Virus genome (UHGV): UHGV-0210252
Reading direction: 5' to 3' (one strand)
DNA length: 36,405 bases
From: a virus
Shown: piece by piece, positions 1-36,405 of the stretch
How the letters are laid out: the number at the start of each line of letters is the position of its first letter
How positions within the stretch are numbered: the stretch's first letter is position 1
Program-made: the position numbers and the translations under genes
Notes under the pieces: model-generated
What the model saw: only the letters and a program-made list of their open reading frames with translations
What the model was told of the DNA's origin: nothing
Database searches by the model: none

Positions 1-83
1 CTGAAAGAGGGCCTATGGGGAGACTTGAGGTTCTTGAACTGTGAGATGTGGTCTCAAACTTTTGGTCCAAAACTCATCGTCAC

Positions 84-160
84 TACTGTAGGCCACAGCC
101 ACTGTAGGTCAAGGACCGTAGGTCAGGCGACACTAGGATAGACCAATAAGTAGGATGACC
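84..160. repeat. Array of about five degenerate direct repeats (CTGTAGGYCA-like, ~15-16 bp period) beyond gene 19.5, near the genome right end
   Basis: Seen directly: ctgtaggcca (86-95), ctgtaggtca (102-111), ccgtaggtca (116-125), actaggata (132-140), agtaggatga (149-158). T7 carries short repeat arrays next to its terminal repeat. Confidence 0.5.
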
Positions 161-283
161 CTAAGTGAGCTTCTCTTAAGGTGTTACCTAAAGTCCTTGA
201 CTACAGTAGCTAAGGTCAGTAGAGTAGCGTCAGCTATGAACTGACCTTAGGTCTTACGTTCGTGGATTGTTACCATTACGGCG

Positions 284-442
284 TTAATGACACTCAGACA
301 CCAGAGAACATACGAGAGTCTCGACCCACCCGACCCACTGACTTCCAGCAGTAACGCCAGCAGCAAGTAGAACAGCAGCAAGAAACCTGTATGTAGCTCG
401 ATTGGTCGCCAGAGCTTTAAGTACAGCTTTGGTCTTTGCCAT
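284..442 (-). CDS. gp19.5-like small protein (52 aa), hand-translated
   Basis: ATG at 442 with AGGAGG upstream, TAA at 284-286; product MAKTKAVLKALATNRATYRFLAAVLLAAGVTAGSQWVGWVETLVCSLVSECH; position after the phiOR-like promoter and TYRFL...VCS pattern resemble T7 gp19.5. Confidence 0.5.
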   Translation of the reverse strand: MAKTKAVLKALATNRATYRFLAAVLLAAGVTAGSQWVGWVETLVCSLVSECH

Positions 443-620
443 ATGCTACATACCTCCTGTATCTATGGTCGGTGACTATCTGTATTGGAGGTATTATGAT
501 TAATATCACCTCCTTCCATCGGTGCAAGCCTTAGGTAAGAACTCGGAGTCTGCCTCCTAAGGTCTTGCATAAAGTCTGCATATGTATATTCACTACAGTA
601 ATACTATAAGTAACCGGGGG

Positions 621-643
621 TCTTCCCTATAGTGATAGTTAAG
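621..643 (-). promoter_or_regulatory. Phage RNAP promoter (phiOR-like), TSS about 626
   Basis: Plus strand cctatagtgatagtt at 626-640 = minus strand AACTATCACTATAGG; downstream of gene 19 as in T7. Confidence 0.75.
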
Positions 644-738
644 TCCAAACTCCTTGTAAAACAGTAGGTTAGACTGGTAGTAACTATAGGTTACTGACCG
701 CGTATTCATGCAGCTTTCACCCATAGTTATTCATTCAG

Positions 739-2502
739 CTAGTGAAACGTAACGTAGGACCCTAGCCCCAGCTCGTCGTCCGTATCGTGAGTCACCCGGA
801 CCCCATTGTCCCAGAACTCAGTGTGGATGGACTCGAAGCCTTTCCGTGGGTTCTCCATCTGTTCCTCCAGCCACTCCTCAGTGACTTCACGTTCGCCTTT
901 GTTGGCATCCTTAGCCATAGACTCAACGAAGAACTGTACACCGATAGCCAGAGCATCAAGTCGGTCATCGTGTGACAAGGCCCCACGTTCACGAGAGATA
1001 CGCGTCATCTGGTAGAAGAGAGAGTAGATAGGGTTACGAACGCCATCCTTATCAGAGGCTGTCTGGTAGTCTTGGACGATAGCAGCAGCGTTAACGATAA
1101 GTCGGTGAGACCCCATGATAGGCTCCAGAACGTCACAGATGCGGAGTTCTTTCTGAACCTTACTCTTTACTTCAGTTACAGCAGCAGGGTGAATACGGGC
1201 CGCTACGGGCTTGAATAGCTCAAGGTACATACCATCGCCGAAGTTGCCCTCAATGACGTATTCGTTGACCTTCCACTTACGACCAATCTTAGCCAGTGCT
1301 TCCAGCGTAGAGTCTTCATAACCTCCACGCATACCACCAACTTCCATAGCGAAGATGTAGCCGTTGAGCTGATACAGTACCGCATAACCAGTTTCATCCT
1401 TACCTCGACCACTAGGGTCAATGACCAGAATCTTCTGGGTGTACGAGCTGAAGGCAGAACCTACAGTCTGATACGTGTGGTATGAGTCACCCATGAGTCC
1501 AACGTTAGGAACGTCCTCACGCTTGTTCTGAGGGTTTGGCAACCATTGGTAGACCATTGGGCTGGACTCTGGGTCCAAGTCCGCTACGATAAGGTCACGG
1601 AGCTTCAGAGGGTACTTCTCGGCATCACTAAGGTTCGGGTTAAGCATGAACTGCAGAGCGAAGCCAGCTTTACCATAGGACAGTTCACGTTCCTTCAGGT
1701 CCGTATCATCGAATCGTACTTCATCGGTAGGACGCCAGTAGAAGGACTCAGGGTCCTCTTCCAGTTCTGCCTGAAGCATAGGAGCCAGACGGTCTCCGTA
1801 AGACTGCCAGTCCTTCCTGTCGCGTGGATAACGAGCTGGCCAGATAGTAGTGGTGTACCCACGGCCTTCCAGCTCACGATACAGGGTCATCTCGTTCTGA
1901 GGAGTACCCAGATAGATGATTGTACCTCCCGGCTTCAGGATAGCGTCGAACTCTTTAACAAGCTCTGACAGACGGTCTCGTGCAGCCTGAGTCGCTGAGT
2001 TGTTCGGAACCTCCACGTCATCGGCAATCAGGATGTCAGCACGACTACCAGTCAACTGACCAGTGATACCAACGGACTTAACCGAAGGTGAGTGGTCTGG
2101 CTTGGCTGGTCCAACGTCGAAGCTGATAACCGCATCTCGCTGACCCTGCTTAGGTTTGAGTTCCTGAAGCTGAGGCATGAGGTCGATGATTCGCTTGATG
2201 AAGATGGAGTTAGCATCGGCTCGCTCCTTTGAGGCCGACACAATCATGAACTTCAAGTCTGGGTTGTTCCATAGCTTCCAGACAACGAAGGCACACGTAA
2301 TGAAGGACTTACCTATACCACGGAACGCCTGTAAGATGAAGCGCCTGTTGTCCCCAGCCGATAGTTTCTTCGCCATGTCAATCTGACAGCGAGTCGGGAC
2401 TGGGAGTGACAGAGCTTTCCATAGGACGAACAGGAAGAACACGAAGTCTTCCTTCATGCGTGTGGTCATTAGCGCCTGACGAGCCACTAAGTCTTTACTC
2501 AA
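739..2502 (-). CDS. Terminase large subunit (T7 gp19, DNA maturase B)
   Basis: 587 aa; strong recalled similarity to T7 gp19 over whole length ([41 protein letters not shown]). Confidence 0.95.
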
Positions 2503-2504
2503 TG

Positions 2505-2948
2505 TTACACCTCCTTATCTTGCTGCAAGGCTCTCACAGTGTCCTGAAGCGCCTTAATCCACTTGTCTCCTTTCAGTCCGATGGAGATAAGACGTTTAGC
2601 ATCTCGTTCGTCAAGTTCGGCGTAACCATCAATGACGCATCGACCGTCACTTTGCGTGGTTCCACTCGTTGGTTTGACTCGGATGCGCAACCGCTTATTG
2701 TCAGACTGAAGGTCAGCAATAATCCTATCAGTGCTACCTTCCAGCGAGGACATTTCGTCCTGAAACCGTTTGGACACTTTGTTGACTTCAGCTTGGACAG
2801 CAAGCCTTGTATCCTCTGATGCCTTAAGATTCGAGGTGTATTCTGCATTGACCTTAGCCTCCCACTTATTGTTAGCGGTGTGGTAGCCACCAGCAAACAT
2901 CACTGCTGCAAGTAACCACGGAGCCGCTCTCTTTAAAAATTCGAGCAT
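2505..2948 (-). CDS. i-spanin (T7 gp18.5, Rz-like)
   Basis: 147 aa, N-terminal TM segment then coiled coil; position between small and large terminase genes as in T7. Confidence 0.85.
2573..2848 (-). CDS. o-spanin (T7 gp18.7, Rz1-like) embedded in +1 frame of the i-spanin gene
   Basis: ORF 2573..2896 contains signal-like segment [18 protein letters not shown] (lipobox-type Cys) and C-terminus ...[19 protein letters not shown] resembling T7 gp18.7; start chosen at internal Met (2848), start uncertain. Confidence 0.65.
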   Translation of the reverse strand: MQNTPRILRHQRIQGLLSKLKSTKCPNGFRTKCPRWKVALIGLLLTFSLTISGCASESNQRVEPRKVTVDASLMVTPNLTNEMLNVLSPSD

Positions 2949-3003
2949 AGCTGCCCTCCCGGTTTATCAGATTTCACGTAGAGTCTCCTCCACTAGTTAG
3001 TGT

Positions 3004-3049
3004 TAACCATAAAGGCCACTACATATAGTAATGACCTTGAGTCTAACAC
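3004..3049 (-). promoter_or_regulatory. RNase III-type processing hairpin (R18.5-like)
   Basis: Conserved element ATAAAGGCCAC...ATGACCTTGAGTCTA, one of three copies (also 26980-27024, 34215-34260); minus-strand RNA folds AAGGUCAUUAC/GUAGUGGCCUU; sits between genes 18 and 18.5 where T7 has R18.5. Confidence 0.55.
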
Positions 3050-3058
3050 TTAATAAAT

Positions 3059-3322
3059 TTACTGCACTCCATATCCAGTGTCATTATCTTCTGTAGCGGA
3101 GAGCACCTTATCGTACTCTGCGTTCAGGGCCTCCATATCAGCCAGCGTCTTCTCGTCCACAGACACCTTGCTTAACACAAAGTTGTGACGAGCCAGCAGC
3201 TTCTCAATGGCGTTGTAGAGCTGAGGTGAACGTTTAGAGTCATCCCGCAAGTCTTGCAGCATGAGTCGAGCACGTTCAGTATCTAGCATTAAGAGGAACT
3301 TCTCTAAGTCCATCTGCGTCAT
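3059..3322 (-). CDS. Terminase small subunit (T7 gp18, DNA maturase A)
   Basis: 87 aa; size and position match T7 gp18. Confidence 0.8.
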   Translation of the reverse strand: MTQMDLEKFLLMLDTERARLMLQDLRDDSKRSPQLYNAIEKLLARHNFVLSKVSVDEKTLADMEALNAEYDKVLSATEDNDTGYGVQ

Positions 3323-3513
3323 GTTTTACCACCTCCTTTAATCGTTTTGTAGACTAGCACACCAATCTGGACAACGGTGTACGCGATAGCTGCAACGTAG
3401 AACCATTCGTTCAGTGTAAGTCCGAAGAAGAACCGACTGGCACCATCAGCCGCAGCGGTTCCGACGATAGGAGAGGCTTTAAGGACCTCATTCTTGAAGT
3501 CTAACTCAATCAT
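3319..3513 (-). CDS. Class II holin (T7 gp17.5)
   Basis: 64 aa; MIELDFKNEVLKASPIVGT...FFFGLTLNEWFYVAAIAYTVVQIG closely resembles T7 gp17.5. Confidence 0.85.
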   Translation of the reverse strand: MIELDFKNEVLKASPIVGTAAADGASRFFFGLTLNEWFYVAAIAYTVVQIGVLVYKTIKGGGKT

Positions 3514-3646
3514 AAAACCTCCAGTTTCTCACGGTCCTGCCTGTCCCTTGTCTGGTTCTAAAACAGAGTCTTAAATCGTTCCTCCAGTCTGACTAGAAGC
3601 AGTTCAACCGATTCATTCATTCATAATATTACTAATATGTAAACTA

Positions 3647-3662
3647 ACCCCGCCTAAGCGGG
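3647..3662 (-). terminator. GC-rich stem-loop (CCCCGC-UUAG-GCGGGG) just 3' of gene 17; possible terminator or RNA-stability element
   Basis: Perfect 6-bp GC stem seen in sequence, followed on minus strand by UUAGUUUACAU (only weakly U-rich). Confidence 0.3.
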
Positions 3663-3687
3663 GTGTGGTGGGGGGTTATTGTTACTT

Positions 3688-5931
3688 TTAAGGTATTACA
3701 TTGCCCATATAATCCTGCCACTGTCCATATGCGTAATAGAACACCTTCTTACTATTAGGGTCAGACCAGTGAGTACCTGTAACAGGATTCTCAGGTCTAC
3801 CGCGTCCGTACAGAATTGCAGGTACTACAGCGTACTGCGCAGAACCATTGTCTGTAGCATCTGTAAGGGAGACGTAAGCAGCGGTGCCGTGAACATCAGG
3901 TCTGCGCTCTATGCCCCACATACCTAGTCTCGGACCCTTAGCATAAGTCATATCCTTCTGACCAGTTGCGCCTGCACGGGTAAAGCCCCCGAAGCAGTCA
4001 AACAGGAATGCAGGTGGGGTATAGTCTTTGAAGTTCTGAGCGATCTGCTGGCCTGTATCTCCAAAGCTACCGATATACGGACGTACGCCACCGTGAGTCT
4101 GCTTAACGCCGTCGAACTCTACGAAGCTGTCGCTAAGGTCAGAGCTTATACTTGGTTCAGAGAAGCTGAAGGTGAAGTCACTCCTAATGTCCACGAACCG
4201 CACCTGACTTTGGAAGGAAGTGTAGAAACTGCTGTTAAGGTTAGCTGGAACACCGCCGAGGTTTTCTAGTAGCACCTTACTGATATTCACAGAACTAGCT
4301 CCAAACTGGAAGTAGTGGTTGAATCCCGGAGAGGATGCTAAGTCAAATCCGTACACTGTACCTATATCTGCACGAGTACGTGTAAAACGTACAATCGGCC
4401 CTACTGTATCAGCCTTGGCAGATTCCCAGCCAAGTGAGCCTGCACTGCCGCTAAAGTCTACAAAGTCGTATGGGACACCATAGCACCGGTCGCAAGCAAG
4501 GCTACCAATACTGCTATATACGCAAGTAAGTTTATACGCTACACCAGTGCTTCCGTACACGAAGATATTATCTATGAAGTTAGTCGTACCCATAGTGCCC
4601 ATGATGAACCCGTTCCCGCATAAGCTGGAATGTAGGGCTGTGAATCGGGACAAGAAGACGGCGTCGTCGAACTTAATCATCGTACCAAAGCCTTCAATCC
4701 GCAGGTTATGCCACAGCATCTGGGAGCAACCGTTAGTAGCATGAATACCATAACCTACTGTACCAATAATGCTGCTTAAGTGCCCATCCTGAACAATATC
4801 AAAGTCTCTAAGGGATACGTTATAGGTATACTCCCCTGTGGCAGCTGGGCGTATACGTAGGCCATCTGAGCCGTTAGGGAAGGTAAGTAATGACTGTGAT
4901 CGCCCCTCGCCGTACATGTTCAAACCGCTCTTACTATAATGATTCTCTACAGTAATCGTTATAGGGTCCGAACAAAAGTAATTGCCTTCAGGAACTCCCA
5001 GTCTGCGTTTAGATGCTATGGCAGTAATAACAGCCTGCTGCACGGCAGCATAATCAATAGATTGATCAAGAGAAGTTACGAATGGATAGACAGCTTTCGC
5101 CTCTGCAAGTGTGGTGAATCTCTCACTTAATTTATGAAGAACGCCATCACCAATTGCGCCAAAGTCTTTTACACTAAGTACTTCAATAAGTTTATTATTA
5201 ACTGTTCTTCCTACCGAGCCGACAACTGGCTGTTTTGTTGCCACCAGCATATCGCCATTGCCATCACCTGAACTTGCCAGGGCTGCTCTCAATGATGCAT
5301 CACCAACACTAACCCATGCACCAATACCAACACCACCAGATGCTTCAGGTGTTGAGCCGGCAGGAACGTTCTTTGGAAGCATACCATCCCAGCGGTAATA
5401 CTCACCATCCTCTTCCCATAGCAGGACCTCGTTCCATGTTGTAATGTTGAAGCCTTTCTCGAAGGAGCGACGGGTAATATAGCCGATTAGACCAGATGCC
5501 TTGATATTATCAGCGATTCGTCGTGCTTCGTCCTCGCTATCCTTAGCGTTGCCAGCAGAGCTACCAGCAGCATCGGCATATTCCTTCGCTAAGTCAACAG
5601 TTTGGTCTCGACCTTCTTCTGCAATATGGATAGCCTGAAGCTCTGCATTGGTCAGGTCACTAGCTGTCAACACTGAGCCATTCCTGAAGTCTACCACTAA
5701 GTCAGTTCCAGTCTGACGGTGAATACGAACGACGTCGAAACCTGATTGGTCAACCAACATCTCAATCATCGTTGGATTAAGGAATCGGTAATCTCGACCG
5801 ACTTCCAGTACACGGTTCATGGTAGGGTTAGAGCTATTCACCAGCGTAACAACAACAAACGTTCTGGCTAGGTAGTCGAACTCAATCCTGTACTGAGTGT
5901 TTCCTGAAGGGAATTGTGTAATCGTGGACAT
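3688..5931 (-). CDS. Tail fibre / tailspike (T7 gp17 family) with divergent C-terminal beta-helix depolymerase-like domain
   Basis: 747 aa; first ~150 aa resemble T7 gp17 N-terminal attachment domain (FDYLARTFVVVTL...DYRF); remainder unlike T7 and contains VKDFGAIGDG motif typical of pectate-lyase-fold tailspikes. Confidence 0.9.
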   Translation of the reverse strand: MSTITQFPSGNTQYRIEFDYLARTFVVVTLVNSSNPTMNRVLEVGRDYRFLNPTMIEMLVDQSGFDVVRIHRQTGTDLVVDFRNGSVLTASDLTNAELQAIHIAEEGRDQTVDLAKEYADAAGSSAGNAKDSEDEARRIADNIKASGLIGYITRRSFEKGFNITTWNEVLLWEEDGEYYRWDGMLPKNVPAGSTPEASGGVGIGAWVSVGDASLRAALASSGDGNGDMLVATKQPVVGSVGRTVNNKLIEVLSVKDFGAIGDGVLHKLSERFTTLAEAKAVYPFVTSLDQSIDYAAVQQAVITAIASKRRLGVPEGNYFCSDPITITVENHYSKSGLNMYGEGRSQSLLTFPNGSDGLRIRPAATGEYTYNVSLRDFDIVQDGHLSSIIGTVGYGIHATNGCSQMLWHNLRIEGFGTMIKFDDAVFLSRFTALHSSLCGNGFIMGTMGTTNFIDNIFVYGSTGVAYKLTCVYSSIGSLACDRCYGVPYDFVDFSGSAGSLGWESAKADTVGPIVRFTRTRADIGTVYGFDLASSPGFNHYFQFGASSVNISKVLLENLGGVPANLNSSFYTSFQSQVRFVDIRSDFTFSFSEPSISSDLSDSFVEFDGVKQTHGGVRPYIGSFGDTGQQIAQNFKDYTPPAFLFDCFGGFTRAGATGQKDMTYAKGPRLGMWGIERRPDVHGTAAYVSLTDATDNGSAQYAVVPAILYGRGRPENPVTGTHWSDPNSKKVFYYAYGQWQDYMGNVIP

Positions 5932-5976
5932 TATGCCTCCTTTGTGATTTAAACGGAGACCTGTGGTAGCGCCTCC

Positions 5977-5999
5977 AGTTTCCTATAGTGATAGTTTAG
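5977..5999 (-). promoter_or_regulatory. Phage RNAP promoter (phi17-like), TSS about 5982
   Basis: cctatagtgatagtt at 5982-5996; followed on minus strand by leader with AAGGAGG and the gene 17 ATG. Confidence 0.8.
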
Positions 6000-8900
6000 T
6001 CCTTGATGTGGATGCCTTGCTCCTCAAACGTTCCAAGCAACAGCTTCTGGGTAATGGGGTCGTTCGGAACCAGTTCACGGAACGTATTATACATCCCGGT
6101 CATGTAGTCACGCTCGTTGACACGAGTATCAGCCTTGAGGTAGCCAGCCAAGTTGTAAGCCGAAGCGCCAACGTTAGCAGCATATCCGAAAGCTGGAACC
6201 TGCTCCAAGAAGTTACCAACAACATTCATCACAGGGTCACTTGTAGCTGCACCATACGCGATGGCACGTTCAGGCTTCTCTGTAGGCGAACGAGGTAGGA
6301 TAGACGAACGGAGCATCTTAGTGTCCTCGTACCCAGCGATACCCCCAAGAATGTTAGCTACCCCAAGTGGTCCACCAAGATGTGAACTACGCGATAGAGC
6401 CGCATATCCAATCATCGTCGGGTCCAGAGCTTGCTTGAGGTAATCACGGTCTCGGCCATCCTGCATAGCGTAAGCCTTGACGTGCGCCTGAGCCATGTAG
6501 TAGATACCGGCAAGTCCCATAGACATCACAGTTGACAGAGCAGCGTCCATCGCTCGGTTGTTCTTCGTGGCATTATAGAAGGTTCGCATGGTTCGCCCAT
6601 TGATGGACTTGATGACGAAGTTCTTAAACTGAAGGACAGTCTTAGCGAGAGGGCCATAAGCCTTGGCGTCCATGTTTGATAGCTTATGAGGTCGGAGTAA
6701 CGTTTCGTCAGCGATGGTGTCACCCATACGCCACAGGTCCATAGCCCTTGGGTCCTGACTGAACGCCTTCTTGTCCTTGATGGTATACTTCCCGTCTGGA
6801 CCACGAGTCACTGACTCACGGATTAGGGACTTAATACCCTTCCACTGCTCGTCAGAGATACCAGCGGTCTTCAGCCAGCGGTCATCGAACTTACGCTTAC
6901 TACCAGTCAGGCTATGCTCCACGATGTCAGACAGGAAGCCTTGACGTCCAGCATCTAACAGGTAGTTGGTCGTACCGTTGAGGACTTTAGTGAACGGAGA
7001 GCGTACTGCAAGTTCACCAGTGTAATACTTTGCAGATCCTAAAGCAGTAGCCGTAGGTTTACTCAAGGCGCTGTAAGCTCGTAGGCGGTCTATGACATCC
7101 TGTTTAGACGGACGGATTGAGTCATCCAGTTCCTTACCGAAGATAACATTGTGCAGGTCCTTAATCTCTGAGGCCCCTACCTTCTTGTTACGGAAGGCTA
7201 GGTCACGGAACATCGGGACTCCATGCAGCAGCGCACGAACGTTGCCACGAGCAAGCATACCACCAATCTCCGTTAAGTTCTGAACACCCATGTAGGCATT
7301 CTTAGCGAAGAACGATAGGTCTGTCATTGTGCGCATCACGGTAGCGAAGGCCGCATCATCAGCACCATCACGTCTAGCACGACCAGTTAGAATCTTCAAA
7401 GTGTCACGTAAGGTCGAGACCTCACCTTTCAACTTGCCGTCATCGCCAGCCTTGTTCATCATGGTCTCAACCAAGTCCTTCATGTCCTTCGTGGTCTTTC
7501 CTGTACCAGCCATGATAGCAATGTCACCATTAACTCGACGGTTGTATGCCGGGACAATCTTATCCATATCCCACTCACGTAGACTATTTACGCTGAACGG
7601 CTTACCATTTGGCAAGGTTATTTCCATGTCGTTATCGAACAGGTTGCGAGCCTCAAGGAAGTTATTGTTCTCCAGACCAACCAGACCGTTGATGTTTTCT
7701 TCCATTACGGATGAACGCTCAAACTGCTCTGTATGGGAGATACCATAAGCCTTATCATTAGCATACTTCTCTACCATATCCATAGTCACCTCTGGTGCTG
7801 CTTGAGATGCGTTACCAGATGTAGGTTCACCAGCAGTAGTGGTCTGACCATCTACAGCAGTCTTCTGCCCTTTGGCAGCTGCCACAGCCGATTCAGCTTC
7901 AGTTGTTGCTTTGGTGATTCTGTCTCGGACCTTAGCAGCCTGTCCTTTCATGTAGTCAAGACGCTCAGTGTTAATACGGACGTGAGACTTCTGAGTCTCA
8001 ATCATCTGCTTCCGGCTCTCAATCTTAACAGGAATGGTCTTGCTCTTAGGTTTAGCGGCTAGCTTTTCTTCCAACTCCTTCAGCTTAGCTTCATGGGAAG
8101 CCAGTCGGTCCTTTGAGTTCTGGAGTCTCTTTTCACGGTCTGCAACTCGCTTCTCAGCGTTGGTAAGGACATCTTTGAGTTCCGCTACCTTATCAATTGC
8201 CTGTGTAGCCGCATCGTCCAGTTTCATCTGGTCACGGGCTGCTTCTACAGAAGAACGATGATTTGATGCAGTACCTACAGTCTTACCTGCTGCTGGTTGA
8301 GATGCCCGTAACTGCTCTGCTAACATCTCGTCCACTCGCGCCTTGACTTCAGGTCTTGACGCATAGCTTGTCAACCATGACTTCTTGATTGCCTCCTGTA
8401 ACGCCTCTGGGCTTCCAAGCTCATTGATATAAATCTGCTTCATCTGAGAACTATAGACCACAGGAACGTAGGTTCCCTTGAATCTACTACCCGGGAAGAT
8501 AGACTGAGCATCTGTACGACCAAACATCGCTGGGTTCTCCATCATCTCGCGCTTTGCATCAAACTGGTTCTTCAGCAGGTCATAGACTTTCAGTTCCCCC
8601 GGAGTAAGTTCAGCCTTCAGGTTCCCGCTACCATCCTCAATAGCCAAAGCCTCGCGCTTATAAACATCCTCACGCAGAGCTGAGTTATCTCGCCAGAATG
8701 CTGTCTGGAAGTACGGGTCCTTGAGCGCCTCAGTAACAGCATCGTCGATGTCGTTGTAGAACCGATGGTCCACAGCACGAAGTCTCTCGAATACGTCTGA
8801 CGCAGTGGTCCCGATTTTACCTGAAGCCCCTGACTGCATACCAGTTGGTGAACGCACTAAGTCAGCAGCGACTCCACGAATCTCAGGGTTCTCAGACCGA

Positions 8901-10384
8901 AGCAGCTTCAGGCCAATCTCGGTAAGTCCACCAAGGTTCACACCAGCAGCGGCACGTTCAGGCTCAATCACTTCGTCAAAGACTTGACGTGTCTTAGGGT
9001 TCAGAGGGTTCTCACCAATAAGGATTGAACCATCTTCCAGTCGTACACTACCCGGCTCGTTCGGAACGTCTGCGAACTTAACACCTTGATGACTGAAGGT
9101 CTGCTCACCTTCCTGAATAGGTAGACGAGACAGGTCCTGACCATCAACATTACGTGCAGTCTCACGGGCTTCCAGACGTGTAGCCGGACCAGAGAACTCG
9201 TTAGTGGTACGACCTAAGGCTCTGCTTAACCCATCAGCGATAGCAGTCATACCGCCGCCGAAGAGAGCACCGCCAAGGATAGCTTCAGCCACATGAGCAT
9301 CACCACCAGCCACTGAGGTACGGGCCATCTCGGACACACCAGCCAGTGCCCCAGATTGAGCAGCCACGGTGAACATCTTGTTGACTAGCTTACCACCTTT
9401 ACCAACCTGTCCAGCTATAGGAACGTAGGTCAGCGGGTCTACACCAGCACCAATCACACCAGCAGCTAACTGAGCACCAATCCCTGCCTTGGCCTTCTCT
9501 TGGTCCAACTTCTGGTTCTCAAGCGCCAAGTTAATAAGCTCAGTCAGGTTCTGAGGGGAGCCACCAGTAATTACTCCGTAATACTGAGGAAGAACCCCAG
9601 CGTTACGAATCTGGTCAAGCTCCTCACGAGACCACTTATGGTTGTTCCATCGCGTCGGGTTGAACACATCGCCAATGACATCCAGTGAGTCCTCAGTCTG
9701 ACCAGCGCGGATAGCCACGCCGACCATAGAGTTCTTCACTTCAGCTTCTGTAGCCGCACCAAAACCGAACCACGTAGAGCGGCCCTCTCGTTCCTGCATG
9801 GTCTCGCCAGTAGACTTATAGAACATCTCACCGAACGATTCGTTGGGAGCTTCAGGTGCTTGACCCTCAATGTTTAGACCAGCAGCGGTCGGAAGGTTCT
9901 CGCCCAGAGCTACTTTAGGTTTAGCCTTGAGTCCTTCCGTGAGTGCGTCAAATACGTTAGCGCTTACTGGTGGAGTCTTTGGGCTAATGCCATTGAGTGC
10001 TCGTGCGACTCCCTTCTGATAGACTTCAGGGTCGTACCGGGAGCCTGTCTCATGGAAGCTGATAGCTTGAGCCAGAGAAGACAGGGTGTCAGGGTCAGAT
10101 AGGTCGAGACTCTGGGTAGCTGGAATACCAGTTGTGGCCACCACTGAGTCAATATAAGCCTTAGTGTCGTTCTCGTTAGGAGGCGCCCATCGGTTGATAA
10201 TCTTCTCGATGGAGTCATAACCTTGGCGACCGTAGGACAGCAGGTTTTTACCTAAAGCTCGGACGCCAGACTCTGGACTATCGAAGGTGACGAATGCGCC
10301 ATCATCTCCAGTCATTCCTTCCCATTGGTCCTTACTTACCCGGATGTTACCCGGATTGTTATTGCGAATACCACGAGTCGCCAT
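5996..10384 (-). CDS. Internal virion protein D (T7 gp16 family), 1462 aa, with non-T7 N-terminal domain and central coiled-coil insertion
   Basis: Extensive recalled similarity to T7 gp16 from about residue 200 onward (STWFGFGAATEAEV..., GVDPLTYVP, RLEARETARN, MVEKYANDKAYGISH, C-terminal LVPNDPITQKLL). Confidence 0.9.
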   Translation of the reverse strand: MATRGIRNNNPGNIRVSKDQWEGMTGDDGAFVTFDSPESGVRALGKNLLSYGRQGYDSIEKIINRWAPPNENDTKAYIDSVVATTGIPATQSLDLSDPDTLSSLAQAISFHETGSRYDPEVYQKGVARALNGISPKTPPVSANVFDALTEGLKAKPKVALGENLPTAAGLNIEGQAPEAPNESFGEMFYKSTGETMQEREGRSTWFGFGAATEAEVKNSMVGVAIRAGQTEDSLDVIGDVFNPTRWNNHKWSREELDQIRNAGVLPQYYGVITGGSPQNLTELINLALENQKLDQEKAKAGIGAQLAAGVIGAGVDPLTYVPIAGQVGKGGKLVNKMFTVAAQSGALAGVSEMARTSVAGGDAHVAEAILGGALFGGGMTAIADGLSRALGRTTNEFSGPATRLEARETARNVDGQDLSRLPIQEGEQTFSHQGVKFADVPNEPGSVRLEDGSILIGENPLNPKTRQVFDEVIEPERAAAGVNLGGLTEIGLKLLRSENPEIRGVAADLVRSPTGMQSGASGKIGTTASDVFERLRAVDHRFYNDIDDAVTEALKDPYFQTAFWRDNSALREDVYKREALAIEDGSGNLKAELTPGELKVYDLLKNQFDAKREMMENPAMFGRTDAQSIFPGSRFKGTYVPVVYSSQMKQIYINELGSPEALQEAIKKSWLTSYASRPEVKARVDEMLAEQLRASQPAAGKTVGTASNHRSSVEAARDQMKLDDAATQAIDKVAELKDVLTNAEKRVADREKRLQNSKDRLASHEAKLKELEEKLAAKPKSKTIPVKIESRKQMIETQKSHVRINTERLDYMKGQAAKVRDRITKATTEAESAVAAAKGQKTAVDGQTTTAGEPTSGNASQAAPEVTMDMVEKYANDKAYGISHTEQFERSSVMEENINGLVGLENNNFLEARNLFDNDMEITLPNGKPFSVNSLREWDMDKIVPAYNRRVNGDIAIMAGTGKTTKDMKDLVETMMNKAGDDGKLKGEVSTLRDTLKILTGRARRDGADDAAFATVMRTMTDLSFFAKNAYMGVQNLTEIGGMLARGNVRALLHGVPMFRDLAFRNKKVGASEIKDLHNVIFGKELDDSIRPSKQDVIDRLRAYSALSKPTATALGSAKYYTGELAVRSPFTKVLNGTTNYLLDAGRQGFLSDIVEHSLTGSKRKFDDRWLKTAGISDEQWKGIKSLIRESVTRGPDGKYTIKDKKAFSQDPRAMDLWRMGDTIADETLLRPHKLSNMDAKAYGPLAKTVLQFKNFVIKSINGRTMRTFYNATKNNRAMDAALSTVMSMGLAGIYYMAQAHVKAYAMQDGRDRDYLKQALDPTMIGYAALSRSSHLGGPLGVANILGGIAGYEDTKMLRSSILPRSPTEKPERAIAYGAATSDPVMNVVGNFLEQVPAFGYAANVGASAYNLAGYLKADTRVNERDYMTGMYNTFRELVPNDPITQKLLLGTFEEQGIHIKD

Positions 10385-10388
10385 TATG

Positions 10389-12671
10389 TTACTCCTTACC
10401 GATTAGTACGTTTGCGATACCCTCCAATGAGACGTCATTGTACATCCCTCCGCGCTTCTCGATGTTGGCCTCTCGGTCAGCTCGACGTTTATCACCAGCA
10501 GCTTTAGTCCCGACGATACGCGCTCGCTTGTTAGCGTCACGTTCTGCCTGAGCATATGCGGCATCTTGTGCCTTCTGCTGTTGTTCGCGGTAGAGTTTAC
10601 CTACAAGTTCTTTATCGTATCTAATACGAATAGTCCCTGTAGCGTCTTGGAGGAAGATAGAGCCGTTCTGTTCAACAACGGACAACTGAGAGTTCACTAC
10701 CCAAGGGTTGGCCTTAATGAGCTGCTTACGAGCGGTGTCGATAATGTCTCGACCAACCTGCCACGACTCTGGGTTATCCCCTACCATAAGCTGGTGCTTT
10801 GACACCATGCCGATGGACTTACCGTCAGAACCTTCAGACTGGAACGTTACGGTGTTCTCATTCAGCCAGCGTTGAGTCTGCTGAGTTGCAGCGTCAGCGT
10901 TACCTGTACGATAGTACCATGAGTCCCAGACCTTGCGAGCACTTGCGTCCAGAGACGTAGGAAGACGCGAAAGGTCCTTATTCCGAGAGTCGTTCTTCAA
11001 CTCCTGCCACGCCTTGTCTGACTCCATGCGCATCTCACGGCTTTGACTTGCAGCTTGCTTATCAGCTTCAATCATCGTCTGAGGGTCCAGACCCATCTTG
11101 TCCATCTGGTCGAACGTAGAGAACAACTGAGCTTGGTCAGGATACAGAGCAGCAAAACTTGAAGGGTCCTGAGTGTAGGCACGGCGAAGAGATTCGAAGC
11201 GTTGCATCTTGTCTGGGTCGTACTGCCCACGGATGACCGCGGCTTGCCACTCACCAGCAGCGTCCTGAGTCAGCGTCTGGAAGGCATTACGGAAAGGACC
11301 GTTGTTAGTGTCGGCCCTCAACAATGCCACCTTCTGAGCGTCCTTAGCAGCCTCGGGGATGTCCATCTGGTCAATCTGCTGTAGCTTGGCAGACGCATAG
11401 TTGTTCATGTCTGAACGCTTGAACTCTCCTGTAGCTTCAGAGACCGGAAGGTCCTCATAGTTGGTGGACACGTTGTCCCCAGCCAGACGTCGCTGATACA
11501 CTTGGTCAATGACCAGTTGCTTATTCTGGGTCTGGATTAACTTAGTGTTCTCCTTAGCCTGTTCAGCGGACTTACGCTTGACCGCTTCCAATAAGCTGGC
11601 TTCGGCATTAATAAGCATCTGACGCTGAGGCGTTAGCTCTTCACCCGGCTGAAGCAGGTTGTTCTGCTCCTTGAGTTTCTGAATCTGGGCAAGACCAATG
11701 GTTGGGTCATCTTGAAGAATCGCAGACTGAACGCCTAACGCCAAGTCTTCCTGATACTTAGCCACCAGTTTATACTCAGTACCTTGGGCCTCAACCATAG
11801 CAGCGTTGAAGACGTCAGGTCCTACAATCTCTTCGATGGTAGCGTCAACACCATTAAGTGTGATACGCTCGCCACGGACTTGCTGTAGGAAGTTTGAGCC
11901 TCCTGACTTCTGGATTGCGTCACGGACCGTCTGGGTGATGACCTCCCGTGCTCGCTGGTCCGAAGGGATAGCAGCAGTAGTCAGTCCATCACGAAGCTAG
12001 CCCATGAAGGTCTTACCTGACTCAGGTGAACGCATCAGGTCGCCATCGTTCAGGAATGAGTTCATCTCAATACGAGTATTCAACATTGCTGTCTCTTCAG
12101 ACTGCTTACTGAAATACTTATTGAAGGACCCATAGATAGCGATGTTGCGGTCTGTGATGTTATCGTTGAACCCTCGCTGGAAGAACTCATCGGTAGGGTT
12201 AATACCAGCCTCTTCCGCATAGGACTTAGCTGCATCCTGAAGTCTCTGGTGGCGATATTCTTCCATTTCCTGACGTGTGCGGAACTCACCGTTCTGAATC
12301 TTAACGTTAATCTCGTCGTCTACAGCAAAGGCAGCATTACGACCAGTCTTGACTCGAAGTGCTTCCATAGCGTAAGGGTCATCCTGATACAGCAATGTGC
12401 CGTTCTGGATAGCCTCACGTCTTTGCTGAGGTGTCAGCTTACGGATAATCTCGTTAGACCGCTCGTCTGCCCGTGTCTTCTCATCGTCCTTGAACTGCTT
12501 GTACAATCCTGTCCCAGACTCAACGAAGTTAGTCAATGCACGAGCCAGCCCGGAGTCCCCAGTAGGAGCCTGAACGTTGGCTGCTTGGTAGTTGACGGCG
12601 ATAGTTTTACCCGGTGCTCTGCCACGACCCATAGTCCGATTAGCCAGAGCTGATTCAATATTACTAGCCAT
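10389..12671 (-). CDS. Internal virion protein C (T7 gp15), one reading frame of 761 codons interrupted by an in-frame TAG at 11997-11999
   Basis: Track ORFs 11997..12671 and 10389..11798 are in the same frame; hand translation of 11996..11799 is open and T7-like (LRDGLTTAAIPSD...); similarity to T7 gp15 on both sides of the stop. Confidence 0.85.
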
Positions 12672-12682
12672 TAGTCCTCCTC

Positions 12683-13276
12683 TTAGCTATGACCTGTCGG
12701 TGTGCCTTTAGCAGCACTAATTGGTGCAGCACCACCACCACCAGAGCCTGAAGTCCCAGACATTGACTTACCAGCGGCGTAACCTTGCATCCCTGCGGTA
12801 GCAACATTAAGTGCATGAGCCAGTGGGCTGGTCTTGATGATTTTACCCTGACCACGGATAGCAGACTTGGTGTTCTCAATGTTGGCGATACGGTTCCCGA
12901 AGATAGCCGCATAGTCACGGTTGTAGCTTTCGGTAATCCCAGCTCTCTCCTTGACTGTGTCTCCCTCGACCTGACGTTCAATCCTGTTCATAGAGTTACC
13001 TTCCAGACCGGACTCAGCTACCGCAGCTCGGACCATACCCTGATTGCGGATACCGTTTAACGTGGTCTCTGTCAGTTCAGCCATCTGTTGCTCCTTCAGG
13101 TCTCGCTCCTGCATCTTCAGATTGGCGTCAGAGTAGTTCATCTGCTTAACCATCTCCTGAGCCTGACGGTTCTGAGCGTCTATAGCAGCACCCTCAGCCT
13201 TGGCCTGTTGAGATGCGGACATAGTGGCCCCGGCTACAGCCATGATACCCATGCCTATACTAGTTGGCTCGCACAT
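12683..13276 (-). CDS. Internal virion protein B (T7 gp14)
   Basis: 197 aa starting MC..., size and position as T7 gp14; overlaps end of gene 13 as compact T7 genes do. Confidence 0.8.
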   Translation of the reverse strand: MCEPTSIGMGIMAVAGATMSASQQAKAEGAAIDAQNRQAQEMVKQMNYSDANLKMQERDLKEQQMAELTETTLNGIRNQGMVRAAVAESGLEGNSMNRIERQVEGDTVKERAGITESYNRDYAAIFGNRIANIENTKSAIRGQGKIIKTSPLAHALNVATAGMQGYAAGKSMSGTSGSGGGGAAPISAAKGTPTGHS

Positions 13277-13731
13277 ACGTCCTCCTTAGAGATAGTGAAT
13301 AGTTGAAAACGCTCACCAGTTACCGGACTTGTGGTACACTCATCGTGAAACCTAGCTCCTAGTAACTTCAAGAATTTAATGTGAGACTTATTGCCTGACC
13401 ACACGTAGTTCCAGATGGTCCCGTATTGGTCTAACATTAAGTCCCTGTACTCAGAGATACGCTTTATGAACTCTCGCTTCTCTTTAGGTCTCAGCTTATA
13501 GACCAGACCGGAAGTCAAGAACCATACGTTATCCCCTTGGTTTCCACCATAGGCAAACACTTCTCCTACACCGTTCGTTAAAACCACAGCTGACGGAGAT
13601 AGGTGCTTAAGCAGTCTTTCAGCGCGGCCAACTGTTGACCCATAGTTTGCTTTGCACTCATTAACATCATCTGCTGAAAGATGCCACAGAAAGTAGTTGA
13701 CATCTGGTTCCGTAGCCTTGCGAATATACAT
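13255..13731 (-). CDS. Internal virion protein A (gp13 position)
   Basis: 158 aa ORF between phi13-like promoter and gene 14; assignment by synteny only. Confidence 0.55.
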   Translation of the reverse strand: MYIRKATEPDVNYFLWHLSADDVNECKANYGSTVGRAERLLKHLSPSAVVLTNGVGEVFAYGGNQGDNVWFLTSGLVYKLRPKEKREFIKRISEYRDLMLDQYGTIWNYVWSGNKSHIKFLKLLGARFHDECTTSPVTGERFQLFTISKEDVCASQLV

Positions 13732-13750
13732 AAAGTCTCCTTATAACCTT

Positions 13751-13800
13751 AAGGGCCTATAGTCCCTATAGTGATAGTTAAGGTAAATCTATAGGCCCTT
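13751..13800. repeat. Perfect 12-bp inverted repeat (aagggcctatag / ctataggccctt) enclosing the phi13-like promoter core
   Basis: Seen directly; arms at 13751-13762 and 13789-13800, promoter 15-mer at 13765-13779. Confidence 0.6.
13760..13782 (-). promoter_or_regulatory. Phage RNAP promoter (phi13-like), TSS about 13765
   Basis: cctatagtgatagtt at 13765-13779 between gene 12 stop and gene 13 start. Confidence 0.8.
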
Positions 13801-13807
13801 CAATAAG

Positions 13808-16165
13808 TTAGACGGAACGAGCTTTCTTAGCGTATGACGCCTCCCAGCCACACCCAACGATGGACACTGGGGTAGGATAATCGGACTCTAAGGTTAGACT
13901 CGTGGTTAATGCGTTACCATTCATAGCGAAGCGATACTGACCATCCCCAATGTTGGTAGTCCCGATGGTTTGCTGACCAAGGGTGTACCCATTAAAGGTG
14001 TTCACGAACTCCCGCTCTCCGTTTCTTACAATGAGTCTCAGAGCGCCAGTGTCTTTGTAGTTGACCCAAGCCCGACGAAGCTGTAGACGACCAGTGTCTT
14101 CAGACTGAGTGCCACTCTCGTCTTCAATCTTAATCAGGAACCGTGAGAACTTGTAGGACATCAGATAAGACCGTCCGATGAACACTGTACGTCCAGACCA
14201 ATCGCCGTTGAGGATAACCACAGTAGAGCTACTGGTCAAGTCCCCAAGGTCCACATAGGCACCCTGACTGTCAATCAGATAGTACCGACCGGGAGACGGA
14301 GCGTTGCCACCATAAGCAGCACCAATGTCAACCGTAGTCTTATAGGTGTCAGCATTATATGAGCCAATTGGAATTACCATAGACACCTTGGAGTCAACGT
14401 GGAGTCTATACGGCTCTAATGGAAAGTCAGTTGCCTCCTTGATGAACTTAAGGTGCTCAAGGTCCACACCTCCTTGGTGCTGACGAACAATGAACATGGT
14501 AGAGCCAATAGAAGCAGACGCCAGAATCTTATCAGCTTTAGGGAACTCCCAGTGTGACCAAGAGGCTTGAAGCTGTACGCCGTCCTTAAACAAGAACTTG
14601 TAGAGGTAGATTCGGTTGTATGCACCTGTAGAGTTGACGCAGATGTAGTTCTCAGTCCCTGTGCCCTGAATGTCAAACACCCCGTTAGGGATATAGGACA
14701 GTACGTGACCAGTGGTATCATCGGCATCCTTCACGTCAGACACATCTGCTACAGCGAAGTATCGCTTAATGCTGGTGAATGACCCACGAGGTGCTGAGAA
14801 GAAGACTGAGCGTCCTACAGCGAACGGTCGGGCATTATCTCCTAAGGCAAACTCTGAGCCTACATCAAGTTGGATAGACTTCGAGGTAAGGACCCCTGAG
14901 CTTGTCATCACGAACTGCACCTCATCTGACCAAAGTAGTAGCTGCTCACTAAACGGAACGGCATACTTAAGGACTGAGATTCGAGGGTTACTTACAGCTA
15001 CATCAATAGGATCATCGTCACCCAATGTCGCCACACTCTTAGGGAAGAACGCAAAGTAGCTGGCTGAACGGCTCATGATTACGTTCTCGCCTGACAAGAA
15101 CCCCAGCCTATTCCTGTAGAAGAACACATCGTTAATCGTAGAATCCACGAAGCTAGGCATAGGGTTTGTGTCATCATTACCAGCCCCACGCTTAGACCAG
15201 TCCAGAGTCTTGAACTCAAATGAGCCGTCAGATTGTCTCACCAGAGCATGAGGCATTGTGGTGTTATCGAACCCAGTGACCACTCCCGGCTCTACTGTCT
15301 CCTTCCACGTCTTAGTGTTGGAGTCATACATCACGTAATATTCATCGGCGCTACTGTTGGTCTCACCTTGAATCTTAATGATGTACCCATTTGGAGCCGC
15401 AAGAGGCAACTTAGAGATTGTCTGCACTGTGTCGAGGACTGGGCTGATTAGCTGGTTAGCGTAGCCATCCTCCGTCTCCACTGAGTTAATATCGGTCCCT
15501 GAAGGAGCTGTGATTAGCAGGAAGCCAGACCCAAGGTCAAACGTGAAGTCTGGATAGGCAGCAACAAGAAGGTCTCTAAGAGCTGAACCTATGTCCTGAG
15601 CGTCAACCTTAGGTGGGTCATTCTCGGCATCATTACCTGCTGGTAGCTTATGCGAGACCTTGACTCCTCCGTTGATTCCCACCTTAAGGGTTCGACCATA
15701 CTGTCCACCACGCAGGTTAATTAAAGCTCGTGCTTTGCGGTTATAACCAGAGTGTGACTTCTCGCTTCCACCTTTGACGACAACCTTACGGTTAACTACG
15801 AACGTATAGTCTGCTACGGTAACGACACGGATGTCATCTCGTGGGTTTGAGGACTTAACGTAGTCTACCACACCTGACACTGAGTATTGATTGCCACTCA
15901 AGTCAACTACCTGAATGTTGTACCCATTGAACACGATGTAATACTGCTCATGCTCGTCACGGTTAATCAGGTGGAACTTAGGGTTACTCCCAACGTCGAT
16001 GTTAAGACGTCTCTTGAAGACTGTAGGTGGGCGCTTCTGGAGGCCATCACTCTCGGATGACCAGCAGTTAACCTGTGCCTCGCCTTGGTCTGAGAACCTC
16101 AGTATATCAGGCTGTTGGCTAATGCCACCTTTAAGGTTCTTGATTGATTGAGTAATTAGTGGCAT
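13808..16165 (-). CDS. Tail tubular protein B (T7 gp12)
   Basis: 785 aa; strong similarity to T7 gp12 (SIKNLKGGISQQPDILR..., HLINRDEHEQYY, LQLRRAWVNY, CGWEA). Confidence 0.95.
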   Translation of the reverse strand: MPLITQSIKNLKGGISQQPDILRFSDQGEAQVNCWSSESDGLQKRPPTVFKRRLNIDVGSNPKFHLINRDEHEQYYIVFNGYNIQVVDLSGNQYSVSGVVDYVKSSNPRDDIRVVTVADYTFVVNRKVVVKGGSEKSHSGYNRKARALINLRGGQYGRTLKVGINGGVKVSHKLPAGNDAENDPPKVDAQDIGSALRDLLVAAYPDFTFDLGSGFLLITAPSGTDINSVETEDGYANQLISPVLDTVQTISKLPLAAPNGYIIKIQGETNSSADEYYVMYDSNTKTWKETVEPGVVTGFDNTTMPHALVRQSDGSFEFKTLDWSKRGAGNDDTNPMPSFVDSTINDVFFYRNRLGFLSGENVIMSRSASYFAFFPKSVATLGDDDPIDVAVSNPRISVLKYAVPFSEQLLLWSDEVQFVMTSSGVLTSKSIQLDVGSEFALGDNARPFAVGRSVFFSAPRGSFTSIKRYFAVADVSDVKDADDTTGHVLSYIPNGVFDIQGTGTENYICVNSTGAYNRIYLYKFLFKDGVQLQASWSHWEFPKADKILASASIGSTMFIVRQHQGGVDLEHLKFIKEATDFPLEPYRLHVDSKVSMVIPIGSYNADTYKTTVDIGAAYGGNAPSPGRYYLIDSQGAYVDLGDLTSSSTVVILNGDWSGRTVFIGRSYLMSYKFSRFLIKIEDESGTQSEDTGRLQLRRAWVNYKDTGALRLIVRNGEREFVNTFNGYTLGQQTIGTTNIGDGQYRFAMNGNALTTSLTLESDYPTPVSIVGCGWEASYAKKARSV

Positions 16166-16174
16166 AGGCCCTCC

Positions 16175-16402
16175 TTAAATCATACTCATTAGGACGTATC
16201 CTTCAGAGATGTCACCAACGTCAGCAATGTGGACAACCTTACGCGCTACCTGTTGTCCAGTATACCCGTTGTCCCACTCATTCAGGATAAGCCAATCGCC
16301 AACCTTAAAGTCCCGGTCGTTAAGTCTCAGTTCTGCTGTCTTTAGACCTAGCTGTACCGGACCAAAGTGCTGGCGGTGAATCTTCAGGTTGTGACTAGCC
16401 AT
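16175..16402 (-). CDS. DUF3850 / ASCH-like small protein (75 aa)
   Basis: Pattern H-LKI....F..V..G.KT.ELR.NDRDF.VGD.L.L.EWD..YTG matches my recollection of the DUF3850 (PUA/ASCH-like) family; not part of the T7 gene set. Confidence 0.7.
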   Translation of the reverse strand: MASHNLKIHRQHFGPVQLGLKTAELRLNDRDFKVGDWLILNEWDNGYTGQQVARKVVHIADVGDISEGYVLMSMI

Positions 16403-16968
16403 TAGTCCCTCCCGATGTCTGACATCATGTTGTAGCGACCAGTGTCCATCTCGTACTCCATAACCTGCTGATAGAGTTCTGCTTCCTGCTCACGAAGGTA
16501 TAGCTCTGACTCTGGGCTACCGAAGAACTTAGCGTTGAACTCTCGGCTAGCTTTAGTGACGATGTAGTCCCTGAAGACCACAGGCATCTCAGAGAATGGC
16601 TTCATCTCCACAAGCTCTACCGTGATAGGGTCGGTGAAAGTGGTTGACTGAGTGGACAGGTCGTACAAGTATCCACCCATGTTGCTGTAGTAGCTGGTGG
16701 CCCCAGCAGTCATTACACGAAGATATGACGGAAGGAATCGAATCCTATTGTCTTGGACATCAGGTGTCAGGACAGCAGCTTCGTTGATGTTAAAGTTCCA
16801 GCCTTTAGCTTGGACCTGACGATTGACACGATGCAGGATACGTTGAGCGTTCGAGACGTCAGCGTTCCCCTCGTCAAGCTGTAGGACTGCTGGTTCACCG
16901 ATAGCTGCTAACATATCGTTTATGGCGTCTAAGTCATCGTTAGCATTCAGTGGAATGTATTGAGCCAT
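16402..16968 (-). CDS. Tail tubular protein A (T7 gp11)
   Basis: 188 aa; similarity to T7 gp11 (DAINDMLAAIGEP, RILHRVNRQVQAKGWNFNI, YIVTKASREFN, MEYEMD). Confidence 0.9.
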   Translation of the reverse strand: MAQYIPLNANDDLDAINDMLAAIGEPAVLQLDEGNADVSNAQRILHRVNRQVQAKGWNFNINEAAVLTPDVQDNRIRFLPSYLRVMTAGATSYYSNMGGYLYDLSTQSTTFTDPITVELVEMKPFSEMPVVFRDYIVTKASREFNAKFFGSPESELYLREQEAELYQQVMEYEMDTGRYNMMSDIGRD

Positions 16969-16984
16969 AAGTCTCCTCTTGCTT

Positions 16985-17028
16985 TAAGCAAAAAACCCCT
17001 CAAGCACCCGAAGGCACCCAAGGGGTTT
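16985..17028 (-). terminator. Tphi-like intrinsic terminator after gene 10
   Basis: Minus strand AACCCCUUGGGUGCC-UUCG-GGUGCUUGAGGGGUU followed by UUUUUUG; closely resembles T7 Tphi. Confidence 0.8.
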
Positions 17029-17031
17029 CAA

Positions 17032-18206
17032 TTAGTTGTTGGACTCAGCCAGTTTAGCGGCCCTGTTCGCAGCACGAGTACGCGCAGCTTTCTGTTGAGG
17101 AGTTAGAGTCTCCTCTTCAGGTGCAGCCGCTACTGTAGCGACGTTAGGTTGGCTAAAGGTGCTTACGCCGCTGGGCTGAAAACCAGTGCGCCAGCCGCTT
17201 CAGGGCGCAGACCGCCGTGACCCATAGCGTACTTACCAACAATCAGGTCGCCCTGAGCATCGACGTCACGGTCACGTTCCAACGCCAAGTCACGCAGCTT
17301 AACGGTACCCACAGCAGAACGGTGAGAGAACAGACCAACAACGTTATCCAGAGCAACTTTAACGTCACCAGCAGCAGTAGCTGGGAATGCGTGCTTCTGA
17401 CCAGTCGCAATAGTGATACCATCATCACCACGAGTTTCACCAGCACCACCCTGAGTCAAGTGTGGAACCTCAACAACCACGAAGCCCATTACGTTACGGA
17501 TGTTACCAGTCTCTGGGTCAATCAGCGCAGCATAGTTAGCAGCGTTCGGCATCAGAGCAGCGAGGATTGCAGAGTAGTTGTCCGGCGTCGTGTAGAAGTA
17601 ACGGTCGCCAGCAGGAACGTAGTTGGAGGTCAGCTTCGCACGAGCAATGGTCAGTTGACCAATGATTGCTTCACCCAGTTTAGCCGGGGTGTCGAGGTCA
17701 GCTTTCTTGCCTACTTCAAGTACGGACGCAGTGCCCAGGCCAGCAATATTCTCGTTGGATGCAGCCGGGAGGTTACACAGGATAGCCATTTCAGCCAGAA
17801 CCGCGCCATCAGCAGCGATAGCCAGAGCTTCACCCAACTGGTTGGAGTACTCGCCGGCAACGTCATAGTGGTTCATCGCGTCTTCAATGTCGAAAATCAT
17901 CACATCGGCAGTCAGCAGACCATCAATGGTAATCACTTTCTCGGTATGTTTGATACCTTTACGCTTATCGGACAGTCGCTCACCAGGAGCCAGATACACA
18001 CCAGATGTGCGACCCATGACCGGGAACTGAGCAGACTTACCATTCTGAATGGTACGTACAATATGCTTGTCAGCCGTTACGGAGCGGCGAGTGAATGCGG
18101 TCAGGACTTCACCAGCAAATACCTTCAGGAACAACGCCAGAGCGTCGGAACTTGATTTGCCTTTACCTTGGTCTGTACCAATTTTCTGACCCGGAACGTT
18201 TGCCAT
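17032..18206 (-). CDS. Minor capsid protein gp10B, predicted by -1 ribosomal frameshift near the end of gene 10A
   Basis: -1 frame after the shift site is open for 48 codons (QPSGVSTFSQPNVATVAAAPEEETLTPQQKAARTRAANRAAKLAESNN) to TAA at 17032-17034 and resembles the T7 gp10B tail. Confidence 0.65.
17163..18206 (-). CDS. Major capsid protein (T7 gp10A)
   Basis: 347 aa; strong similarity to T7 gp10A (LALFLKVF.GEVLTAF, KHTEKVITIDGLLTADV, AMGHGGLRPEAAGA). Confidence 0.95.
   Translation of the reverse strand: MANVPGQKIGTDQGKGKSSSDALALFLKVFAGEVLTAFTRRSVTADKHIVRTIQNGKSAQFPVMGRTSGVYLAPGERLSDKRKGIKHTEKVITIDGLLTADVMIFDIEDAMNHYDVAGEYSNQLGEALAIAADGAVLAEMAILCNLPAASNENIAGLGTASVLEVGKKADLDTPAKLGEAIIGQLTIARAKLTSNYVPAGDRYFYTTPDNYSAILAALMPNAANYAALIDPETGNIRNVMGFVVVEVPHLTQGGAGETRGDDGITIATGQKHAFPATAAGDVKVALDNVVGLFSHRSAVGTVKLRDLALERDRDVDAQGDLIVGKYAMGHGGLRPEAAGALVFSPAA
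17178..17184 (-). other. Candidate -1 frameshift site G GUU UUC
   Basis: Heptamer read from minus strand, in frame as CUG GUU UUC, 5 codons before the 10A stop; matches my recollection of the T7 gene 10 shift site. Confidence 0.6.
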
Positions 18207-18309
18207 ATGATAATTCTCCTATTCAATTGAAAGATAAAGTTTATTACTTACTGTACGCCCAACCCGTATGGACTGAAGTAATAGGGAAACCTTGAGTCTA
18301 TCTCTATTT

Positions 18310-18332
18310 GTCTCCCTATAGTGATAGTTTAG
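18310..18332 (-). promoter_or_regulatory. Phage RNAP promoter (phi10-like), TSS about 18315
   Basis: cctatagtgatagtt at 18315-18329; minus-strand leader GGGAGAC...GGTTTCCC...AGGAGA...CATATG resembles the T7 gene 10 leader. Confidence 0.85.
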
Positions 18333-18336
18333 TCAA

Positions 18337-19221
18337 CTACAGGCTTGATGCAGCTACCTTAGCGCGAACTTCCATCGTGTACTTAGCGTCACGCAGGTAT
18401 CGCGGGTCACTCATAGCCTTAATCATGTCAGCCTTGGAGCTGAATGCTTCTGTCTTAGGAGCCTTAGGTGATACCACAGGTTTAGCCTGAGTGGTGATGG
18501 TACGCTGAGGTTTAACGCCTACAGCTTTACCCAGAGTCTTGCCAGCCAGATTCAGCAGAGCTTTGGTAGTCGCAATGTCCTTACGAACTATGGCAGCTTC
18601 CAGCGCTTCACGAGTTGACGGGTCGTTGGACTCAAGGTGTGACAGGATGCGATTAAACTGTTCAGCACCACCAGCGTAGCGAACCACACCAGCAGCATAC
18701 TGTTCAGCCAGAGCTTCCTGACCACGTACAAACGAATCTACGAAACGTTTGGTGTAACCTGCTTCCTGCAACTTAGCGTAGGATGCGTCAGACAGCTTAC
18801 CGTCCTTGGCGTATTCAGCCTTGATAGCGGTAATTTCATCAGCAGTGACCTTGCCAGCTTCTACAGCAGAAGACACCATGTCGTCGAATGCAGCTTCGTT
18901 TTCATCCAGAGCGGTGACACTTTCAGTCAGCTCTTTCGGTGCATCACCTAGTTCGATGAACTCAGGTTGCTCACCATCTGTCTCAGACTCTTCGCCATCG
19001 GACTCGTGGTCTTCTTCACCTTCAGTCTCTTCGACGTTCTCGTCTTCTTCGGTCGCCTCTTCGTTTTCGGCTTCCAGTTGCTTGAAGGTAATAGCGTCAT
19101 CGCCATCACGAACAGCTACGTCCTGTTCAAGCATAGACTTCTGGTGTTCGTTCAGGTCCTCAACGGAACCAGTGATTGCATTAGAGCTAACGCCAAACTC
19201 GGCATAAACTGATTGAGACAT
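18337..19221 (-). CDS. Capsid assembly (scaffolding) protein (T7 gp9)
   Basis: Start set at MSQSVYAEFGV (AAGGAG upstream), matching T7 gp9 N-terminus MAESNADVYASFGV; acidic central region; track's upstream Met at 19296 rejected. Confidence 0.85.
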   Translation of the reverse strand: MSQSVYAEFGVSSNAITGSVEDLNEHQKSMLEQDVAVRDGDDAITFKQLEAENEEATEEDENVEETEGEEDHESDGEESETDGEQPEFIELGDAPKELTESVTALDENEAAFDDMVSSAVEAGKVTADEITAIKAEYAKDGKLSDASYAKLQEAGYTKRFVDSFVRGQEALAEQYAAGVVRYAGGAEQFNRILSHLESNDPSTREALEAAIVRKDIATTKALLNLAGKTLGKAVGVKPQRTITTQAKPVVSPKAPKTEAFSSKADMIKAMSDPRYLRDAKYTMEVRAKVAASSL

Positions 19222-19310
19222 TGAGTCATTCTCCTTTAAGTCGTTAATAGGAAACACAACAACCTGCCATCCCGTTACGGCTGGCCATGCGTTCACTCAC
19301 TCAAGTTGTG

Positions 19311-19333
19311 TTGTTCCTATAGTGATAGTTTAG
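19311..19333 (-). promoter_or_regulatory. Phage RNAP promoter (phi9-like), TSS about 19316
   Basis: cctatagtgatagtt at 19316-19330. Confidence 0.8.
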
Positions 19334-20898
19334 GCTTGAGCCATGTCCTCACCAGCTCCCTGACCTACAGCAGCACCCATGTTAGCACCAGCAGCACTAG
19401 CACCTTGGACAACTGCCTGTTGAGACGACTGCTCAGCCATGCGCTGAATCTTCTCGTCTTGCGTCAGGAGTAGACCAGCGGTGTCGATACCCAGAGCGTT
19501 CAGGAGTCGCAGCTTAAGGGTCGGCAAGTTGATGTCCGGGTCCTGAGATAGCGGCTGAAGACCAGTCATCATGTTAACAGCCTGAGTTAGCTTCTCCAAG
19601 TCCTGACCACGACCTAACGCTTCTAGACCAGTGGATACCGTAGGCTCTACCGCTTCTTTCGGAAGGTCTGGAATCATGCCAGCAGACTGAAGCTGGTTCA
19701 TCAGCACACGGACTATAGGTAACTGAAGCTCTTGTGACTGTACCGAGTACACTCCACCTAAGGTCGCCTCCAGTTCTCCAGCAACATAACGAATCTCTTC
19801 AGCAGTGACTCGCTCGGCATTACGCTGAACAGCACTATTGAGAAGGAAGGCCCAGCCTAAACGTTGCTCGATAGCGTCAGCCACCGACTTGGCAATCGTA
19901 AAGTCCTGACCTTTCGTCAGTTGCAGGAAGTTGATGTCCTCGACGCGACCAGCCACGAACTCACCTGTAGCCGCCGTGTTCAGACGACGAGGTTGCGTGA
20001 TACCATTCGGGTTAACGAGGCCCACCACCTTGGAGGCTACCTTAGCCATTTTGGTGATAGCTTCTGTAATCGTCTCCAGCGAGTTCAGGTCCCCAAGATA
20101 CTCCTCGCAATAAGAACGACCATAGTCTTCACCGTCCAGTCGAACCATTCGTACCGGGATGTATGGACATGCAGTCAGTGGGTAGGAACCCTCGGTCCCT
20201 GCTACCTCAATGCCTTCCACTTCTTCATAGCGCAAATACTCGTCGTCCTGACGGTAGATGTGCGTATATACTTCCAGCTCTGTGTCAGGATCATAGTCGT
20301 CTGCGTTGAGTTGTGACTTCACGTCTTCCGGTAGAGCACTAAACGCTACCTTGTCGAGAGTCACAATCTGCAAGATGTTACCGAACGCATCACGTTGAAC
20401 AACGTAAGACACTAAGCGGTACATTCTCATGGGACTGTAGGTCCCCTGTTCAGGCTCTGGAATGTAGAGCAGACAGTTACCGGAGACGATAAGCTGCTTA
20501 AGAGCCTCAAACAATGGGACACGGAAACTGTTAGTCTCCATGTAGGCCATCAACACACGCTCGACCATAGCCAGCCCTTCGTCAACACGAGCAGCCGCCT
20601 CTGAGTCCTGACTCAAGGTCTTAGCCTCATATTCGGAGACTGTTAGTCGCATCCACGGTGATTGAGGGAATAGCGCCAACATCAGCTTTGCAGCCAAGTT
20701 GTTCAAGCAGCGAGCACCTACAGCTTGCCACGGAGTGGTGTACTCAGTAGATGAGTTGTCGGACTCCTTAGGAAACAGTGACGGGATAGTGACAGCAGCA
20801 CAGTTCTGAGCGCGTGTCTCATATGGCTGTCTACCGTTCTTCAGTCTATCATAAACTGCCTTCGCGCCTTCAGCAGCAAATCCTTCACGTTCAGCCAT
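19330..20898 (-). CDS. Head-to-tail connector / portal protein (T7 gp8)
   Basis: 522 aa; strong similarity to T7 gp8 (YETRAQNCA, TPWQAVGAR, YRLVSYVVQRDAFGN, RVTAEEIRYVA). Confidence 0.95.
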   Translation of the reverse strand: MAEREGFAAEGAKAVYDRLKNGRQPYETRAQNCAAVTIPSLFPKESDNSSTEYTTPWQAVGARCLNNLAAKLMLALFPQSPWMRLTVSEYEAKTLSQDSEAAARVDEGLAMVERVLMAYMETNSFRVPLFEALKQLIVSGNCLLYIPEPEQGTYSPMRMYRLVSYVVQRDAFGNILQIVTLDKVAFSALPEDVKSQLNADDYDPDTELEVYTHIYRQDDEYLRYEEVEGIEVAGTEGSYPLTACPYIPVRMVRLDGEDYGRSYCEEYLGDLNSLETITEAITKMAKVASKVVGLVNPNGITQPRRLNTAATGEFVAGRVEDINFLQLTKGQDFTIAKSVADAIEQRLGWAFLLNSAVQRNAERVTAEEIRYVAGELEATLGGVYSVQSQELQLPIVRVLMNQLQSAGMIPDLPKEAVEPTVSTGLEALGRGQDLEKLTQAVNMMTGLQPLSQDPDINLPTLKLRLLNALGIDTAGLLLTQDEKIQRMAEQSSQQAVVQGASAAGANMGAAVGQGAGEDMAQA

Positions 20899-21301
20899 CT
20901 ACGTGCCTCCATGTTTTACCTGTTAATACGTCAGACAGCGTTCTCCTAGCTACTCCCGGATATGCAGAGGTAAGCTCTGTCGCTGTTAGCCCTGACTTTC
21001 GTATGGACTTAACATCTTCGGCTGTTAGCTTTGAGTTGTAATGGCTGTCACTATGTGGAGCGTTCTTTCTACCTTTTGAAACACAGTCTACCATGTTATC
21101 GCTATAAGTACCAACGCTCAGGTGTTCTGGATTGACGCATAGTCTATTGTCGCAGGAATGCATCACCACTAGACCTTCCGGTATGGGACCTTTGTGTTTT
21201 AGGTAGGACACTACATGCGCTCCCCGCAGCTTACCTGCATACCACTTCAGGCCATATCCAGCATTATTTACGCAGCCCTTATGCAGTATGCAGTCTGTCA
21301 T
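20891..21301 (-). CDS. Free-standing HNH homing endonuclease (gene 7.7 position)
   Basis: 136 aa with HSCDNRLCVNPEHL HNH motif; lies between genes 7.3 and 8. Confidence 0.8.
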   Translation of the reverse strand: MTDCILHKGCVNNAGYGLKWYAGKLRGAHVVSYLKHKGPIPEGLVVMHSCDNRLCVNPEHLSVGTYSDNMVDCVSKGRKNAPHSDSHYNSKLTAEDVKSIRKSGLTATELTSAYPGVARRTLSDVLTGKTWRHVDG

Positions 21302-21546
21302 ATAGAAATACCGCCACCAGAGGTACGAGAGACCTGAAGGCTACGCTTACCAGAACGCTTCACTTTCTTCTCATCAGATGCGGTTGTTTCAGTATCCACA
21401 TCCTCCACTTTGTCGTTCGGTACTTCCACTGGCGCTGCTGGGGTCTGAGCCTCAACAACCTTAGGCGCGTCATTAGAGCCAAGACCGACGGTCCCTAAAG
21501 CACCTTTTACTACTTTACTGAAGGCCTTACTGATTGATTTACCCAC
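21298..21546 (-). CDS. Tail assembly / host-range protein (T7 gp7.3)
   Basis: 82 aa, basic N-terminus, C-terminal ...SGKRSLQVSRTSGGGISI resembling T7 gp7.3. Confidence 0.8.
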   Translation of the reverse strand: MGKSISKAFSKVVKGALGTVGLGSNDAPKVVEAQTPAAPVEVPNDKVEDVDTETTASDEKKVKRSGKRSLQVSRTSGGGISI

Positions 21547-21943
21547 GATTAATCTCCTTAGTTGTTACGATGTCTACCGACCCAGAAACATGCTTGACAC
21601 GAGAATACCAGCCAAGACCCCAACGCTTGCACTCTTCGTCTATGATGTGCCTGACAGTCTCAAGAACCTTTCGGGAGGACTGCGAGTCACGACGAATAGC
21701 GACGATTGAAAGGTCAAGACCTGGAGTCGGTCGGTGCCAAGATGCGGTAGCCAGCATGTAGAGATACGCTACTGGTTGACCTGAGACATCGTAGATTGTG
21801 TATTCTTCACCATCGAACTCGTCAGCCATACGGTAAGTATGAGCCTTGAAGTCTGCGAATGACTTGAAGTTAGACTGCCCGTCTTCCCAGAGGCGACAAG
21901 CGCACATGTGGCGACCTTCGCGTGAGTTGAGATATGGTAGCAT
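21539..21943 (-). CDS. gp7-position protein (134 aa)
   Basis: Synteny only (between 6.7 and 7.3). Confidence 0.5.
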   Translation of the reverse strand: MLPYLNSREGRHMCACRLWEDGQSNFKSFADFKAHTYRMADEFDGEEYTIYDVSGQPVAYLYMLATASWHRPTPGLDLSIVAIRRDSQSSRKVLETVRHIIDEECKRWGLGWYSRVKHVSGSVDIVTTKEINRG

Positions 21944-21947
21944 TGTC

Positions 21948-22172
21948 TTACCCCATGTTGACGCCAGAGTTACGCATAGCGCGACTTACTGACGATTTAT
22001 CTTTAGGTGCAGACTCCTTCTTGACCTTCAGGTCTTTGATACCTTTGGTCTCGTTGGTGTCCACATCCGATTCAGCCCCTATGTCCACTGACGCAACTTC
22101 CTCACTCAGAGGTGCTGGCTCAGGTGCTTGGACCGAAGGCTTCGGAGTGCTAATCTTTGGACTGAAACACAT
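21948..22172 (-). CDS. Virion protein gp6.7
   Basis: 74 aa; MCFSPKISTPKP...APEPAPLSEEV resembles T7 gp6.7. Confidence 0.8.
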   Translation of the reverse strand: MCFSPKISTPKPSVQAPEPAPLSEEVASVDIGAESDVDTNETKGIKDLKVKKESAPKDKSSVSRAMRNSGVNMG

Positions 22173-22186
22173 AGTCCCTCCTACAG

Positions 22187-22459
22187 TTAATCGAACTGAA
22201 CGGTATCTTTCAGCTCACGACGCATAGCAATCGCAGAGTCGAGAGTGTCAGAACAATACTGGAGACCCTTGATGAACCCGGCAATGAACGCATCGCTATA
22301 ACCTTGCTGCTTGAGGAGACTGATAGCTCCCATCTTCTCAGCGTAGCTTGCGTTAAACAGTACGTGCAGGAACTGGATGGCAGACTGGGAGATGTTCGGG
22401 ACATCAAGTCTTTCTTCCTGTAACTGCTTAACAACGTTTTCAATAGCATTAATCGCCAT
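22187..22459 (-). CDS. gp6.5
   Basis: 90 aa; position after phi6.5-like promoter and size match T7 gp6.5. Confidence 0.7.
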   Translation of the reverse strand: MAINAIENVVKQLQEERLDVPNISQSAIQFLHVLFNASYAEKMGAISLLKQQGYSDAFIAGFIKGLQYCSDTLDSAIAMRRELKDTVQFD

Positions 22460-22519
22460 CTTGAATCTCCTCTTTAAGTTAAGACTAAAGTCTATCTTAT
22501 AGTCATATCTTAGGTCCTA

Positions 22520-22542
22520 AAGTCCCTATAGTGATAGTTTAG
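22520..22542 (-). promoter_or_regulatory. Phage RNAP promoter (phi6.5-like), TSS about 22525
   Basis: cctatagtgatagtt at 22525-22539. Confidence 0.8.
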
Positions 22543-22595
22543 TGTTTCACCTATGGATGACTGTTGGATTGATAGGATATGACTATCGGTTAGAC

Positions 22596-22688
22596 TCAGT
22601 GTTTAGGACGGTTGTTCGACCCGAACCACTTGTACATGCAGTAAAGGGCCAGAAGTCCGGCCCAGTAAATTACATGGATGGTGTCCAC
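22596..22688 (-). CDS. Possible gp6.3-like hydrophobic peptide (30 aa, GTG start)
   Basis: Hand-translated: AAGGAGG then GTG at 22688, product (M)DTIHVIYWAGLLALYCMYKWFGSNNRPKH, stop TGA 22596-22598; overlaps gene 6 end. Confidence 0.3.
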   Translation of the reverse strand: MDTIHVIYWAGLLALYCMYKWFGSNNRPKH

Positions 22689-23590
22689 AGGATGACCTCC
22701 TTGGACTTAGGGTCATAGTCAGAGGCTCGACAAATACGAGCGACCTGAGCTTGGACCAGAAGTTCCTCCTCGGTCATCCCAGCTTTAGCAGCCAGAGTCA
22801 CCATGCAGTCCCACAGCGTCATGTCTTCACGCTTTGGATACTTCTTCCACTCAGTCTTAATCTGGCCTTTGTTCTTGCCAGTCTTAAGCTCACGGCTCTC
22901 CTGCACGAAGTAGTACGGCTCGTCAAGGAACGCACGAGTGGTGTCCTCACCCATCCCCGGAATCCCGCCGTAGCCATCTGTAGTGTCACCCTTGATGGTC
23001 TGCTCCATATGCCAGTAGTCTGCCTCAGCAGTCGTATGACTCAGGATTTCACCAGTGGTTAACCAGAAGAACTCACAGTTCGGGATGGTCTTGAAGTCCT
23101 TGTCGCAGGACACCAGCACCGCATGGTCACATCCGACAATCTGAGGTCTGGTCCCGATGATACCCATACAGTCATCACCCTCAAGCGTAGGACGCAGGAA
23201 GCTGTTGAACCGTGGGTCAGCCATCACTTCGGCTACGAACTTCTTGTACCCTACAGGCTTGCGGGAACCTTTACGGTTGGCCTTATAGGTAGGAAGAACA
23301 TCCTTACGCCAGTTATTATCATCAGTAAAGCACATCACAATCTTAGCGTCTTTCCACGCCTTTCGCTTCTTAACGATTTCAGAGATGGTGTTCTCAAGGA
23401 TACGACGAGCCTTGGCGTGGTCACAAATCAGAGTATAAATATCATCGCCCCAATCTGTCTCATCCTCAGCCGCAGCCATAGATGAGAACACTAGGTAATC
23501 ACCATCAAGAACAAGAGCTATCTTCTTGTCACTCACAGACAGCCTCCGTGTTGGTTCAGGAACTTGGTGCCAGCAGCGGTAATCTCCCAC
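22670..23590 (-). CDS. 5'-3' exonuclease (T7 gp6)
   Basis: 306 aa; similarity to T7 gp6 (CDHAKARRILE, KPVGY, SCDKDFKTIPNCEF, TIKGDTTDGY, TLWDC, AKAGMTEE). Start is GTG at 23590 and overlaps gene 5.7 by 58 nt; start uncertain. Confidence 0.85.
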   Translation of the reverse strand: MGDYRCWHQVPEPTRRLSVSDKKIALVLDGDYLVFSSMAAAEDETDWGDDIYTLICDHAKARRILENTISEIVKKRKAWKDAKIVMCFTDDNNWRKDVLPTYKANRKGSRKPVGYKKFVAEVMADPRFNSFLRPTLEGDDCMGIIGTRPQIVGCDHAVLVSCDKDFKTIPNCEFFWLTTGEILSHTTAEADYWHMEQTIKGDTTDGYGGIPGMGEDTTRAFLDEPYYFVQESRELKTGKNKGQIKTEWKKYPKREDMTLWDCMVTLAAKAGMTEEELLVQAQVARICRASDYDPKSKEVILWTPSM

Positions 23591-23742
23591 GCACCGTTGT
23601 TACGCCCATCCATAGACAGGCAGCTTAGATGTCCACGACTCGCAGCCTCAGCCACAAGTGCAGCGTTGTTTCGCACATAGTTGGACTGGAAGGTCTTCGG
23701 GCAGGACTTAAGGGCCGCTAGGACCCGTAAGTATTCACTCAT
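23533..23742 (-). CDS. gp5.7
   Basis: 69 aa; MSEYLRVLAALKSCPKTFQSNYVRNNAALVAEAASRGH...GAWEITAAGTKFL is near-identical in pattern to T7 gp5.7. Confidence 0.85.
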   Translation of the reverse strand: MSEYLRVLAALKSCPKTFQSNYVRNNAALVAEAASRGHLSCLSMDGRNNGAWEITAAGTKFLNQHGGCL

Positions 23743-24029
23743 CGTTCGAACTCCACCCGGAAGTTACCAAAGCGCGGCTTGTCACCGTAATCGCTCAGGT
23801 CTTCTTTCAGCCTCTCGACGAGACACTTCTTGATGACCAGTTCGACTACGGCTTCCAGACCTTCAGTCAAACCAACCTCTACCATCTTACGCCCAAAACC
23901 AGTGGTCTTCTCTCCGTTGAGGACCTTACGGCTCAGCTCGCAGAGAGTCTTCTTGAAGTTCTCCACGTCTTCAGTTGACAACACAGTACCCAGCGAGAAC
24001 GAAACTCGCATACGTTTGGTCATAGCCAT
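23739..24029 (-). CDS. gp5.5 (T7 H-NS-binding protein family)
   Basis: 96 aa beginning MAMTK, as T7 gp5.5; position matches. Confidence 0.75.
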   Translation of the reverse strand: MAMTKRMRVSFSLGTVLSTEDVENFKKTLCELSRKVLNGEKTTGFGRKMVEVGLTEGLEAVVELVIKKCLVERLKEDLSDYGDKPRFGNFRVEFER

Positions 24030-24190
24030 TAGCTTTCTCCTTCTTCTTCTTCGTTATGTTCTTTCAGAAGTTCACGAACGTCGCGGCTGCATGCGCCATT
24101 GAGGTTTGGACAATAACGAGACTCCTCTTGTCCACACCACCAAGCTGAACGCATAAGGTCTTTTACCTCCTGTTCGGTGTAAGTCTTCAT
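24029..24190 (-). CDS. Small Cys-containing protein (53 aa), hand-translated
   Basis: MKTYTEQEVKDLMRSAWWCGQEESRYCPNLNGACSRDVRELLKEHNEEEEGES; stop TAA overlaps gp5.5 ATG (TAATG), start ATG overlaps stop of polymerase exon 2 (TGATG). Confidence 0.4.
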   Translation of the reverse strand: MKTYTEQEVKDLMRSAWWCGQEESRYCPNLNGACSRDVRELLKEHNEEEEGES

Positions 24191-24345
24191 CAATGACACT
24201 CCTTCCACGTTGGTCCAATCTTACCTTCGGTATCAAGGACACATTTAAAGTTATAGAACTCACCCACCTTACGCATAGCAAGCTGAGCAATTTCGACTGT
24301 ACGTTCTGCTATTTCTTGAGTACGACAAGCAATCTGTAACTCATC
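24190..24345 (-). CDS. DNA polymerase (gp5) 3' exon, encoding the C-terminal 51 aa
   Basis: Hand-translated DELQIACRTQEIAERTVEIAQLAMRKVGEFYNFKCVLDTEGKIGPTWKECH aligns with T7 gp5 C-terminus DEIQVGCRTEEIAQVVIETAQEAMRWVGDHWNFRCLLDTEGKMGPNWAICH. Confidence 0.75.
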   Translation of the reverse strand, partial: DELQIACRTQEIAERTVEIAQLAMRKVGEFYNFKCVLDTEGKIGPTWKECH

Positions 24346-24943
24346 CTTTCTGTATTCTCCCATTACTGGAAGTGTCGGACTATATCATCAGTCTTTGAGG
24401 TGACTGTCTGGCGCTTCGGGTTACGTGGGAATCTCACCCACGGCCCTACTCCTTTCGGATAGTCTCTACGCCTTCCACTCTCTAATCCACCCACAGGCGG
24501 CTGAGAACGACACATTGAATACTTCGGCTAACTTCGTTCCAGTACACCCAGTCTCTACCCAGTAGTCTCGTGCTTCTAGCTTCCTAGCAGCGTATCGCTC
24601 TTGGTTGGTCTTGACTAAGTGTGAGTCCCGGTCTAATACTTGTAGATGTTCGACGTTGCAACAAGCTCTATTACGACACTTGTGGTCTACTTCGAAACCT
24701 TCAGGTATTGGACCGTTAGCTTTAATCCATACAGTTCTATGATACATCTCAAGGACACCGTTAGTCCTCTTTCGGAAGTATCCATCCTGATTCAATTTAT
24801 GTGACGTAGGGATTATGCAGCCAGTCTCAGTGGCCTCAAGAATTAACTTCTTGCCTCTCATACATCCTCCCTATGGCTTGGCTCGGTATTGTCCCATTAG
24901 GAGTTCACCGAGTTCACCAGATTTAATGTGCACCATGATGTTA
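24346..24943 (-). mobile_element. Putative group I intron (598 nt) in the DNA polymerase gene, carrying an HNH homing-endonuclease ORF
   Basis: Separates WVH from DELQ in the polymerase; candidate P1 (exon GUGCAU with intron GUGCAC, U.G at splice site), terminal G before the 3' exon, R-like GUAGAGACUA and S-like GAUAUAGUCC elements, CGUGGG/CCCACG hairpin between them. Confidence 0.7.
24466..24861 (-). CDS. Intron-encoded HNH homing endonuclease
   Basis: 131 aa with VDHKCRNRACCNVEHL HNH motif; own RBS (AGGGAGGA) and ATG inside the insert. Confidence 0.8.
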   Translation of the reverse strand: MRGKKLILEATETGCIIPTSHKLNQDGYFRKRTNGVLEMYHRTVWIKANGPIPEGFEVDHKCRNRACCNVEHLQVLDRDSHLVKTNQERYAARKLEARDYWVETGCTGTKLAEVFNVSFSAACGWIREWKA

Positions 24944-26959
24944 ATGCACCCATGCCATGTACGCGAAGTCTCCTTCCCAGCCGTGGACATACCCGGCTTC
25001 TTCGAGCATACGCTCTGTCTCGACAATCCAGTGCTTACAGACCACCGCACCATCCCCCTGAAGCAAGGCGTTAAGTGCTGAGTGTGGCGACCGGATGTGA
25101 ATACGGCGACCATCCAGACCTTTCAGCCAGCGACGTTTCCACTTCACGATGTTCTCACCGTCTACCCACTTGGACTCGGAGATGAGAGTGTTTTGCACAG
25201 CTTCCCTGAGGTCCTTGATGGCTGGTGTACCCTCAATGAATTTCTTCATTAGGGCCGCACCTTCCTTCTTGCCACCGCCAACTATCAGTCCAATCTTAGC
25301 GGCCCCTGCACCATACAGGAACGCATAGATGAACGTCTTAGCGTTATTACGGAAAGCATCGTGGTCGTGGCTAGACTTGTCGCGTGGGACGTTAGGTGCT
25401 AACCCAGCGTTGACTGCGTTGGCCCAGTGGATGTCACCTTCGACCACAGTCTTCGCATAGTCGCCACCATCAAACGGAGCCGCTCGGTTCCCCAGACAAC
25501 GAAGCTCAAGACCTGAAGCATCCACACCTACTTGAATCCAAGGGTCTGGCTTACCGTCCTTCTTGTTCCACGCTGCACCGAAAGCACCACGGCAAGTCTC
25601 ACCATATGGAGCACCGTTAGCCGGGACCTGAGCCATGTTTGGTGAACTATGAGTTGCACGTCCGGTTACTGCACCGCATGGGTTGATTGAACCGTGCATA
25701 CGTCCGTCTGGGCCTACAAGTTTCAACCATGCGTTCTTACCTTCAGCCGCCTGACCGATGCGCTTCTGGACGACCAGATACTCACGGACCAGCTCTACGC
25801 AAGCCTGAGCCTCTGCGTCTGGTAACTTAACGTGCTCTAACGTCTCGTCATCGACTACAGGTTTCCCGGTGTCAGTGAAGTCCACAGGCTCCCAGCCACG
25901 CTCAATCACGACTTTCGCTAAGTGGTCTCCGCTCCCAGGATTAAACTCAACGTAAGTGATAGGTGTGAACGGTGCTCCCTCCCCCGTGTCTCGTGAGTCG
26001 AACTCGCAAGGCTCCAGACCTAAGCGTTGAGCTTTGTTCTTCGGCTTCTTGAATACCGACCCGACCTTAGGATACACGACTCGTGGATACTTCGGAAGGT
26101 CCTTGCCTGTCCGTGGATGCCTGAAGAACTCCTTGCCACCCTTCGGTGCATACCAGCTACCGAAAGTCGAACGCAGCTTGTCCAGCAGCTCTGCACGTTT
26201 GACGGTGAGTTCACGATATAAGCCTTCGACCATCTCGGTGTTCATCGGATAGCCGTTACGTTCCATCTTCGCACAGGTCCACGCAGCATCATGTTCCAGA
26301 CGCAACGCATAAATCTGGTCGAAAGCGAACTGTTCAGACTGGAAGTAATACTTGTCAGTCAGGAACTTCTTGAACAACGCCAGTGTGACCACAACGTCTT
26401 GAACGTTATAGTCCAGCATCTCCTGAGACGGGAACAACCATTCGTCCCCAGCCTTATATTCGATACCTTCGGCCTTGCATTTGGTAACGTAATCGTGTTT
26501 GTACTCACCTTTCATTTCACCGAGACGATAGCCCCAAGCCTCAAGAGACTGACGGCCCATCATCTGAGGTGGCAGACGTCCAGCTTTAACCGCGCCCATG
26601 TCTGAGAACTTAATGTTTGGATACATCAAGCGCCCCAGCACCAAGGTATCAATCATCTTGTGTTTCGGGAAGTTAAAGCGTTTCCCAAAGTACAAACGCT
26701 TCAGCTTGTCTATAGCCGGGACGTCATAGTTGATACCGTTATGGAAGACCAGCATACCCGTAGGCGTTGCGGCAATTTCTTCCACCTTCTGTACATACTC
26801 TTTGAAGCCACCGACGATACCGACCATCGGCGCTACCCCATACTTAAGGGTCTCATTCGACTCGGCATTAATCAGGACCCCACAATGGAACTGGGACACG
26901 GTGTCAAGGAGACCGTTTGTCTCGATGTCCGAACCCCAAATATCCTTAAGGTCAAACAT
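24944..26959 (-). CDS. DNA polymerase (T7 gp5) 5' exon
   Basis: 672-aa ORF with strong T7 gp5 similarity (FHCGV, HNG.NYDVPA, VQDVVVT, GSWYAPKGG, INPCGAVTGRATH, DASGLELRC, AKTFIYAFLYGAG, FAYMAWVH); last codon of the track ORF (TAA 24941-24943) assigned to the intron. Confidence 0.95.
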
Positions 26960-26979
26960 GGTTAATCCTCCGCTTTAGT

Positions 26980-27023
26980 CTAATCATAAAGGCCACTCGA
27001 TGTGAATGACCTTGAGTCTAGAC

Positions 27024-27024
<1 letters not shown>
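26980..27024 (-). promoter_or_regulatory. RNase III-type processing hairpin (R4.7-like)
   Basis: Second copy of ATAAAGGCCAC...ATGACCTTGAGTCTA, immediately upstream of gene 5. Confidence 0.55.
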
Positions 27025-28903
<1,879 letters not shown>

Positions 28904-28910
28904 TCACTCC

Positions 28911-29006
28911 TTATCCAAGCCTACCAGTTAGGTAGCCGATAATGCCTAAAGTTAGAATACTGATTCCTGACACAAGCACGAGTCCGTGCCACACAGTTAA
29001 CTCCAT
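28911..29006 (-). CDS. Small hydrophobic peptide (31 aa), hand-translated
   Basis: AAGGAG 8 nt upstream of ATG (29006); MELTVWHGLVLVSGISILTLGIIGYLTGRLG, a single predicted TM helix; stop TAA 28911-28913 just upstream of gene 4. Confidence 0.4.
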   Translation of the reverse strand: MELTVWHGLVLVSGISILTLGIIGYLTGRLG

Positions 29007-29055
29007 AGGTCACTCCTTAATCACAAATGCGAACAAAGGGACAGGACTCACGGTC

Positions 29056-29078
29056 CCATCCCTAAGGTGATAGTTTAG
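29056..29078 (-). promoter_or_regulatory. Variant phage RNAP promoter (phi3.8 position), TSS about 29061
   Basis: cctaaggtgatagtt at 29061-29075: two changes in the -3/-2 region (CACCTTAGG versus CACTATAGG); may be weak or non-functional. Confidence 0.5.
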
Positions 29079-29290
29079 GCTTTGAAGAACTGAGCCAGCT
29101 GGTCAGCTTTGGTATCAGCCTGACGAGCCTTCATGCCAGCTTCCAGTGACGCGATGGTAAGCTTGTCAGCCAGAGCAGCAGCATCAGCCGCACCGTCAGC
29201 AGTCTTCTTTTCTACCTTTCGTTCCAGTACCGCAGCACGACGATAACCACGCACAACCAGACGACCAAGAAATTCGATAAGTTTAATCAT
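29075..29290 (-). CDS. Small coiled-coil hypothetical protein (71 aa)
   Basis: MIKLIEFLGRLVVRGYRR...QLAQFFKA; resembles by pattern a small T7-group protein family, ortholog unresolved. Confidence 0.5.
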   Translation of the reverse strand: MIKLIEFLGRLVVRGYRRAAVLERKVEKKTADGAADAAALADKLTIASLEAGMKARQADTKADQLAQFFKA

Positions 29291-29314
29291 TGAGTTGTTC
29301 TCCTTTATAGTTTA

Positions 29315-29773
29315 TCAACCGTGGTCTGAAGTGACCAGTTCATTGGTAGACAGCCAGCGTTGCAAGTCGAAACTTGGGCACGCCTTCGGTGCTACGTCAT
29401 GGTGTGCTTTGATTTCTGCCTGAGGATACAGGGCCTTCAGGTCAGCAAGCTTGTTGCGTAGGGAGTTCATCTGGGCCGGAGTGAAGTTAGCTTCAAACTT
29501 GCCCTTAGCGTCAATTCCACCTACAAGGCAGACGCCTACAGAACGTGAGTTCCAGTCCTTAACATGTGACCCTACGACATTGACCGGTCGACCCTCTTCC
29601 ACAGTGCCATCACGCTTGATGATAAAGTGGTAGCCTACGTCCAGCCAGCCCTGCTGCTTGTGCCACATACGGATGGTCTCTACCCCGATGTCCATCTCTG
29701 GCTTGGTAGCCGAACAGTGAACGAAGATAGCGTCAGTCCTGGACCGTGGGTTGAACTGTACCTTACTTACCAT
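29315..29773 (-). CDS. Lysozyme / N-acetylmuramoyl-L-alanine amidase (T7 gp3.5)
   Basis: 152 aa; TDAIFVHCSATKP, WLDVGYHFIIKRDGTVE, GVCLVGGID, APKACPSFDL closely match T7 gp3.5. Confidence 0.92.
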   Translation of the reverse strand: MVSKVQFNPRSRTDAIFVHCSATKPEMDIGVETIRMWHKQQGWLDVGYHFIIKRDGTVEEGRPVNVVGSHVKDWNSRSVGVCLVGGIDAKGKFEANFTPAQMNSLRNKLADLKALYPQAEIKAHHDVAPKACPSFDLQRWLSTNELVTSDHG

Positions 29774-30257
29774 TGTACACCACCAGTTCTACTACCACCA
29801 GATTCAGGTGCTGGGTGAAGCGTTGTGCGTCCGTGGTGTGCATCTGGAGACGCTTATGGTTGAAGACGTGTGAGTTGCTAATCTTCACGTAAACTTCTTC
29901 AGGCTTTCCATGGACGATGAACGTCTGGCCTACACCAATCTTGTCGATTGTCAGGACTTCACGCTTCACAGTCACAGGAGGTACGCTCGAAGCTGGCAGG
30001 ACTTGAGTGGTCTGTACACCAGTGAGTTCCTCTTCTGGCTTGATTTCCTGAAGTTTGCAATTAAGTACCCATGCTCCCCACATACCATCAGGCTGAGTAT
30101 TGTAGCCGTTAGACCCATGTTTGTATGTCCCTGGAGTCTGGCACTCAACTAGGGTCATTCTTGAATCTGGTACGGGGTCCTTCTCACACTTGGTAACTAT
30201 AGTCCCACTAGGCCAGCCATACGCATCTACTAACAGTTTAAACTTCTTGCTCATCAC
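29763..30257 (-). CDS. Hypothetical protein (164 aa) inserted between endonuclease I and lysozyme genes
   Basis: Intact ORF in co-orientation overlapping both neighbours by a few nt; no motif recognised; T7 has no gene here. Confidence 0.5.
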   Translation of the reverse strand: MMSKKFKLLVDAYGWPSGTIVTKCEKDPVPDSRMTLVECQTPGTYKHGSNGYNTQPDGMWGAWVLNCKLQEIKPEEELTGVQTTQVLPASSVPPVTVKREVLTIDKIGVGQTFIVHGKPEEVYVKISNSHVFNHKRLQMHTTDAQRFTQHLNLVVVELVVYNGK

Positions 30258-30706
30258 TTAACTCCTTTCTTCTTGGGGATGAGTATTCCTGAAGGCAGAC
30301 GTACAGTCGCCTCTCGCAGCCACTCAACCGGGATGAATTTATCGGCATACTTATAGCCGTTCTTTTCGCACCATGCACCATACGTGGTCGGAGACCCTTT
30401 GTATAACTTGGAGCGGGAACTTGAGAACACGAACCGTATGTCTAACTCTGGGTGCTGTTCTCGTACCAGAAGGTGCTTCTTACGGTCATCACTGTCGAAG
30501 ATACCTTTGGTCTCGACGATGATACCGTTAGGAAGGATAAAGTCTGGTGTATACTTGTGGTCGGAAGCCGGAATCACATAGTTGATATAATGGCTTTCGT
30601 ACTCCGCTTTGACGCCGTTCTGTTCCAGCCACTGCTGGTTCTTAGCTTCAAGTCCAGAGCGGTAGGCACCCACAGAGTGCCCCCGTTTTGCAGACCATTG
30701 GGCCAT
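30254..30706 (-). CDS. Endonuclease I, Holliday-junction resolvase (T7 gp3)
   Basis: 150 aa; YVIPASDHKYTPDFILPNGIIVETKG, DRKKHLLVREQHPELDIRFVFSSS match T7 gp3. Confidence 0.92.
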   Translation of the reverse strand: MAQWSAKRGHSVGAYRSGLEAKNQQWLEQNGVKAEYESHYINYVIPASDHKYTPDFILPNGIIVETKGIFDSDDRKKHLLVREQHPELDIRFVFSSSRSKLYKGSPTTYGAWCEKNGYKYADKFIPVEWLREATVRLPSGILIPKKKGVK

Positions 30707-31404
30707 TAGAAGTCGTAATCGCCACCAGAGCCGGAGTAGTCACCACCTTCGGAACCATCGTCACCGAAGTCATCAGACCCGAAGTCACCATCAGTTGACG
30801 CTTTGTAACCAGTACCGAGGTCTTCATCATCACCCCAGCCACCATCGCCACCAGCACCATCGCCTTTCCACTCCTTCAGTTCTACCAGAAGGCAGGACTC
30901 AAGCTGGAGCTTAACGCTTGCACCAGTCGCGGCGTTCCACTTGAACGGCAGGACTTTAAACTTGACCTTCAGCTTAGACCCAGCGCCAATATTCGGGACG
31001 TCACGGATGAGTTTAGCATCGGTGTCGTAGAACCGTAATACGATAGGCTCGGACTTGCCGTCTTTAAGGTAAGACGCAAAGCATTTGAACTTCAGGGTAA
31101 CAGTACCATCACCATTCTCAATCCACGGCATATCGCCTTCACGCGGCTCGATAGGCTTCTTGCCACGCTGAACCTGAGGTGGGTTCTTCTCGTGGTCTGC
31201 GAGTGCTTTCGCATACGCATCGTCGTGAATCTTCTGTAAGACATCAATCATCTTACGGACCTTCGGGTTGCTCAGGTCGAATGTCAGGTTGACTTTGTGT
31301 TCACCACGCTCGTTGAACTTGGTGTCTGCTTTGTTCAGCCATGCGTAAGGCTCAACGATACCAGCTACCGGAGTGGTGAAAGTCTTCAGTTGCTCTTTAG
31401 CCAT
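30706..31404 (-). CDS. Single-stranded DNA-binding protein (T7 gp2.5)
   Basis: 232 aa; GSKLKVKFKVLPFKWNAATGASVKLQLESCLLVEL and acidic C-terminal tail ending in F, as T7 gp2.5. Confidence 0.92.
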   Translation of the reverse strand: MAKEQLKTFTTPVAGIVEPYAWLNKADTKFNERGEHKVNLTFDLSNPKVRKMIDVLQKIHDDAYAKALADHEKNPPQVQRGKKPIEPREGDMPWIENGDGTVTLKFKCFASYLKDGKSEPIVLRFYDTDAKLIRDVPNIGAGSKLKVKFKVLPFKWNAATGASVKLQLESCLLVELKEWKGDGAGGDGGWGDDEDLGTGYKASTDGDFGSDDFGDDGSEGGDYSGSGGDYDF

Positions 31405-31442
31405 CGGTGTAAATCTCCTAATTTAAAGTTACGAACTGGACG

Positions 31443-31465
31443 TCTGTCCTACAGTGATAGTTTAG
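31443..31465 (-). promoter_or_regulatory. Variant phage RNAP promoter (phi2.5 position), TSS about 31448
   Basis: cctacagtgatagtt at 31448-31462 (one change at -2). Confidence 0.6.
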
Positions 31466-31623
31466 GTCTCAGGACGAATCCGTCCTACCACAAACCCAGC
31501 GTCCTCATACTCTTGGGACTTAAGGGTAGCCTCTTCAAGAGACTTTGCGTACACCGGAACCTCGAAGGACTGAACGCGACCCTCAAGCTCCACGATGTAC
31601 TTCTTCTTCTCAACCTCAGTCAT
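31462..31623 (-). CDS. Host RNA polymerase inhibitor (T7 gp2), 53 aa, hand-translated
   Basis: [53 protein letters not shown]; SFEVP.YA..L.EA and AGF.V.R.RP match T7 Gp2. Confidence 0.75.
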
Positions 31624-31739
31624 AAAATCTCCTTGTCGAGAATCTCTTCCAGCTTAACAAGTTCCTCTTCGGATAAATCAGTGAAGTCCACGAACTCCTT
31701 AATAAGCTGACACACAAAGTTAATCTGGTCTTGGTTCAT
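31620..31739 (-). CDS. gp1.8-position small acidic protein (39 aa), hand-translated
   Basis: [39 protein letters not shown]; stop overlaps gp2 ATG (ATGA). Confidence 0.4.
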
Positions 31740-31817
31740 AAACCGCGCTCCTTCCATTGGTTGTATAACGTAATGTAGTCCGGATTGAGAGTCTTCTCAT
31801 ACATCTCCCGGCACCAC

Positions 31818-32261
31818 TCACTCGGTAGCATAACACTTACCTTTATGCAGGTTGAACAGCTCCTGATAGAAGGCTGCTTTGTTCAGGTCCTTCTCCATAG
31901 TAGCCAGCTCTGACTTCTTACCAGCCCGGAGTCGATACTTCAGGACGTTACCCATGCAGAAACCACGGAACTCGCTGACAGTCATGGACCGAGCGATAAT
32001 CTCAATGGACTCCACACCGTCAAAGACCTGATAGTGGGACGGTTTACGGACGCTGTCTTCCTGACCTATTGTTGTCTGCTCGGTCTGCTCCTGATTGGTG
32101 ATTTCTAAGGCACTAGAGGAGTGAATGACTGGTTCAGATAAACAGGGCCACTTAACCACAACTATGTGCCCCATTCTAACCATAATCACCTTGCCACAGG
32201 AGAGTCCCATGTAGGCTGTAACTGGTCCAACATATTTAACTGTATCCCCAACCTTAACCAT
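31818..32261 (-). CDS. Nucleotide kinase (T7 gp1.7 family), shorter N-terminal region
   Basis: 147 aa; C-terminal half (KPSHYQVFDGVESIEIIARSMTVSEFRGFCMGNVLKYRLRAGKKSELA..DLNKAAFYQELF) matches T7 gp1.7; N-terminal half differs. Confidence 0.75.
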   Translation of the reverse strand: MVKVGDTVKYVGPVTAYMGLSCGKVIMVRMGHIVVVKWPCLSEPVIHSSSALEITNQEQTEQTTIGQEDSVRKPSHYQVFDGVESIEIIARSMTVSEFRGFCMGNVLKYRLRAGKKSELATMEKDLNKAAFYQELFNLHKGKCYATE

Positions 32262-32514
32262 TGACCACCTCCTTCACGTACTCAATGAATAGACGAACGC
32301 GAGGCCACTTAGTGTAGACCACAGGTACGTTGGTCTCACGCTTCTGGCGAGCCTCTTCAGCTTTGCCGGGAGTAATCAAGGCGAATACTGTAGGTGATAA
32401 CTTAACAGCCTTCCCGAAGTAGCCCAGCTTCTCGTTGCGCTTAATGCAAGCGAACGGGTTGTTGGACAGGTGGAAGGTATTTGTATAACGGTTGAACATT
32501 AAGTTCTTAGACAT
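32254..32514 (-). CDS. gp1.6-position protein (86 aa)
   Basis: Synteny and size only; AAGGAGA RBS after the promoter. Confidence 0.5.
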   Translation of the reverse strand: MSKNLMFNRYTNTFHLSNNPFACIKRNEKLGYFGKAVKLSPTVFALITPGKAEEARQKRETNVPVVYTKWPRVRLFIEYVKEVVNG

Positions 32515-32536
32515 AGAGTCTCCTTGGTTGTTTGTT

Positions 32537-32559
32537 GTAGTCCTATAGTGATAGCTTAG
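32537..32559 (-). promoter_or_regulatory. Phage RNAP promoter (phi1.5/1.6 position), TSS about 32542
   Basis: cctatagtgatagct at 32542-32556 (one change at about -13). Confidence 0.7.
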
Positions 32560-32595
32560 GGTCCAGCTGGTGTCCCAGACGATAGCTTGCTAGCA

Positions 32596-32632
32596 CAAAG
32601 CAAAGAAACCCAGCAGTCCGAAGACCACTGGG
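32596..32632 (-). terminator. TE-like intrinsic terminator after the DNA ligase gene
   Basis: Minus strand CCCAGUGGUC-UUCG-GACUGCUGGG (10-bp stem with two G.U, UUCG loop) followed by UUUCUUUGCUUUG; T7 has its early terminator after gene 1.3. Confidence 0.65.
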
Positions 32633-32643
32633 TTGACATTTAA

Positions 32644-33732
32644 TTAGCTCTTAATGGTCGGGTTATCTTCCGTCCCGCGCCAGCACTTGAAGCTAGGGTG
32701 ACGTAAGGAACCATCTGGTGTCATCTCCATGTAGGAGACCTCACACTGCCAGCCCTCGTATGGATTGACACCGCCAAGGATATATGTGTCGGTGTTACAT
32801 GCTTCCGTGAACTCATCCATCATAGCCTGAGAGATATTGTTAGCAGCAACTACCATACCGTTCTCAAGCAGTACGTCGAACCCAATCACCTTACCTTCGT
32901 TAGCGAGACCTTCAGTCCCCCAATTCAGTCCAACCACAGTACCATCAATGGTATCCTCAGGCTTCATTTTCCACATGCCTGACTTCTTACCACGCTTCCA
33001 CTTACCCAGCGGGTCCTTGACTACCAGACCCTCGTGTCCTTCCAGACGCTTCTCTTCGTACAGGGAGTTGAGCGACTCAAGGTCATAGACCGTGTGTGAC
33101 TCAGACAGAACCCAGTCAATTTCCGGGAAGTATTTCTTGAGGAGAGGGACGATAGCTTCGGCCTTCAGGCGGGTTACGCTATGGATAGGACCTTCGGCTT
33201 TCGGGTCGAGGATGACGTTAAGGTCGATGACCCCGTAGACGACTACCTGAATGTGTTCAGCAGCCAGCAGGAACGGTAGCTTTGACTTAGCGCCTGTTGA
33301 CTTGCGGGGCATCTCGTCAAACTTAACGTCATTGAACTTGAGGTTATCAGGCTTCAACCACTTCGTTCGTATGAGACCTGAAGACGTGTTGAAGTCTACA
33401 CCCTTGACCATGATCTCACCATCAATCATCAGGCCAGTGCCTTCGTAGCCAGCTTGCTTCAGGAACCAGAGCCAGTCAGACGCATTGGAGAGTCGAGGGT
33501 CTGCTACCTTATAGTCTCCTGCTGAGGTTGACAACCAGCTCAACGCTGGAAGCTCCTTGGACTCGCGGCTTAACCATTGAGTCTCACCAGTAGGAAAGAC
33601 CGGAAGATTCAACCGGACACCGTCATACTTCACCTCAGCTTCCAGTGACCCAGCAGCTTCCAGTGCTTTCTTAACGCCTGACTCAGAGTAATCTACAGCG
33701 CGATGCGGGTTAGTTTTGATAGTCGTAGTCAT
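32644..33732 (-). CDS. ATP-dependent DNA ligase (T7 gp1.3)
   Basis: Start set at MTTTIKTNPHRAV (T7 MMNIKTNPFKAV); EVKYDGVR adenylation motif, GHEGLVVKDP, WKMKPE, PDGSLRHPSF; track's upstream Met at 33810 rejected. Confidence 0.9.
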   Translation of the reverse strand: MTTTIKTNPHRAVDYSESGVKKALEAAGSLEAEVKYDGVRLNLPVFPTGETQWLSRESKELPALSWLSTSAGDYKVADPRLSNASDWLWFLKQAGYEGTGLMIDGEIMVKGVDFNTSSGLIRTKWLKPDNLKFNDVKFDEMPRKSTGAKSKLPFLLAAEHIQVVVYGVIDLNVILDPKAEGPIHSVTRLKAEAIVPLLKKYFPEIDWVLSESHTVYDLESLNSLYEEKRLEGHEGLVVKDPLGKWKRGKKSGMWKMKPEDTIDGTVVGLNWGTEGLANEGKVIGFDVLLENGMVVAANNISQAMMDEFTEACNTDTYILGGVNPYEGWQCEVSYMEMTPDGSLRHPSFKCWRGTEDNPTIKS

Positions 33733-33736
33733 TGTG

Positions 33737-33994
33737 TTATCTCCATGTGTCGAGTTGGTTAGCGAGACAGTTAAGGAAGCCTGTTGCAGTGTTGTACAGT
33801 ACGTCTTCATCGCGGTGTGCGAAGGTCTTAAGTGCGAAGATGTTACCTGCTAGGTCCTCGACTTGAAGTCTCATGCACTCTTTCTGAAGATGCGCCTCGT
33901 ACCAATGCTGCTGTATCACGCAGAAGTCTAACTGATAAAGCCTGTTACACGCTGCTTTGAAAGCGTTGAGGCTTCCACTATAAAGTCGGCCCAT
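33737..33994 (-). CDS. gp1.2 (host dGTPase inhibitor family)
   Basis: 85 aa; MGRLYSGSLNAFKAACNRLYQLD...HRDEDVLYN closely matches T7 gp1.2. Confidence 0.85.
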   Translation of the reverse strand: MGRLYSGSLNAFKAACNRLYQLDFCVIQQHWYEAHLQKECMRLQVEDLAGNIFALKTFAHRDEDVLYNTATGFLNCLANQLDTWR

Positions 33995-33998
33995 AGCG

Positions 33999-34178
33999 TT
34001 ATGCTCCTACGAAGTATTTCTCTTGGTTGACCATAGAGTCTTTACCTTCAGCATTACGGAAAGCGCCTTTGATGCCACCGCCACGTTTAGTCTTGTTCAG
34101 CTTGCGGCCCTTCGGAATGTAACCTTCAGTCTGCTGACGTTCACGGATGCGCTCGAAGTTGATAGTGTTCTGATACAT
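33999..34178 (-). CDS. gp1.1-like small basic protein (59 aa), hand-translated
   Basis: MYQNTINFERIRERQQTEGYIPKGRKLNKTKRGGGIKGAFRNAEGKDSMVNQEKYFVGA; KGRKLNKTKR matches T7 gp1.1; GGAGA RBS. Confidence 0.6.
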   Translation of the reverse strand: MYQNTINFERIRERQQTEGYIPKGRKLNKTKRGGGIKGAFRNAEGKDSMVNQEKYFVGA

Positions 34179-34214
34179 ACTGTTAAATCTCCAGTAGTTT
34201 ACGTTAGTAGTAAG

Positions 34215-34260
34215 GGTTAATCATGAAGGCCACGACTTTGAGTCATGACCTTGAGTCTAA
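34215..34260 (-). promoter_or_regulatory. RNase III-type processing hairpin (R1.1-like)
   Basis: Third copy of ATGAAGGCCAC...ATGACCTTGAGTCTA, immediately downstream of the phi1.1-like TSS. Confidence 0.55.
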
Positions 34261-34279
34261 TCCTATAGTGATAGTTTAG
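34257..34279 (-). promoter_or_regulatory. Phage RNAP promoter (phi1.1-like), TSS about 34262
   Basis: cctatagtgatagtt at 34262-34276. Confidence 0.8.
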
Positions 34280-34742
34280 GGTATAATCGTTGGCTGTTGC
34301 GTAAGGCTTGTACTATACGTTCCTGCTCTGCCTCCTCGCCGTAGACCTTAACCCGCTCGTAGTCGTACTGGATGCGACCGTCGATGTCGCTCAGTCGGTA
34401 CTCAAAGTCTTTCTGAGACCCGTCTACGTGGTGCTGGTGGATGGTAAGGGTGCGTTCAGTCTTCGATGTGGTGAAATGCTTAACGTTCTTCCCACAGCTA
34501 CCCGGCCCGGTCTTGAACTCAGTCGGTTGGTACAGACCGTTGAACAGTGCCTTGAACTTGATGCCTACCATACGCTTGACATGTACAGCCAGTGGTGGCG
34601 TTAGGCGCTTACGCTCTGATTCAGCAAGTTTAACCTTCAGTCTCTCGTTGTCTTTATCCAGGACCATTACTACTCGCTCAAAGTATGCCACCTTCATGTT
34701 CAACTCTTTGATTTGTGCTTTAAGTTTTGACTTACCAAACAT
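34263..34742 (-). CDS. Hypothetical protein (159 aa) between gene 1 and gene 1.1
   Basis: ATG with GAGG RBS; N-terminal coiled-coil-like region; no motif recognised. Confidence 0.55.
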   Translation of the reverse strand: MFGKSKLKAQIKELNMKVAYFERVVMVLDKDNERLKVKLAESERKRLTPPLAVHVKRMVGIKFKALFNGLYQPTEFKTGPGSCGKNVKHFTTSKTERTLTIHQHHVDGSQKDFEYRLSDIDGRIQYDYERVKVYGEEAEQERIVQALRNSQRLYPKLSL

Positions 34743-34820
34743 AGGGTTAACCTCTTCTGCGTTGGATTAAAGTGAATACTGCGAGTGCTCCTAGCCACAA
34801 GGCCAGTAACTGTAGGTCTG

Positions 34821-35036
34821 TCATTTGGTCTGCTCCAGCTTGGACACTGCGTCCTTCAGGTACTTCTCGTGGCTGGACTCGACCAGATATACAAGAGTCT
34901 TGAACGGAATGTTGAGCTGCTTGGACATCTTAGTTGGGATGACAGTGGTCTTCACCAGAACCTTACCGTTGTGTTCCGTTACGGTCACGATTTGAGTCCC
35001 ACCATTAACGCCCGTCTGCTTGTGTGCGAATTTCAT
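34821..35036 (-). CDS. Hypothetical protein (71 aa) immediately after gene 1
   Basis: ATG 35036 with GGGGAGAG RBS, 13 nt after the RNAP stop; no motif recognised. Confidence 0.5.
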   Translation of the reverse strand: MKFAHKQTGVNGGTQIVTVTEHNGKVLVKTTVIPTKMSKQLNIPFKTLVYLVESSHEKYLKDAVSKLEQTK

Positions 35037-35048
35037 AACTCTCCCCTG

Positions 35049-36405
35049 TTAAGCGAATGCAAAGTCTGAAGACAAGATGTCCTCGATATTCAGTTTACCT
35101 TTCTTCGGAAGCTCAGGCAACTTGTCGCGCTGGCTCTCATGAAGTTGGTATTCAAACTGCTCGTAGAAGTCAAGCAGCACATCGTTGTCGCGGTAGGTCT
35201 CGACCATTGTCTCACGGACACCCCGGAACAGATACTCAGCGTCAGCCGGGATGGTCCCGAAGCTATCGTGAATCACTGCGAACGACATCACGCCATACTT
35301 ACGGTGAGTGTGGACTACAGTCTTGCGGAGGTGGCTACCATCTTGTGAATGGACGAAGTTCGGGCTAATGCCTGACTCCTGCTTGTGCTTGTCCAGCTCT
35401 TTCTTAGTACCTTTGTTTACTGTAGGCTGAAGGTTAAATGACCCTAAAAACATCAGGTTCAGACGAGTGGTATCCTTCTTTCGGTATTCCTGCCAGACAG
35501 GGAAACCATCAGGTGTGACCCAGTGTACCGGAAGGCATGGCTTCAGGATTTCTCCAGTCTTCTTGTCCTTCACTTCAGCAGCCAGCAGCTTGGCAGCTCC
35601 TTGAAGCCACTTCATCGCGTCAACAGCAGCAACTACGGTCACACTCACAGCTTCCCAAATCATCTTAGCCATGAAGCGAGACGCTTGGCTTGGTTCGGTG
35701 AACATAGCTCCAGACCCTGAGTCAATCGCTGGCATCACGATGTCCTCGTACACTTGGTCTGCGAAGCCATACTCTTTCGACCCGTAAGCCAGAGTCATGA
35801 CCGAACGCTTAGTGACCTTACGTGACATACCGTAGGTCAGCCACTGACGGGCCAGCTCTCGTGTCCCCAGCTTGAGACGCTCGGTAATCTCACCAGTTTT
35901 CTTGTCCTCGTGAGTTATCATCTCGTTGTCCGTACCGTTAACCAGCAGGACTTTAAGCTCCTCCTCAATGCGGTCAGACACGATACGGTAGATGTCTTGG
36001 ACCTTACCGGATGGCGTCAGGTTTACTGCATGTCCACCGATGTGGTCACGAAGCATAGCGCTGAAGTGCTGAATCCCAGAGCAGGACCCATCGAAAGCTA
36101 TCGGCAGCGAGCAGGAGTAAGACAATCCGTGGTGCATTACGCCAGCATACTCGAAGCAGAACGCAAGGAAGCAGAACGGAGAGTCTAACTTGCCCCACCA
36201 CTCAATGCTGTCCATCGGTGCCTTAGCAGCAGCCATGATGTTGTCGTGGTTGTCTTCCACCCACTTTATGCGCTCCTCGAAGGTAACTTTATCGACACCC
36301 GCGCAGTTTGCACCGTGGACCTTCAGCCATTTAAAACCATCGGCACCAATAGGCTTACCGACTGCTAGAGTTAGGAGTCCCTTCTGCATGTCGTTACCTT
36401 GAGGG
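35049..36405 (-). CDS. Phage single-subunit RNA polymerase (T7 gp1), C-terminal ~450 aa; 5' end lies outside the window
   Basis: Strong similarity to T7 RNAP C-terminal half (SCSGIQHFSAMLRD, RSVMTLAYGS, HDSFGT, terminal FAFA); reading frame open to the window edge. Confidence 0.95.
   Translation of the reverse strand, partial: PQGNDMQKGLLTLAVGKPIGADGFKWLKVHGANCAGVDKVTFEERIKWVEDNHDNIMAAAKAPMDSIEWWGKLDSPFCFLAFCFEYAGVMHHGLSYSCSLPIAFDGSCSGIQHFSAMLRDHIGGHAVNLTPSGKVQDIYRIVSDRIEEELKVLLVNGTDNEMITHEDKKTGEITERLKLGTRELARQWLTYGMSRKVTKRSVMTLAYGSKEYGFADQVYEDIVMPAIDSGSGAMFTEPSQASRFMAKMIWEAVSVTVVAAVDAMKWLQGAAKLLAAEVKDKKTGEILKPCLPVHWVTPDGFPVWQEYRKKDTTRLNLMFLGSFNLQPTVNKGTKKELDKHKQESGISPNFVHSQDGSHLRKTVVHTHRKYGVMSFAVIHDSFGTIPADAEYLFRGVRETMVETYRDNDVLLDFYEQFEYQLHESQRDKLPELPKKGKLNIEDILSSDFAFA

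What the first reader, a model, noticed from the sequence alone, without database searches (positions are those of the whole stretch)
621..34279. Ten phage-RNAP promoters with a consensus distinct from T7, T3, SP6 and K11
The 15-mer cctatagtgatagtt (plus strand) occurs at 626, 5982, 13765, 18315, 19316, 22525 and 34262, with single or double variants at 29061, 31448 and 32542; all are in intergenic positions matching T7 class II/III promoters. The minus-strand consensus ACTAAACTATCACTATAGGGAGA keeps the T7-like -8..+6 block but differs in the -12 to -9 specificity region (T7 GACT, here CTAT). This predicts an RNAP specificity loop different from T7 and a potentially orthogonal polymerase-promoter pair; the RNAP N-terminal specificity region lies outside the window.
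Basis: partly seen in the sequence, partly recalled or inferred. Interest (0 to 1): 0.45.

Follow-up and report, generated by a model that had tools for sequence, protein, structure and literature searches.

The report
Known K1F-type phage RNA polymerase promoters
The ten repeats are real promoters for the phage's own RNA polymerase, but they are the already known promoters of coliphage K1F and its relatives, a polymerase-promoter pair already used as an orthogonal tool in synthetic biology.

Summary
CCTATAGTGATAGTT occurs seven times exactly and three times with 1-2 mismatches, at the stated coordinates (chance expectation 0.09). All ten sites run the same way as the genes, which lie on the minus strand.

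The window is a reverse-complemented Kayfunavirus (K1F-like T7-group phage), 93-95% identical to phages ST31 and K1F. K1F carries the same element at the same ten gene positions, including the same three variants. Seven of the ten 23-mers (-17..+6) match K1F exactly.

The consensus MCTWAACTATCACTATAGG is distinct from annotated T7, T3 and K11 promoters and from SP6 sites I located myself. It is the published K1F promoter class (ACTAT at -12..-8).

It does not: the C-terminal 452 residues of the polymerase are in the window (35049-36405, minus). The specificity loop (35391-35486) is identical to K1F's. It differs from T7 at Q754S, R756N and I761V, the three substitutions tabulated (PMC11880802, Table 2) for the T7(K1F) orthogonal polymerase of Temme et al. 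2012.

Verdict: real, well understood, already known, low interest. One side observation may merit a look: an in-frame amber codon in essential gene 15.

The parts
622..644 (-). Promoter -17..+6, phiOR-equivalent (downstream of gene 19); ACTTAACTATCACTATAGGGAAG; predicted +1 at 627
   Evidence: orthologous K1F site at 38852
5978..6000 (-). Promoter phi17 (overlaps the gp16 stop codon, 51-nt leader to the tail-spike gene); predicted +1 at 5983
   Evidence: 23-mer identical to K1F 32597
13761..13783 (-). Promoter phi13; predicted +1 at 13766; sits in the loop of a 12-bp hairpin
   Evidence: identical to K1F 25321
18311..18333 (-). Promoter phi10 (major capsid gene); the only site with the full ...TATAGGGAGA; predicted +1 at 18316
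   Evidence: identical to K1F 20997
19312..19334 (-). Promoter phi9 (overlaps the gp8 stop codon); predicted +1 at 19317
   Evidence: identical to K1F 19998
22521..22543 (-). Promoter phi6.5; predicted +1 at 22526
   Evidence: identical to K1F 17177
29057..29079 (-). Promoter upstream of primase/helicase gene 4 (class II; variant core CACCTTAGG); predicted +1 at 29062
   Evidence: same variant in K1F at 10866 and in IMG/VR relatives
31444..31466 (-). Promoter phi2.5 (class II; variant CACTGTAGG; overlaps the end of gene 2); predicted +1 at 31449
   Evidence: identical to K1F 8499
32538..32560 (-). Promoter phi1.6 (class II; variant with G at -12); predicted +1 at 32543
   Evidence: same variant in K1F at 7183
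34258..34280 (-). Promoter phi1.15 (first promoter after gene 1; overlaps the stop codon of the 159-aa ORF); predicted +1 at 34263
   Evidence: identical to K1F 5552
35049..36405 (-). 3' part of gene 1: C-terminal 452 codons of the phage single-subunit RNA polymerase (runs off the window end)
   Evidence: 450 of 451 residues identical to K1F gp1, 72% identical to T7 RNAP
35391..35486 (-). Specificity loop (T7 residues 739-770 equivalent): YRKKDTTRLNLMFLGSFNLQPTVNKGTKKELD, with R746, N748, S754, N756, Q758, V761
   Evidence: identical to K1F. Between T7 residues 745 and 761 it differs from T7 only at Q754S, R756N and I761V, the set listed for the K1F graft in PMC11880802 Table 2
16986..17029 (-). 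Tphi-like terminator between gene 10 and gene 11: 17-bp G+C-rich hairpin followed by U6
   Evidence: same position as the annotated Tphi of T7 and T3
32607..32634 (-). TE-like intrinsic terminator (12-bp stem plus T-run) just after the ligase gene and upstream of phi1.6
   Evidence: same position as the annotated TE of T7 and T3
13751..13800 (-). Perfect 12-bp hairpin (AAGGGCCUAUAG / CUAUAGGCCCUU) enclosing phi13; probable R13-type RNase III processing site
   Evidence: z = -3.18, 1 of 200 shuffles as stable; T3 annotates RNase III site R13 overlapping phi13

Best explanation
These are the ten middle and late promoters of a Kayfunavirus (K1F-like T7-group podophage) that fall in this window. 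They are read by the phage's own single-subunit RNA polymerase, gp1.

By analogy with T7, which is established knowledge and not shown here, the polymerase binds duplex DNA from -17 to -5. An N-terminal AT-rich recognition loop reads -17..-13. The C-terminal specificity loop reads about -12..-7 in the major groove. The polymerase then melts the TATA at -4..-1 and starts with GTP at the GG (+1/+2).

K1F-class specificity (ACTAT at -12..-8, against CGACT in T7) goes with a loop carrying S754, N756 and V761, while R746, N748 and Q758 are retained.

The six sites in the structural-gene half (phi6.5, 9, 10, 13, 17, OR) have the perfect core. Three of the four sites in the DNA-metabolism half carry the variants. 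This mirrors T7's class III (strong, consensus) versus class II (weaker, variant) division.

Shown here: the sequences, their synteny, the cognate polymerase loop and the identity to K1F. Taken from the literature: that this loop-promoter pair is active and largely orthogonal to T7. Inferred: the exact start sites and relative strengths in this phage.
For: The ten sites greatly exceed chance and all lie on the gene strand.

The PWM gap is 31.6 against 15.7 bits.

The window is 93-95% identical to Kayfunavirus genomes ST31 and K1F.

K1F has the element at 11 sites. Ten are orthologous to the window's sites and include the same three variants; seven of the ten 23-mers are identical.

Gene context matches T7, T3 and K11 promoter slots: phi1.x, 1.6, 2.5, 3.8/4, 6.5, 9, 10, 13, 17 and OR.

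The gp1 C-terminal half in the window is 450/451 identical to K1F, and its loop differs from T7 at Q754S, R756N and I761V.

Literature: the K1F loop grafted into T7 RNAP drives a T7 promoter carrying the K1F -12..-7 block (17-fold induction) and was reported orthogonal to T7, T3 and N4 (PMC3458549). Table 2 of PMC11880802 lists 754S/756N/761V with cognate ACTAT. K1F RNAP with PK1F has been used as an orthogonal expression and mutator system (PMC12218169). The same repeat, CTWAACTATCACTATAGG, is reported as promoters in another Kayfunavirus (PMC13298934).

The 15-mer recurs in at least 120 IMG/VR stretches. Of these, 64 contain a full 23-mer match of at least 25 bits, many from contigs of about 39-40 kb.
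Against: No transcription data exist for this particular phage, so start sites and strengths are inferred.

The N-terminal half of the polymerase, including the AT-rich recognition loop, is outside the window and was not seen.

The two-mismatch site at 29061 changes the melting region (TATA to CTTA) and could be weak. It is, however, conserved in K1F and in IMG/VR relatives.
Confidence: 0.95

Rival explanations
1. One reading: the promoters represent a new specificity class not matching any characterised phage, giving a new orthogonal polymerase-promoter pair.
For: The consensus is clearly different from T7, T3, K11 and SP6. Cross-scoring under each other's PWMs gives at most 13.7 bits, against 31-38 bits for cognate sites.
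Against: The sites are identical to the K1F promoter set, site by site. The polymerase loop is identical to K1F's. The K1F pair is already characterised and in use (PMC3458549, PMC4299498, PMC11880802, PMC12218169). The same consensus has been published for another Kayfunavirus (PMC13298934).
Confidence: 0.02
2. The repeats are not promoters, or not primarily promoters. They could be some other dispersed element, such as RNase III processing sites, recombination hot spots or module boundaries.
For: phi13 sits inside a strong hairpin resembling the T3 R13 RNase III site. One indel relative to K1F (the 159-aa ORF) has its junction exactly at the -17 edge of a promoter, with ACCCTA microhomology.
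Against: Only one of the ten sites has such a hairpin, and the fold at phi6.5 is no better than shuffles. The -7..+2 core CACTATAGG is the T7-group promoter core. The element carrying the K1F -12..-7 block drives transcription experimentally (PMC3458549). These secondary roles would add to promoter function rather than replace it.
Confidence: 0.02
3. Only the seven exact sites are functional. The three variants (29061, 31448, 32542) are decayed, inactive copies.
For: The variants change -12 (A to G), -3 (A to G) or -4/-3 (TA to CT), positions that are invariant in the other sites. They have the three lowest PWM scores.
Against: Each variant is conserved at the orthologous K1F position and recurs in IMG/VR relatives. 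All three lie upstream of DNA-metabolism genes, where T7 also uses non-consensus class II promoters. Without them genes 1.6 to 6 would have no phage promoter other than phi1.15.
Confidence: 0.1

Closest known systems
Coliphage K1F (Kayfunavirus K1F) promoters and gp1 RNA polymerase
   Same: Same 15-mer core and the same ACTAT at -12..-8. The same ten gene positions and the same three variants. Seven of ten 23-mers are identical. The polymerase C-terminal half is 450/451 identical and the specificity loop is identical.
   Different: Three 23-mers differ from K1F at one or two positions outside -16..+2 (phiOR, phi1.6, phi4). The phage itself is a different strain or species: about 93-95% nucleotide identity, a different tail spike, extra ORFs and a diverged ligase region. 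K1F's eleventh promoter, upstream of gene 1, would lie outside the window.
Engineered T7(K1F) RNAP / P_K1F orthogonal pair (Temme et al. 2012; Segall-Shapiro et al. 2014)
   Same: Between T7 residues 745 and 761 the window's loop differs from T7 only at Q754S, R756N and I761V, the substitutions tabulated for the K1F graft. The promoter -12..-7 block matches what was grafted.
   Different: The engineered promoter replaces only -12..-7 in an otherwise T7 promoter. The natural sites have MCTWA rather than T7's TAATA at -17..-13 and variable +3..+6. The engineered enzyme is T7 RNAP outside the loop.
T7 class II / class III promoters
   Same: 23-bp architecture, the CACTATAGG core, GG start, co-orientation with genes, and the same gene slots. 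Perfect-consensus sites sit before structural genes and variant sites before DNA-metabolism genes. A Tphi-like terminator follows gene 10 and a TE-like terminator follows the ligase gene.
   Different: -12..-8 is ACTAT against CGACT, and -17..-14 also differs. The window has 10 sites (K1F has 11 in the whole genome) against 17 in T7. T7 sites score -16.5 to -2.3 bits under this window's PWM.

Membership tests
T7-group (Studiervirinae) single-subunit RNAP promoters | A conserved element of about 23 bp (-17..+6) with the core CACTATAGG and G at +1/+2, repeated across the genome | tested here: met
   Ten sites. The core is invariant apart from -4/-3 at two sites. Total information is 36.5 bits.
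T7-group (Studiervirinae) single-subunit RNAP promoters | All copies co-oriented with the genes and located in front of the syntenic transcription units | tested here: met
   All ten sites are on the minus strand with the genes. Their slots match the annotated T7, T3 and K11 promoters.
T7-group (Studiervirinae) single-subunit RNAP promoters | A cognate T7-like RNAP gene in the same genome | tested here: met
   The C-terminal 452 codons of gp1 lie at 35049-36405 and are 72% identical to T7 RNAP.
T7-group (Studiervirinae) single-subunit RNAP promoters | Transcription actually initiates at +1 with the phage RNAP | not testable with these tools
   The only support is from the literature on the K1F pair (PMC3458549, PMC12218169).
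K1F / Kayfunavirus promoter specificity class | ACTAT at -12..-8 | tested here: met
   Nine of ten sites have ACTAT and one has GCTAT, the same variant as in K1F. ACTAT is the cognate sequence listed in PMC11880802 Table 2.
K1F / Kayfunavirus promoter specificity class | Specificity loop with S754, N756 and V761, and R746, N748 and Q758 retained (T7 numbering) | tested here: met
   the loop is identical to K1F gp1.
K1F / Kayfunavirus promoter specificity class | Poorly used by T7 RNAP (orthogonality) | not testable with these tools
   The only computational proxy is that the window sites score -27.6 to -3.7 bits under a T7 PWM. The experimental statement comes from PMC3458549. PMC11880802 rates that four-pair set as only moderately orthogonal, with a ratio of 8.
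Genus Kayfunavirus | High nucleotide identity and collinear gene order with K1F-like genomes | tested here: met
   93-95% identity over 87-91% of the window to ST31, K1F and others. 40 of 41 K1F proteins map in order.

The most novel reading that the evidence does not exclude
For the promoters, the most novel reading left open concerns the natural upstream block at -17..-13 (MCTWA, against TAATA in T7). Together with the divergent region of K1F-type polymerases that aligns with the start of the T7 N-terminal domain (an 11-residue insertion in K1F relative to T7), it could form a second specificity determinant. This region is outside the window. The loop-graft experiments did not probe it, because they replaced only -12..-7. 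Separately, the in-frame TAG in essential gene 15 could be genuine rather than a sequence error, which would imply a suppressor-dependent or otherwise tolerated nonsense allele.
Probability: 0.15. Interest if true: 0.25.

Novelty: already known. Interest (0 to 1): 0.06.

Why it matters
It matters little beyond correct annotation. The result places the window as a K1F-like phage and allows its ten middle and late promoters, its Tphi-like and TE-like terminators and its polymerase loop to be annotated by homology. The hoped-for new orthogonal polymerase-promoter pair already exists, as K1F RNAP or the T7(K1F) graft with P_K1F. No new engineering part or specificity rule emerges.

Tried and rejected
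- A PWM scan for weaker promoters found nothing between 15.7 and 31.6 bits.
- The Rfam gathering scan of the whole window gave no matches.
- The fold of the phi6.5 region was no more stable than shuffles (z = +0.12), so no R6.5-type hairpin is claimed.
- A megablast of a 46-nt phi10 segment to count phage records returned only 4 records and was uninformative because of the 28-nt word size.
- An exact-protein lookup of the tail spike to find the source contig found nothing on record.
- The K1F genome paper (J Bacteriol 2005) was not held under its DOI or the PMC id I guessed. The supplement of Temme et al. was not held either. The K1F promoter sequence was therefore taken from the K1F genome itself and from Table 2 of PMC11880802.
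- TAG recoding as an explanation for the gene 15 stop was rejected. TAG ends 5 of 38 ORFs, and gp15 is the only gene with an internal stop.
Full report
**Observation.** It is exact at 626, 5982, 13765, 18315, 19316, 22525 and 34262. It has one mismatch at 31448 and 32542, and two mismatches at 29061. Dinucleotide-preserving shuffles give 0.09 matches on average and never more than 2. All long ORFs are on the minus strand, so the elements read AACTATCACTATAGG in the direction of the genes. A position weight matrix built on -17..+6 scores the ten sites at 31.6-37.6 bits. The next best site in either strand scores 15.7 bits. The list of ten is therefore complete for this window.

**What the window is.** Megablast shows a reverse-complemented K1F-like T7-group podophage of the genus Kayfunavirus. 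Bases 1-20000 are 94.8% identical over 91% to Escherichia phage ST31. Bases 20001-36405 are 93.5% identical over 89% to K1F. Forty of 41 annotated K1F proteins map to the window in order. The window runs from near the right genome end back into gene 1.

**Comparison with K1F.** The K1F genome (DQ111067) has the same 15-mer at 11 positions. Ten of them are orthologous to the window's sites. They include the same three variants at the same genes: AGCTATCACTATAGG, AACTATCACTGTAGG and AACTATCACCTTAGG. Over the full 23 bp, seven of the ten window sites are identical to their K1F counterparts. The other three differ at one or two positions outside -16..+2. K1F's eleventh site lies upstream of gene 1, beyond the window.

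With the gene names of the AM084414 annotation, the sites lie upstream of genes 1.15, 1.6, 2.5, 4, 6.5, 9, 10, 13 and 17 and downstream of gene 19. I label them phi1.15, phi1.6, phi2.5, phi4, phi6.5, phi9, phi10, phi13, phi17 and phiOR by analogy with T7. These are the slots occupied by annotated promoters in T7, T3 and K11. At least five elements overlap the stop codon of the upstream gene, so 'intergenic' is only approximately true.

The six sites in the structural half have the perfect core. Three of the four in the DNA-metabolism half carry the variants. This parallels T7, where class III promoters are identical and class II promoters deviate.

**Distinctness from the classic polymerases.** I used the annotated promoters of T7 (17), T3 (13) and K11 (13), and 12 SP6 sites that I located with the SP6 core. 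The consensus sequences are:
- T7: TAATACGACTCACTATAGGGAGA
- T3: AATTAACCCTCACTAAAGGGAGA
- K11: AATTAGGaCaCACTATAGGGAGA
- SP6: ATTTAGGTGACACTATAGAAG (the core string I searched with, taken from general knowledge, not a consensus computed from the sites)
- this window: MCTWAACTATCACTATAGG

Foreign sites score no more than 13.4 bits under the window's matrix. Window sites score no more than 13.7 bits under the T7, T3 and K11 matrices. With numbering from the annotated T7 start sites, the GACT to CTAT change is at -11..-8, not -12..-9. Positions -12 and -17..-14 differ as well.

**The polymerase.** In fact the last 452 codons of gene 1 lie at 35049-36405 on the minus strand. They are 450/451 identical to K1F gp1 and 72% identical to T7 RNAP. 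The specificity loop (T7 residues 739-770) is encoded at 35391-35486 and reads YRKKDTTRLNLMFLGSFNLQPTVNKGTKKELD, identical to K1F.

In T7 numbering it keeps R746, N748 and Q758. Between residues 745 and 761 it differs from T7 only at Q754S, R756N and I761V. Those three substitutions are the ones listed for the K1F loop graft, with cognate promoter block ACTAT, in Table 2 of PMC11880802. Only the N-terminal domain, which in T7 carries the AT-rich recognition loop that reads -17..-13, is outside the window.

**What is already known.**
- Temme et al. 2012 (PMC3458549) mined phage RNAP beta-hairpins and their promoters. They grafted the K1F loop (T7 Q744-I761) into T7 RNAP and the K1F -12..-7 block into the T7 promoter. 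They obtained 17-fold induction and orthogonality to T7, T3 and N4 variants.
- Segall-Shapiro et al. 2014 reused the pair in split polymerases.
- PMC11880802 places K1F as one node in the natural RNAP-promoter specificity network.
- PMC12218169 uses K1F RNAP with PK1F as an orthogonal system in Halomonas and E. coli.
- A 2026 description of another Kayfunavirus reports the repeat CTWAACTATCACTATAGG at the 3' ends of genes and in intergenic regions, and calls it the promoter.
- The 15-mer occurs in at least 120 stretches of IMG/VR contigs. The window's own 23-mers recur many times there, many in contigs of about 39-40 kb. My filter required CTAT or CACTATA, so the invariance of those columns in that tally is partly forced.

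**Mechanism.** By homology with T7, the polymerase binds the duplex at -17..-5 and reads -12..-8 in the major groove with the specificity loop. It opens the TATA at -4..-1 and starts with GTP at GG. The structural basis is summarised in PMC11880802: R746, N748, R756 and Q758 hydrogen-bond to bases. The K1F class changes one of those four contact residues (R756N). This goes with the change at -9 (C in T7, A here). How the -11/-10 change is read while N748 is retained is not resolved by anything I ran.

Transcription units are bounded by a Tphi-like hairpin plus U6 after gene 10 (16986-17029). A TE-like terminator follows the ligase gene (32607-32634). Phi13 sits in the loop of a perfect 12-bp hairpin (13751-13800, z = -3.2), like the annotated T3 R13 RNase III site that overlaps phi13.

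**Verdict.** This is an ordinary, already known feature.

**Side observations.**
- The most notable is an in-frame TAG at 11997-11999 in gene 15, the internal virion protein C gene. K1F and seven other relatives read GCC TAC there and the window reads GGC TAG. It is the only internal stop among the mapped genes.
- Relative to K1F the window has a 159-aa ORF inserted exactly at the -17 edge of phi1.15, with ACCCTA microhomology at both junctions. This ORF is common in other relatives, so K1F probably lost it.
- It has an HNH endonuclease gene between genes 7.3 and 8, the slot of T7 gene 7.7.
- It has a 75-aa ORF between genes 11 and 12, an insertion of roughly 170 codons in gene 16, and a different tail-spike C-terminal part.

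Noticed in passing
window 11997-11999 (minus strand), within gene 15 (10389-12671): There is an in-frame amber codon at codon 225 of the essential internal virion protein gp15. The window reads ATG GGC TAG CTT. K1F, PDP21P1, Penshu1, PH1061 and all other held relatives read ATG GCC TAC CTT. The difference is two C-to-G changes 4 bp apart, which also create an NheI site (GCTAGC). It is the only internal stop among 41 mapped K1F proteins. TAG is used as a normal stop in 5 of 38 ORFs, so recoding is unlikely. The possible causes are a sequence error, a defective genome or a suppressor-dependent allele; this is undecided.
   Followed up: partly
window 34263-34742 (minus): A 159-aa ORF (phrog_8103, unknown function) is absent from K1F but present in about 110 phage records. 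The indel junctions carry ACCCTA microhomology, and one junction is exactly the -17 edge of the phi1.15 promoter. The ORF's TAG stop lies inside the promoter's TATAG. K1F retains the orphan ribosome-binding site, which suggests K1F lost the gene by deletion.
   Followed up: partly
window 22492-22514 (minus): A degenerate promoter-like 23-mer, CCTAAGATATGACTATAAGATAG (15.7 bits), begins 7 nt after the +6 end of phi6.5. It is identical in K1F, and its ATGACTATAAGATA core is conserved in 14 IMG/VR relatives. It is possibly a decayed tandem promoter. No significant hairpin was found there.
   Followed up: partly
window 13751-13800 (minus): The phi13 promoter lies in the loop of a perfect 12-bp hairpin (z = -3.2). 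This resembles the T3 R13 RNase III site that overlaps phi13.
   Followed up: partly
window 20891-21301 (minus): A 136-aa HNH endonuclease ORF (phrog_6254) lies between genes 7.3 and 8. It is absent from K1F. T7 has its HNH gene 7.7 in the same slot.
   Followed up: partly
window 24466-24861 (minus), within the DNA polymerase gene region 24188-26959: The DNA polymerase gene is interrupted by an HNH homing-endonuclease gene that is 100% identical to K1F gp5.3. K1F annotates gene 5 as joined from two pieces at this point.
   Followed up: no
window 7796-8314 (minus), within gene 16 (5996-10384): gp16 is 1462 aa here against 1295 aa in K1F. Roughly 520 bp in the middle of the gene have no K1F counterpart.
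   Followed up: no
window 3688-5271 (minus): The tail-spike gene (747 aa) shares only the N-terminal 220 residues with the K1F endosialidase (1064 aa). The receptor-binding part is different, so the host capsule or O-antigen specificity is probably not K1.
   Followed up: no
window 16175-16402 (minus): A 75-aa ORF lies between genes 11 and 12 and is absent from K1F. It matches phrog_986 ('RNA-binding protein') at E = 9e-35.
   Followed up: no
window 31627-33994: The early and middle region is mosaic relative to K1F. Amino-acid identity to K1F is 71% for ligase gp1.3, 77% for gp1.2 and 58% for gp1.7, and gp1.75 is absent. Most other genes are 92-100% identical.
   Followed up: no

Follow-up and report, generated by a model that had tools for sequence, protein, structure and literature searches.

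The window analysed here, a viral DNA stretch of 36,405 nucleotides (UHGV virus genome UHGV-0210252), encodes a gp16 that we read as T7-type in its body, with the N-terminal domain swapped for one of Enc34 type and with an exchangeable hairpin cassette that would be carried into the cytoplasm and bind a partner near the DNA-entry motif. On balance, we consider this combined reading probable. T7-like phages eject three proteins that build the DNA conduit into the cell, and gp16 is the largest of these.

Gene 16 lies on the minus strand at 5996..10384, as do all features located below, and encodes internal virion (ejectosome) protein D of 1462 aa, as identified from the open reading frame list, BLASTP, phrog_342 and PDB matches. 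The phrog_342 profile covers residues 6-1460 (E=0), and phmmer matched the protein to PDB 9VVP_L and 7EYB_I (E=0 for 7EYB_I); a paper describing the 9VVP structure was not found in the literature. The genome belongs to a Kayfunavirus, a K1F-like phage, and shares 95 % DNA identity with phage ST31. Gene 16 sits between gp15 and the tail-spike gene in the order gp14-gp15-gp16-tail fibre/spike; relatives are annotated alike, and in a close relative the product of the gene neighbouring gene 16 contains PF26212 (Phage_T7_Gp15). From this homology we infer that the window gp16 resides in the core of the capsid and passes into the host envelope on ejection.

With BLASTP, residues 125-690 aligned with T7 gp16 residues 152-715 at 51 % identity and residues 865-1462 with T7 721-1315 at 56 %, and no T7 counterpart was found for residues 1-124 and 696-864. 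The first-pass annotation had let the T7 alignment begin near residue 200; the BLASTP and HMMER alignments resume already at residue 125-126 (T7 152-153), although the similarity is indeed weak until about residue 185. Residues 125-201 (9782..10012) are, by BLASTP and HMMER, the counterpart of the T7 loop or 'molecular tape' (T7 ~152-228) that binds gp15, with T7 domain limits taken from PMC8954989 and bioRxiv 10.1101/2021.01.04.424714. As judged by alignment, the protein has an ordinary T7-type body: the tape that binds gp15, the two putative membrane regions and, at the C-terminal end, the large hub. It shares with T7 gp16 (PDB 7EYB, 7K5C, 6YT5) the gene position, 51-56 % identity over tape, membrane regions and hub, and the EKYAxDKAYG motif with the clamp residue G737. 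The two proteins differ at two places: T7 has an N-terminal SLT domain (GH23) where the window has an unrelated muralytic domain, and the window has a predicted hairpin of 165-169 aa between the positions of T7 residues 715 and 721.

The N-terminal domain (residues 1-124, 10013..10384) was assigned to the Enc34/M4Lys type (PHA02564) by phmmer against 7Q47 and the lack of an SLT match. Residues 3-122 matched the muralytic domain of the Enc34 endolysin (PDB 7Q47_A) with E=5.1e-15, and W66, Y77 and E112 aligned with Enc34 Trp79, Tyr95 and Glu131, so that all three are kept (they face 7Q47 chain positions 80, 96 and 132, which are the native numbers plus 1). These Enc34 residues are described by their authors as catalytically important, with roles assigned from structural superposition rather than mutagenesis (PMC8943055). 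The stretch H111-E112-T113-G114 is almost invariant in 18 relatives, and the N-terminal motif GIRNNNPGNI is common to the window gp16 and the Enc34/M4Lys-type domain. Chivirus endolysins, including that of BSPM4, were among the tblastn matches of the domain at 34-39 % identity, and domains of this type were found in 686 phage records, both in endolysins and in virion proteins. On this sequence evidence, residues 1-124 are a homologue of the Enc34/M4Lys-type muralytic domain and replace the T7 SLT domain.

The earlier statement that the first residues do not resemble the T7 lytic transglycosylase holds for residues 1-124, which neither aligned with T7 nor matched SLT. The possibility it had raised of a divergent SLT or lysozyme-like domain found no support in the profile search of residues 1-200, which matched no Pfam or NCBIfam family; SLT (PF01464) was matched neither by these residues nor by the whole window gp16, so the protein lacks the GH23 lytic transglycosylase domain that bears the catalytic Glu in T7 (E37). 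As a control, the gp16 N-termini of T7, NC-A and P483 matched Pfam SLT with E values of 1e-27 to 1e-31. We also weighed whether the domain might be a very diverged T7 SLT, with no swap having happened. The Enc34 authors argue from structure that their fold, GH23 and GH73 go back to a very distant common ancestor, with the catalytic Glu equivalently placed (PMC8943055), but we regard this explanation as barely credible for the window. T7 residues 1-151 remained unaligned and the SLT profile unmatched, with 51-56 % identity to T7 elsewhere in the protein; other genera have retained SLT at E ~1e-30; and it is in endolysins and virion proteins of unrelated phages that the domain has its nearest relatives. 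In addition, the Enc34 helix bearing the catalytic Glu stands in permuted order relative to GH23 (PMC8943055), and homology with T7 sets in exactly where the globular lysin domain ends, as a domain exchange predicts.

Enc34 ORF39 and M4Lys have both been shown to degrade Gram-negative peptidoglycan (PMC8943055, PMC7143992), and the M4Lys domain takes GlcNAc off muropeptides (PMC7143992). By extrapolation from M4Lys, across proteins 34-39 % identical, the window domain would probably be a glucosaminidase and not a transglycosylase. It would open the peptidoglycan in the periplasm, standing in for the SLT domain. Of the two roles previously proposed for the N-terminus, a different cell-wall-active module is thus the one that agrees with the 7Q47 match and the kept Trp, Tyr and Glu, with activity as a prediction, and a non-enzymatic substitute is unlikely given Enc34-type homology with three catalytically important residues kept. 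The likeness to Enc34 ORF39 and BSPM4 M4Lys lies in sequence homology (E=5e-15), the shared motif and the Trp, Tyr and catalytic Glu. In those proteins, the domain stands at the N-terminus of a 26-kDa endolysin that acts at lysis and has its membrane anchor at the C-terminus, whereas in the window it heads a 160-kDa ejected virion protein with putative action at entry. The Enc34-type N-terminus is common to the whole genus Kayfunavirus and therefore ordinary, no peculiarity of the window genome.

The insertion is a different matter in its distribution, described below. The anchor peptides at residues 684-695 and 865-884 enclose 169 residues (7793-8299), where T7 has 5 between its anchors, which bears out the earlier description of about 170 heptad-like residues between peptides adjacent in T7. 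Its length depends on the yardstick: 165 aa between the repeats described below, 167 aa in comparison with phage PE3-1 and 169 aa from anchor to anchor. Within the gp16 hub, the site is flanked by the conserved motifs RPEVKARVDE and EKYAxDKAYG, and the 507 bp are read in frame as a coiled coil. From AlphaFold2 and the heptads, the insert is predicted to form helix 1 (residues 709-777, 8054..8260; model residues 149-217, pLDDT up to 95), the turn KPKSK that breaks the two helices (residues 778-782, 8039..8053) and helix 2 (residues 783-839, 7868..8038; model residues 223-279), which has a net charge of +5 within the +8 of the whole insert. The predicted helices thus span 69 and 57 residues around a five-residue turn, with flexible linkers on both sides (pLDDT <50). 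The downstream linker (residues 840-864, 7793..7867) is rich in Gly, Thr, Ser, Ala and Pro and has no predicted secondary structure. The hairpin reached a pLDDT of 86-95 over residues 741-830, with the flanks modelled poorly. Unbroken heptad registers run through residues 712-776 (74 % L/I/V/M/A at a/d) and 782-845 (78 %), and the two helices would pack against each other, antiparallel, into a hairpin of about 9-10 nm.

Searches of Pfam and NCBIfam gave no homologue of known function for the insert, and no relatives of the hairpin were detectable outside gp16. The best Foldseek matches of the model were the helical hairpins 4WHE and 4MH6 (rmsd 5.5 Å over ~120 columns), none of them significant (E >=0.1). 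PspA/Vipp1 (4WHE), the type III secretion protein YscO (4MH6) and SMC/Rad50 have in common with the hairpin two long returning helices and heptads, a resemblance of shape and composition only. An SMC/Rad50-type coiled coil was rejected, since the NCBIfam scores of 10-22 bits compare with cutoffs of 300-1000, ATPase motifs are absent and the similarity is compositional. An intein, homing endonuclease or transposon was likewise rejected, with no Hint, endonuclease or transposase among the Pfam, NCBIfam and PHROG matches. No phage promoter was found within the 507-bp insert.

The insert is bounded only by a 9-bp direct repeat, read directly from the sequence. The left copy (GCATCTCAA, Ala694-Ser695-Gln696) lies at 8297..8305, and the right copy (7802-7810) falls inside the linker of residues 840-864. 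Metagenome deletion variants define a deletable cassette of 495 bp or 165 codons (residues 697-861, 7802..8296), the right copy included. Contigs L010 and L011 (protein P0026, 1297 aa) have lost exactly the stretch from repeat to repeat, in a gene that for the rest shares 95-96 % identity with that of the window, with one repeat copy left at the L010 junction, and P0025 is a partial-deletion variant of the insert. The insert is thereby shown at the sequence level to be a cassette losable by deletion between the 9-bp repeats; the variants are metagenome assemblies, whose viability we infer.

Among 1282 records having the insert site, the insert is present in 16 phages (20 GenBank phage records), and it also occurs in 23 metagenome protein clusters; because all of these carry it, it is no assembly artefact. 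It is uncommon among close relatives, with about 6 of ~190 Kayfunavirus records carrying it, so the refuting case named in the first-pass annotation, an insertion common among close relatives, does not hold. About 98 % of Studiervirinae of the same gp16 architecture have a linker of 2-12 aa at this site. Insert-less Kayfunavirus gp16 (PE3-1; 9VVP chain L, 'Gp29', 1295 aa) has the Enc34-type N-terminal domain too and is ~95-99 % identical outside the insert, but has a 17-residue linker (LLESDPTLTPEGLAAAV) in place of the 169-residue module of the window.

Carriers are found in Kayfunavirus, Teseptimavirus, Berlinvirus and Klebsiella phages, and the insert co-occurs with both kinds of N-terminus, SLT-type and Enc34-type. 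Between genera, identity of the insert core amounts to 86-89 % for the protein and 73-79 % for third codon positions, compared with 52-57 % and about 40 % for the gp16 flanks, and dS is 0.38-0.40 in the insert against 1.7-2.7 in the flanks. The relation is reversed versus Bas105, with dS of 1.47 in the insert and 0.29-0.50 in the flanks. These sequence comparisons show that the insert has been exchanged between phage genera. Against PE3-1, the 100 codons on either side of the insert are 82-85 % identical in nucleotides, compared with 92-93 % for the rest of the gene, a dip that fits import of the insert region by recombination.

The dN/dS of the insert lies at 0.07-0.15, also in pairs of alleles as far apart as dS ~1.5, and is as low as in the essential rest of gp16; by this measure, the insert is shown to be under purifying selection. 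The heptad pattern and the length are kept across 28 distinct insert sequences, heptad positions facing the solvent are no less conserved than those of the core (59 % against 53 % invariant), and conservation peaks towards the tip, as would suit the binding of a partner. These values make it improbable that the insert is a functionless passenger in a permissive loop, spread by recombination at the conserved flanking motifs and slowly lost. Such a passenger would account for the rare and patchy distribution, the repeat-mediated and partial deletions such as P0025 and the absence of a homologue of known function, but not for a dN/dS on par with the essential remainder of gp16, for kept heptads and length or for conserved surface residues, and repeated gain across genera suggests a benefit. 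Purifying selection would fit a role inside the capsid equally well.

The insert ends, by BLASTP, 16 residues before G881, the equivalent of T7 G737. This glycine belongs to the conserved motif EKYANDKAYGISH (residues 872-884, 7733..7771), placed by the BLASTP register in which window residue 865 equals T7 721. In T7, G737D, I754T and E761K release the DNA clamp, and gp16 residues 411-1118 have been modelled as a cytoplasmic DNA-binding hub (PMC8954989). The insert would therefore belong to the region of gp16 that is believed to enter the host cytoplasm, a placement that follows the T7 literature model rather than a solved structure. A GNAT-like module occupies the same gp16 site in 11 other phages, and Shigella phage A7 has the coil and the GNAT-like module in tandem there (PF00583 on the A7 copy, 24.9 bits with a cutoff of 20.7). 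IVP-D homologues host cytoplasm-destined domains (PMC4819975).

The suggestion that the insertion lengthens the ejected core protein is correct for the length of the chain, but probably does not extend to the conduit, given the predicted hairpin, the flexible linkers and the natural deletions. That the hairpin serves a structural purpose in the virion core or ejectosome, by contacting packaged DNA, steadying the gp16 oligomer through bundling with neighbouring hairpins or extending the conduit, seems to us unlikely. Long coiled coils are typically structural, internal virion proteins C and D consist largely of helices and are rich in coiled coils (PMC4819975), the charge of +8 (+5 on helix 2) could allow DNA binding, and purifying selection is strong. 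Against such a role, ~98 % of Studiervirinae, near-identical Kayfunaviruses and the 1295-aa 9VVP protein all do without the insert, and natural exact-deletion genomes exist. The low-confidence flexible linkers lie on both sides, so the module is not a rigid part of the fold; a non-helical GNAT-like module stands in its place or next to it in other phages, unlike what a spacer would show; and a hairpin brings the chain back to its start, hence no longer path through the protein.

We therefore favour an accessory module carried into the cell over a longer channel, since a hairpin between flexible linkers, a hub modelled as cytoplasmic and natural deletions give the insert the look of something appended. 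In the proposed sequence of events, the gp16 hub would carry the hairpin into the cytoplasm, where it would project beside the motif controlling DNA entry and bind a partner, either the incoming DNA or a host factor. It might in this way benefit the phage on some hosts as infection begins, with the conduit itself unaltered.

That IVP-D serves as a vehicle for cytoplasm-destined domains is already known (PMC4819975), and the N4 virion RNA polymerase gp50 and gp60 of the Pseudomonas phage H66, with its methylase-like domain, follow the same vehicle principle (Hardies et al. 2016; PMC4819975). In those cases, distant phage groups have large enzymatic domains as a fixed feature, whereas the modules of the window and its relatives are small, optional and swapped at one site among close T7 relatives, and the window hairpin, unlike the N4 and H66 domains, has no enzymatic signature. 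More tentatively, and with appreciable doubt, the stretch from RPEVKARVDE to EKYAxDKAYG may be a natural cargo slot for exchangeable modules, with the hairpin as an early-acting effector. If so, two modules would be recognized so far, present singly or in tandem: the hairpin and a GNAT-type acetyltransferase-like domain. They would be brought into the cytoplasm by the protein that arrives there before any other. The hairpin would then either counter a host defence that acts as the DNA enters, or retune the gp16 clamp, which keeps hold of the genome until it is drawn in by transcription.

Gene 16 lies at 5996-10384 on the minus strand, flanked by gp15 and the tail-spike gene as in T7, and encodes gp16, internal virion protein D (1462 aa). 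At the DNA level it shares 95% identity with its counterpart in Escherichia phage ST31, and about 180 other Kayfunavirus (K1F-like) genomes matched it at 93% DNA identity and 87% coverage, in two pieces. The PHROGs family phrog_342, "internal virion protein with endolysin domain", spans the entire protein. By BLASTP, residues 125-690 aligned with T7 gp16 residues 152-715 at 51% identity and residues 865-1462 with 721-1315 at 56% identity, and residues 1-124 and 696-864 had no T7 gp16 counterpart. The first-pass annotation had proposed a non-T7 N-terminus and an insertion of about 170 residues, and both were borne out: the peptides it had taken as anchors of the insertion are residues 684-695 and 865-884, with 169 residues in between (window 7793-8299). 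The T7 alignment, which it had placed from about residue 200 onward, has to be corrected, since detectable homology begins at about residue 125.

We examined the N-terminus against Pfam and NCBIfam, in which residues 1-200 matched no family; as a control, the first 160 residues of T7, NC-A and P483 gp16 matched Pfam SLT at E values of 1e-27 to 1e-31, so a divergent SLT domain is not what the profiles show. Residues 3-122 instead matched PDB 7Q47 (E = 5e-15), which is the catalytic domain from the endolysin of Hafnia phage Enc34 and belongs to CDD family PHA02564. That domain lyses E. coli, Pseudomonas aeruginosa and Hafnia alvei once their outer membrane has been permeabilised (PMC8943055). 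By superposition on GH73 and GH23 enzymes, Glu131 of Enc34 was named catalytic and Trp79 and Tyr95 important (PMC8943055); E112, W66 and Y77 of gp16 align with these three residues (the PDB chain numbering is offset by +1). The homologous domain of M4Lys from Salmonella phage BSPM4 removes GlcNAc from muropeptides and is thus a glucosaminidase (PMC7143992). With tblastn the domain was found in 686 phage records, including chivirus endolysins, the PM2 gene V product, structural proteins of Mu-like Pseudomonas phages and Microviridae, and about 195 records, mostly Kayfunavirus-like, carried it at 80% identity or more. Homology to T7 restarts exactly at the end of the T7 globular lysin domain (Y4-V145), where the gp15-binding loop or "tape" starts, which indicates a clean exchange of muralytic heads. 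The exchange is real but ordinary and common to the whole genus, and the domain belongs to an already characterised family. This result is therefore mainly an annotation correction. Many Kayfunavirus gene 16 records in GenBank (e.g. H8, H14, H21, H32-H37) are named "peptidoglycan lytic exotransglycosylase" or "transglycosylase", a label that appears to have been carried over from T7. Since SLT is absent, an Enc34/M4Lys-type domain is present and the characterised member M4Lys is a glucosaminidase, "lytic exotransglycosylase" probably describes the wrong chemistry for Kayfunavirus gp16.

The 169-residue insertion is enriched in Ala, Lys, Thr, Glu and Arg and carries a net charge of +8. An unbroken heptad register runs over residues 712-776 and 782-845, with L, I, V, M or A at 74% and 78% of the a/d positions, respectively. 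AlphaFold2, run on gp16 residues 561-1000 with an 18-sequence alignment, predicted helices at residues 709-777 and 783-839 (pLDDT 86-95 over 741-830) joined by the turn KPKSK (778-782), and low-confidence coil rich in Gly, Ser, Thr, Pro and Ala at 697-708 and 840-863. The surrounding gp16 was modelled poorly in this run (mean pLDDT 55), and the insert could not be placed on the gp16 fold. The model is most simply read as a putative hairpin of two antiparallel helices, some 9-10 nm in length, held between two flexible linkers. Foldseek against the PDB returned no significant match for the insert model, only generic hairpins such as PspA and YscO, and assignment to the SMC, Rad50 or GAS families was rejected because the coiled-coil profile matches in Pfam, NCBIfam and PHROGs were sub-threshold and compositional. 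Among 28 distinct copies, the solvent-facing heptad positions were no less conserved than those of the core (59% and 53% invariant, respectively), and the best-conserved stretch was the distal half around the turn. On this modest evidence, the hairpin may present a specific binding surface rather than act as a mere spacer.

Close relatives do not commonly carry the insert. A tblastn search of 50,697 phage records found it in only 20, which come from 16 phages and in each case have it within gene 16: the Kayfunavirus members ST31, ZH4, PH1061, CY1, Bas105 and Kc166A, the Teseptimavirus NC-A, the Berlinvirus members P483 and A7, and several phages of Klebsiella, Enterobacter, Yersinia and E. coli, e.g. 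JacobBurckhardt. It co-occurs with both types of N-terminus, SLT and Enc34, so the two features of gp16 are independent of each other. When the two flanks were joined as a query, 1282 records with the gp16 site were recovered, and 59 of 60 rows sampled evenly down the ranking had a linker of just 2-12 residues there. Outside gp16, the insert found no relative either in a coarse word-indexed search of a 5.8-billion-protein database, where the insert alone matched one gp16 fragment and full-length gp16 recovered insert-bearing proteins, or in an exhaustive HMMER search of 1.84 billion representative proteins. The only other HMMER match, P0122, is a repetitive coiled-coil protein and was not counted as a relative. 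Scanning IMG/VR with the insert yielded four isolate genomes, all already known. An origin by internal duplication was also considered and rejected, since a tblastn search with the insert found no match, and hence no paralogue, elsewhere in the window.

We then compared the insert core (residues 716-840) and the rest of gp16 between the window and other carriers. For NC-A, P483 and Klebsiella phage phi1_146017, protein identity was 86-89% in the insert core and 52-57% in the rest, nucleotide identity 85-89% and 57-61%, and third-codon-position identity 73-79% and about 40%. Synonymous divergence from the window (dS) was 0.38-0.40 in the insert core of NC-A and P483 against 1.7-2.7 in the rest, and for Bas105 the relation was reversed, with 1.47 in the insert core and 0.29-0.50 in the rest. 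NC-A and P483 differed from each other by a dS of 0.14 in the insert and 1.7-1.8 in the flanks. Given these contrasts, the insert has a history separate from that of its flanks, one that comprises recent transfer between genera together with allele replacement within a genus. In comparison with the insert-less phage PE3-1, the roughly 100 codons that flank the insert on either side (window 7700-8000 and 8300-8600) showed 82-85% DNA identity and the rest of gene 16 showed 92-93%; the less similar flanks look like a recombination footprint, as if the insert had arrived with some flanking sequence. Across pairs the dN/dS of the insert was 0.07-0.15 (the near-identical NC-A and P483 gave 0.27), matching the low values of the rest of gp16, which is essential. 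Such values indicate that the protein sequence is maintained by selection, and they make it hard to regard the insert as a functionless passenger.

The insert can also be lost. The window has a 9-bp direct repeat, GCATCTCAA (encoding Ala-Ser-Gln), whose copies at 8297-8305 and 7802-7810 bracket 495 bp, and the metagenomic gp16 protein P0026 (1297 aa) carries an exact 495-bp deletion between the two GCATCTCAA repeats, with the rest of the gene 95-96% identical. We examined five Kayfunavirus contigs of this type; two of them, the ENA metagenome contigs L010 and L011 (each about 39 kb, with gene 16 at 301-4194), stem from separate samples. Another protein, P0025 (1334 aa), is a different partial-deletion mosaic of the same region. 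The exact repeat-to-repeat deletion suggests that the insert is losable without obvious loss of the phage, viability here being read from assembled genomes only.

The site of the insert is occupied by a second module, non-helical and about 190 residues long, in Klebsiella phage P7124 and the cluster P0027 (24 member sequences). Eleven phages of several genera carry it (15 records), among them Pectobacterium PP74, Enterobacter EcpYZU01 and Shigella ESh9, and it lies at 2536-2880 of the P7124 sequence (L007) and at 3579-3923 of those of Shigella phage A7 (L013) and PP74 (L014). After trimming to a 115-residue core, all four copies tested matched Pfam Acetyltransf_1 (GNAT, PF00583) over the acetyl-CoA-binding motif region, with 24.9 bits for the A7 copy against a gathering cutoff of 20.7 and a best E value of 6e-6 among the four. 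The untrimmed module was sub-threshold in Pfam, single-sequence AlphaFold2 of the P7124-type module gave a pLDDT of 47, too low-confidence to use, a profile search of the PDB gave weak acetyltransferase matches only (E about 0.03-1), and the coarse word-indexed protein search gave no match. Since the untrimmed scan and the structure prediction both failed, we regard a GNAT-like acetyltransferase domain as the probable, not certain, identity of this module. T7 gp13 reportedly matches acetyltransferases; derivation of the module from gp13 was rejected (hhalign probability 0.1%). The gp16 of Shigella phage A7 (1644 aa) holds the coil and the GNAT-like module in tandem, its coil being bracketed by an imperfect 19-bp repeat encoding ENFLR. 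The RPEVKARVDE-EKYAxDKAYG interval is thus a short variable region of modular make-up, either empty or occupied by the coil, by the GNAT-like module or by the two together; at least two sets of linkers occur. Insertions at this gp16 site were not described in the literature searched. To that extent the insert is new, as are its horizontal exchange, its loss through the repeats and the variable site with its two modules. No paper turned up for PDB 9VVP.

A DNA-level role of the insert was rejected, as no phage promoter copy lies inside it. A conserved motif, about 20 nt long and reading CTAAACTATCACTATAGG on the coding strand, with CCTATAGTGATAGTTTAG as its reverse complement, occurs across the window in ten copies, at 616-651, 5979-6002, 13762-13785, 18305-18340, 19306-19341, 22515-22550, 29051-29086, 31438-31473, 32532-32567 and 34252-34287, and looks like a promoter for the phage RNA polymerase. 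One copy, immediately ahead of the tail-spike gene, overlaps the gene 16 stop codon. Near each end of the window (2994-3046 and 34208-34260, 31 kb apart) lies one copy of a 53-nt direct repeat; the two copies are 83% identical, and the second adjoins a promoter-like motif. Gene 15, encoding the essential ejection protein gp15 (10389-12671, 760 codons), contains an in-frame TAG at codon 225 (11997-11999, minus strand). PH1061 reads ATG GCC TAC CTT there and the window ATG GGC TAG CTT; the two C-to-G changes, 4 nt apart, jointly create a GCTAGC (NheI) site. Possible explanations are an amber mutant, an engineered marker and an error in sequencing.

In T7 gp16, residues 1-156 form the lysin and 157-228 the tape, residues 243-410 and 1119-1290 are putative membrane regions, and residues 411-1118 form a DNA-binding hub modelled in the host cytoplasm (PMC8954989). 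The substitutions G737D, I754T and E761K let the entire genome enter without transcription, from which a gp16 "clamp" on the incoming DNA was proposed (PMC8954989). In the BLASTP register, T7 G737 corresponds to G881 of the window, which lies 16 residues past the end of the insert and is the Gly of the conserved DKAYG motif. An insert that is rare, sits on flexible tethers, has a natural deletion and alternates with a non-helical module at the site does not readily fit a structural part in the capsid core or ejectosome. On balance we prefer to read the hairpin as an optional accessory module, which would be carried into the cell by the gp16 hub and may act beside the region controlling DNA entry, binding DNA or a host factor. 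Hardies et al. noted that homologues of internal virion protein D house domains destined for the cytoplasm; their examples include the virion RNA polymerase of N4 and a methylase-like domain in phage H66 (PMC4819975). The insert and the two-module site fit this known principle, in which large ejected proteins carry extra domains. A less likely, further reading would make the site a cargo slot for effectors that act early.

Of the two features, the insert is the more useful. It marks a naturally permissive site in an ejected protein, adjoining residues that genetically control DNA entry, where entire modules of 115-170 residues have been gained, exchanged and lost in evolution. The role of ejected accessory modules could be addressed with the versions found (wild-type, natural-deletion, coil-only, GNAT-only and coil-plus-GNAT). 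If the GNAT-like module needs acetyl-CoA, it would provide an indirect test of whether the gp16 hub reaches the cytoplasm, and engineers might use the site to build in cargo that a T7-like phage would deliver to the cell it infects.

What the first reader, a model, noticed from the sequence alone, without database searches (positions are those of the whole stretch)
11990..12006. In-frame TAG (amber) codon inside essential gene 15
Gene 15 is one 761-codon frame (12671 to 10389) except for a TAG at 11997-11999. Hand translation on both sides (...RSPESGKTFMG * LRDGLTTAAIPSDQRAREVITQ...) aligns with T7 gp15 (...RPDSADFFEKY IDNGLVTGAIPSD...), and the stop sits where T7 has Tyr, so one base change (TAY to TAG) explains it. 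Options: a genuine amber mutation (conditional-lethal, propagated on a suppressor host), a sequencing or assembly error, or a truncated virion protein with downstream reinitiation. T7 gp15 is needed for DNA ejection across the cell envelope, so a real truncation would be functionally significant.
Basis: partly seen in the sequence, partly recalled or inferred. Interest (0 to 1): 0.7.

Follow-up and report, generated by a model that had tools for sequence, protein, structure and literature searches.

The report
Lone amber stop in phage gene 15
One stop codon interrupts an otherwise intact, essential DNA-ejection gene in a K1F-like coliphage contig that traces to a PCR-amplified human gut virome; it is most likely an amplification or sequencing error, or else a dead-end mutant, and not a new biological mechanism.

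Summary
The TAG is really there (window 11997-11999, minus strand). It is codon 225 of a 761-codon gene 15 frame and the only internal stop. The gene is a clear T7 gp15 homologue, and the stop replaces a Tyr kept in 119 of 120 homologues (T7 Tyr224). No relative carries the TAG. The rest of the gene is under strong purifying selection on both sides (omega about 0.03), and every other gene is intact. TAG ends seven other genes and there is no tRNA, so this is not recoding. No usable restart follows the stop. Two contigs from run SRR7892438 match the window at 100%; one carries a whole-genome-amplification primer and ends 93 nt before the TAG. That run lies in a block of human gut virome runs made with PCR-based amplification and shallow sequencing. 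Best reading (about 0.6): an amplification or sequencing artefact at a thinly covered spot. Main rival (about 0.25): a real but non-viable or helper-dependent mutant genome. A lab amber mutant, suppression, readthrough or a split gene are all unlikely. Only the reads can settle it. Low interest.

The parts
10389..12671 (-). Gene 15 (internal virion protein C, ejectosome periplasmic-tunnel protein): a 761-codon frame with one internal TAG
   Evidence: Translation. 98.3% protein identity to K1F gp15 over 761 columns. E = 2.4e-211 to T7 gp15 and a full-length match to PDB 9vvp_I.
11997..11999 (-). In-frame amber codon TAG at codon 225, replacing a near-invariant Tyr (TAC/TAT in every relative; T7 Tyr224)
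   Evidence: (Tyr in 119 of 120 homologues, Trp in 1).
12000..12002 (-). Codon 224, GGC (Gly) where all close relatives have GCC (Ala). This is the second private C>G change, at window 12001. Gly224 occurs naturally in more distant K1F-like contigs.
11997..12671 (-). The 224-aa N-terminal product expected if the TAG terminates translation
   Evidence: ORF list. This exact product is not on record in the public gene-position index.
10389..11798 (-). Downstream 469-aa ORF from the first in-frame ATG (codon 292). The 20 nt upstream hold no Shine-Dalgarno sequence, so it is not a credible restart.
   Evidence: This exact product is not on record.
12683..13276 (-). Gene 14 (upstream ejectosome partner), intact. 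The exact protein is found on Logan contig SRR7892438_13533.
5996..10384 (-). Gene 16 (downstream ejectosome partner, long 1462-aa form as in phage ST31), intact
   Evidence: 97.3% identity to ST31 gp16 over the full length.
12092..13549 (.). Stretch reproduced at 100% identity by an independent Logan assembly of SRR7892438 (L015). It ends 93 nt before the TAG, and its other end runs into WGA primer sequence.

Best explanation
The TAG, together with the adjacent GCC>GGC change, is not a working feature of this phage. It is most likely an artefact that entered the contig at a thinly covered position: a polymerase error from PCR-based whole-genome amplification or library PCR, and/or clustered Illumina miscalls at a GGC motif. 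The real phage almost certainly encodes ...FM(A/G)Y LRDG... and makes a normal 760-aa gp15.

Shown: the two changes are unique to this contig. They are the only non-synonymous private changes in a gene under strong purifying selection. They share a rare mutation type. The phage is present in a run whose reads carry a WGA primer and whose accession lies in a block of WGA2-amplified, shallowly sequenced gut viromes.

Inferred: that coverage at the site was thin, and that the changes arose in vitro or in base-calling rather than in the phage.
For: (1) The TAG is unique. 9 close relatives, 13 IMG/VR gene-15 homologues and 119 of 120 protein homologues have Tyr (TAC/TAT). The mutant 17-mer is absent from IMG/VR, and its 14 hits in JGI metagenomes all lie outside gp15 homologues.

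(2) Nothing has decayed or compensated around the stop. omega is 0.02-0.07 downstream of the TAG and 0.01-0.03 upstream. Of the 21 private substitutions in gene 15 (against 9 relatives), 19 are synonymous. The flanks (58 nt upstream, 35 nt downstream) are identical to relative L001.

(3) The two changes look like one event. C>G makes up only 10 of 263 private substitutions genome-wide, yet two of them lie 4 nt apart here, both at sites invariant in all 11 relatives.

(4) Provenance. Logan contigs L015 and L094 from SRR7892438 are 100% identical to the window over 4,044 nt. L015 starts with the last 12 nt of the WGA universal primer TGTGTTGGGTGTGTTTGG. SRR7892426-477 are cited as gut VLP viromes of Moreno-Gallego et al.. 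That study used the GenomePlex WGA2 kit, TruSeq libraries and 2x250 HiSeq reads at about 0.8 M pairs per sample. The Logan assembly of this phage is broken into 1.5-2.6 kb pieces and stops 93 nt short of the TAG, which fits uneven or thin coverage.

(5) The ancestral sequence at the site is ...ATGGCCTACC..., i.e. a GGC motif about 25 nt after a short palindrome (ACCTGAgTCAGGT). Illumina sequence-specific errors start within about 10 nt of GGC, and C>G is cited as a common miscall. The first change (GGC>GGG) fits the 'copies the preceding base' pattern.

(6) There is no biological rescue route: no tRNA, TAG is a normal terminator of 7 other genes, and no restart codon is available.
Against: The contig as a whole is clean. 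220 of 263 private substitutions are synonymous. Its ratio of radical private changes at invariant sites to synonymous private changes (0.059) lies inside the range of cultured isolates (0-0.24). So there is no general error load, and the artefact must be a one-off.

De Bruijn assemblers normally need at least 2 reads supporting a path, so the mutant k-mers were probably seen more than once.

I could not see reads or coverage. Thin coverage at the site is inferred only from where the Logan contigs break. Assigning SRR7892438 to the twin-virome study rests on its position in the accession block plus the primer tip, not on a direct record.
Confidence: 0.6

Rival explanations
1. The mutation is real at the DNA level but is a dead end. 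A genome that gained a two-base mutation (A224G plus Y225amber) during replication was packaged using wild-type gp15 made by sibling genomes in the same cell, or persists at some frequency through complementation by co-infecting wild-type phage. Shallow, amplification-bottlenecked sampling then made it the 'consensus'. Such a genome yields no infectious progeny by itself, because a 224-aa fragment lacks most of the gp15 N-domain and the whole C-terminal region that binds gp16.
For: The TAG is embedded in an otherwise clean contig whose other private differences are natural in character. Gly224 is a naturally tolerated allele (GGC TAC/TAT in L010-L014). Equal purifying selection up- and downstream shows the change is very recent. 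VLP preparations sample individual packaged genomes, and amplification bias can over-represent a few templates. gp15 is essential and packaged in the virion core, 8 copies per virion (PMC8954989; the PDB entry has 8 chains).
Against: By my own rough estimates, a given newly arisen lethal mutant should be far rarer per base among virions than per-base PCR or read errors are among reads, so when only a few reads decide the base, artefact is favoured. A majority-frequency lethal allele needs sustained high-multiplicity co-infection, for which there is no evidence. Two simultaneous C>G changes are unusual for spontaneous mutation.
Confidence: 0.25
2. The amber codon is real and is read through. 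The natural host carries an amber-suppressor tRNA, or near-cognate readthrough at the weak TAG-C context supplies enough full-length gp15, so the phage is viable, possibly in a host-dependent way.
For: The replaced residue is Tyr, and TAC>TAG is the classic route to a Tyr-suppressible amber. I recall the TAG-C context as a relatively weak terminator in E. coli (own knowledge, not tested here). T7 can live with altered amber decoding in engineered hosts (PMC8923235).
Against: No relative shares the TAG. The phage encodes no tRNA. Seven other genes, including gp9, gp13 and the terminase, rely on TAG to terminate. No recoding signal has evolved, because the flanks are identical to relatives that have TAC, and no structure is present. 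Tyr225 is near-invariant, so Gln or Lys insertion may not be tolerated. I believe natural amber-suppressor E. coli are rare (own knowledge, not tested here).
Confidence: 0.05
3. It is a deliberately engineered amber mutation with a diagnostic NheI site. The two changes turn CCTACC into GCTAGC, giving a conditional-lethal or biocontained phage.
For: Two changes create both an amber codon at a Tyr codon and a perfect GCTAGC palindrome. Both changes share a rare mutation type and sit at invariant sites.
Against: The same phage occurs in a WGA-amplified run that falls within a human gut virome accession block. It is about 5% diverged from every deposited isolate. NheI already cuts at 3 other places in the window, so the new site is not unique. 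A designer would normally choose a silent marker, not A224G. Pairs of private substitutions within 6 nt are common in this genome (about 30 pairs).
Confidence: 0.02
4. It is a split gene. The 224-aa N-terminal fragment and a reinitiated C-terminal fragment together replace full-length gp15.
For: Both pieces remain open reading frames.
Against: The first in-frame ATG/GTG/TTG is codon 292, and the 20 nt upstream hold no Shine-Dalgarno sequence. The ATG next to the TAG is out of frame and stops after 2 codons. Restarting at 292 removes residues 225-291, including I235, P236, S237 and invariant D238. No relative has a split gene 15.
Confidence: 0.01

Closest known systems
Classical conditional-lethal amber mutants of T7 gene 15 (Studier collection; own knowledge, not checked here)
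   Same: A single TAG in the essential internal-core/ejectosome gene 15 of a T7-family phage. The predicted result is loss of functional gp15 and non-infectious particles unless the stop is suppressed.
   Different: Those are laboratory mutants selected and kept on suppressor hosts. This sequence traces to a human gut virome run, belongs to an uncultured K1F-like lineage, and carries an extra adjacent A224G change. No suppressor context is known.
T7 propagated under altered amber decoding (RF1-deleted or amber-reassigned E. coli; PMC8923235 and the Hammerling et al. 2014 work cited in it)
   Same: It shows that T7-family phages can tolerate changed decoding of amber codons when the host reads TAG as an amino acid.
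   Different: That needs engineered hosts. Here TAG still ends 7 other genes and nothing suggests such a host.
Illumina sequence-specific errors at GGC motifs and inverted repeats (Nakamura et al. 2011, PMC3141275), on top of PCR-based WGA (GenomePlex) error and bias
   Same: The ancestral sequence has GGC exactly at the first changed base and a short palindrome about 25 nt upstream. The changes are substitutions to G, and C>G is cited as a frequent miscall. The first change copies the preceding base, as described. The reads of the matching run carry the WGA primer.
   Different: The second change does not copy a preceding base. The palindrome arms (6 bp) are shorter than the reported triggers (over 8 bp). 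Strand bias and base quality cannot be checked without reads.
Stop-codon-recoded phages (TAG read as an amino acid genome-wide, e.g. some crAss-like and Lak phages; own knowledge)
   Same: An in-frame TAG inside an essential structural gene.
   Different: Recoded phages have many in-frame TAGs, avoid TAG as a terminator, and often encode suppressor tRNAs. Here there is one TAG, 7 genes end in TAG, and there is no tRNA.

Membership tests
T7 gp15 family (internal virion protein C, ejectosome periplasmic tunnel; Pfam PF26212) | Full-length sequence homology to T7 gp15 | tested here: met
   phmmer against the PDB: T7 gp15 (7eyb/7k5c/9jyy, 6ysz/6yt5) at E = 2.4e-211 over residues 3-726, and 9vvp_I (760 aa) full length. 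98.3% identity to K1F gp15.
T7 gp15 family (internal virion protein C, ejectosome periplasmic tunnel; Pfam PF26212) | Gene order 14-15-16 within the late structural operon | tested here: met
   gp14 lies at 12683-13276, gene 15 at 10389-12671 and gp16 at 5996-10384, all on the minus strand in the same order as K1F and ST31.
T7 gp15 family (internal virion protein C, ejectosome periplasmic tunnel; Pfam PF26212) | One uninterrupted ORF of about 750 aa | tested here: not met
   TAG at codon 225. All 120 retrieved homologues and all fetched relatives are uninterrupted there.
T7 gp15 family (internal virion protein C, ejectosome periplasmic tunnel; Pfam PF26212) | Match to Pfam PF26212 | tested here: inconclusive
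   The local Pfam scan of the two fragments returned no family. I did not check whether this copy contains PF26212. Precomputed annotation lists PF26212 for every listed homologue.
Genome-wide TAG reassignment (recoded phage) | Multiple in-frame TAGs across genes, and TAG avoided as a terminator | tested here: not met
   Only one gene has an internal TAG. Seven other genes end in TAG, including gp9, gp13 and gp19.
Genome-wide TAG reassignment (recoded phage) | Phage-encoded suppressor tRNA | tested here: not met
   ARAGORN finds no tRNA or tmRNA in the window. About 3.5 kb of the genome's left end is missing, but no relative inspected here has a tRNA annotated there.
Laboratory conditional-lethal amber mutant | A single nonsense codon in an essential gene of an otherwise wild-type genome | tested here: met
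Laboratory conditional-lethal amber mutant | Derived from a cultured laboratory phage stock | tested here: not met
   The nearest deposited genomes are about 95% identical. Identical sequence occurs in run SRR7892438, which carries the WGA primer and lies within a block of gut VLP virome runs.
Laboratory conditional-lethal amber mutant | Grows on a suppressor host but not on a non-suppressor host | not testable with these tools
   Needs the phage itself and plating assays.
Programmed readthrough or split gene | The stop is conserved in relatives and comes with a recoding signal or a restart site | tested here: not met
   The stop is unique. The flanks are identical to relatives with TAC. No structure is present (z = 0.70). 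The first in-frame start is codon 292, with no Shine-Dalgarno sequence.
Illumina sequence-specific error (Nakamura 2011) | A GGC within 10 nt upstream of the error start, in the read direction | tested here: met
   The ancestral coding strand reads ATGGCCTACC. The first changed base is the C of GGC and the second lies 4 nt downstream.
Illumina sequence-specific error (Nakamura 2011) | [quoted passage not shown] | tested here: inconclusive
   GGC>GGG fits. TAC>TAG does not.
Illumina sequence-specific error (Nakamura 2011) | Errors confined to reads of one direction with low base quality | not testable with these tools

The most novel reading that the evidence does not exclude
The amber codon is real, dominant in a natural gut coliphage population, and decoded: a host-borne amber suppressor or efficient near-cognate readthrough at TAG-C supplies full-length gp15. 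That would make this a naturally occurring, host-conditional T7-family phage.
Probability: 0.04. Interest if true: 0.6.

Novelty: not a real feature. Interest (0 to 1): 0.12.

Why it matters
If the stop were real and maintained, it would be a natural conditional-lethal in the DNA-ejection machinery of a T7-family phage, implying amber suppression in wild gut E. coli. That would be interesting for phage-host coevolution and for biocontainment ideas. The evidence points the other way: an isolated, very recent two-base blemish in a contig from a PCR-amplified, shallow virome.

The practical value is as a caution. Single in-frame stops in essential genes of virome-derived contigs, especially WGA-amplified ones, should be checked against the reads before the gene is annotated as split or as a pseudogene, or recoding is inferred. 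Here the gene should be annotated as one gp15 CDS with a suspected error.

Tried and rejected
(1) Finding the source contig or a near-identical genome. Exact-product look-ups of the 224-aa and 469-aa fragments, gp16, gp17 and a guessed 40-aa edge fragment found nothing. Only gp14 and gp12 hit, both on short Logan contigs of SRR7892438 that do not span the TAG. There was no match in the E. coli RefSeq genomes, the PLSDB plasmids or the GTDB genome contigs.

(2) Finding the mutant allele elsewhere. The 17-mer TTCATGGGCTAGCTTCG is absent from IMG/VR. Its 14 JGI metagenome hits all lie outside gp15 homologues.

(3) The idea that clustering of the two changes alone proves one event or engineering. 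I weakened this after finding about 30 pairs of private sites within 6 nt genome-wide, including pairs where both are non-synonymous. The shared rare C>G type at invariant sites still argues for linkage.

(4) A gene-conversion patch from a Gly224 lineage. Rejected, because none of the flanking L010-L014 variants is present in the window.

(5) A quasi-palindrome template switch. The ancestral sequence is not quasi-palindromic around the site, and both arms would have needed reciprocal correction (reasoned from the sequences).

(6) WGA degenerate-primer scarring at the site. Rejected. The window has no primer remnant, the region is not K-rich, and primer-derived bases would lie next to adapter sequence, not phage sequence.

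(7) General poor contig quality. Rejected by the synonymous/non-synonymous spectrum and the leave-one-out comparison with isolates. An apparent frameshift in the gene between 3 and 3.5 turned out to be an extra C in the K1F record.

(8) A local 'hotspot' suggested by phage LS2 (P0002). That record is scrambled and duplicated, so it is uninformative.

(9) The local Pfam scan of the gp15 fragments returned nothing.
Full report
**Observation**

The minus strand of the window reads ...ACC TTC ATG GGC TAG CTT CGT GAT..., with TAG at 11997-11999. Translating 12671..10389 gives 761 codons whose only internal stop is codon 225. The mechanical ORF list splits the frame into 11997..12671 (224 aa) and 10389..11798 (469 aa, from the first in-frame ATG). 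Window Tyr225 aligns with T7 gp15 Tyr224 in ...FFEKY-IDNGLVTGAIPSD.

**What the window is**

It is the reverse complement of most of a Kayfunavirus (K1F-like, Autographiviridae) genome. The nearest deposited genomes (ST31, K1F, PH1061 and others) are about 94-95% identical. It starts inside gene 1 (about RNA polymerase residue 443) and ends near the right genome end, so roughly 3.5 kb of the left end is missing.

Gene 15 lies between intact genes 14 and 16. Its product matches T7 gp15 (PDB 7eyb, 7k5c, 6ysz) at E = 2.4e-211. It is near-identical along its full length to the 760-aa chain 9vvp_I ('Gp28', 8 chains), which has Ala-Tyr at 224-225. gp14, gp15 and gp16 are essential core/ejectosome proteins. 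gp15 forms an octameric dome in the virion and a hexameric periplasmic tunnel with gp16 after ejection (review PMC8954989). A 224-aa fragment would lack most of that protein.

**What changed**

Six relatives, then nine, all read ATG GCC TAC CTT where the window reads ATG GGC TAG CTT. That is two C>G transversions 4 nt apart, at window 12001 (A224G) and 11997 (Y225amber). All thirteen IMG/VR contigs that carry a gene 15 homologue read GCC TAC or GCC TAT.

Among 120 protein homologues, position 225 is Tyr in 119 and Trp in 1. Position 224 is variable (K, A, N, R, S, G). Gly224 occurs as GGC TAC/TAT in more distant K1F-like contigs, so A224G would be tolerable by itself. The exact mutant 17-mer is absent from IMG/VR. 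Its 14 occurrences in JGI metagenomes all lie outside gp15 homologues, i.e. they are chance matches.

**Is it an old or a functional feature?**

No.

- Against nine close relatives, omega is 0.01-0.03 for codons 1-224 and 0.02-0.07 for codons 226-760. The part of the gene after the stop has been under the same strong purifying selection as the part before it.
- Of 21 substitutions in gene 15 that are private to the window, 19 are synonymous. The only two non-synonymous ones are this adjacent pair.
- The flanks (58 nt upstream, 35 nt downstream) are identical to relative L001, so no recoding signal has evolved. The region has no unusual structure (z = 0.70).
- TAG is a normal terminator for seven other genes, including the scaffold gp9, gp13 and the terminase gp19, which also ends TAG-C.
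- There is no tRNA or tmRNA gene.
- All other genes are intact. Gene 18.5 merely ends two codons early.
- The first in-frame ATG/GTG/TTG after the stop is codon 292, with no Shine-Dalgarno sequence. The ATG just after the TAG is out of frame and stops after two codons. Restarting at 292 would remove residues 225-291, including I235, P236, S237 and invariant D238.

Genome-wide recoding, programmed readthrough and a split gene are therefore rejected.

**Is the contig generally unreliable?**

No. Across 25 core genes (25.7 kb) compared with 11 relatives, the window has 263 private substitutions. Of these, 220 are synonymous and 43 are non-synonymous. That is the signature of real divergence under selection, not random error.

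In a leave-one-out comparison, the window's ratio of radical private replacements at invariant residues to private synonymous changes is 0.059. That lies within the range of cultured isolates (0.00-0.24). Its non-synonymous/synonymous ratio (0.19) equals ST31's, the lowest in the panel. None of the 11 relatives has a private stop. So the nonsense codon is an isolated anomaly.

Pairs of private sites within 6 nt are common (about 30), so clustering alone is not special. However, C>G accounts for only 10 of the 263 private substitutions. Two of those ten lie side by side here, both at sites invariant in all relatives. That points to one shared cause.

**Provenance**

Exact-protein look-ups found the window's gp14 and gp12 only on two Logan contigs of run SRR7892438. 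Both contigs are 100% identical to the window: L015 covers window 12092-13549 and L094 covers 13705-16290, 4,044 nt in total. So the phage is real and present in that run. Seven of the private synonymous sites in gene 15 are confirmed independently this way.

L015 ends 93 nt before the TAG. Its other end runs into GGGTGTGTTTGG, which matches no relative. That string is the last 12 nt of the whole-genome-amplification universal primer 5'-TGTGTTGGGTGTGTTTGG-K10N2 (PMC10781638).

Runs SRR7892426-SRR7892477 are cited as human gut VLP viromes of Moreno-Gallego et al. 2019 (PMC9188312 and PMC12862488). SRR7892438 falls inside that block. In that study, VLP DNA was amplified with the PCR-based GenomePlex WGA2 kit, made into TruSeq libraries and sequenced 2x250 on a HiSeq 2500, at about 0.8 M read pairs per sample (bioRxiv 10.1101/509273).

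Assigning the run to that study is an inference from the accession block plus the primer tip. The window itself carries no primer remnant.

**Interpretation**

A natural stool virome makes a laboratory amber mutant or an engineered amber-plus-NheI marker very unlikely. The new GCTAGC site is also one of four in the window, fewer than expected by chance.

Two readings remain: (a) an artefact, or (b) a real mutant genome.

*For (a), the artefact.* PCR-based WGA plus library PCR with non-proofreading enzymes, very uneven coverage, 250-nt reads and shallow depth are the conditions under which one or two fragments can decide the consensus. The fragmentary Logan assembly, which stops just upstream of the site, fits thin or uneven coverage there. 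The ancestral sequence ATGGCCTACC places a GGC motif exactly at the first changed base, about 25 nt after a short palindrome. GGC motifs and inverted repeats are the reported triggers of Illumina sequence-specific errors, which start within about 10 nt, affect one read direction, and mostly copy the preceding base. C>G is cited as a frequent miscall (PMC3141275). GGC>GGG fits this pattern, but TAC>TAG does not.

*For (b), a real mutant.* A newly arisen lethal mutant is packaged normally, because sibling genomes in the same cell supply gp15, so VLP DNA does contain such genomes. By my own order-of-magnitude estimates (not computed with tools), they are much rarer per base than PCR or read errors when only a few reads cover a site. 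A high-frequency lethal allele would need sustained complementation or suppression, and nothing supports either.

I therefore put about 0.6 on an artefact and about 0.25 on a real dead-end or complemented mutant. Suppression or readthrough gets about 0.05, engineering about 0.02 and a split gene about 0.01. The remainder is unassigned.

**Comparison with known cases**

The gene is a member of the T7 gp15 family on homology and gene order, but it fails the 'uninterrupted ORF' feature. In kind, the event resembles classical T7 gene 15 amber mutants and the amber-codon work in recoded hosts (PMC8923235), but it lacks their laboratory context. It does not resemble stop-codon-recoded phages.

**Verdict**

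Novelty is nil and interest is low. The only decisive test is the read pile-up of SRR7892438 and its sister library at window 11950-12050, which these tools cannot provide.

Noticed in passing
window 2499-2948 (minus strand), stop at 2505-2507: Gene 18.5 (Rz-like spanin) ends two codons earlier than in K1F and ST31: TAA replaces ACG/AAG at codon 148 of 150. This looks like harmless C-terminal variation.
   Followed up: yes
L015 positions 1-16 (Logan contig SRR7892438_13533), abutting window 13549: The contig tip GGGTGTGTTTGG+AGCT(T) matches no Kayfunavirus. Its first 12 nt are the 3' end of the GenomePlex-type WGA universal primer TGTGTTGGGTGTGTTTGG, so untrimmed amplification primer is present in the public assembly of this run.
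   Followed up: yes
window 24190-26959 (minus strand); endonuclease ORF 24466-24861: The DNA polymerase gene is interrupted, as in K1F (annotated there as a two-piece join), by an insertion carrying a homing endonuclease that is 100% identical in protein to K1F's. ST31, PH1061 and others have an uninterrupted polymerase gene. A second, 46%-similar endonuclease-like ORF lies at 20891-21301 between genes 7.3 and 8, identical to the one in ST31.
   Followed up: partly
window 5996-10384 (minus strand), extra segment about 7796-8314: gp16 is the long 1462-aa form found in ST31 and PH1061, not the 1295-aa form of K1F. About 520 nt in the middle have no K1F counterpart.
   Followed up: partly
window 3688-5931 (minus strand): The tail spike (747 aa) shares only its first ~220 residues with the K1F endosialidase. 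Pfam finds the T7-tail N-terminal domain plus a TSP1/Gp66-type N-terminal receptor-binding domain. The C-terminal receptor-binding part matches none of the compared phages, and the exact protein is not on record, so this phage probably targets a different capsule or O-antigen from K1.
   Followed up: partly
window 29763-30257 (minus strand) versus K1F DQ111067 9708-10178: The small gene between genes 3 and 3.5 is one intact 164-aa ORF here and in ST31. The K1F record carries an extra C near its 3' end that shifts the frame, so the oddity is in the K1F deposit, not the window. The window also has an 18-nt insertion relative to K1F and ST31.
   Followed up: yes
window 36405 (inside gene 1) and window 1-255: The contig begins in the middle of the RNA polymerase gene, with no foreign sequence at the end, and stops about 135 nt short of the K1F right end. 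The early region (genes 0.3-0.7) and the N-terminal half of gene 1 are missing, most likely because of an assembly break.
   Followed up: partly
protein P0002 (UniRef, Escherichia virus LS2 'internal virion protein', 777 aa): This deposited gp15 is scrambled. Segments of the gene are duplicated and reordered, and a short stretch right after codon 227 is read in another frame (AYLRWTNDCRYPF for AYLRDGLTTAAIPS). It looks like a low-quality assembly, not a biological variant.
   Followed up: yes
window 34263-34742 (minus strand): A 159-aa early ORF with no K1F counterpart in my comparison matches Pfam PF25755 (T3 gene 1.05 protein, E = 4e-25). This is ordinary mosaic early-region content.
   Followed up: partly
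core genes across the window: Private substitutions split about evenly between transitions and transversions (131 and 132), with many G>T (38) and C>A (36) changes, mostly at synonymous sites. I do not know whether this reflects a lineage mutational bias, how 'private' sites are polarised, or some oxidative-damage artefact.
   Followed up: no

What the first reader, a model, noticed from the sequence alone, without database searches (positions are those of the whole stretch)
16175..16402. DUF3850/ASCH-like gene inserted between tail tube genes 11 and 12
A 75-aa ORF with the conserved pattern of the DUF3850 (PUA/ASCH-like, putative RNA-binding) family sits between two tail genes; its start overlaps the gene 11 stop (ATGA-type coupling), so it is probably co-expressed late. 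T7 has no gene at this position. The function of this family in phages is not established.
Basis: partly seen in the sequence, partly recalled or inferred. Interest (0 to 1): 0.45.

Follow-up and report, generated by a model that had tools for sequence, protein, structure and literature searches.

The report
Mini ASCH-like gene between tail genes
A real 75-codon accessory gene of K1F-like (T7-family) phages sits between two tail genes and encodes a miniature ASCH/PUA-type base-pocket protein; it is already annotated in more than 150 phage genomes, it is not needed to build tails, and its biochemical job has never been tested.

Summary
Window 16175-16402 (minus strand) is a 75-aa ORF that matches Pfam DUF3850 (E 1.6e-19) and ASCH (E 7.7e-6). 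It lies between tail tube gp11 and nozzle gp12 of a Kayfunavirus. Its ATG overlaps the gp11 stop as TAATG (not ATGA). It has no phage promoter of its own and is under purifying selection (dN/dS 0.17).

It is not new. The identical protein is in phage TM1, about 155 phage records carry it at this slot, and CR44b calls it gene 11.05. K1F, ZG49 and about 22% of sampled relatives lack it precisely, so it is dispensable and very unlikely to be structural. In other phages the family sits in replication/recombination modules.

Best guess: a cytoplasmic, late-expressed base-flipping reader or N4-acyl-cytosine hydrolase. This is inferred and untested.

Interest is low to moderate. The slot is a recombination hot spot: relatives have it empty, carry divergent alleles, a degenerate copy, or an Endo VII remnant.

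The parts
16175..16402 (-). DUF3850/ASCH-like gene ('gene 11.05/11.5'), 75 aa, 8.5 kDa, pI 6.4; stop TAA at 16175-16177, ATG at 16400-16402
16407..16413 (-). Shine-Dalgarno GGGAGGG for the DUF3850 gene, inside the last codons of gene 11 (GGGAGGGACTAATG). In K1F and ZG49 the same element drives gp12 directly.
   Evidence: read directly from sequence
16402..16968 (-). gene 11, tail tubular protein A (gatekeeper), 188 aa; its stop TAA at 16402-16404 overlaps the DUF3850 ATG by one base
16166..16174 (-). 9-nt spacer GGAGGGCCT. It starts immediately after the DUF3850 stop and supplies a separate Shine-Dalgarno for gp12. It is part of the 237-bp segment absent from K1F, ZG49 and Midid.
13808..16165 (-). 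gene 12, tail tubular protein B (nozzle), 785 aa
16997..17014 (-). T-phi-like intrinsic terminator hairpin plus T-run, between gene 10 and gene 11. Genes 11, DUF3850 and 12 are reached by read-through, as in T7.
   Evidence: T7 T-phi position
18313..18330 (-). phage-RNAP promoter (AAACTATCACTATAGGGA) upstream of gene 10; nearest promoter upstream of the DUF3850 gene
13763..13780 (-). next phage-RNAP promoter downstream (phi13); marks the end of the gene 10-11-DUF3850-12 unit

Best explanation
The ORF is a genuine, expressed, non-structural accessory gene. It is transcribed late as part of the gene 10-11-12 unit, by read-through of the T-phi-like terminator, and it is translated by coupling to gp11. 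Its product is a stand-alone 75-residue ASCH/PUA-like beta-barrel of the DUF3850 subfamily. This barrel keeps the ASCH 'GxKxxExR' octapeptide (Gly19, Lys21, Glu24, Arg26) at the same positions as in YqfB and EOLA1. In those proteins these residues line a narrow pocket that receives a flipped-out or free N4-acetylcytosine base and hydrolyses the acyl group. I therefore propose that the protein works in the cytoplasm as a base-pocket protein, acting on a modified cytosine in RNA, DNA or a free nucleoside. The most likely activity is that of a small amidohydrolase ('eraser'); failing that, it is a reader. It is not a tail component.

Shown: gene reality, family and fold, conserved pocket residues, dispensability, transcription context. 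Inferred: catalysis, substrate and biological benefit.

For: Conservation: Lys21, Glu24, Arg26, Asp29, Arg30 and Gly35 are invariant even in relatives of 34-57% identity. In 28 distinct alleles from this very slot, Glu24, Arg26, Asn28, Asp29, Arg30, Gly35 and Asp36 never vary, and Lys21, His4 and Lys7 vary once each.

Literature: all 19 ASCH proteins tested, both GKTR and GKER types, removed ac4C34 from E. coli tRNA in vitro, and the octapeptide Lys and Glu were essential (bioRxiv 10.64898/2026.02.27.708502). In EOLA1 the pocket is K21/E24/R26 (bioRxiv 10.64898/2026.08.01.741249).

Expression: Shine-Dalgarno plus TAATG coupling. No own promoter. dN/dS 0.17.

Non-structural: K1F, ZG49, Midid, SH4, Ro45lw and 13 of 60 sampled relatives lack the gene cleanly. 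In other phages the family sits beside replication and recombination genes. The CR44b record flags mass-spectrometry matches for genes 10A, 11 and 12 but not for 11.05.

Not a general nucleic-acid coat: pI 6.4.
Against: No DUF3850 protein has been assayed, and neither ASCH preprint tested one or mentions phage proteins.

The protein is 25-45 residues shorter than every ASCH enzyme tested. It lacks the helical insert that carries Glu74 in YqfB and Tyr81 in TthASCH.

Position 7 faces the pocket and is Ser/Thr in YqfB and the TRIP4-like clade. Here it is an invariant Lys.

The family's own invariant N28-D29-R30-D31 motif has no counterpart in characterised ASCH enzymes and is unexplained.

E. coli already has YqfB, so a salvage role would be redundant.

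Fusions to the DnaA C-terminal HTH and to the ParB-CTPase fold, together with replication-module contexts, point to DNA rather than tRNA.

Some ASCH proteins (ZmASCH, TRIP4) show other or no nucleoside activity.

No acetyltransferase is enriched among the neighbours.
Confidence: 0.42

Rival explanations
1. Non-catalytic reader. The barrel only binds a (modified) base or a short stretch of RNA or DNA, as YTH, EVE and SRA domains do. It acts by occupancy, for example by masking a site on phage or host nucleic acid or by recruiting a partner. This is what the database label 'RNA-binding protein' implies.
Against: The strict invariance of a Lys/Glu/Arg constellation identical to the ASCH catalytic pocket, plus Asp29 and Arg30, is more typical of an active site than of a reader cage. 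Reader cages are usually aromatic. The protein has pI 6.4 and no basic surface. No binding data exist for any DUF3850 protein.
Confidence: 0.25
2. Counter-defence factor. The protein removes or sequesters an acyl or other mark, or a small nucleotide signal, that a host immune system installs or uses. That would explain its patchy, accessory distribution.
For: Presence/absence polymorphism among close relatives. It evolves faster than its neighbours: pN 0.09-0.26 against 0.002-0.05 for gp11. The family is very widespread on phages, prophages and an ICE. ASCH genes accompany GNAT-EVE and R-M/tRNase operons in hosts.
Against: There is no significant match to PADLOC models (best E 0.007, partial). 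No co-varying partner gene was found. There is no experimental link. Late expression is poor timing for a first-line anti-restriction factor in a T7-type infection.
Confidence: 0.15
3. Tail or virion accessory protein. Its place between gp11 and gp12 reflects a role in tail assembly or ejection, and the protein is packaged.
Confidence: 0.05
4. Functionless passenger. The ORF is a remnant of a mobile cassette, kept open only because translation through it feeds gp12.
For: The slot is a hot spot. LI10P1 carries an Endonuclease VII remnant fused to the first five codons. CR44b gene 11.05 has lost Lys7, Asn28, Asp29 and Arg30. Clean deletions are viable.
Against: dN/dS is 0.17 and family-specific polar residues are retained across 28 alleles. 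gp12 has its own Shine-Dalgarno after the ORF. Base composition has become like the rest of the genome.
Confidence: 0.06

Closest known systems
The same gene in other Kayfunavirus genomes (e.g. Escherichia phage TM1 'hypothetical protein'; PE3-1 and EcoDS1 'RNA-binding protein'; JSS1 'activating signal cointegrator'; CR44b gene 11.05)
   Same: Same slot, same 1-nt overlap with gene 11, 75 aa. The TM1 protein is 100% identical, and about 155 phage records are at least 80% identical.
   Different: Nothing of substance. CR44b's copy is degenerate in the family motif.
PDB 3IUW, Enterococcus faecalis 'activating signal cointegrator' (structural-genomics DUF3850 protein, 83 aa)
   Different: It is bacterial or prophage-borne, not in a tail operon. 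It also has no assigned function.
E. coli YqfB and other ASCH N4-acetylcytidine amidohydrolases (TthASCH 2DP9, human EOLA1)
   Different: The phage protein is 25-80 residues shorter, with no helical insert (no Glu74/Tyr81 equivalent). It has Lys instead of Ser/Thr at position 7 and an extra invariant NDRD motif. Sequence similarity is marginal (profile E 0.3-0.5). Activity is untested.
P2-like phage orf91 (Yersinia phage L-413C orf91, DUF3850)
   Same: Homologous domain (43% identity). It is also a small accessory gene translationally coupled to the preceding essential gene.
   Different: 150 aa with a C-terminal extension. It follows replication initiator gene A and is therefore early, not late.
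ParB-CTPase-DUF3850 fusion proteins of prophages (PNAS 2025, PMC12704722)
   Same: Same DUF3850 domain. They are enriched on phages and prophages.
   Different: They are fused to a CTP-binding ParB fold and encoded next to parA. The window protein is stand-alone, and the genome has no ParA/ParB.

Membership tests
Pfam DUF3850 (PF12961) | Score above the curated gathering threshold over the full-length model | tested here: met
   70.3 bits against 22.9; model positions 2-76 of 77
Pfam DUF3850 (PF12961) | Fold equals that of the solved family member 3IUW | tested here: met
Pfam DUF3850 (PF12961) | Family-invariant residues H4, K7, K21, E24, R26, D29, R30, G35 | tested here: met
   All are present in the window protein and invariant in alignments A3 and A5
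ASCH superfamily (PF04266; PUA-like beta-barrel) | Pfam gathering threshold | tested here: met
   27.0 bits against 21.2, though only model positions 2-63 of 103 are covered
ASCH superfamily (PF04266; PUA-like beta-barrel) | Semi-conserved octapeptide GxKxxExR | tested here: met
   G19-L-K21-T-A-E24-L-R26, aligned in register with YqfB 19-26
ASCH superfamily (PF04266; PUA-like beta-barrel) | [quoted passage not shown] | tested here: met
YqfB-type (GKTR) N4-acetylcytidine amidohydrolase | Catalytic Thr24 in the octapeptide | tested here: not met
   Glu24 occupies that position
YqfB-type (GKTR) N4-acetylcytidine amidohydrolase | C-terminal helical region carrying Glu74 | tested here: not met
   The protein ends at residue 75 and has no helix after residue 17
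GKER / TRIP4-like ASCH deacetylases (TthASCH, EOLA1) | Lys + Glu (+ Arg) of the octapeptide | tested here: met
   K21, E24 and R26 are conserved. Roles are as described.
GKER / TRIP4-like ASCH deacetylases (TthASCH, EOLA1) | Ser/Thr at position 7 facing the pocket | tested here: not met
   Invariant Lys7
GKER / TRIP4-like ASCH deacetylases (TthASCH, EOLA1) | Hydrolysis of ac4C (free or in tRNA) | not testable with these tools
   Needs purified protein and TLC or LC-MS assays
T7-type tail structural proteins | Conserved and required across tail-forming relatives | tested here: not met
   Absent from T7, K1F, ZG49, Midid, SH4 and Ro45lw, and from 13 of 60 sampled records
T7-type tail structural proteins | Presence in purified virions | not testable with these tools
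   The only indirect evidence is that CR44b record notes list MS matches for genes 10A, 11 and 12 but not 11.05. The B1 study analysed selected gel bands only.
Homing endonuclease / mobile cassette | Nuclease domain (HNH, GIY-YIG, LAGLIDADG, Endo VII) | tested here: not met
   Only DUF3850 and ASCH hits. By contrast, LI10P1's replacement insert hits Endonuclease_7.
Known anti-phage defence or annotated bacterial families | Significant match to PADLOC or NCBIfam models | tested here: not met
   PADLOC best E 0.0073 (partial); NCBIfam no hit

The most novel reading that the evidence does not exclude
The DUF3850 proteins of phages are the smallest natural ASCH enzymes. They act as phage-encoded 'erasers' of an N4-acyl (or related) mark on cytosine. 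The target would be either host tRNA (ac4C34 of elongator tRNA-Met, retuning decoding late in infection) or a mark or toxic nucleotide produced by host acetyltransferase- or tRNase-based immunity. That would make this gene a new class of anti-defence or epitranscriptome-editing factor carried by thousands of phages.
Probability: 0.15. Interest if true: 0.65.

Novelty: already known. Interest (0 to 1): 0.25.

Why it matters
As a genome feature it is ordinary. The gene is deposited and annotated in more than 150 Kayfunavirus records, with an identical protein in phage TM1.

Its residual value is as a handle on a very large orphan family: 19,123 clusters at 50% identity, mostly on phages and prophages. 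Kayfunaviruses offer natural isogenic-like pairs with and without the gene, with clean, translation-preserving junctions.

The conserved Lys21/Glu24/Arg26 pocket gives a concrete and cheap biochemical test, N4-acyl-cytidine hydrolysis. That test became meaningful only with the 2026 ASCH deacetylase preprints. A positive result would give a function to DUF3850 and would reveal phage manipulation of a nucleic-acid acyl mark.

Tried and rejected
1. Partner-gene search. tblastn of all 44 window ORFs against four genomes lacking the gene and four carrying it found no ORF with the same presence/absence pattern.

2. Neighbour enrichment in about 50 unrelated phage and prophage loci gave only generic replication, recombination and nin-region families, with no acetyltransferase or other specific partner. 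This sample was retrieved through patterns that include NDRDFKVG and is biased to that motif. Motif conservation was therefore re-checked on tblastn-derived distant members.

3. Extensions fused to the domain were scanned. Eight of ten have no Pfam domain, one has the DnaA_C HTH, and one has a sub-threshold Rv2632c-like hit.

4. PADLOC, NCBIfam, Rfam and tRNA scans found nothing.

5. Sigma-70 promoter and terminator scans around the gene gave no more hits than shuffled sequence, apart from the T-phi-like hairpin.

6. Base composition shows no foreign signature.

7. Virion proteomics in the literature was uninformative. The phage B1 study excised selected bands and did not even detect gp11 or gp12. 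The CR44b paper itself does not discuss mass spectrometry.

8. Enterobacter phage 04_vB_Eclo_IJM was fetched to look for a second ORF in the slot, but the record is fragmented and I did not use it.

10. The antisense ORFs at 16209-16379 and 16229-16345 (+) were dismissed, because variation follows the minus-strand codon phase.

Full report

Yes. The window is a T7-family genome written in reverse, so all genes are on the minus strand. The ORF listing gives a 75-aa ATG ORF at 16175..16402 (-). It lies between a 188-aa ORF (16402..16968) and a 785-aa ORF (13808..16165). Pfam identifies these as Tube (gp11, E 3.6e-46), DUF3850 (E 1.6e-19, 70.3 bits against a cut-off of 22.9; also ASCH, E 7.7e-6) and Phage_nozzle (gp12). 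PHROGs places the small protein in phrog_986, 'RNA-binding protein' (E 9e-35). The only PDB sequence relative is 3IUW (E 1.2e-10).

On the coding strand the junction reads GGGAGGGAC TAATG GCT. A GGAGG Shine-Dalgarno lies inside the last gp11 codons. The ORF ends TAA and is followed directly by GGAGGGCCT ATG, which is gp12's own ribosome-binding site. T7 has a 23-nt spacer and no gene between genes 11 and 12.

**2. Is it a gene?**

Across 14 Kayfunavirus copies the pairwise dN/dS is 0.17, against 0.03 for gp11, and 40 of 63 variable nucleotides are third codon positions. Base composition is unremarkable: GC is 0.478 against 0.50 +/- 0.03 for 228-nt windows.

The K1F-type phage promoter AAACTATCACTATAGGGA occurs ten times, always on the minus strand, where 0.03 occurrences are expected by chance. 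None lies between the copy upstream of gene 10 (18313-18330) and the copy upstream of gene 13 (13763-13780). A T-phi-like hairpin with a T-run sits between genes 10 and 11.

The gene therefore has no promoter of its own. It is transcribed with the late genes 10, 11 and 12 and is translationally coupled to gp11. No Rfam family or tRNA gene is present.

**3. Where does it occur?**

The window is a Kayfunavirus. The nearest record is Escherichia phage TM1, at 98.6% DNA identity over the locus and with a 100% identical protein. tblastn finds the protein in 562 phage records. About 155 are at least 80% identical, and those listed are all Kayfunavirus-type genomes. They are annotated variously as hypothetical protein, RNA-binding protein, DUF3850 protein or activating signal cointegrator. 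Citrobacter phage CR44b named the gene 11.05 in 2014. As a feature, then, it is already known.

The slot is polymorphic.

- **Empty, K1F type.** K1F itself, ZG49 and Midid lack exactly 237 bp and read GGGAG(G/A)GAC TAATG CC. There, gp12 uses the initiation region that the DUF3850 gene uses here.
- **Empty, SH4 type.** SH4 and Ro45lw lack the gene and keep an 11-nt spacer, TAGGAGGTGAT.
- **Frequencies.** In a spread sample of 60 of the 212 records hit by a K1F junction probe, 13 have an uninterrupted junction, 34 carry +237 nt, one carries +128 nt, and 12 match on one side only. Most of the one-sided hits have a small gene after gene 11.
- **Divergent alleles.** Alleles of 84%, 69% and 67% protein identity (L017, L087/L088, L089) occupy the same slot with the same 1-nt overlap.
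- **Mosaicism.** Synonymous divergence is near saturation (pS 0.55-0.72). In L087 gp11 has pS 0.19 to the window while the DUF3850 gene has pS 0.72.

Each empty-site type keeps features of its matching filled type. The K1F type looks like a deletion between the two ATGs. The SH4 type looks like a deletion between the two TAAs that keeps the GGAGGTGAT Shine-Dalgarno seen downstream of the L017 allele. From this I infer that the gene is an old resident of the lineage, lost repeatedly and shuffled by recombination through the highly conserved gp11. This polarity is an inference, not a demonstration.

Two further states show that the slot is a hot spot. Kayfunavirus LI10P1 keeps the first five codons (MASHN) fused to the C-terminal half of an Endonuclease VII domain (PF02945, E 5e-14). 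CR44b's 11.05 still scores as DUF3850 (26.6 bits) but has lost Lys7, Asn28, Asp29 and Arg30, and has Glu24 changed to Asp.

No other window ORF co-varies with presence or absence of the gene in four lacking and four carrying genomes.

**4. The wider family**

A profile search of 1.84 billion cluster representatives finds 19,123 proteins at E <= 1e-3, and the word-indexed search finds 6,617 clusters at 90% identity. Most are stand-alone proteins of 76-230 aa, and some carry two tandem domains.

In about 50 unrelated phage and prophage loci the gene lies in the early, replication/recombination or 'nin'-type region. Neighbours include GPA, primases, ResIII helicases, NinB/NinG, RusA, RecU, a Dam methylase, late sigma-like regulators and the small terminase. 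Four annotated examples:

- In P2-like L-413C, orf91 overlaps the end of replication gene A.
- In Shigella phage DS8 it lies between the helicase and the primase.
- In Gordonia phage Polly it lies between RecE/RecT and a DNA methylase.
- In a T1-like phage it lies in the early region, near polynucleotide kinase.

One fusion carries a DnaA C-terminal HTH. The literature reports ParB-CTPase-DUF3850 fusions enriched in prophages and encoded next to parA, and a DUF3850 gene on the ICE TnSmu1. The position inside a tail operon is therefore unusual for the family. That fits a permissive landing site better than a tail function.

**5. What the protein looks like**

AlphaFold2 with a 126-sequence alignment gives pLDDT 97.1. 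The model has strand 3-9, helix 10-17 and strands 23-27, 37-43, 47-61 and 69-74.

hhalign aligns residues 11-44 with YqfB 11-46 in register: Lys21 on Lys21, Glu24 on Thr24, Arg26 on Arg26, and F32-K-V-G-D36 on F-K-T-G-D.

Invariant or nearly invariant residues across the family are His4, Leu6, Lys7, Val16, Lys21, Glu24, Arg26, Asn28, Asp29, Arg30, Asp31, Gly35, Asp36, Leu40 and Glu42. A set of distant members retrieved without motif bias still keeps His4, Lys7, Lys21, Glu24, Arg26, Asp29, Arg30 and Gly35. The 28 distinct alleles found in the Kayfunavirus slot keep them too. The protein is 8.5 kDa with pI 6.4, so it is not a basic, non-specific nucleic-acid binder.

**6. How it most likely works**

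Two 2026 preprints change what the ASCH octapeptide means. Statkeviciute et al. (10.64898/2026.02.27.708502) found that all 19 ASCH proteins tested removed ac4C34 from E. coli tRNA in vitro. These had either Thr (GKTR) or Glu (GKER) in the motif, and the octapeptide Lys and Glu were essential in TthASCH, EOLA1 and TRIP4. The EOLA1 preprint (10.64898/2026.08.01.741249) describes the acetylated base entering a narrow pocket formed by K21, E24 and R26, with a Ser/Thr at position 7 facing it.

The window protein has K21, E24 and R26 at exactly these positions, and they are invariant in its family. I therefore commit to this model: a cytoplasmic, late-made, stand-alone base-pocket protein that accepts a flipped-out or free modified cytosine, and that most probably hydrolyses an N4-acyl group.

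The steps that are shown are gene reality, fold, pocket residues, dispensability and transcription context. The steps that are inferred are catalysis, substrate and benefit to the phage.

The caveats are substantial.

- No DUF3850 protein has been assayed.
- The protein lacks the C-terminal helical region that supplies Glu74 in YqfB and Tyr81 in TthASCH.
- Position 7 is Lys, not Ser/Thr.
- The invariant NDRD loop is unexplained.
- E. coli already has YqfB.
- The family's contexts and fusions lean towards DNA.

I give the whole statement about 0.4, a pure reader about 0.25, a counter-defence role (which could coexist with either) about 0.15, and a tail-structural role or a functionless passenger about 0.05 each.

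**7. Comparison with what is known, and novelty**

The protein is a member of DUF3850 and of the ASCH superfamily, since every defining feature I could test was met. It is not a YqfB-type (GKTR) enzyme, because Thr24 and the Glu74 region are not met. It shares the Lys/Glu/Arg pocket of the GKER / TRIP4-like clade but not its Ser/Thr7. It may therefore work like those enzymes without being filed with them.

The feature itself is already known and annotated, and the window copy is identical to a deposited protein. The open question is the function of DUF3850. That question is not specific to this window, although Kayfunaviruses would be a convenient system in which to answer it.

**8. Verdict**

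Interest is 0.25. The most novel reading not excluded is that this is a phage-encoded minimal ASCH 'eraser' acting on host tRNA or on a defence-installed acyl mark (probability about 0.15, interest if true about 0.65).

Noticed in passing
window 11997-11999 (-), inside gp15 (10389-12671): The internal virion protein C gene carries an in-frame amber codon TAG at codon 225, where K1F has TAC (Tyr). The preceding residue also differs (Gly against Ala). The rest of the 2283-nt gene is colinear with K1F, at 95% identity with no gaps. A truncated gp15 should be lethal, so this is a sequencing error, an amber mutant, or growth on a suppressor host.
   Followed up: partly
L097 (Kayfunavirus LI10P1, OZ035801.1) about 180-450: In the same gene 11 / gene 12 slot, the first five codons of the DUF3850 gene (MASHN) are fused to the C-terminal half of an Endonuclease VII domain (PF02945 positions 43-81, E 5e-14). 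The insert is 128 bp instead of 237 bp. This is a remnant of a homing-endonuclease-type gene that replaced the DUF3850 gene.
   Followed up: partly
L098 (Citrobacter phage CR44b, HG818823.1) 1650-1874: Gene 11.05 is a degenerate DUF3850 copy (26.6 bits). Family-invariant Lys7, Asn28, Asp29 and Arg30 are lost and Glu24 is changed to Asp, but the ORF is still intact and 74 aa long. The record's notes list mass-spectrometry matches for genes 10A, 11 and 12 but not for 11.05.
   Followed up: partly
window 24466-24861 (-): An HNH_3 endonuclease ORF (131 aa, E 7e-16) is 100% identical to K1F gp19B. In the K1F record that gene lies inside the two-piece (joined) DNA polymerase CDS, so the window's DNA polymerase gene (main ORF 24941-26959) is probably interrupted in the same way. 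Other relatives have only 43-46% identical versions.
   Followed up: partly
window 20891-21301 (-): A second HNH_3 endonuclease ORF (136 aa, E 1.6e-13) lies immediately upstream of the portal gene. It is only 31-48% identical, or partial, in the eight Kayfunavirus genomes compared.
   Followed up: no
window 34263-34742 (-): A 159-aa early-region ORF has a T3 gene 1.05 domain (PF25755, E 4e-25). It has no tblastn match in any of the eight Kayfunavirus genomes compared. The small ORF at 31620-31757 is also absent from all eight.
   Followed up: no
window 624-641, 5980-5997, 13763-13780, 18313-18330, 19314-19331, 22523-22540, 29059-29076, 31446-31463, 32540-32557, 34260-34277 (all -): Ten copies of the phage RNA-polymerase promoter AAACTATCACTATAGGGA (0-3 mismatches; 0.03 expected by chance) define the transcription units of the genome.
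   Followed up: yes
L087/L088 (ENA metagenome contigs) against window 16175-16968: There is a sharp mosaic boundary at the gene 11 / DUF3850 junction. gp11 has synonymous divergence 0.19 from the window, while the adjacent DUF3850 gene has 0.72 and gp12 is the 789-aa type. Recombination breakpoints therefore fall at this junction.
   Followed up: partly
window 5996-10384 (-): The gp16 homologue is 1462 aa, against 1295 aa annotated in K1F and ZG49. tblastn covers it only in parts, which suggests an inserted or replaced segment.
   Followed up: no
proteins P0151-P0156, P0246, P0257: Several of the best-scoring family members contain two DUF3850 stretches in one polypeptide (172-340 aa). These are tandem-domain versions of the otherwise stand-alone protein.
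   Followed up: no

What the first reader, a model, noticed from the sequence alone, without database searches (positions are those of the whole stretch)
24190..24960. DNA polymerase gene split by a probable group I intron carrying an HNH homing endonuclease
The 672-aa polymerase ORF ends ...FAYMAWVH followed by TAA (24941-24943), whereas T7 gp5 continues WVH-DEIQVGCRTEEIA... The matching continuation (DELQIACRTQEIAERTVEIAQLAMRKVGEFYNFKCVLDTEGKIGPTWKECH) is encoded 598 nt downstream on the same strand (24345..24190). The insert contains an ORF with its own RBS and an HNH motif (VDHKCRNRACCNVEHL). Read on the minus strand, the insert shows group I hallmarks: 5' exon ends GUGCAU and GUGCAC lies about 10 nt into the insert (candidate P1 with U.G at the splice site); the insert ends in G before GAUGAG; R-like GUAGAGACUA and S-like GAUAUAGUCC elements flank a CGUGGG/CCCACG hairpin (candidate P7/P8). 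Precise excision would restore a 723-aa T7-like polymerase. Group I introns with HNH ORFs have been reported in DNA polymerase genes of some T7-like phages, so the class is known; whether this insertion and endonuclease are already described cannot be judged without a search.
Basis: partly seen in the sequence, partly recalled or inferred. Interest (0 to 1): 0.8.

Follow-up and report, generated by a model that had tools for sequence, protein, structure and literature searches.

The report
Known intron in K1F-type polymerase gene

Summary
A 598-nt insert (24943..24346, minus strand) splits a T7-type DNA polymerase gene between the codons matching T7 His653 and Asp654. Joining the exons gives a 723-aa protein that aligns end to end with T7 gp5 (E 5e-269).

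The insert is a group IA2 intron. Rfam RF00028 aligns over its full length (35.7 bits, E 2.5e-7; below the cut-off of 50 because about 400 nt of ORF sit in P6a). Two relatives pass the cut-off (61 and 58.9 bits). My P1-P10 model holds across 12 homologues: 97% of cells are paired, 31 of 59 pairs carry compensatory changes, and 0 of 500 shuffles match this.

The 131-aa ORF is an HNH_3 endonuclease, about 48% identical to T3 gp5.3. Related Kayfunaviruses have a clean empty site.

It is not new. The intron is 99.5% identical to that of phage K1F, whose GenBank record already joins the polymerase CDS across it. Splicing of the PhiI/W31 introns at this site was reported in 2004. Splicing and homing in this phage are inferred, not shown.

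The parts
24944..26959 (-). DNA polymerase (gene 5) exon 1, 672 codons, ending ...AWVH. The last 6 nt, GUGCAU (24949..24944), are the 5' strand of P1.
   Evidence: Pfam DNA_pol_A, E 2e-26.
24346..24943 (-). Group IA2 intron, 598 nt. It begins with UAA, an in-frame stop directly after the 5' splice site, and ends with the terminal G at 24346.
   Evidence: RF00028 full-length match, 35.7 bits, E 2.5e-7. Covariation. 99.5% identical to the K1F intron.
24928..24938 (-). Internal guide sequence. GUGCAC (24933..24928) pairs with the exon 1 end to form P1, with U.G at the splice site. UCAU (24938..24935) pairs with AUGA of exon 2 (24344..24341) to form P10.
   Evidence: In P1, 3 of 6 pairs show compensatory changes. 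For P10, the count on A1 found no pair changed on both sides. By eye, the next position 5' of these pairs tracks the GAG/GAA wobble base of the first Glu codon (13a CUCAU/AUGAG; SU7 and PT2 UUCAU/AUGAA).
24873..24921 (-). 5' half of the ribozyme core: P3 5' strand (24921..24915), P4 (24912..24907 with 24887..24882), P5 (24902..24900 with 24894..24892), P6 5' strand (24881..24880) and P6a 5' strand (24876..24873). There is no P2.
24466..24861 (-). HNH homing endonuclease gene, 131 aa, inserted in the P6a loop. The Shine-Dalgarno GGGAGG is at 24871..24866. The last codons (E-W-K-A-stop) also encode the 3' strands of P6a (24478..24475) and P6 (24472..24471), and the stop codon UAG (24468..24466) lies within the R element.
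   Evidence: Pfam HNH_3, E 7e-16. About 48% identical to T3 gp5.3. All 3 differences from K1F are synonymous.
24346..24478 (-). 3' half of the ribozyme core: P6a/P6 3' strands, R element and P7 5' strand (24469..24460), P7.1 (24459..24450), GUA linker (24449..24447), P7.2 (24446..24418), P3 3' strand (24413..24407), P8 (24406..24389), S element and P7 3' strand (24386..24377), P9 (24372..24357), terminal G (24346).
24190..24345 (-). DNA polymerase exon 2, 51 codons plus stop. It starts with the catalytic Asp-Glu (aligned to T7 D654-E655) and runs to the C-terminal His.

Best explanation
This is a mobile group I intron of subgroup IA2 inside gene 5 (DNA polymerase) of a K1F-like Kayfunavirus.

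How it most likely works:
- The gene is transcribed as one pre-mRNA.
- The intron RNA folds into the P1-P10 ribozyme.
- An external guanosine attacks after the U of ...GUGCAU, which is held in P1 by a U.G pair with the guide sequence.
- The freed exon 1 end then attacks after the terminal G (24346). P10 aligns exon 2 for this step.
- The ligated mRNA encodes a 723-aa polymerase with its motif C His-Asp-Glu restored.

The 131-aa HNH protein is encoded in the P6a loop. It is translated from its own ribosome-binding site. It is expected to cut intron-less gene 5 alleles of co-infecting relatives near this codon, so that repair copies the intron in (homing).

Shown here: the anatomy, the conserved and covarying ribozyme fold, the restored reading frame, the HNH domain, and the presence/absence polymorphism. 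Inferred from the published PhiI/W31/T3 work: actual splicing and actual homing in this phage.
For: - **Rfam match.** RF00028 aligns over model positions 1-253 to 24953..24356(-) with E 2.5e-7. All 12 fetched homologues give full-length matches. Two exceed the gathering score of 50: MQM1 at 61 bits and the ORF-less Arash intron at 58.9 bits.
- **Covariation.** The hand-drawn P1-P10 structure on alignment A1 gives 97.2% of cells paired, against 35-47% when partners are slid. 31 of 59 pairs change on both sides, against 3-10 when slid. 0 of 500 shuffles reach any measure.
- **Thermodynamic fold.** The minimum-energy fold of the ORF-less core recovers P1, P3-P6a, P7.1, P7.2, P8 and P9, with z = -3.49.
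- **Restored protein.** The ligated 723-aa protein aligns without a break to T7 DNA polymerase residues 4-704 (E 5e-269), and the junction falls at T7 H653|D654.
- **Empty sites.** Intron-less Kayfunavirus alleles match the ligated junction in a single piece at 92-93% identity. Peacock reads GTT CAC|GAT GAG. ST31, the closest genome overall, matches only from exon 2 onward.
- **Endonuclease.** HNH_3 domain, E 7e-16. About 48% identical to T3 gp5.3.
- **Prior annotation.** The K1F record joins the polymerase CDS across an intron that is 99.5% identical.
- **Literature.** The PhiI/W31 introns are IA2, sit at Pol I site 881, and carry an HNH gene in P6a. P7.1 and P7.2 linked by G-U-A mark subgroup IA2 (PMC3428280). 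A group I intron in the K1F polymerase gene is mentioned in PMC4925675.
Against: - The window copy scores 35.7 bits, below Rfam's curated threshold of 50, and was not reported in gathering mode. The roughly 400-nt ORF insertion is the likely cause, but the threshold is formally missed.
- P7.1 never varies in the alignment, so covariation says nothing about it.
- The structure was derived from this sequence, which inflates the percentage-paired measure. It does not inflate the compensatory-change counts.
- No RNA or enzyme data exist for this phage.
- The primary papers (Bonocora & Shub 2004 and 2009; Scholl & Merril 2005) were not in the held library. Their content is cited through secondary sources and my own knowledge.
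Confidence: 0.95

Rival explanations
1. Gene in pieces. A free-standing HNH gene has split the polymerase gene. The 672-aa N-terminal piece and a roughly 57-aa C-terminal piece (ATG at 24363) are translated separately and assemble without a covalent link.
For: An in-frame ATG at 24363 gives a 57-aa ORF that contains exon 2. One K1F record (AM084414) annotates gp5, gp5.3 and gp5.4 as separate genes. Endonuclease-split genes that still function are a known class: Friedrich et al. 2007, listed as reference 8 in PMC10448857.
Against: The flanks of the HNH ORF form a full group I core with strong covariation, which a plain endonuclease insertion would not need. The ATG at 24363 lies in the P9 hairpin loop (AGUAAU), its G being the first base of the P9 3' strand, and has no Shine-Dalgarno upstream. 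The catalytic Asp (aligned to T7 D654) would be separated from the rest of the active site. The DQ111067 and 13a records join the CDS.
Confidence: 0.03
2. Decayed element. The intron or its endonuclease is no longer active. The ribozyme might splice poorly or need host factors, or the HNH protein might be inactive, leaving the element as an immobile passenger.
For: No functional data exist for this copy. ORF-less relatives exist (Arash), which shows that endonuclease loss happens in this lineage.
Against: Gene 5 is essential, so splicing must work in a viable phage. Every helix is intact in this copy. The HNH ORF is full length with an intact motif. Its three differences from K1F are all synonymous. 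The intron is polymorphic among close relatives, which fits recent mobility.
Confidence: 0.02

Closest known systems
Group I intron of Escherichia phage K1F gene 5 (DQ111067 / AM084414), also present in Ro45lw, CLB_P1 and other Kayfunaviruses
   Same: The 598-nt element is 99.5-99.7% identical and sits in the same position. The ribozyme core is identical to K1F's. The HNH protein differs from K1F's only by synonymous changes. The K1F and 13a records already join the polymerase CDS across it.
   Different: Three synonymous substitutions. The surrounding genome is only about 95% identical to K1F over 88% of the first 25 kb, so this is a different strain carrying the same intron.
PhiI / W31 DNA polymerase introns encoding I-TslI (Bonocora & Shub 2004, 2009)
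   Same: Subgroup IA2, inserted at Pol I position 881 (His|Asp of motif C), with the HNH gene in P6a. They are reported to splice in vivo and in vitro (PMC3428280). The window shows the same site, the same ORF position, and the GUA-linked P7.1/P7.2 pair. From my own knowledge of the 2009 paper, I-TslI-dependent homing was shown and T3 gp5.3 is a free-standing homologue. The homology to T3 gp5.3 is confirmed here at about 48% identity.
   Different: The PhiI/W31 sequences (AY769989, AY769990) were not in the searchable collections, so I made no direct comparison. The Teseptimavirus version, represented here by phage 13a, is about 80% identical in DNA and 76-79% in the HNH protein.
Pf-WMP3 cyanophage DNA polymerase intron encoding I-PfoP3I (PMC3428280)
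   Same: An IA2 intron lacking P2, in a T7-like family A polymerase gene, with an HNH gene in P6a.
   Different: It is inserted at Pol I site 674, not 881, and belongs to a different HNH subgroup.

Membership tests
Group I intron (Rfam RF00028) | Significant full-length match to the covariance model | tested here: met
   Model positions 1-253 of 253 are matched, E 2.5e-7, 35.7 bits. This is below the curated gathering score of 50, so nothing is reported in gathering mode, most likely because of the roughly 400-nt ORF in P6a. The homologues MQM1 (61 bits) and ORF-less Arash (58.9 bits) pass the threshold.
Group I intron (Rfam RF00028) | Conserved core helices P3-P9, including the P3/P7 pseudoknot, maintained by compensatory changes | tested here: met
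   97.2% of cells are paired and 31 of 59 pairs change on both sides. P3 has 5 of 7 such pairs, P8 4 of 5, and P7 2 of 5. 0 of 500 shuffles reach this, and slid controls give 3-10.
Group I intron (Rfam RF00028) | U at the end of the 5' exon forming U.G in P1, and a terminal G at the 3' end of the intron | tested here: met
   The sequence shows GUGCAU|...GUGCAC and ...AGAAAG|GAUGAG. The U.G pair is invariant in 12 of 12 sequences.
Group I intron (Rfam RF00028) | Guanosine-dependent self-splicing | not testable with these tools
   Needs an in vitro transcript with GTP, or RT-PCR from infected cells.
Subgroup IA2 | P7.1 and P7.2 between P7 and P3', linked by G-U-A (criterion as stated in PMC3428280) | tested here: met
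   UCCGAAAGGA - GUA - GGGCCGUGGG...CCCACGUAACCC at 24459..24418. P7.2 covaries (4 of 6 inner pairs). P7.1 is invariant, so it is uninformative.
T7-group gene 5 intron lineage (PhiI / W31 / K1F / 13a) | Insertion between the His and Asp codons of polymerase motif C (Pol I 881/882; T7 H653|D654) | tested here: met
   Alignment to the T7 DNA polymerase structure sequence. Site 881 is given for PhiI/W31 in PMC3428280. The same ...H|DE... boundary is seen in 10 of 11 homologues.
T7-group gene 5 intron lineage (PhiI / W31 / K1F / 13a) | Endonuclease ORF located in P6a | tested here: met
   The ORF lies between CCAU (24876..24873) and GUGG (24478..24475). P6 and P6a covary.
T7-group gene 5 intron lineage (PhiI / W31 / K1F / 13a) | Direct sequence similarity to the PhiI/W31 reference introns | not tested
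   AY769989 and AY769990 are not in the collections. Similarity was shown instead to K1F (99.5%) and 13a (80%).
HNH homing endonuclease (I-TslI / T3 gp5.3 type) | HNH catalytic domain | tested here: met
   Pfam HNH_3, 58 bits against a cut-off of 24.8.
HNH homing endonuclease (I-TslI / T3 gp5.3 type) | Homology to the characterised family members | tested here: met
   48.4% identity to T3 gene 5.3 over residues 6-94. I-TslI itself was not available for comparison.
HNH homing endonuclease (I-TslI / T3 gp5.3 type) | Cleavage of the intron-less allele and homing | not testable with these tools
   Only indirect support: a clean presence/absence polymorphism among close relatives.

The most novel reading that the evidence does not exclude
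The window's intron is not new, but the comparison set hints at something broader. One ribozyme-plus-HNH lineage sits at the identical His|Asp-Glu codon boundary of family A polymerases in very different phages: Studiervirinae, other Autographiviridae of Edwardsiella (plus a similar, unclassified Klebsiella phage), Gordonclarkvirinae, the Grimontviridae Vibrio phage Vp_R1, and Aeromonas phage MQM1. A close ORF-less relative in the 181-kb Salmonella phage Arash has been retargeted to polymerase motif B with a matching new guide sequence. If no systematic account of this spread and retargeting exists, it would be a modest addition to how intron cores and endonucleases travel together and apart.
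Probability: 0.3. Interest if true: 0.3.

Novelty: already known. Interest (0 to 1): 0.08.

Why it matters
There is little new biology here. The practical value is for annotation. Automated pipelines often call this locus as a truncated polymerase, an HNH gene and a small hypothetical or 'DNA polymerase' fragment. Several GenBank relatives are annotated that way. The correct annotation is a single spliced gene 5. The locus is also a clean natural example of a ribozyme whose P6a/P6 strands and R element double as the last codons and stop codon of its endonuclease gene.

Tried and rejected
- Rfam at gathering thresholds found nothing in the window. The E-value mode was needed.
- Four attempts to read the three primary papers failed because none is held (Bonocora & Shub 2004 and 2009; Scholl & Merril 2005, tried by DOI and by PMC id). 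I used secondary sources instead.
- The large protein database search on the HNH protein returned more than 168 related clusters but almost no names, and none for I-TslI. It did not help link the protein to the characterised enzyme.
- PMC4837284 matched 'intron' only as a company name.
- I considered an intein and rejected it. The insert begins with an in-frame stop codon and has its own ribosome-binding site and reading frame.
- I considered the 50-aa ORF 24363..24515, annotated 'unknown' in K1F, and the 57-aa ORF starting at 24363. I rejected both as real genes because they lie over the ribozyme core (P7-P9).

Full report
**Observation**

- The 672-aa polymerase ORF (24941..26959) ends ...FAYMAWVH and is followed directly by TAA.
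- The matching continuation DELQIACRT...KECH is at 24345..24190.
- The gap is exactly 598 nt (24943..24346).
- A 131-aa ORF (24466..24861) lies inside it, with a GGGAGG ribosome-binding site and the motif VDHKCRNRACCNVEHL. Pfam calls it HNH_3 (E 7e-16) and calls the large ORF DNA_pol_A.
- Joining the exons gives an open 723-codon frame.

**Is it a group I intron?**

Rfam at curated thresholds reports nothing in the window. In E-value mode, RF00028 aligns over its whole length (positions 1-253) to 24953..24356(-) at 35.7 bits, E 2.5e-7. The ORF is treated as one long insertion.

A distant DNA search found the element in 62 phage records, from 99.7% down to about 66% identity. I fetched twelve loci. 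All twelve give full-length RF00028 matches. Two exceed the gathering score of 50: Aeromonas phage MQM1 at 61 bits, and a 270-nt ORF-less version in Salmonella phage Arash at 58.9 bits.

I drew a P1-P10 structure by hand and removed the ORF from each homologue. I aligned the cores as alignment A1 and counted the pairs.
- 97.2% of cells form standard pairs, against 35-47% when the 3' partners are slid by 1-3 columns.
- 31 of 59 pairs show changes on both sides, against 3-10 when slid.
- 0 of 500 shuffles reach any observed measure.
- P3 (5 of 7 pairs), P8 (4 of 5), P7.2 (4 of 6 inner pairs), P6a (3 of 4), P1 (3 of 6) and P7 (2 of 5) all carry compensatory changes.
- P7.1 is invariant and so is uninformative.

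Because the structure was derived from this sequence, the percentage-paired figure is biased upward. The compensatory-change counts are not.

The minimum-energy fold of the ORF-less core recovers every non-pseudoknotted helix on its own, with z = -3.49.

P7.1 and P7.2, joined by GUA between P7 and P3', mark subgroup IA2. That criterion is stated in PMC3428280. There is no P2.

P8 is CAGUC...GACUG.

**Where the ORF sits**

The HNH gene occupies the P6a loop. Its last codons (E-W-K-A-stop) also supply the 3' strands of P6a and P6, and the stop codon UAG lies within the R element.

**The protein side**

The ligated 723-aa product aligns without a break to T7 DNA polymerase residues 4-704 (E 5e-269). 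Counting along that alignment puts the junction between T7 His653 and Asp654. From established knowledge of T7 DNA polymerase, Asp654 is one of the two catalytic aspartates. PMC3428280 gives Pol I site 881 for the PhiI and W31 introns, which is the same His|Asp boundary. Ten of the eleven other homologues sit at the same ...H|DE... boundary.

**Mobility signals**

- About 180 phage records match the ligated junction. Intron-less Kayfunaviruses match it in one piece at 92-93% identity, while intron carriers match in two pieces about 950 bp apart.
- Phage Peacock shows a clean empty site...TGG GTT CAC|GAT GAG....
- The closest genome overall, ST31 (94.8%), matches only from the first base of exon 2 onward. 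K1F (94.7%) carries the intron.
- The HNH protein is about 48% identical to T3 gene 5.3. From my own knowledge of Bonocora & Shub 2009, T3 gene 5.3 is the free-standing homologue of the intronic endonuclease I-TslI. PMC10448857 refers to this T3/T7-like arrangement as collaborative homing.
- The window's intron differs from K1F's at three positions, all synonymous in the HNH ORF.

**Comparison with what is known**

The K1F GenBank record DQ111067 and the 13a record EU734174 both annotate gene 5 as a two-piece join across this element. PMC4925675 mentions a putative group I intron within the K1F DNA polymerase gene that encodes a homing endonuclease. Self-splicing of the equivalent PhiI/W31 introns is attributed to Bonocora & Shub 2004 in PMC3428280. 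I could not open the primary papers.

**Rivals**

- *Gene in pieces.* This reading is suggested by the in-frame ATG at 24363 and by the AM084414 annotation. It does not explain why the flanks of the HNH gene keep a complete, covarying ribozyme. That ATG also lies in the P9 hairpin and has no ribosome-binding site.
- *Decayed element.* This is unlikely because gene 5 is essential, all helices and the HNH motif are intact, and the intron is polymorphic among near relatives.
- *Intein.* This is excluded by the in-frame stop at the first intron codon.

**Verdict**

Splicing and homing in this particular phage are inferred from homology, not shown here.

Noticed in passing
window 20891..21301 (-): A second, free-standing HNH_3 endonuclease gene (136 aa, Pfam E 1.6e-13) sits just upstream of the probable portal gene, in the T7 gene 7.7 position. 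It is 34% identical to the intronic HNH. It is present in ST31, GA2A, Pipis, Penshu1 and Ro45lw, but only 8 of 212 matching records carry the whole 1-kb region, so it is variably present.
   Followed up: partly
L011 (Salmonella phage Arash, OQ632216) about 860..1131: An ORF-less relative of the same ribozyme (RF00028, 58.9 bits). It sits in polymerase motif B (...AKSVTF|GLLYGAT...) rather than motif C, with a re-matched P1 guide and compensatory P7 changes (GACUA/UAGUC becomes GGUCA/UGAUC). Its long P6a hairpin still contains a Shine-Dalgarno sequence plus ATG, which may be a remnant of a lost endonuclease gene. GenBank annotates the two exons as separate 'polymerase nu' and 'polymerase theta' genes.
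   Followed up: partly
L004-L010 (AhaP_PT2, Vp_R1, MQM1, SU7, PE006, DT115P1, RCIP0053): Homologous intron-plus-HNH units sit at the same His|Asp-Glu boundary in family A polymerases of unrelated phage groups. Most records annotate the exons as separate genes or hypothetical proteins rather than a spliced CDS.
   Followed up: partly
window 24363..24515 (-) and 24190..24363 (-): Two small ORFs that relatives annotate as genes ('unknown' in K1F DQ111067; gp5.4 in AM084414) overlap the ribozyme core (P7-P9) or are simply exon 2 with an intronic ATG. They are most likely annotation artefacts.
   Followed up: yes
window 24944..24949 compared with L013 (Peacock) empty site: Intron-bearing alleles read GTG CAT at the exon 1 end, which supplies the P1 strand and the obligatory U. 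The intron-less Peacock allele reads GTT CAC. This synonymous difference at the junction could reflect co-conversion, the needs of splicing, or resistance of the target site to the endonuclease.
   Followed up: no

What the first reader, a model, noticed from the sequence alone, without database searches (positions are those of the whole stretch)
29763..30257. Unknown 164-aa gene inserted between endonuclease I (gp3) and lysozyme (gp3.5)
In T7 genes 3 and 3.5 are adjacent. Here a 164-aa ORF lies between them, overlapping the gp3 stop and the gp3.5 start by a few nucleotides, which suggests translational coupling. No motif recognised. Middle-class expression fits a DNA-metabolism or host-interference accessory gene.
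Basis: inference. Interest (0 to 1): 0.45.

Follow-up and report, generated by a model that had tools for sequence, protein, structure and literature searches.

The report
K1F-type gp3.2 modular accessory protein
The ORF is a real gene, the already annotated but functionally unknown gene 3.2 of K1F-like (Kayfunavirus) phages; it encodes a small non-enzymatic two-domain protein whose tail domain nearly every phage of the genus keeps and whose head domain is swapped like a cassette, which hints at a host-interaction role without proving one.

Summary
A minus-strand ORF at 29763-30257 lies between endonuclease I (gp3) and the amidase/lysozyme (gp3.5), and in T7 those two genes abut. The likely start is the ATG at 30254, giving 163 aa rather than 164.

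The window is a Kayfunavirus and the ORF is gp3.2 of K1F and EcoDS1 (PHROG 16385/15211, function unknown). It is a genuine coding gene: it has a Shine-Dalgarno site, overlaps both neighbours, and shows dN/dS of 0.08 (C-terminal) to 0.53 (N-terminal).

- **Architecture:** an N-terminal SH3-like barrel (res 1-72, pLDDT about 90), a Pro-rich linker, and a C-terminal SH3-like barrel (res 99-163) with the invariant motif Y..SNSH.FN....QMHTT...RF.
- **Distribution:** the C-terminal core is in about 220 of about 227 Kayfunavirus-like records. It is absent from about 1,040 other T7 relatives.
- **Modularity:** the N-terminal slot is empty (74-aa form) or holds one or two modules from at least eight unrelated families. 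Breakpoints are sharp in genomes that are otherwise at least 95% identical.
- **What was not found:** no catalytic motif, no homing-endonuclease signature, no solved relative and no published function.

My best guess, at low confidence, is a non-catalytic binding adaptor for host interference or counter-defence. The gene is already catalogued, and interest is moderate to low.

The parts
29763..30254 (-). gp3.2 coding sequence, 163 codons plus TAA stop. The ORF as listed extends to a GTG at 30257.
   Evidence: ORF list and sequence. PHROG 16385 E 2.2e-95. 93% identity to the Escherichia phage vB_EcoP-101136BS1 protein. K1F and EcoDS1 annotate it as gp3.2.
30262..30267 (-). Shine-Dalgarno AAGGAG, 7 nt upstream of the ATG, lying inside the last codons of gp3.
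   Evidence: Read from the sequence. The same layout is tabulated for the SH phages in PMC4925675.
30039..30254 (-). N-terminal module 'N1' (res 1-72). It is an SH3-like five-strand barrel with the invariant scaffold GWPxGT..T.C..D...LVE..G..HG..G..QP.GMWG..V and 21 hypervariable loop positions.
   Evidence: AF2 block-mean pLDDT 87-94 for res 1-70. Foldseek against PDB gives SH3, PsaE, CAP-Gly and CPH domains (probability 0.8-0.9, E about 0.4, TM to target about 0.6). Entropy is 1.11 bits against 0.20 for the C-terminal part. dN/dS is 0.53 overall, 1.06 at hypervariable sites and 0.22 on the scaffold. The module is found in only 56 phage records, always next to endonuclease I.
29961..30038 (-). 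Flexible linker (res 73-98), which includes the conserved Pro-rich peptide VLPASSVPPVTVKR (res 85-98; 29961-30002). The 3' breakpoint of module swaps falls at about 30005-30020.
   Evidence: AF2 pLDDT below 50 for res 75-97. The peptide is conserved although its synonymous sites vary freely (0.40). Nucleotide identity to L002 jumps from about 0.2-0.5 to 1.0 across this point.
29766..29960 (-). Conserved C-terminal core (res 99-163). It is an SH3-like barrel with invariant Y122, S126-N127-S128-H129, F131-N132, Q137-M138-H139-T140-T141 and R145-F146.
29763..29773 (-). 11-nt overlap between the gp3.2 stop and the gp3.5 start (ATGGTAAGTAA). The gp3.5 ribosome-binding site GGTGG lies inside the last gp3.2 codons.
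   Evidence: Sequence. The same overlap is present in all related loci.
30254..30706 (-). Upstream neighbour gp3, endonuclease I. Its TGA stop shares one base with the gp3.2 ATG.
   Evidence: PF05367 E 2.8e-81..
29315..29773 (-). Downstream neighbour gp3.5, the N-acetylmuramoyl-L-alanine amidase (T7 lysozyme homologue).
   Evidence: PF01510 E 7.7e-17 and PHROG 822.
31445..31468 (-). Phage-RNAP promoter-like copy upstream of gp2.5, the probable promoter of the gp2.5-gp3-gp3.2-gp3.5-gp3.7 unit.
   Evidence: One of about 10 copies of the 20-mer that is the reverse complement of TCCCTATAGTGATAGTTTAG. No sigma-70 promoter or intrinsic terminator in 28900-31600.
29058..29081 (-). Next phage-promoter-like copy downstream, ahead of gene 4. 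It marks the end of the unit.

Best explanation
The ORF is gene 3.2 of a Kayfunavirus (K1F-like T7 relative).

What the evidence shows:
- It is a translated, selected class II gene, wedged between and overlapping endonuclease I and the lysozyme/amidase.
- The product is about 18 kDa, soluble and mildly basic. It has no catalytic motif.
- It is built as beads on a string: a fast-evolving N-terminal SH3-like barrel, a Pro-rich flexible linker, and a strongly conserved C-terminal SH3-like barrel.
- The C-terminal barrel is the constant part. Nearly every phage of the genus has it, about half of them as a stand-alone 74-aa protein.
- The N-terminal slot is a recombination cassette. It carries zero, one or two modules drawn from at least eight sequence-unrelated families.

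What I infer:
- The protein works by binding, not catalysis.
- The conserved core docks onto an invariant partner through its polar invariant patch (SNSH..N....QMHTT...R). That partner could be a phage class II protein or a conserved host machine.
- The exchangeable head recognises a strain-variable host factor.
- On this reading gp3.2 is a modular host-interference or counter-defence adaptor expressed during the DNA-metabolism phase.

The architecture and evolutionary pattern are well supported. The partner and the biological role are guesses.
For: - **Identity:** megablast gives 92-96% identity to K1F, EcoDS1 and other Kayfunavirus genomes, where the gene is annotated gp3.2. It matches PHROG 16385 and 15211.
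- **Real gene:** it has a Shine-Dalgarno site and overlapping stops and starts. The core has dN 0.046 and dS 0.46, similar to gp3. Tree-based counts give dN/dS 0.08 for the core and 0.53 for N1.
- **Fold:** AF2 predicts N1 with block-mean pLDDT 87-94 over res 1-70 and the core at 79. Both match SH3-like small barrels only.
- **Genus-wide core:** it is in 220 records, against 227 records with at least 80% identical gp3.5 and 1,268 with any gp3.5.
- **Modularity:** a search of 1.8 billion representative proteins found 16 clusters. In them the core is fused to different N-termini or stands alone. hhalign finds no homology among the modules (all probabilities below 15%). The modules occur only at this locus.
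- **Clean cassette swap:** window against L002 is 93-100% identical through gp3, the core and gp3.5, but 17-48% identical across 30270-30020. N1 has GC3 0.47 against 0.58-0.65 in the flanks.
- **Hypervariable loops on a fixed scaffold:**
- **Expression class:** phage promoters at 31445 and 29058, none inside the gene.
- **Conserved link to gp3:** even 42%-identical relatives sit directly after endonuclease I with a 4-nt overlap.
Against: - No direct functional evidence exists. There are no Pfam, NCBIfam or PADLOC hits, no sequence relative among solved structures, and nothing in the searchable literature or in two accessory-gene screen supplements.
- The fold matches are weak (E about 0.4, Z no higher than 4.9) and the SH3-like barrel is generic. 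It binds peptides, nucleic acids, metals or sugars in different families.
- Hypervariable N1 sites have omega of about 1. No single site is significantly positively selected (best uncorrected p 0.068). Relaxed constraint explains that variability as well as an arms race does.
- Core-only forms in about half of the phages show that the variable head is dispensable.
- The core can differ (79% identity) between phages whose gp3 and gp3.5 are 99-100% identical (L018), so there is no sign of co-evolution with either neighbour.
- N-terminal fusions could simply be by-products of new small ORFs landing in a gene-dense, overlapping junction.
Confidence: 0.35

Rival explanations
1. gp3.2 is a partner or regulator of the neighbouring phage DNA-metabolism proteins. 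The conserved core binds endonuclease I (gp3) or the lysozyme/RNAP-inhibitor gp3.5 and tunes junction resolution, host-DNA breakdown or the transcription-to-replication switch. Translational coupling would fix the stoichiometry.
For: The gene always lies immediately downstream of gp3 with overlapping stop and start. This holds even in the most divergent branch (Providencia phage PSTCR2 and contig L028), where the downstream neighbour differs. It is in the same class II transcription unit. The core is under very strong purifying selection, as expected for a conserved intra-phage interface.
Against: T7 and about 1,040 other relatives run the same gp3 and gp3.5 without it. Core alleles 79% identical pair with 100%-identical gp3 (L018), so there is no co-variation. 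This reading does not explain why the N-terminal head is swapped among unrelated modules.
Confidence: 0.2
2. gp3.2 is a nucleic-acid-binding protein. SH3-like, KOW, Tudor and L2-type barrels often bind RNA or DNA, so gp3.2 could bind replication or recombination intermediates, or RNA, during the DNA-metabolism phase.
Confidence: 0.12
3. The locus is a landing pad for independent small accessory genes. The core has one function. The N-terminal modules are unrelated accessory ORFs that became fused in frame only because the gp3/gp3.2 junction leaves no intergenic space, and they act independently of the core.
For: The modules are unrelated to each other. They can be stacked, as in N1+M+core proteins of 221-227 aa. 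They are joined through a low-confidence flexible linker. PSTCR2 carries separate extra ORFs in the same gp3-gp3.5 interval.
Against: None of the modules searched was found as a free-standing gene or at another locus in 50,697 phage records. The same Pro-rich linker peptide is conserved at the protein level across different module types, which suggests that the fusion itself is selected.
Confidence: 0.15
4. The ORF is a selfish or mobile element, such as a homing endonuclease like T7 genes 2.8, 3.8 or 5.3, or else a spurious ORF.
For: It occupies an intergenic-type position where T7-like phages often carry HNH genes (T7 2.8 and 3.8). It is present or absent between genera.
Against: There is no HNH, GIY-YIG or LAGLIDADG match in Pfam, PHROGs or NCBIfam. 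Both domains are small beta-barrels. The core is near-universal within the genus and under strong purifying selection, unlike sporadic homing genes. It is conserved across 255 proteins, so it is not spurious.
Confidence: 0.02

Closest known systems
gp3.2 of Escherichia phages K1F (CAJ29361) and EcoDS1 (ACF15799); PHROG 16385
   Same: Orthologue. It has the same position between genes 3 and 3.5, the same overlaps and the same N1 + linker + core architecture. Identity to the window protein is 88% for EcoDS1 gp3.2 overall; against K1F it is 72% in N1 and 96% in the core. The closest GenBank protein is 93% identical.
   Different: Only allelic differences, concentrated in the hypervariable N1 loops. 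No function is recorded for any member.
74-76-aa gp3.2 of Cronobacter phage Dev2, Citrobacter phages SH3-SH5 and many Salmonella Typhi phages; PHROG 15211
   Same: Homologous to the C-terminal core (about 77-80% identity), with the same invariant motif, the same slot after gp3 and the same 11-nt overlap with gp3.5.
   Different: These proteins lack the N-terminal module and the Pro-rich linker entirely. This shows that the core is an autonomous unit.
SH3-like small beta-barrel folds (eukaryotic SH3, PsaE, CAP-Gly/CPH, FeoA, ribosomal L2 C-domain, EF-P/eIF5A domain I, Tudor, HspQ, CarD-RID)
   Same: Predicted topology of five or six short strands forming a small barrel, in both domains.
   Different: The similarity is at fold level only (E about 0.4, Z no higher than 4.9, 5-20% identity). 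None of those families' sequence signatures are present, so membership cannot be claimed and no function can be transferred.
Phage accessory regions: variable genes between conserved flanks that are enriched in counter-defence functions (Silas et al., bioRxiv 10.1101/2023.04.06.535777)
   Same: The pattern is the same. Nearly identical flanks surround a segment replaced by unrelated sequence, with fast evolution and small proteins of unknown function.
   Different: Here the variable unit is a protein domain fused to a constant domain, not a whole gene. gp3.2 does not appear in that study's held supplementary text, and no counter-defence phenotype is known.
T7 gene 3 / gene 3.5 junction
   Same: The flanking genes are homologous (endonuclease I; amidase 69% identical to T7 gp3.5) and in the same order and class II context.
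   Different: In T7 the two genes abut with a 1-nt overlap and nothing lies between them.

Membership tests
Kayfunavirus gp3.2 (PHROG 16385 / 15211) | Significant full-length sequence match to the family profile | tested here: met
   PHROG 16385 E 2.2e-95 over res 1-163. PHROG 15211 E 6.1e-40 over res 94-163. 255 homologues, the best 93% identical.
Kayfunavirus gp3.2 (PHROG 16385 / 15211) | Position directly between endonuclease I and the amidase, with overlapping stop and start codons | tested here: met
   Window, K1F, 23 IMG/VR loci and 20 GenBank loci.
Kayfunavirus gp3.2 (PHROG 16385 / 15211) | Invariant core motif Y..SNSH.FN....QMHTT...RF | tested here: met
   Present at res 122-146 of the window protein. 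Invariant in alignments A2, A3 and A5.
Homing endonucleases (HNH, GIY-YIG, LAGLIDADG) of T7-like phages | Catalytic motif or profile match | tested here: not met
   No Pfam, PHROG or NCBIfam nuclease family matches, even at E up to 1. The predicted folds are small beta-barrels, not beta-beta-alpha-Me or alpha-beta nuclease folds.
SH3-like small beta-barrel fold | Five-stranded antiparallel barrel with structural similarity to known SH3-like domains | tested here: inconclusive
Known anti-defence proteins (Ocr, gp5.9, Acb, Tad, Gad and others) | Sequence or structural homology to a characterised anti-defence family, or a demonstrated phenotype | not testable with these tools
   No anti-defence HMM library was available. 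PADLOC, which holds defence systems, gave nothing. Literature and supplement searches found no mention. A phenotype needs experiments.
SH3b-type cell-wall-binding domains associated with endolysins | Profile match to SH3b families, and export or fusion to a lytic enzyme | tested here: not met
   No SH3_3, SH3_5 or SH3b Pfam hit. The protein is a separate cytoplasmic-type polypeptide with no hydrophobic leader (sequence; GRAVY -0.35).

The most novel reading that the evidence does not exclude
gp3.2 is a constant-anchor, exchangeable-head adaptor. The genus-wide C-terminal barrel plugs into one conserved phage or host machine. The cassette-swapped N-terminal barrels (at least eight families, stackable) each capture a different strain-specific host defence or restriction factor. 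Kayfunaviruses would then re-target a single counter-defence platform by domain swapping, much as tail fibres re-target receptors.
Probability: 0.15. Interest if true: 0.7.

Novelty: already known. Interest (0 to 1): 0.33.

Why it matters
As it stands, the finding re-identifies a catalogued hypothetical gene, so it changes little.

Its value is as a well-defined experimental target. It is small and non-essential-looking, nearly universal in one genus of T7-like phages, and absent from T7 itself. Natural near-isogenic phages differ only in which N-terminal module they carry, for example the window phage against Vec13-like L002. That is an almost ready-made swap experiment for asking whether these modules set host-strain or defence-system specificity.

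If they do, this would be a compact example of domain-level modularity in phage counter-defence. It would also help in choosing or engineering K1F-type therapeutic phages.

Tried and rejected
- **Family searches:** Pfam, NCBIfam and PADLOC scans of gp3.2 and of nine variant proteins gave no significant family. PHROGs matched only the unknown-function families 16385 and 15211.
- **Solved structures by sequence:** profiles of the whole protein, the core and N1 gave nothing below E 0.3.
- **Deep and iterated homology searches:** the family stayed at 16 clusters at 50% identity, all phage-like. No fused known domain turned up that could transfer a function.
- **BFVD fold search:** it returned only homologues and other uncharacterised phage proteins of about 75 aa.
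- **Internal duplication:** hhalign among N1, the M module, the core and four other modules gave no detectable homology.
- **Site-wise positive selection in N1:** using an NJ tree, parsimony counts and a binomial test on 31 unique genes, hypervariable sites had omega of about 1.06 but no site was significant. The hypervariable set was also chosen from overlapping data, so I do not claim positive selection.
- **DNA-level constraint behind core conservation (embedded promoter or similar):** rejected. Pairwise dS in the core (0.46) is close to that of gp3 (0.49), although a same-residue codon measure is lower in the core (0.18) than in N1 (0.37). No promoter copy lies inside the gene.
- **'RNA polymerase inhibitor' label in phage YZ1:** it belongs to the gp3.5 CDS, not to gp3.2.
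- **'Split' 72-aa endonuclease I in several loci:** this was an artefact of ATG-only ORF calling. gp3 starts with GTG there.
- **Literature:** no functional statement on gp3.2 was found. The Silas accessory-gene screens do not list it in the supplementary text held.

Full report
**1. The observation**

The window is a T7-like phage read on its reverse strand. A minus-strand ORF spans 29763..30257. Its upstream neighbour (30254..30706) is endonuclease I (PF05367, E 2.8e-81). Its downstream neighbour (29315..29773) is the gp3.5-type amidase (PF01510).

Reading the sequence, the listed GTG start (30257-30255) is followed at once by an ATG (30254-30252). AAGGAG at 30267-30262 lies 7 nt upstream of that ATG. 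Every homologue starts M-S/T-K/Q. The product is therefore 163 aa, not 164.

The gp3 stop TGA shares its A with this ATG. The gp3.2 stop (TAA, 29765-29763) lies 11 nt inside gp3.5, whose GGTGG ribosome-binding site is encoded by the last gp3.2 codons.

**2. What it is**

Megablast of 29200-30800 hits 307 phage records. The best are Kayfunavirus genomes at 92-96% identity, and K1F and EcoDS1 annotate the ORF as 'gp3.2'. The protein matches two PHROGs of unknown function: 16385 over its full length (E 2.2e-95) and 15211 over residues 94-163. It matches nothing in Pfam, NCBIfam or PADLOC. The closest database protein is 93% identical. The gene is therefore already catalogued but has no assigned function. 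Full-text searches found only a table entry for it (PMC4925675) and no functional study.

**3. It is a real, selected gene**

I compared seven loci pairwise.
- The C-terminal part has dN 0.046 and dS 0.46, a ratio of 0.10. Its synonymous divergence is about equal to that of gp3 (0.49), so conservation acts on the protein and not on an embedded DNA signal.
- The N-terminal part has dN 0.28 with saturated dS.

A tree-based count on 31 unique genes gives dN/dS of 0.08 for the core, with 32 sites under significant purifying selection, and 0.53 for the N-domain.

Ten copies of a phage-promoter-like 20-mer are present in the window. The nearest lie at 31445-31468, upstream of gp2.5, and at 29058-29081, ahead of gene 4. 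None lies inside gp3.2, and the interval has no sigma-70 promoter or terminator matches. The gene therefore sits in a gp2.5-gp3-gp3.2-gp3.5-gp3.7 class II unit.

**4. Anatomy**

The alignment of 47 homologues splits the protein in two.
- Residues 1-72 keep an invariant scaffold (G13 W14 P15, G17 T18, C23, D26, L35 V36 E37, G42, H46 G47, G50, Q54 P55, G57 M58 W59 G60) but vary elsewhere.
- Residues 85-163 are almost invariant.

On 116 sequences the mean column entropy is 1.11 bits for the N-terminal part and 0.20 for the C-terminal part. Twenty-one N-terminal positions carry 8-18 different residues and no C-terminal position does.

AlphaFold2 predicts residues 1-72 confidently (block means 87-94 over res 1-70) as five short strands. 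It predicts a disordered 75-97 segment. With a more diverse alignment, residues 85-163 reach pLDDT 79, and 89-92 over the strands.

The invariant core residues (Y122; S126 N127 S128 H129; F131 N132; Q137 M138 H139 T140 T141; R145 F146) form a dense polar cluster around the strand 2-3 and 3-4 turns and the short helix. That pattern looks like a binding patch. This is my inference.

The protein is soluble in character (GRAVY -0.35) and mildly basic (pI 8.4).

**5. Distribution and modularity**

tblastn finds the core in 220 phage records and the window's N-module (N1) in only 56. gp3.5 homologues occur in 1,268 records. Of these, 227 are at least 80% identical, and just below that break the amidase lies directly next to endonuclease I (Kvp1, CarlSpitteler, T7 and others). 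The core is therefore close to universal in Kayfunavirus-like phages and absent from about 1,040 other relatives.

A HMMER pass over 1.84 billion representatives found only 16 clusters. Two further profile searches did not enlarge the family. Within it the core occurs in these arrangements:
- alone, as a 74-76-aa protein (Dev2, the SH phages and many Salmonella phages);
- behind N1;
- behind N1 plus a second 'M' module (221-227 aa);
- behind M alone (L002, L004, L008, P0126, P0129);
- behind at least six further N-termini (P0124; P0125/P0136; P0127/P0140-44/L010/L017; P0130; P0135/PSTCR2; P0148; P0149/P0150).

hhalign detects no relationship among these modules or with the core (all probabilities below 15%). 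None has a Pfam or annotated PHROG match. N1, M and the 'YRVL' module are found nowhere else in 50,697 phage genomes.

The swap is clean at the DNA level. Window against L002 is 93-100% identical through gp3, the core and gp3.5, but 17-48% identical between about 30270 and about 30020. Against L003, which carries the same N1 family, identity dips to 52% only over the loop-coding stretch 30223-30133. N1 also has a lower GC3 (0.47) than its flanks (0.58-0.65).

The Pro-rich peptide VLPASSVPPVTVKR at the 3' breakpoint is conserved as protein while its synonymous sites vary freely.

In every locus examined the gene follows gp3 with an overlapping stop and start. This includes a 42%-identical Providencia phage and a metagenomic contig.

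**6. How it most likely works**

Shown: gp3.2 is a non-catalytic-looking, two-barrel, beads-on-a-string protein with a constant C-terminal unit and an exchangeable N-terminal unit, expressed with the DNA-metabolism genes.

Inferred: it acts by binding. The core docks on an invariant partner, and the head, where present, recognises something that differs between hosts. This is the logic of phage accessory regions, which are enriched in counter-defence genes (framework in bioRxiv 10.1101/2023.04.06.535777). I give this reading about 0.35.

Caveats:
- Hypervariable N1 sites evolve at omega of about 1.06 with no individually significant site, so relaxed constraint is not excluded.
- About half of the phages manage with the core alone.
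- The core shows no co-variation with gp3 or gp3.5 (L018).

Rivals:
- A regulator or partner of gp3 or gp3.5 (0.2). The invariant linkage to gp3 supports it. Its absence from T7 and the head swapping count against it.
- Independent accessory ORFs fused by accident at a crowded junction (0.15).
- A nucleic-acid binder (0.12).
- A homing endonuclease or a spurious ORF (about 0.02, effectively refuted).

**7. Comparison with the known, and verdict**

The ORF is a member of the gp3.2 family. Sequence, synteny and motif were all tested and met. It is not a homing endonuclease, not an NlpC/P60 enzyme and not an SH3b wall-binding module; the defining features of each were tested and not met. The SH3-like fold assignment is plausible but weakly scored. 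Homology to known anti-defence proteins could not be tested with the libraries at hand.

The gene itself is already known. The constant-core, swappable-head architecture is, as far as the searchable literature shows, undescribed, but it is an evolutionary pattern and not a demonstrated mechanism. Interest is moderate to low (0.33). The most novel reading still open is a re-targetable counter-defence adaptor, which I put at a probability of about 0.15.

Noticed in passing
window ~623, 5979, 13762, 18312, 19313, 22522, 29058, 31445, 32539, 34259 (minus strand): About ten copies of a conserved 20-mer, the reverse complement of TCCCTATAGTGATAGTTTAG. These are presumably the phage-RNAP promoters and they define the transcription units of this genome.
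   Followed up: partly
window 2994-3046 and 34208-34260; also 3031, 27006, 30962, 34232, 34245: A 53-nt direct repeat (83% identity) near both ends of the window, plus five copies of ATGACCTTGAGTCTA. They may be processing sites or promoter-flanking elements. Their function was not examined.
   Followed up: no
window 29075-29290 (minus strand): A 71-aa Ala/Lys-rich ORF downstream of gp3.5, helical in appearance and corresponding to K1F gp3.7. It is another small Kayfunavirus gene of unknown function, and its 3' end overlaps the promoter copy at 29058-29081.
   Followed up: no
L026 (Providencia phage PSTCR2) 2770-3802: Three ORFs lie between endonuclease I and the endolysin: a distant gp3.2-like protein (152 aa) and two further small hypothetical genes. 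The gp3-gp3.5 junction therefore accepts accessory genes in other Studiervirinae too.
   Followed up: partly
L011 2040-2492 and equivalents (L008, L012-L016, L022-L023); GenBank records of the SH phages and Dev2: Endonuclease I starts with GTG in these phages. ATG-only gene calling yields a truncated 72-aa 'endonuclease', as published for the SH phages, or a 139-aa one. This is an annotation artefact and not a split gene.
   Followed up: yes
window 29961-30002 (res 85-98 of gp3.2): The Pro-rich peptide VLPASSVPPVTVKR is conserved at the protein level across different N-module types, while its synonymous sites vary more (0.40) than in the core (0.18). It might be a functional peptide motif next to SH3-like domains and not merely a spacer.
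   Followed up: partly
L025 (Escherichia phage YZ1) 1489-1703: The 74-aa gp3.2 core gene is left unannotated in this record, and the gp3.5 CDS is labelled 'RNA polymerase inhibitor'. That label can mislead anyone reading hit tables.
   Followed up: yes

What the first reader, a model, noticed from the sequence alone, without database searches (positions are those of the whole stretch)
32596..32632. Early terminator with UUCG tetraloop after the ligase gene
A 10-bp stem (two G.U pairs) capped by UUCG and followed by a U-rich tract lies directly after the ligase stop and before the next phage promoter, matching the position of the T7 early terminator TE for host RNAP.
Basis: partly seen in the sequence, partly recalled or inferred. 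Interest (0 to 1): 0.2.

Follow-up and report, generated by a model that had tools for sequence, protein, structure and literature searches.

The report
Early transcription terminator of a K1F-like phage
This is the ordinary, already-annotated "early terminator" (TE) hairpin that T7-family phages place after their DNA ligase gene, most likely to stop the host's RNA polymerase; it is real and well conserved but not new.

Summary
On the minus (coding) strand, 11 nt after the ligase stop codon, a 10-bp stem with two adjacent G.U pairs (12 bp counting two A-U pairs) is capped by C(UUCG)G and followed by UUUCUUUGCUUUG. A consensus phage promoter and gene 1.6 follow. The window is a reverse-oriented Kayfunavirus (K1F-like) genome.

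The hairpin is the second most stable perfect hairpin in the window, after the Tphi-like one, and the only strong one with a U-rich tail. An equally good hairpin plus tail turned up in 1 of 100 shuffles of the window.

Its arms are 98-99.7% conserved in 27 relatives, against 73% for the adjacent ligase coding sequence. Six loop variants occur, so UUCG itself is not required. Other T7-family genera carry different stem sequences with the same architecture at the same position, including T7's own TE (also UUCG).

The EcoDS1 GenBank record already labels the orthologue "terminator TE", followed by "phi1.6". Termination by host RNA polymerase is inferred by orthology with T7, where it is experimentally and genetically established. 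It was not measured here.

The parts
32644..33732 (-). DNA ligase gene (gp1.3), the last gene of the early unit. The mechanical ORF runs up to 33810, but relatives align from residues 27-29, so the likely start is the ATG at 33732.
   Evidence: ORF list; Pfam DNA_ligase_A_M 2e-20 and DNA_ligase_C 1.3e-32; relatives annotate DNA ligase / gp1.3; residues matched in related loci.
32623..32634 (-). 5' arm of the terminator hairpin: AA + CCCAGUGGUC.
   Evidence: Sequence; folds; 99.7% column conservation in 27 Kayfunavirus sequences.
32619..32622 (-). UUCG tetraloop closed by C32623-G32618.
   Evidence: Sequence. Loop variants in relatives: UUCG 13, UUAG 5, UUCGCG 5, UUAGCG 1, UUCACG 1, UUAU 1.
32607..32618 (-). 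3' arm of the hairpin: GACUGCUGGG + UU.
   Evidence: Sequence; folds; 98.1% column conservation.
32596..32608 (-). U-rich tail UUUCUUUGCUUUG. By analogy with the T7 site, which lies 7 nt after the stem, RNA 3' ends are expected near 32602-32599 (inference).
   Evidence: Sequence. UUUCUUUGC is present in 22 of 26 relatives. T7 TE tail is UUUCUGCGUUU, with the site annotated at 7588.
32581..32599 (-). 19-nt segment (CUUUGUGCUAGCAAGCUAUC-like) between terminator and promoter. It is present in about a third of relatives and absent in K1F and EcoDS1. It can form a weak second hairpin and repeats 8 nt (AAGCTATC) of the promoter. No function is assigned.
   Evidence: Alignments; fold.
32538..32560 (-). 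Phage RNA polymerase promoter (phi1.6 equivalent), -17 to +6, with +1 at 32543.
   Evidence: Exact match to the K1F-type consensus, one of 11 matches in the window, all on the minus strand, against 0.04 expected. The orthologue is annotated 'promoter phi1.6' in EcoDS1 and 'promoter' in ASO2B.
32254..32514 (-). Gene 1.6 homologue (86 aa), the first gene after the terminator and promoter.
   Evidence: ORF list; orthologues annotated gp1.6 in EcoDS1 and K1F.
34261..34279 (-). Nearest upstream phage promoter. Its transcripts must cross genes 1.15, 1.2 and 1.3 and then meet the hairpin.
   Evidence: Consensus match; orthologous promoter annotated in ASO2B and EcoDS1.

Best explanation
The element is the Kayfunavirus orthologue of the T7 early terminator TE. 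[quoted passage not shown]

The proposed mechanism is as follows. Host sigma-70 RNA polymerase starts at the left-end promoters, which lie beyond the end of this window. It transcribes the early genes through gene 1 (phage RNA polymerase) and gene 1.3 (ligase). When it transcribes 32634..32596, it pauses on the weak U-rich hybrid. The GC-rich 10-12 bp hairpin forms in the RNA exit channel and the transcript is released, probably around 32602-32599.

The genes beyond are then expressed by the phage polymerase from the promoter 35 nt further on (+1 at 32543). Phage polymerase arriving from upstream promoters such as 34279..34261 probably reads through for the most part, because the U run is interrupted.

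Shown here: the structure, its statistical distinctness, its position, its strong conservation, and the same architecture in other genera. Inferred from T7: actual termination, its specificity for host polymerase, and the role in dividing early from middle transcription and in transcription-driven genome entry.
For: - Structure and stability: (-18.6 to -20.2 kcal/mol, z = -4.8).
- Rarity: 1 of 100 whole-window shuffles reach the same energy with a T-rich tail.
- Orientation: it lies on the coding strand. The reverse strand has no U-rich tail (ACAUUUAAUU).
- Position: 11 nt after the ligase stop, 35 nt before a consensus phage promoter. This matches T7, where TE at 7588 follows gene 1.3 and has the same UUCG-capped hairpin and a similar tail.
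- First in line: no other convincing hairpin with a U-tract lies upstream on this strand between 32647 and 36405.
- Conservation: the 61-nt element occurs in 221 phage records, 202 of them at 90% identity or more. The surrounding 2.1 kb is mostly 80-90% identical.
- Selection on the arms: in 27 aligned relatives the arms are 98-99.7% conserved, against 73% for the ligase 3' coding sequence and 91% for the promoter. The loop is free to vary.
- Other genera: other Studiervirinae have different stem sequences with canonical pairing kept, and a similar tail UUU(U)C..GCGUUU.
- Boundary marker: where relatives have an HNH endonuclease ORF or a 59-aa ORF inserted after the ligase, the hairpin stays just upstream of phi1.6. 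It therefore marks the unit boundary, not the ligase.
- Independent annotation: EcoDS1 labels it 'terminator TE', the first terminator after three annotated host promoters. ASO2B's was found by TransTermHP and WebGeSTer (PMC10612097).
- T7 function: host transcription proceeds to TE and termination there is substantial. A stem mutation, 7576 T>C, which by my mapping turns an A-U pair into A.C, was present in every isolate sequenced of a T7 whose gene 1 lies downstream of TE, where the authors say the change has an obvious benefit; single-base TE changes gave large fitness gains in related rearranged genomes (PMC3737178).
Against: - No transcript 3' ends or termination assays exist for this phage or, as far as I found, for any Kayfunavirus.
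- The host promoters are outside the window, which ends inside gene 1. Host transcription up to this point is therefore inferred from relatives.
- The U-tract is interrupted (UUUCUUUG), so efficiency may be well below 100%.
- Within the genus the stem is nearly invariant, so there is no within-genus covariation. The few stem changes seen are uncompensated mismatches (L026 U.U, L029 G.A, L037 C.U).
- Between genera the stems are too different to prove common descent rather than independent origin.
- A large group of relatives, Przondovirus-like with the promoter TAATTAGG..CACTATAGGAGA, have no hairpin after the ligase at all. A terminator at this exact spot is therefore not obligatory in the subfamily.
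Confidence: 0.85

Rival explanations
1. The hairpin mainly attenuates or terminates the phage's own RNA polymerase, as a class I, Tphi-like signal. It would trim transcripts that start at the upstream phage promoters (for example 34279..34261) and set the ratio of ligase-region to downstream middle-gene RNA.
For: Phage single-subunit polymerases also terminate at stable hairpins followed by U runs (PMC11347151 abstract). The window's Tphi-like terminator shares the C(UUCG)G loop. A promoter 35 nt downstream would restore transcription, so termination here would be tolerated.
Against: The tail is UUUCUUUG, whereas the Tphi-like element has an uninterrupted U6 and a 17-bp stem. In T7, accounts of phage-polymerase transcription recognise only Tphi as its terminator, and TE is assigned to the host enzyme. 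This reading is also compatible with the main explanation rather than opposed to it.
Confidence: 0.07
2. The hairpin does not terminate transcription. It acts only as an RNA element: a 3' stabiliser that blocks exonucleases after processing, or an RNase III processing site.
For: T7-family early and middle RNAs are heavily processed. Other stable hairpins without U-tracts lie just after promoters in this window (34252..34226, 3038..3012, 29063..29037).
Against: A 10-12 bp perfect stem is well short of the roughly two helical turns typical of RNase III substrates (established knowledge). The conserved U-rich tail (22 of 26 relatives) has no role in that model. The T7 counterpart is a proven terminator whose stem mutations relieve termination (PMC3737178). 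A terminated RNA would in any case end in this protective hairpin.
Confidence: 0.04
3. It is a chance hairpin with no function.
For: A loose pattern (stem of at least 10 pairs with G.U allowed, T-rich tail) occurs 0.28 times per shuffled window.
Against: At its actual stability it occurs in 1 of 100 shuffles anywhere in 72.8 kb of both strands, yet it sits in one specific 85-nt intergenic gap. Its arms are more conserved than the flanking coding sequence and the promoter. It is present in 221 phage records.
Confidence: 0.01

Closest known systems
Terminator TE of Kayfunavirus EcoDS1 (GenBank EU734172, feature 7668..7697), and the rho-independent terminator annotated at 7855..7894 in phage ASO2B (MZ726794)
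   Same: They are orthologous. Both stem arms and the tail UUUCUUUGC are identical. Both lie between gene 1.3 and the phi1.6 promoter and gene 1.6.
   Different: Only the loop differs: UUCG here, UUCACG in EcoDS1, UUAGCG in ASO2B. The 19-nt segment after the tail is present here and in ASO2B but absent in EcoDS1 and K1F.
Bacteriophage T7 early terminator TE (NC_001604 position 7588; to my knowledge also the BioBrick part B0012, which I did not check)
   Same: It occupies the same position, after the gene 1.3 ligase at the end of the host-transcribed early region. It has the same build: a GC-rich stem, a C(UUCG)G tetraloop and an interrupted U tail, UUUCUGCGUUU against UUUCUUUGCUUU here. Its function as a host-polymerase terminator is established (PMC3737178).
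   Different: The stem sequence is unrelated and shorter: 8 bp, GGCUCACC/GGUGGGCC, -15.4 kcal/mol, against 10-12 bp and about -19 to -20 kcal/mol here. In T7 the terminator is followed by gene 1.4 and by promoters phi1.5 and phi1.6. Here the phi1.6-type promoter follows directly.
Tphi-type late terminator of T7-family phages (here 17029..16992, after the capsid gene)
   Same: It is a hairpin plus U-run element on the same strand, also capped by C(UUCG)G in this genome.
   Different: It is longer (17 bp, -24.7 kcal/mol), has an uninterrupted U6 run, lies after gene 10, and acts on the phage polymerase.
Canonical bacterial intrinsic terminators
   Same: A GC-rich hairpin followed at once by a 7-9 nt U-rich tract (PMC3993855 abstract), at the 3' end of a transcription unit.
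   Different: Nothing essential differs. The U-tract is imperfect, with 6 U in 8.

Membership tests
Intrinsic (Rho-independent) terminator | Stable GC-rich RNA hairpin | tested here: met
   10-12 bp stem, 6 G-C pairs, -18.6 kcal/mol alone; z = -4.8 against shuffles.
Intrinsic (Rho-independent) terminator | U-rich tract of 7-9 nt directly after the stem | tested here: met
   UUUCUUUG, 6 U of 8, directly after the last G-C pair. It is interrupted by C and G, as in T7 TE.
Intrinsic (Rho-independent) terminator | Lies on the transcribed strand at the end of a transcription unit, in an intergenic gap | tested here: met
   Minus strand, like all the genes. It is 11 nt after the ligase stop and 35 nt before the next promoter.
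Intrinsic (Rho-independent) terminator | Transcripts actually end there, without Rho | not testable with these tools
   No RNA data. Needs in vitro transcription or Term-seq.
T7-group early terminator TE | Located after gene 1.3 (ligase), at the early/middle boundary, before phage-promoter-driven middle genes | tested here: met
   The element stays at the boundary when extra ORFs follow the ligase in relatives.
T7-group early terminator TE | First terminator downstream of the left-end host (sigma-70) promoters | tested here: inconclusive
   The window ends inside gene 1, so the host promoters cannot be seen. In EcoDS1, three host promoters are annotated at 469-800 and TE is the first annotated terminator. 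No other hairpin with a U-tract lies upstream on this strand within the window.
T7-group early terminator TE | Sequence homology to T7 TE itself | tested here: not met
   The stems share no alignable sequence, and MAFFT does not place them in register. Only the loop and the tail pattern resemble each other. Orthology to the TE annotated within Kayfunavirus is clear at 94% identity. Descent in common with T7 TE is undecided.
T7-group early terminator TE | Stops host polymerase but lets phage polymerase through | not testable with these tools
   Inferred from T7 only.
RNase III processing site of T7-family phages | Long (about 20 bp or more) interrupted duplex, usually just after a promoter or between genes, with no U-tract needed | tested here: not met
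   The stem is only 10-12 bp and perfect, with a conserved U-rich tail. No Rfam family matched.

The most novel reading that the evidence does not exclude
The hairpin could be a dual-polymerase element. Besides stopping host polymerase, it would partially attenuate the phage's own polymerase coming from the upstream phage promoter. That would tune ligase-region against middle-gene RNA levels, and the variable 19-nt segment and variable loop would modulate its efficiency between strains. Nothing here excludes this, but nothing specifically supports it either.
Probability: 0.12. Interest if true: 0.25.

Novelty: already known. Interest (0 to 1): 0.07.

Why it matters
It matters little beyond correct annotation. 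It marks the boundary between the early, host-transcribed genes and the middle, phage-transcribed genes of this K1F-like phage. It confirms that the genome follows the textbook T7 plan.

It could serve as one more natural terminator part for E. coli, somewhat more stable than the widely used T7 TE. The comparative data give a small general point. Across T7-family genera, the position and architecture of TE are kept while the stem sequence is replaced. Within one genus the arms are almost frozen while the loop drifts.

Tried and rejected
- Rfam at E up to 10 over 31500..34000 found nothing. No curated family covers T7-type terminators.
- A MAFFT alignment of terminators from different genera did not come out in structural register. 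I did not run the tool-based pair counter on it. I counted pairs anchored at the stem base in a script instead. That is descriptive, not a statistical covariation test.
- The K1F genome paper (Scholl and Merril 2005) is not held in the library under its DOI or PMC id. Neither K1F GenBank record annotates the terminator.
- Several literature searches for T7 TE efficiency figures returned nothing usable or failed on short search terms. I therefore quote no efficiency numbers.
- RNase III site: rejected on stem length and the conserved U tail.
- Bidirectional terminator: rejected. The plus-strand reading has the tail ACAUUUAAUU and there are no plus-strand genes.
- Chance: rejected.
- I did not use the large protein-database, structure-prediction or metagenome tools, because the question did not need them.

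Full report
**What the window is**

All long ORFs and all 11 matches to the K1F-type phage promoter consensus lie on the minus strand. The window is 92-95% identical over most of its length to Kayfunavirus genomes: ST31, K1F, Baskent_phicoli_1 and others. It is therefore a K1F-like member of the T7 subfamily (Studiervirinae), presented in reverse orientation and cut inside gene 1. An ORF running off towards 36389 is the C-terminal part of the RNA polymerase region.

**The observation**

On the minus strand the sequence after the ligase stop codon (32646..32644) reads UUAAAUGUCAA-CCCAGUGGUC-UUCG-GACUGCUGGG-UUUCUUUGCUUUG.

- The ten stem pairs include two adjacent wobble pairs, U32627.G32614 and G32626.U32615.
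- The loop is UUCG closed by C-G.
- Two flanking A-U pairs can lengthen the stem to 12 bp.
- The next phage promoter is an exact consensus match at 32559..32541 with +1 at 32543. Gene 1.6 follows at 32514..32254.

Every element of the description is therefore present.

**Is it more than chance?**

- The 51-nt region folds at -20.2 kcal/mol (z = -4.8; 0 of 200 shuffles as good).
- In a scan of both strands of the whole window it is the second most stable perfect hairpin. The first is the Tphi-like element at 17029..16992.
- It is the only hairpin below -10 kcal/mol with at least 6 T in the following 10 nt.
- In 100 dinucleotide-preserving shuffles of the whole window, an equally stable hairpin with such a tail appeared anywhere on either strand once.
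- A looser criterion without an energy cut-off is met 0.28 times per shuffle. The bare pattern is not extraordinary. The stability and the exact location are.

**Context and comparison**

The upstream gene is an ATP-dependent DNA ligase by Pfam and by the annotation of relatives.

In T7 the feature 'E. coli transcription terminator TE' is annotated at 7588, 34 nt after the gene 1.3 stop. Its sequence is GGCUCACC-UUCG-GGUGGGCC-UUUCUGCGUUU. That is the same architecture, the same tetraloop and a similar interrupted U tail, but an unrelated stem.

Within Kayfunavirus, the EcoDS1 record labels the orthologous hairpin 'terminator TE' and the next promoter 'phi1.6'. That record also shows three host promoters at the left end, with TE as the first annotated terminator. 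The ASO2B record calls the orthologue a rho-independent terminator found with TransTermHP and WebGeSTer (methods in PMC10612097). The two K1F records leave it unannotated. [quoted passage not shown]

**Conservation**

- The 61-nt element is found in 221 phage records, 202 of them at 90% identity or more. The surrounding 2.1 kb is 80-90% identical in most records.
- In an alignment of 27 Kayfunavirus sequences, column conservation was as follows:

| Segment | Column conservation |
|---|---|
| 5' arm | 99.7% |
| 3' arm | 98.1% |
| Last 100 nt of the ligase gene | 73% |
| Flanking spacers | 79-84% |
| Promoter | 91% |

- The loop varies freely: UUCG 13, UUAG 5, UUCGCG 5, and UUAGCG, UUCACG and UUAU once each.
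- The few stem changes within the genus are uncompensated single mismatches, and one variant shifts register. The genus gives no covariation evidence.
- Across genera the post-ligase hairpins have quite different stems: CCCAGUGGUC, GGCUCACC, GGUCAGAC, GGUCAGUCC, GGUCUCC, GGUCUACC. All keep canonical pairing, a small loop and a tail of the form UUU(U)C..GCGUUU. I could not put these into a tool-verified structural alignment. This is descriptive support for 'structure, not sequence', not a formal test.
- Where relatives carry an HNH endonuclease ORF (L005 2492..2953) or a 59-aa ORF (L003 2574..2753) after the ligase, the hairpin follows that extra ORF and stays just upstream of phi1.6. It marks the end of the transcription unit, not the ligase gene as such.
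- A large Przondovirus-like group has the phage promoter directly abutting the ligase stop, with no hairpin there. The position is therefore not universal in the subfamily.

**Mechanism**

The best reading is a standard intrinsic terminator for the host polymerase:

1. The polymerase pauses on the U-rich hybrid.
2. The hairpin forms.
3. The transcript is released a few nucleotides into the tail. By analogy with the T7 site, 7 nt after the stem, this is about 32602-32599.

For T7, the literature held here states three things (PMC3737178). Host transcription from A1-A3 proceeds to TE just beyond 7.5 kb. Termination there is substantial. The rest of the genome is then transcribed, and pulled in, by the phage polymerase.

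When gene 1 was moved downstream of TE, single-base changes in TE gave large fitness gains. One of them, 7576 T>C, maps by my indexing to the A-U pair of the stem. That is in vivo evidence that the T7 hairpin is what stops the host enzyme.

Accounts of T7 transcription recognise only Tphi as a terminator for the phage polymerase. This fits read-through of TE by that enzyme. The interrupted U run here, against the U6 of the window's own Tphi-like element, fits the same expectation. None of this was measured for this phage.

**Rivals**

- A phage-polymerase attenuator is possible but secondary.
- An RNase III site is unlikely on stem length and on the conserved U tail.
- Chance is excluded by conservation.
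- A purely stabilising hairpin is not really a rival, because a terminated RNA would end in it anyway.

**Verdict**

The element is an already annotated, textbook feature of this phage genus. Its interest is low, and its value is annotation-grade.

Noticed in passing
window 17029..16992 (-): A Tphi-like late terminator lies after the major capsid gene (17163..18206, plus a downstream extension). Its sequence is GAAACCCCUUGGGUGCC-UUCG-GGUGCUUGAGGGGUUUU + UUGCU. It has a 17-bp stem at -24.7 kcal/mol and is the most stable hairpin in the window. It also carries a C(UUCG)G loop.
   Followed up: partly
window 34252..34226 (-), 3038..3012 (-), 29063..29037 (-): Three stable hairpins (-13.8 to -17 kcal/mol) without U-rich tails. 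Two lie beside phage promoters: 34252 just after the one at 34279..34261, and 29063 overlapping the end of the one at 29078..29060. No promoter match was found near 3038. Two share the frame AAGGUCAU...GUGGCCUU. They look like T7-type RNase III processing sites rather than terminators. The ASO2B record annotates the orthologue of the first as a 'rho-independent terminator', which seems doubtful.
   Followed up: no
window 32599..32581 (-): A 19-nt presence/absence polymorphism lies between the terminator tail and the promoter. It is present here, in ASO2B and in about 8 of 27 relatives, and absent in K1F and EcoDS1. It contains the palindrome UGCUAGCA. It also repeats 8 nt of the promoter (AAGCTATC, at 32588..32581 and 32556..32549). 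It may be the remnant of a second, phi1.5-like promoter.
   Followed up: partly
L005 2492..2953; L003 2574..2753; L010 and L020 just after the ligase stop: The gap between ligase and terminator is an insertion hot-spot in relatives. L005, and by sequence similarity after the ligase stop L016 and L021, carry an HNH-type homing endonuclease ORF of 153 aa. L003 and L015 carry a 59-aa ORF. L010 and L020 carry about 30 nt that look like the two ends of the HNH gene, left after an internal deletion.
   Followed up: partly
L051-L099, most of these loci (contigs with the promoter TAATTAGG..CACTATAGGAGA): In this large, Przondovirus-like group the phage promoter directly abuts the ligase stop codon, or follows one further short stretch in some loci. 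No hairpin follows the ligase. The only candidate is a weak one (UGGCUCAGACUAAGAGCCG + UCCUUUCG, -8.2 kcal/mol) about 280 nt further on. The early/middle boundary is organised differently there.
   Followed up: no
L014 / L037 and L038, after the terminator: In these Kayfunavirus-like contigs the terminator (tail UCUUUUCG) is followed not by the phi1.6 promoter but by a ribosome-binding site and a small hydrophobic ORF. This resembles the T7 arrangement of TE followed by gene 1.4.
   Followed up: no
window 34263..34742 (-): A 159-aa ORF between gene 1.1 and the promoter at 34279..34261 belongs to the T3 gene 1.05 family (Pfam PF25755, 4e-25). It is present in EcoDS1 as gp1.05 and apparently absent in ASO2B.
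   Followed up: partly
window 33733..33810 (-): The mechanical ligase ORF has 26 extra N-terminal codons that overlap gene 1.2 (33737..33994). Relatives align from residues 27-29, so the real start is probably the ATG at 33732.
   Followed up: partly
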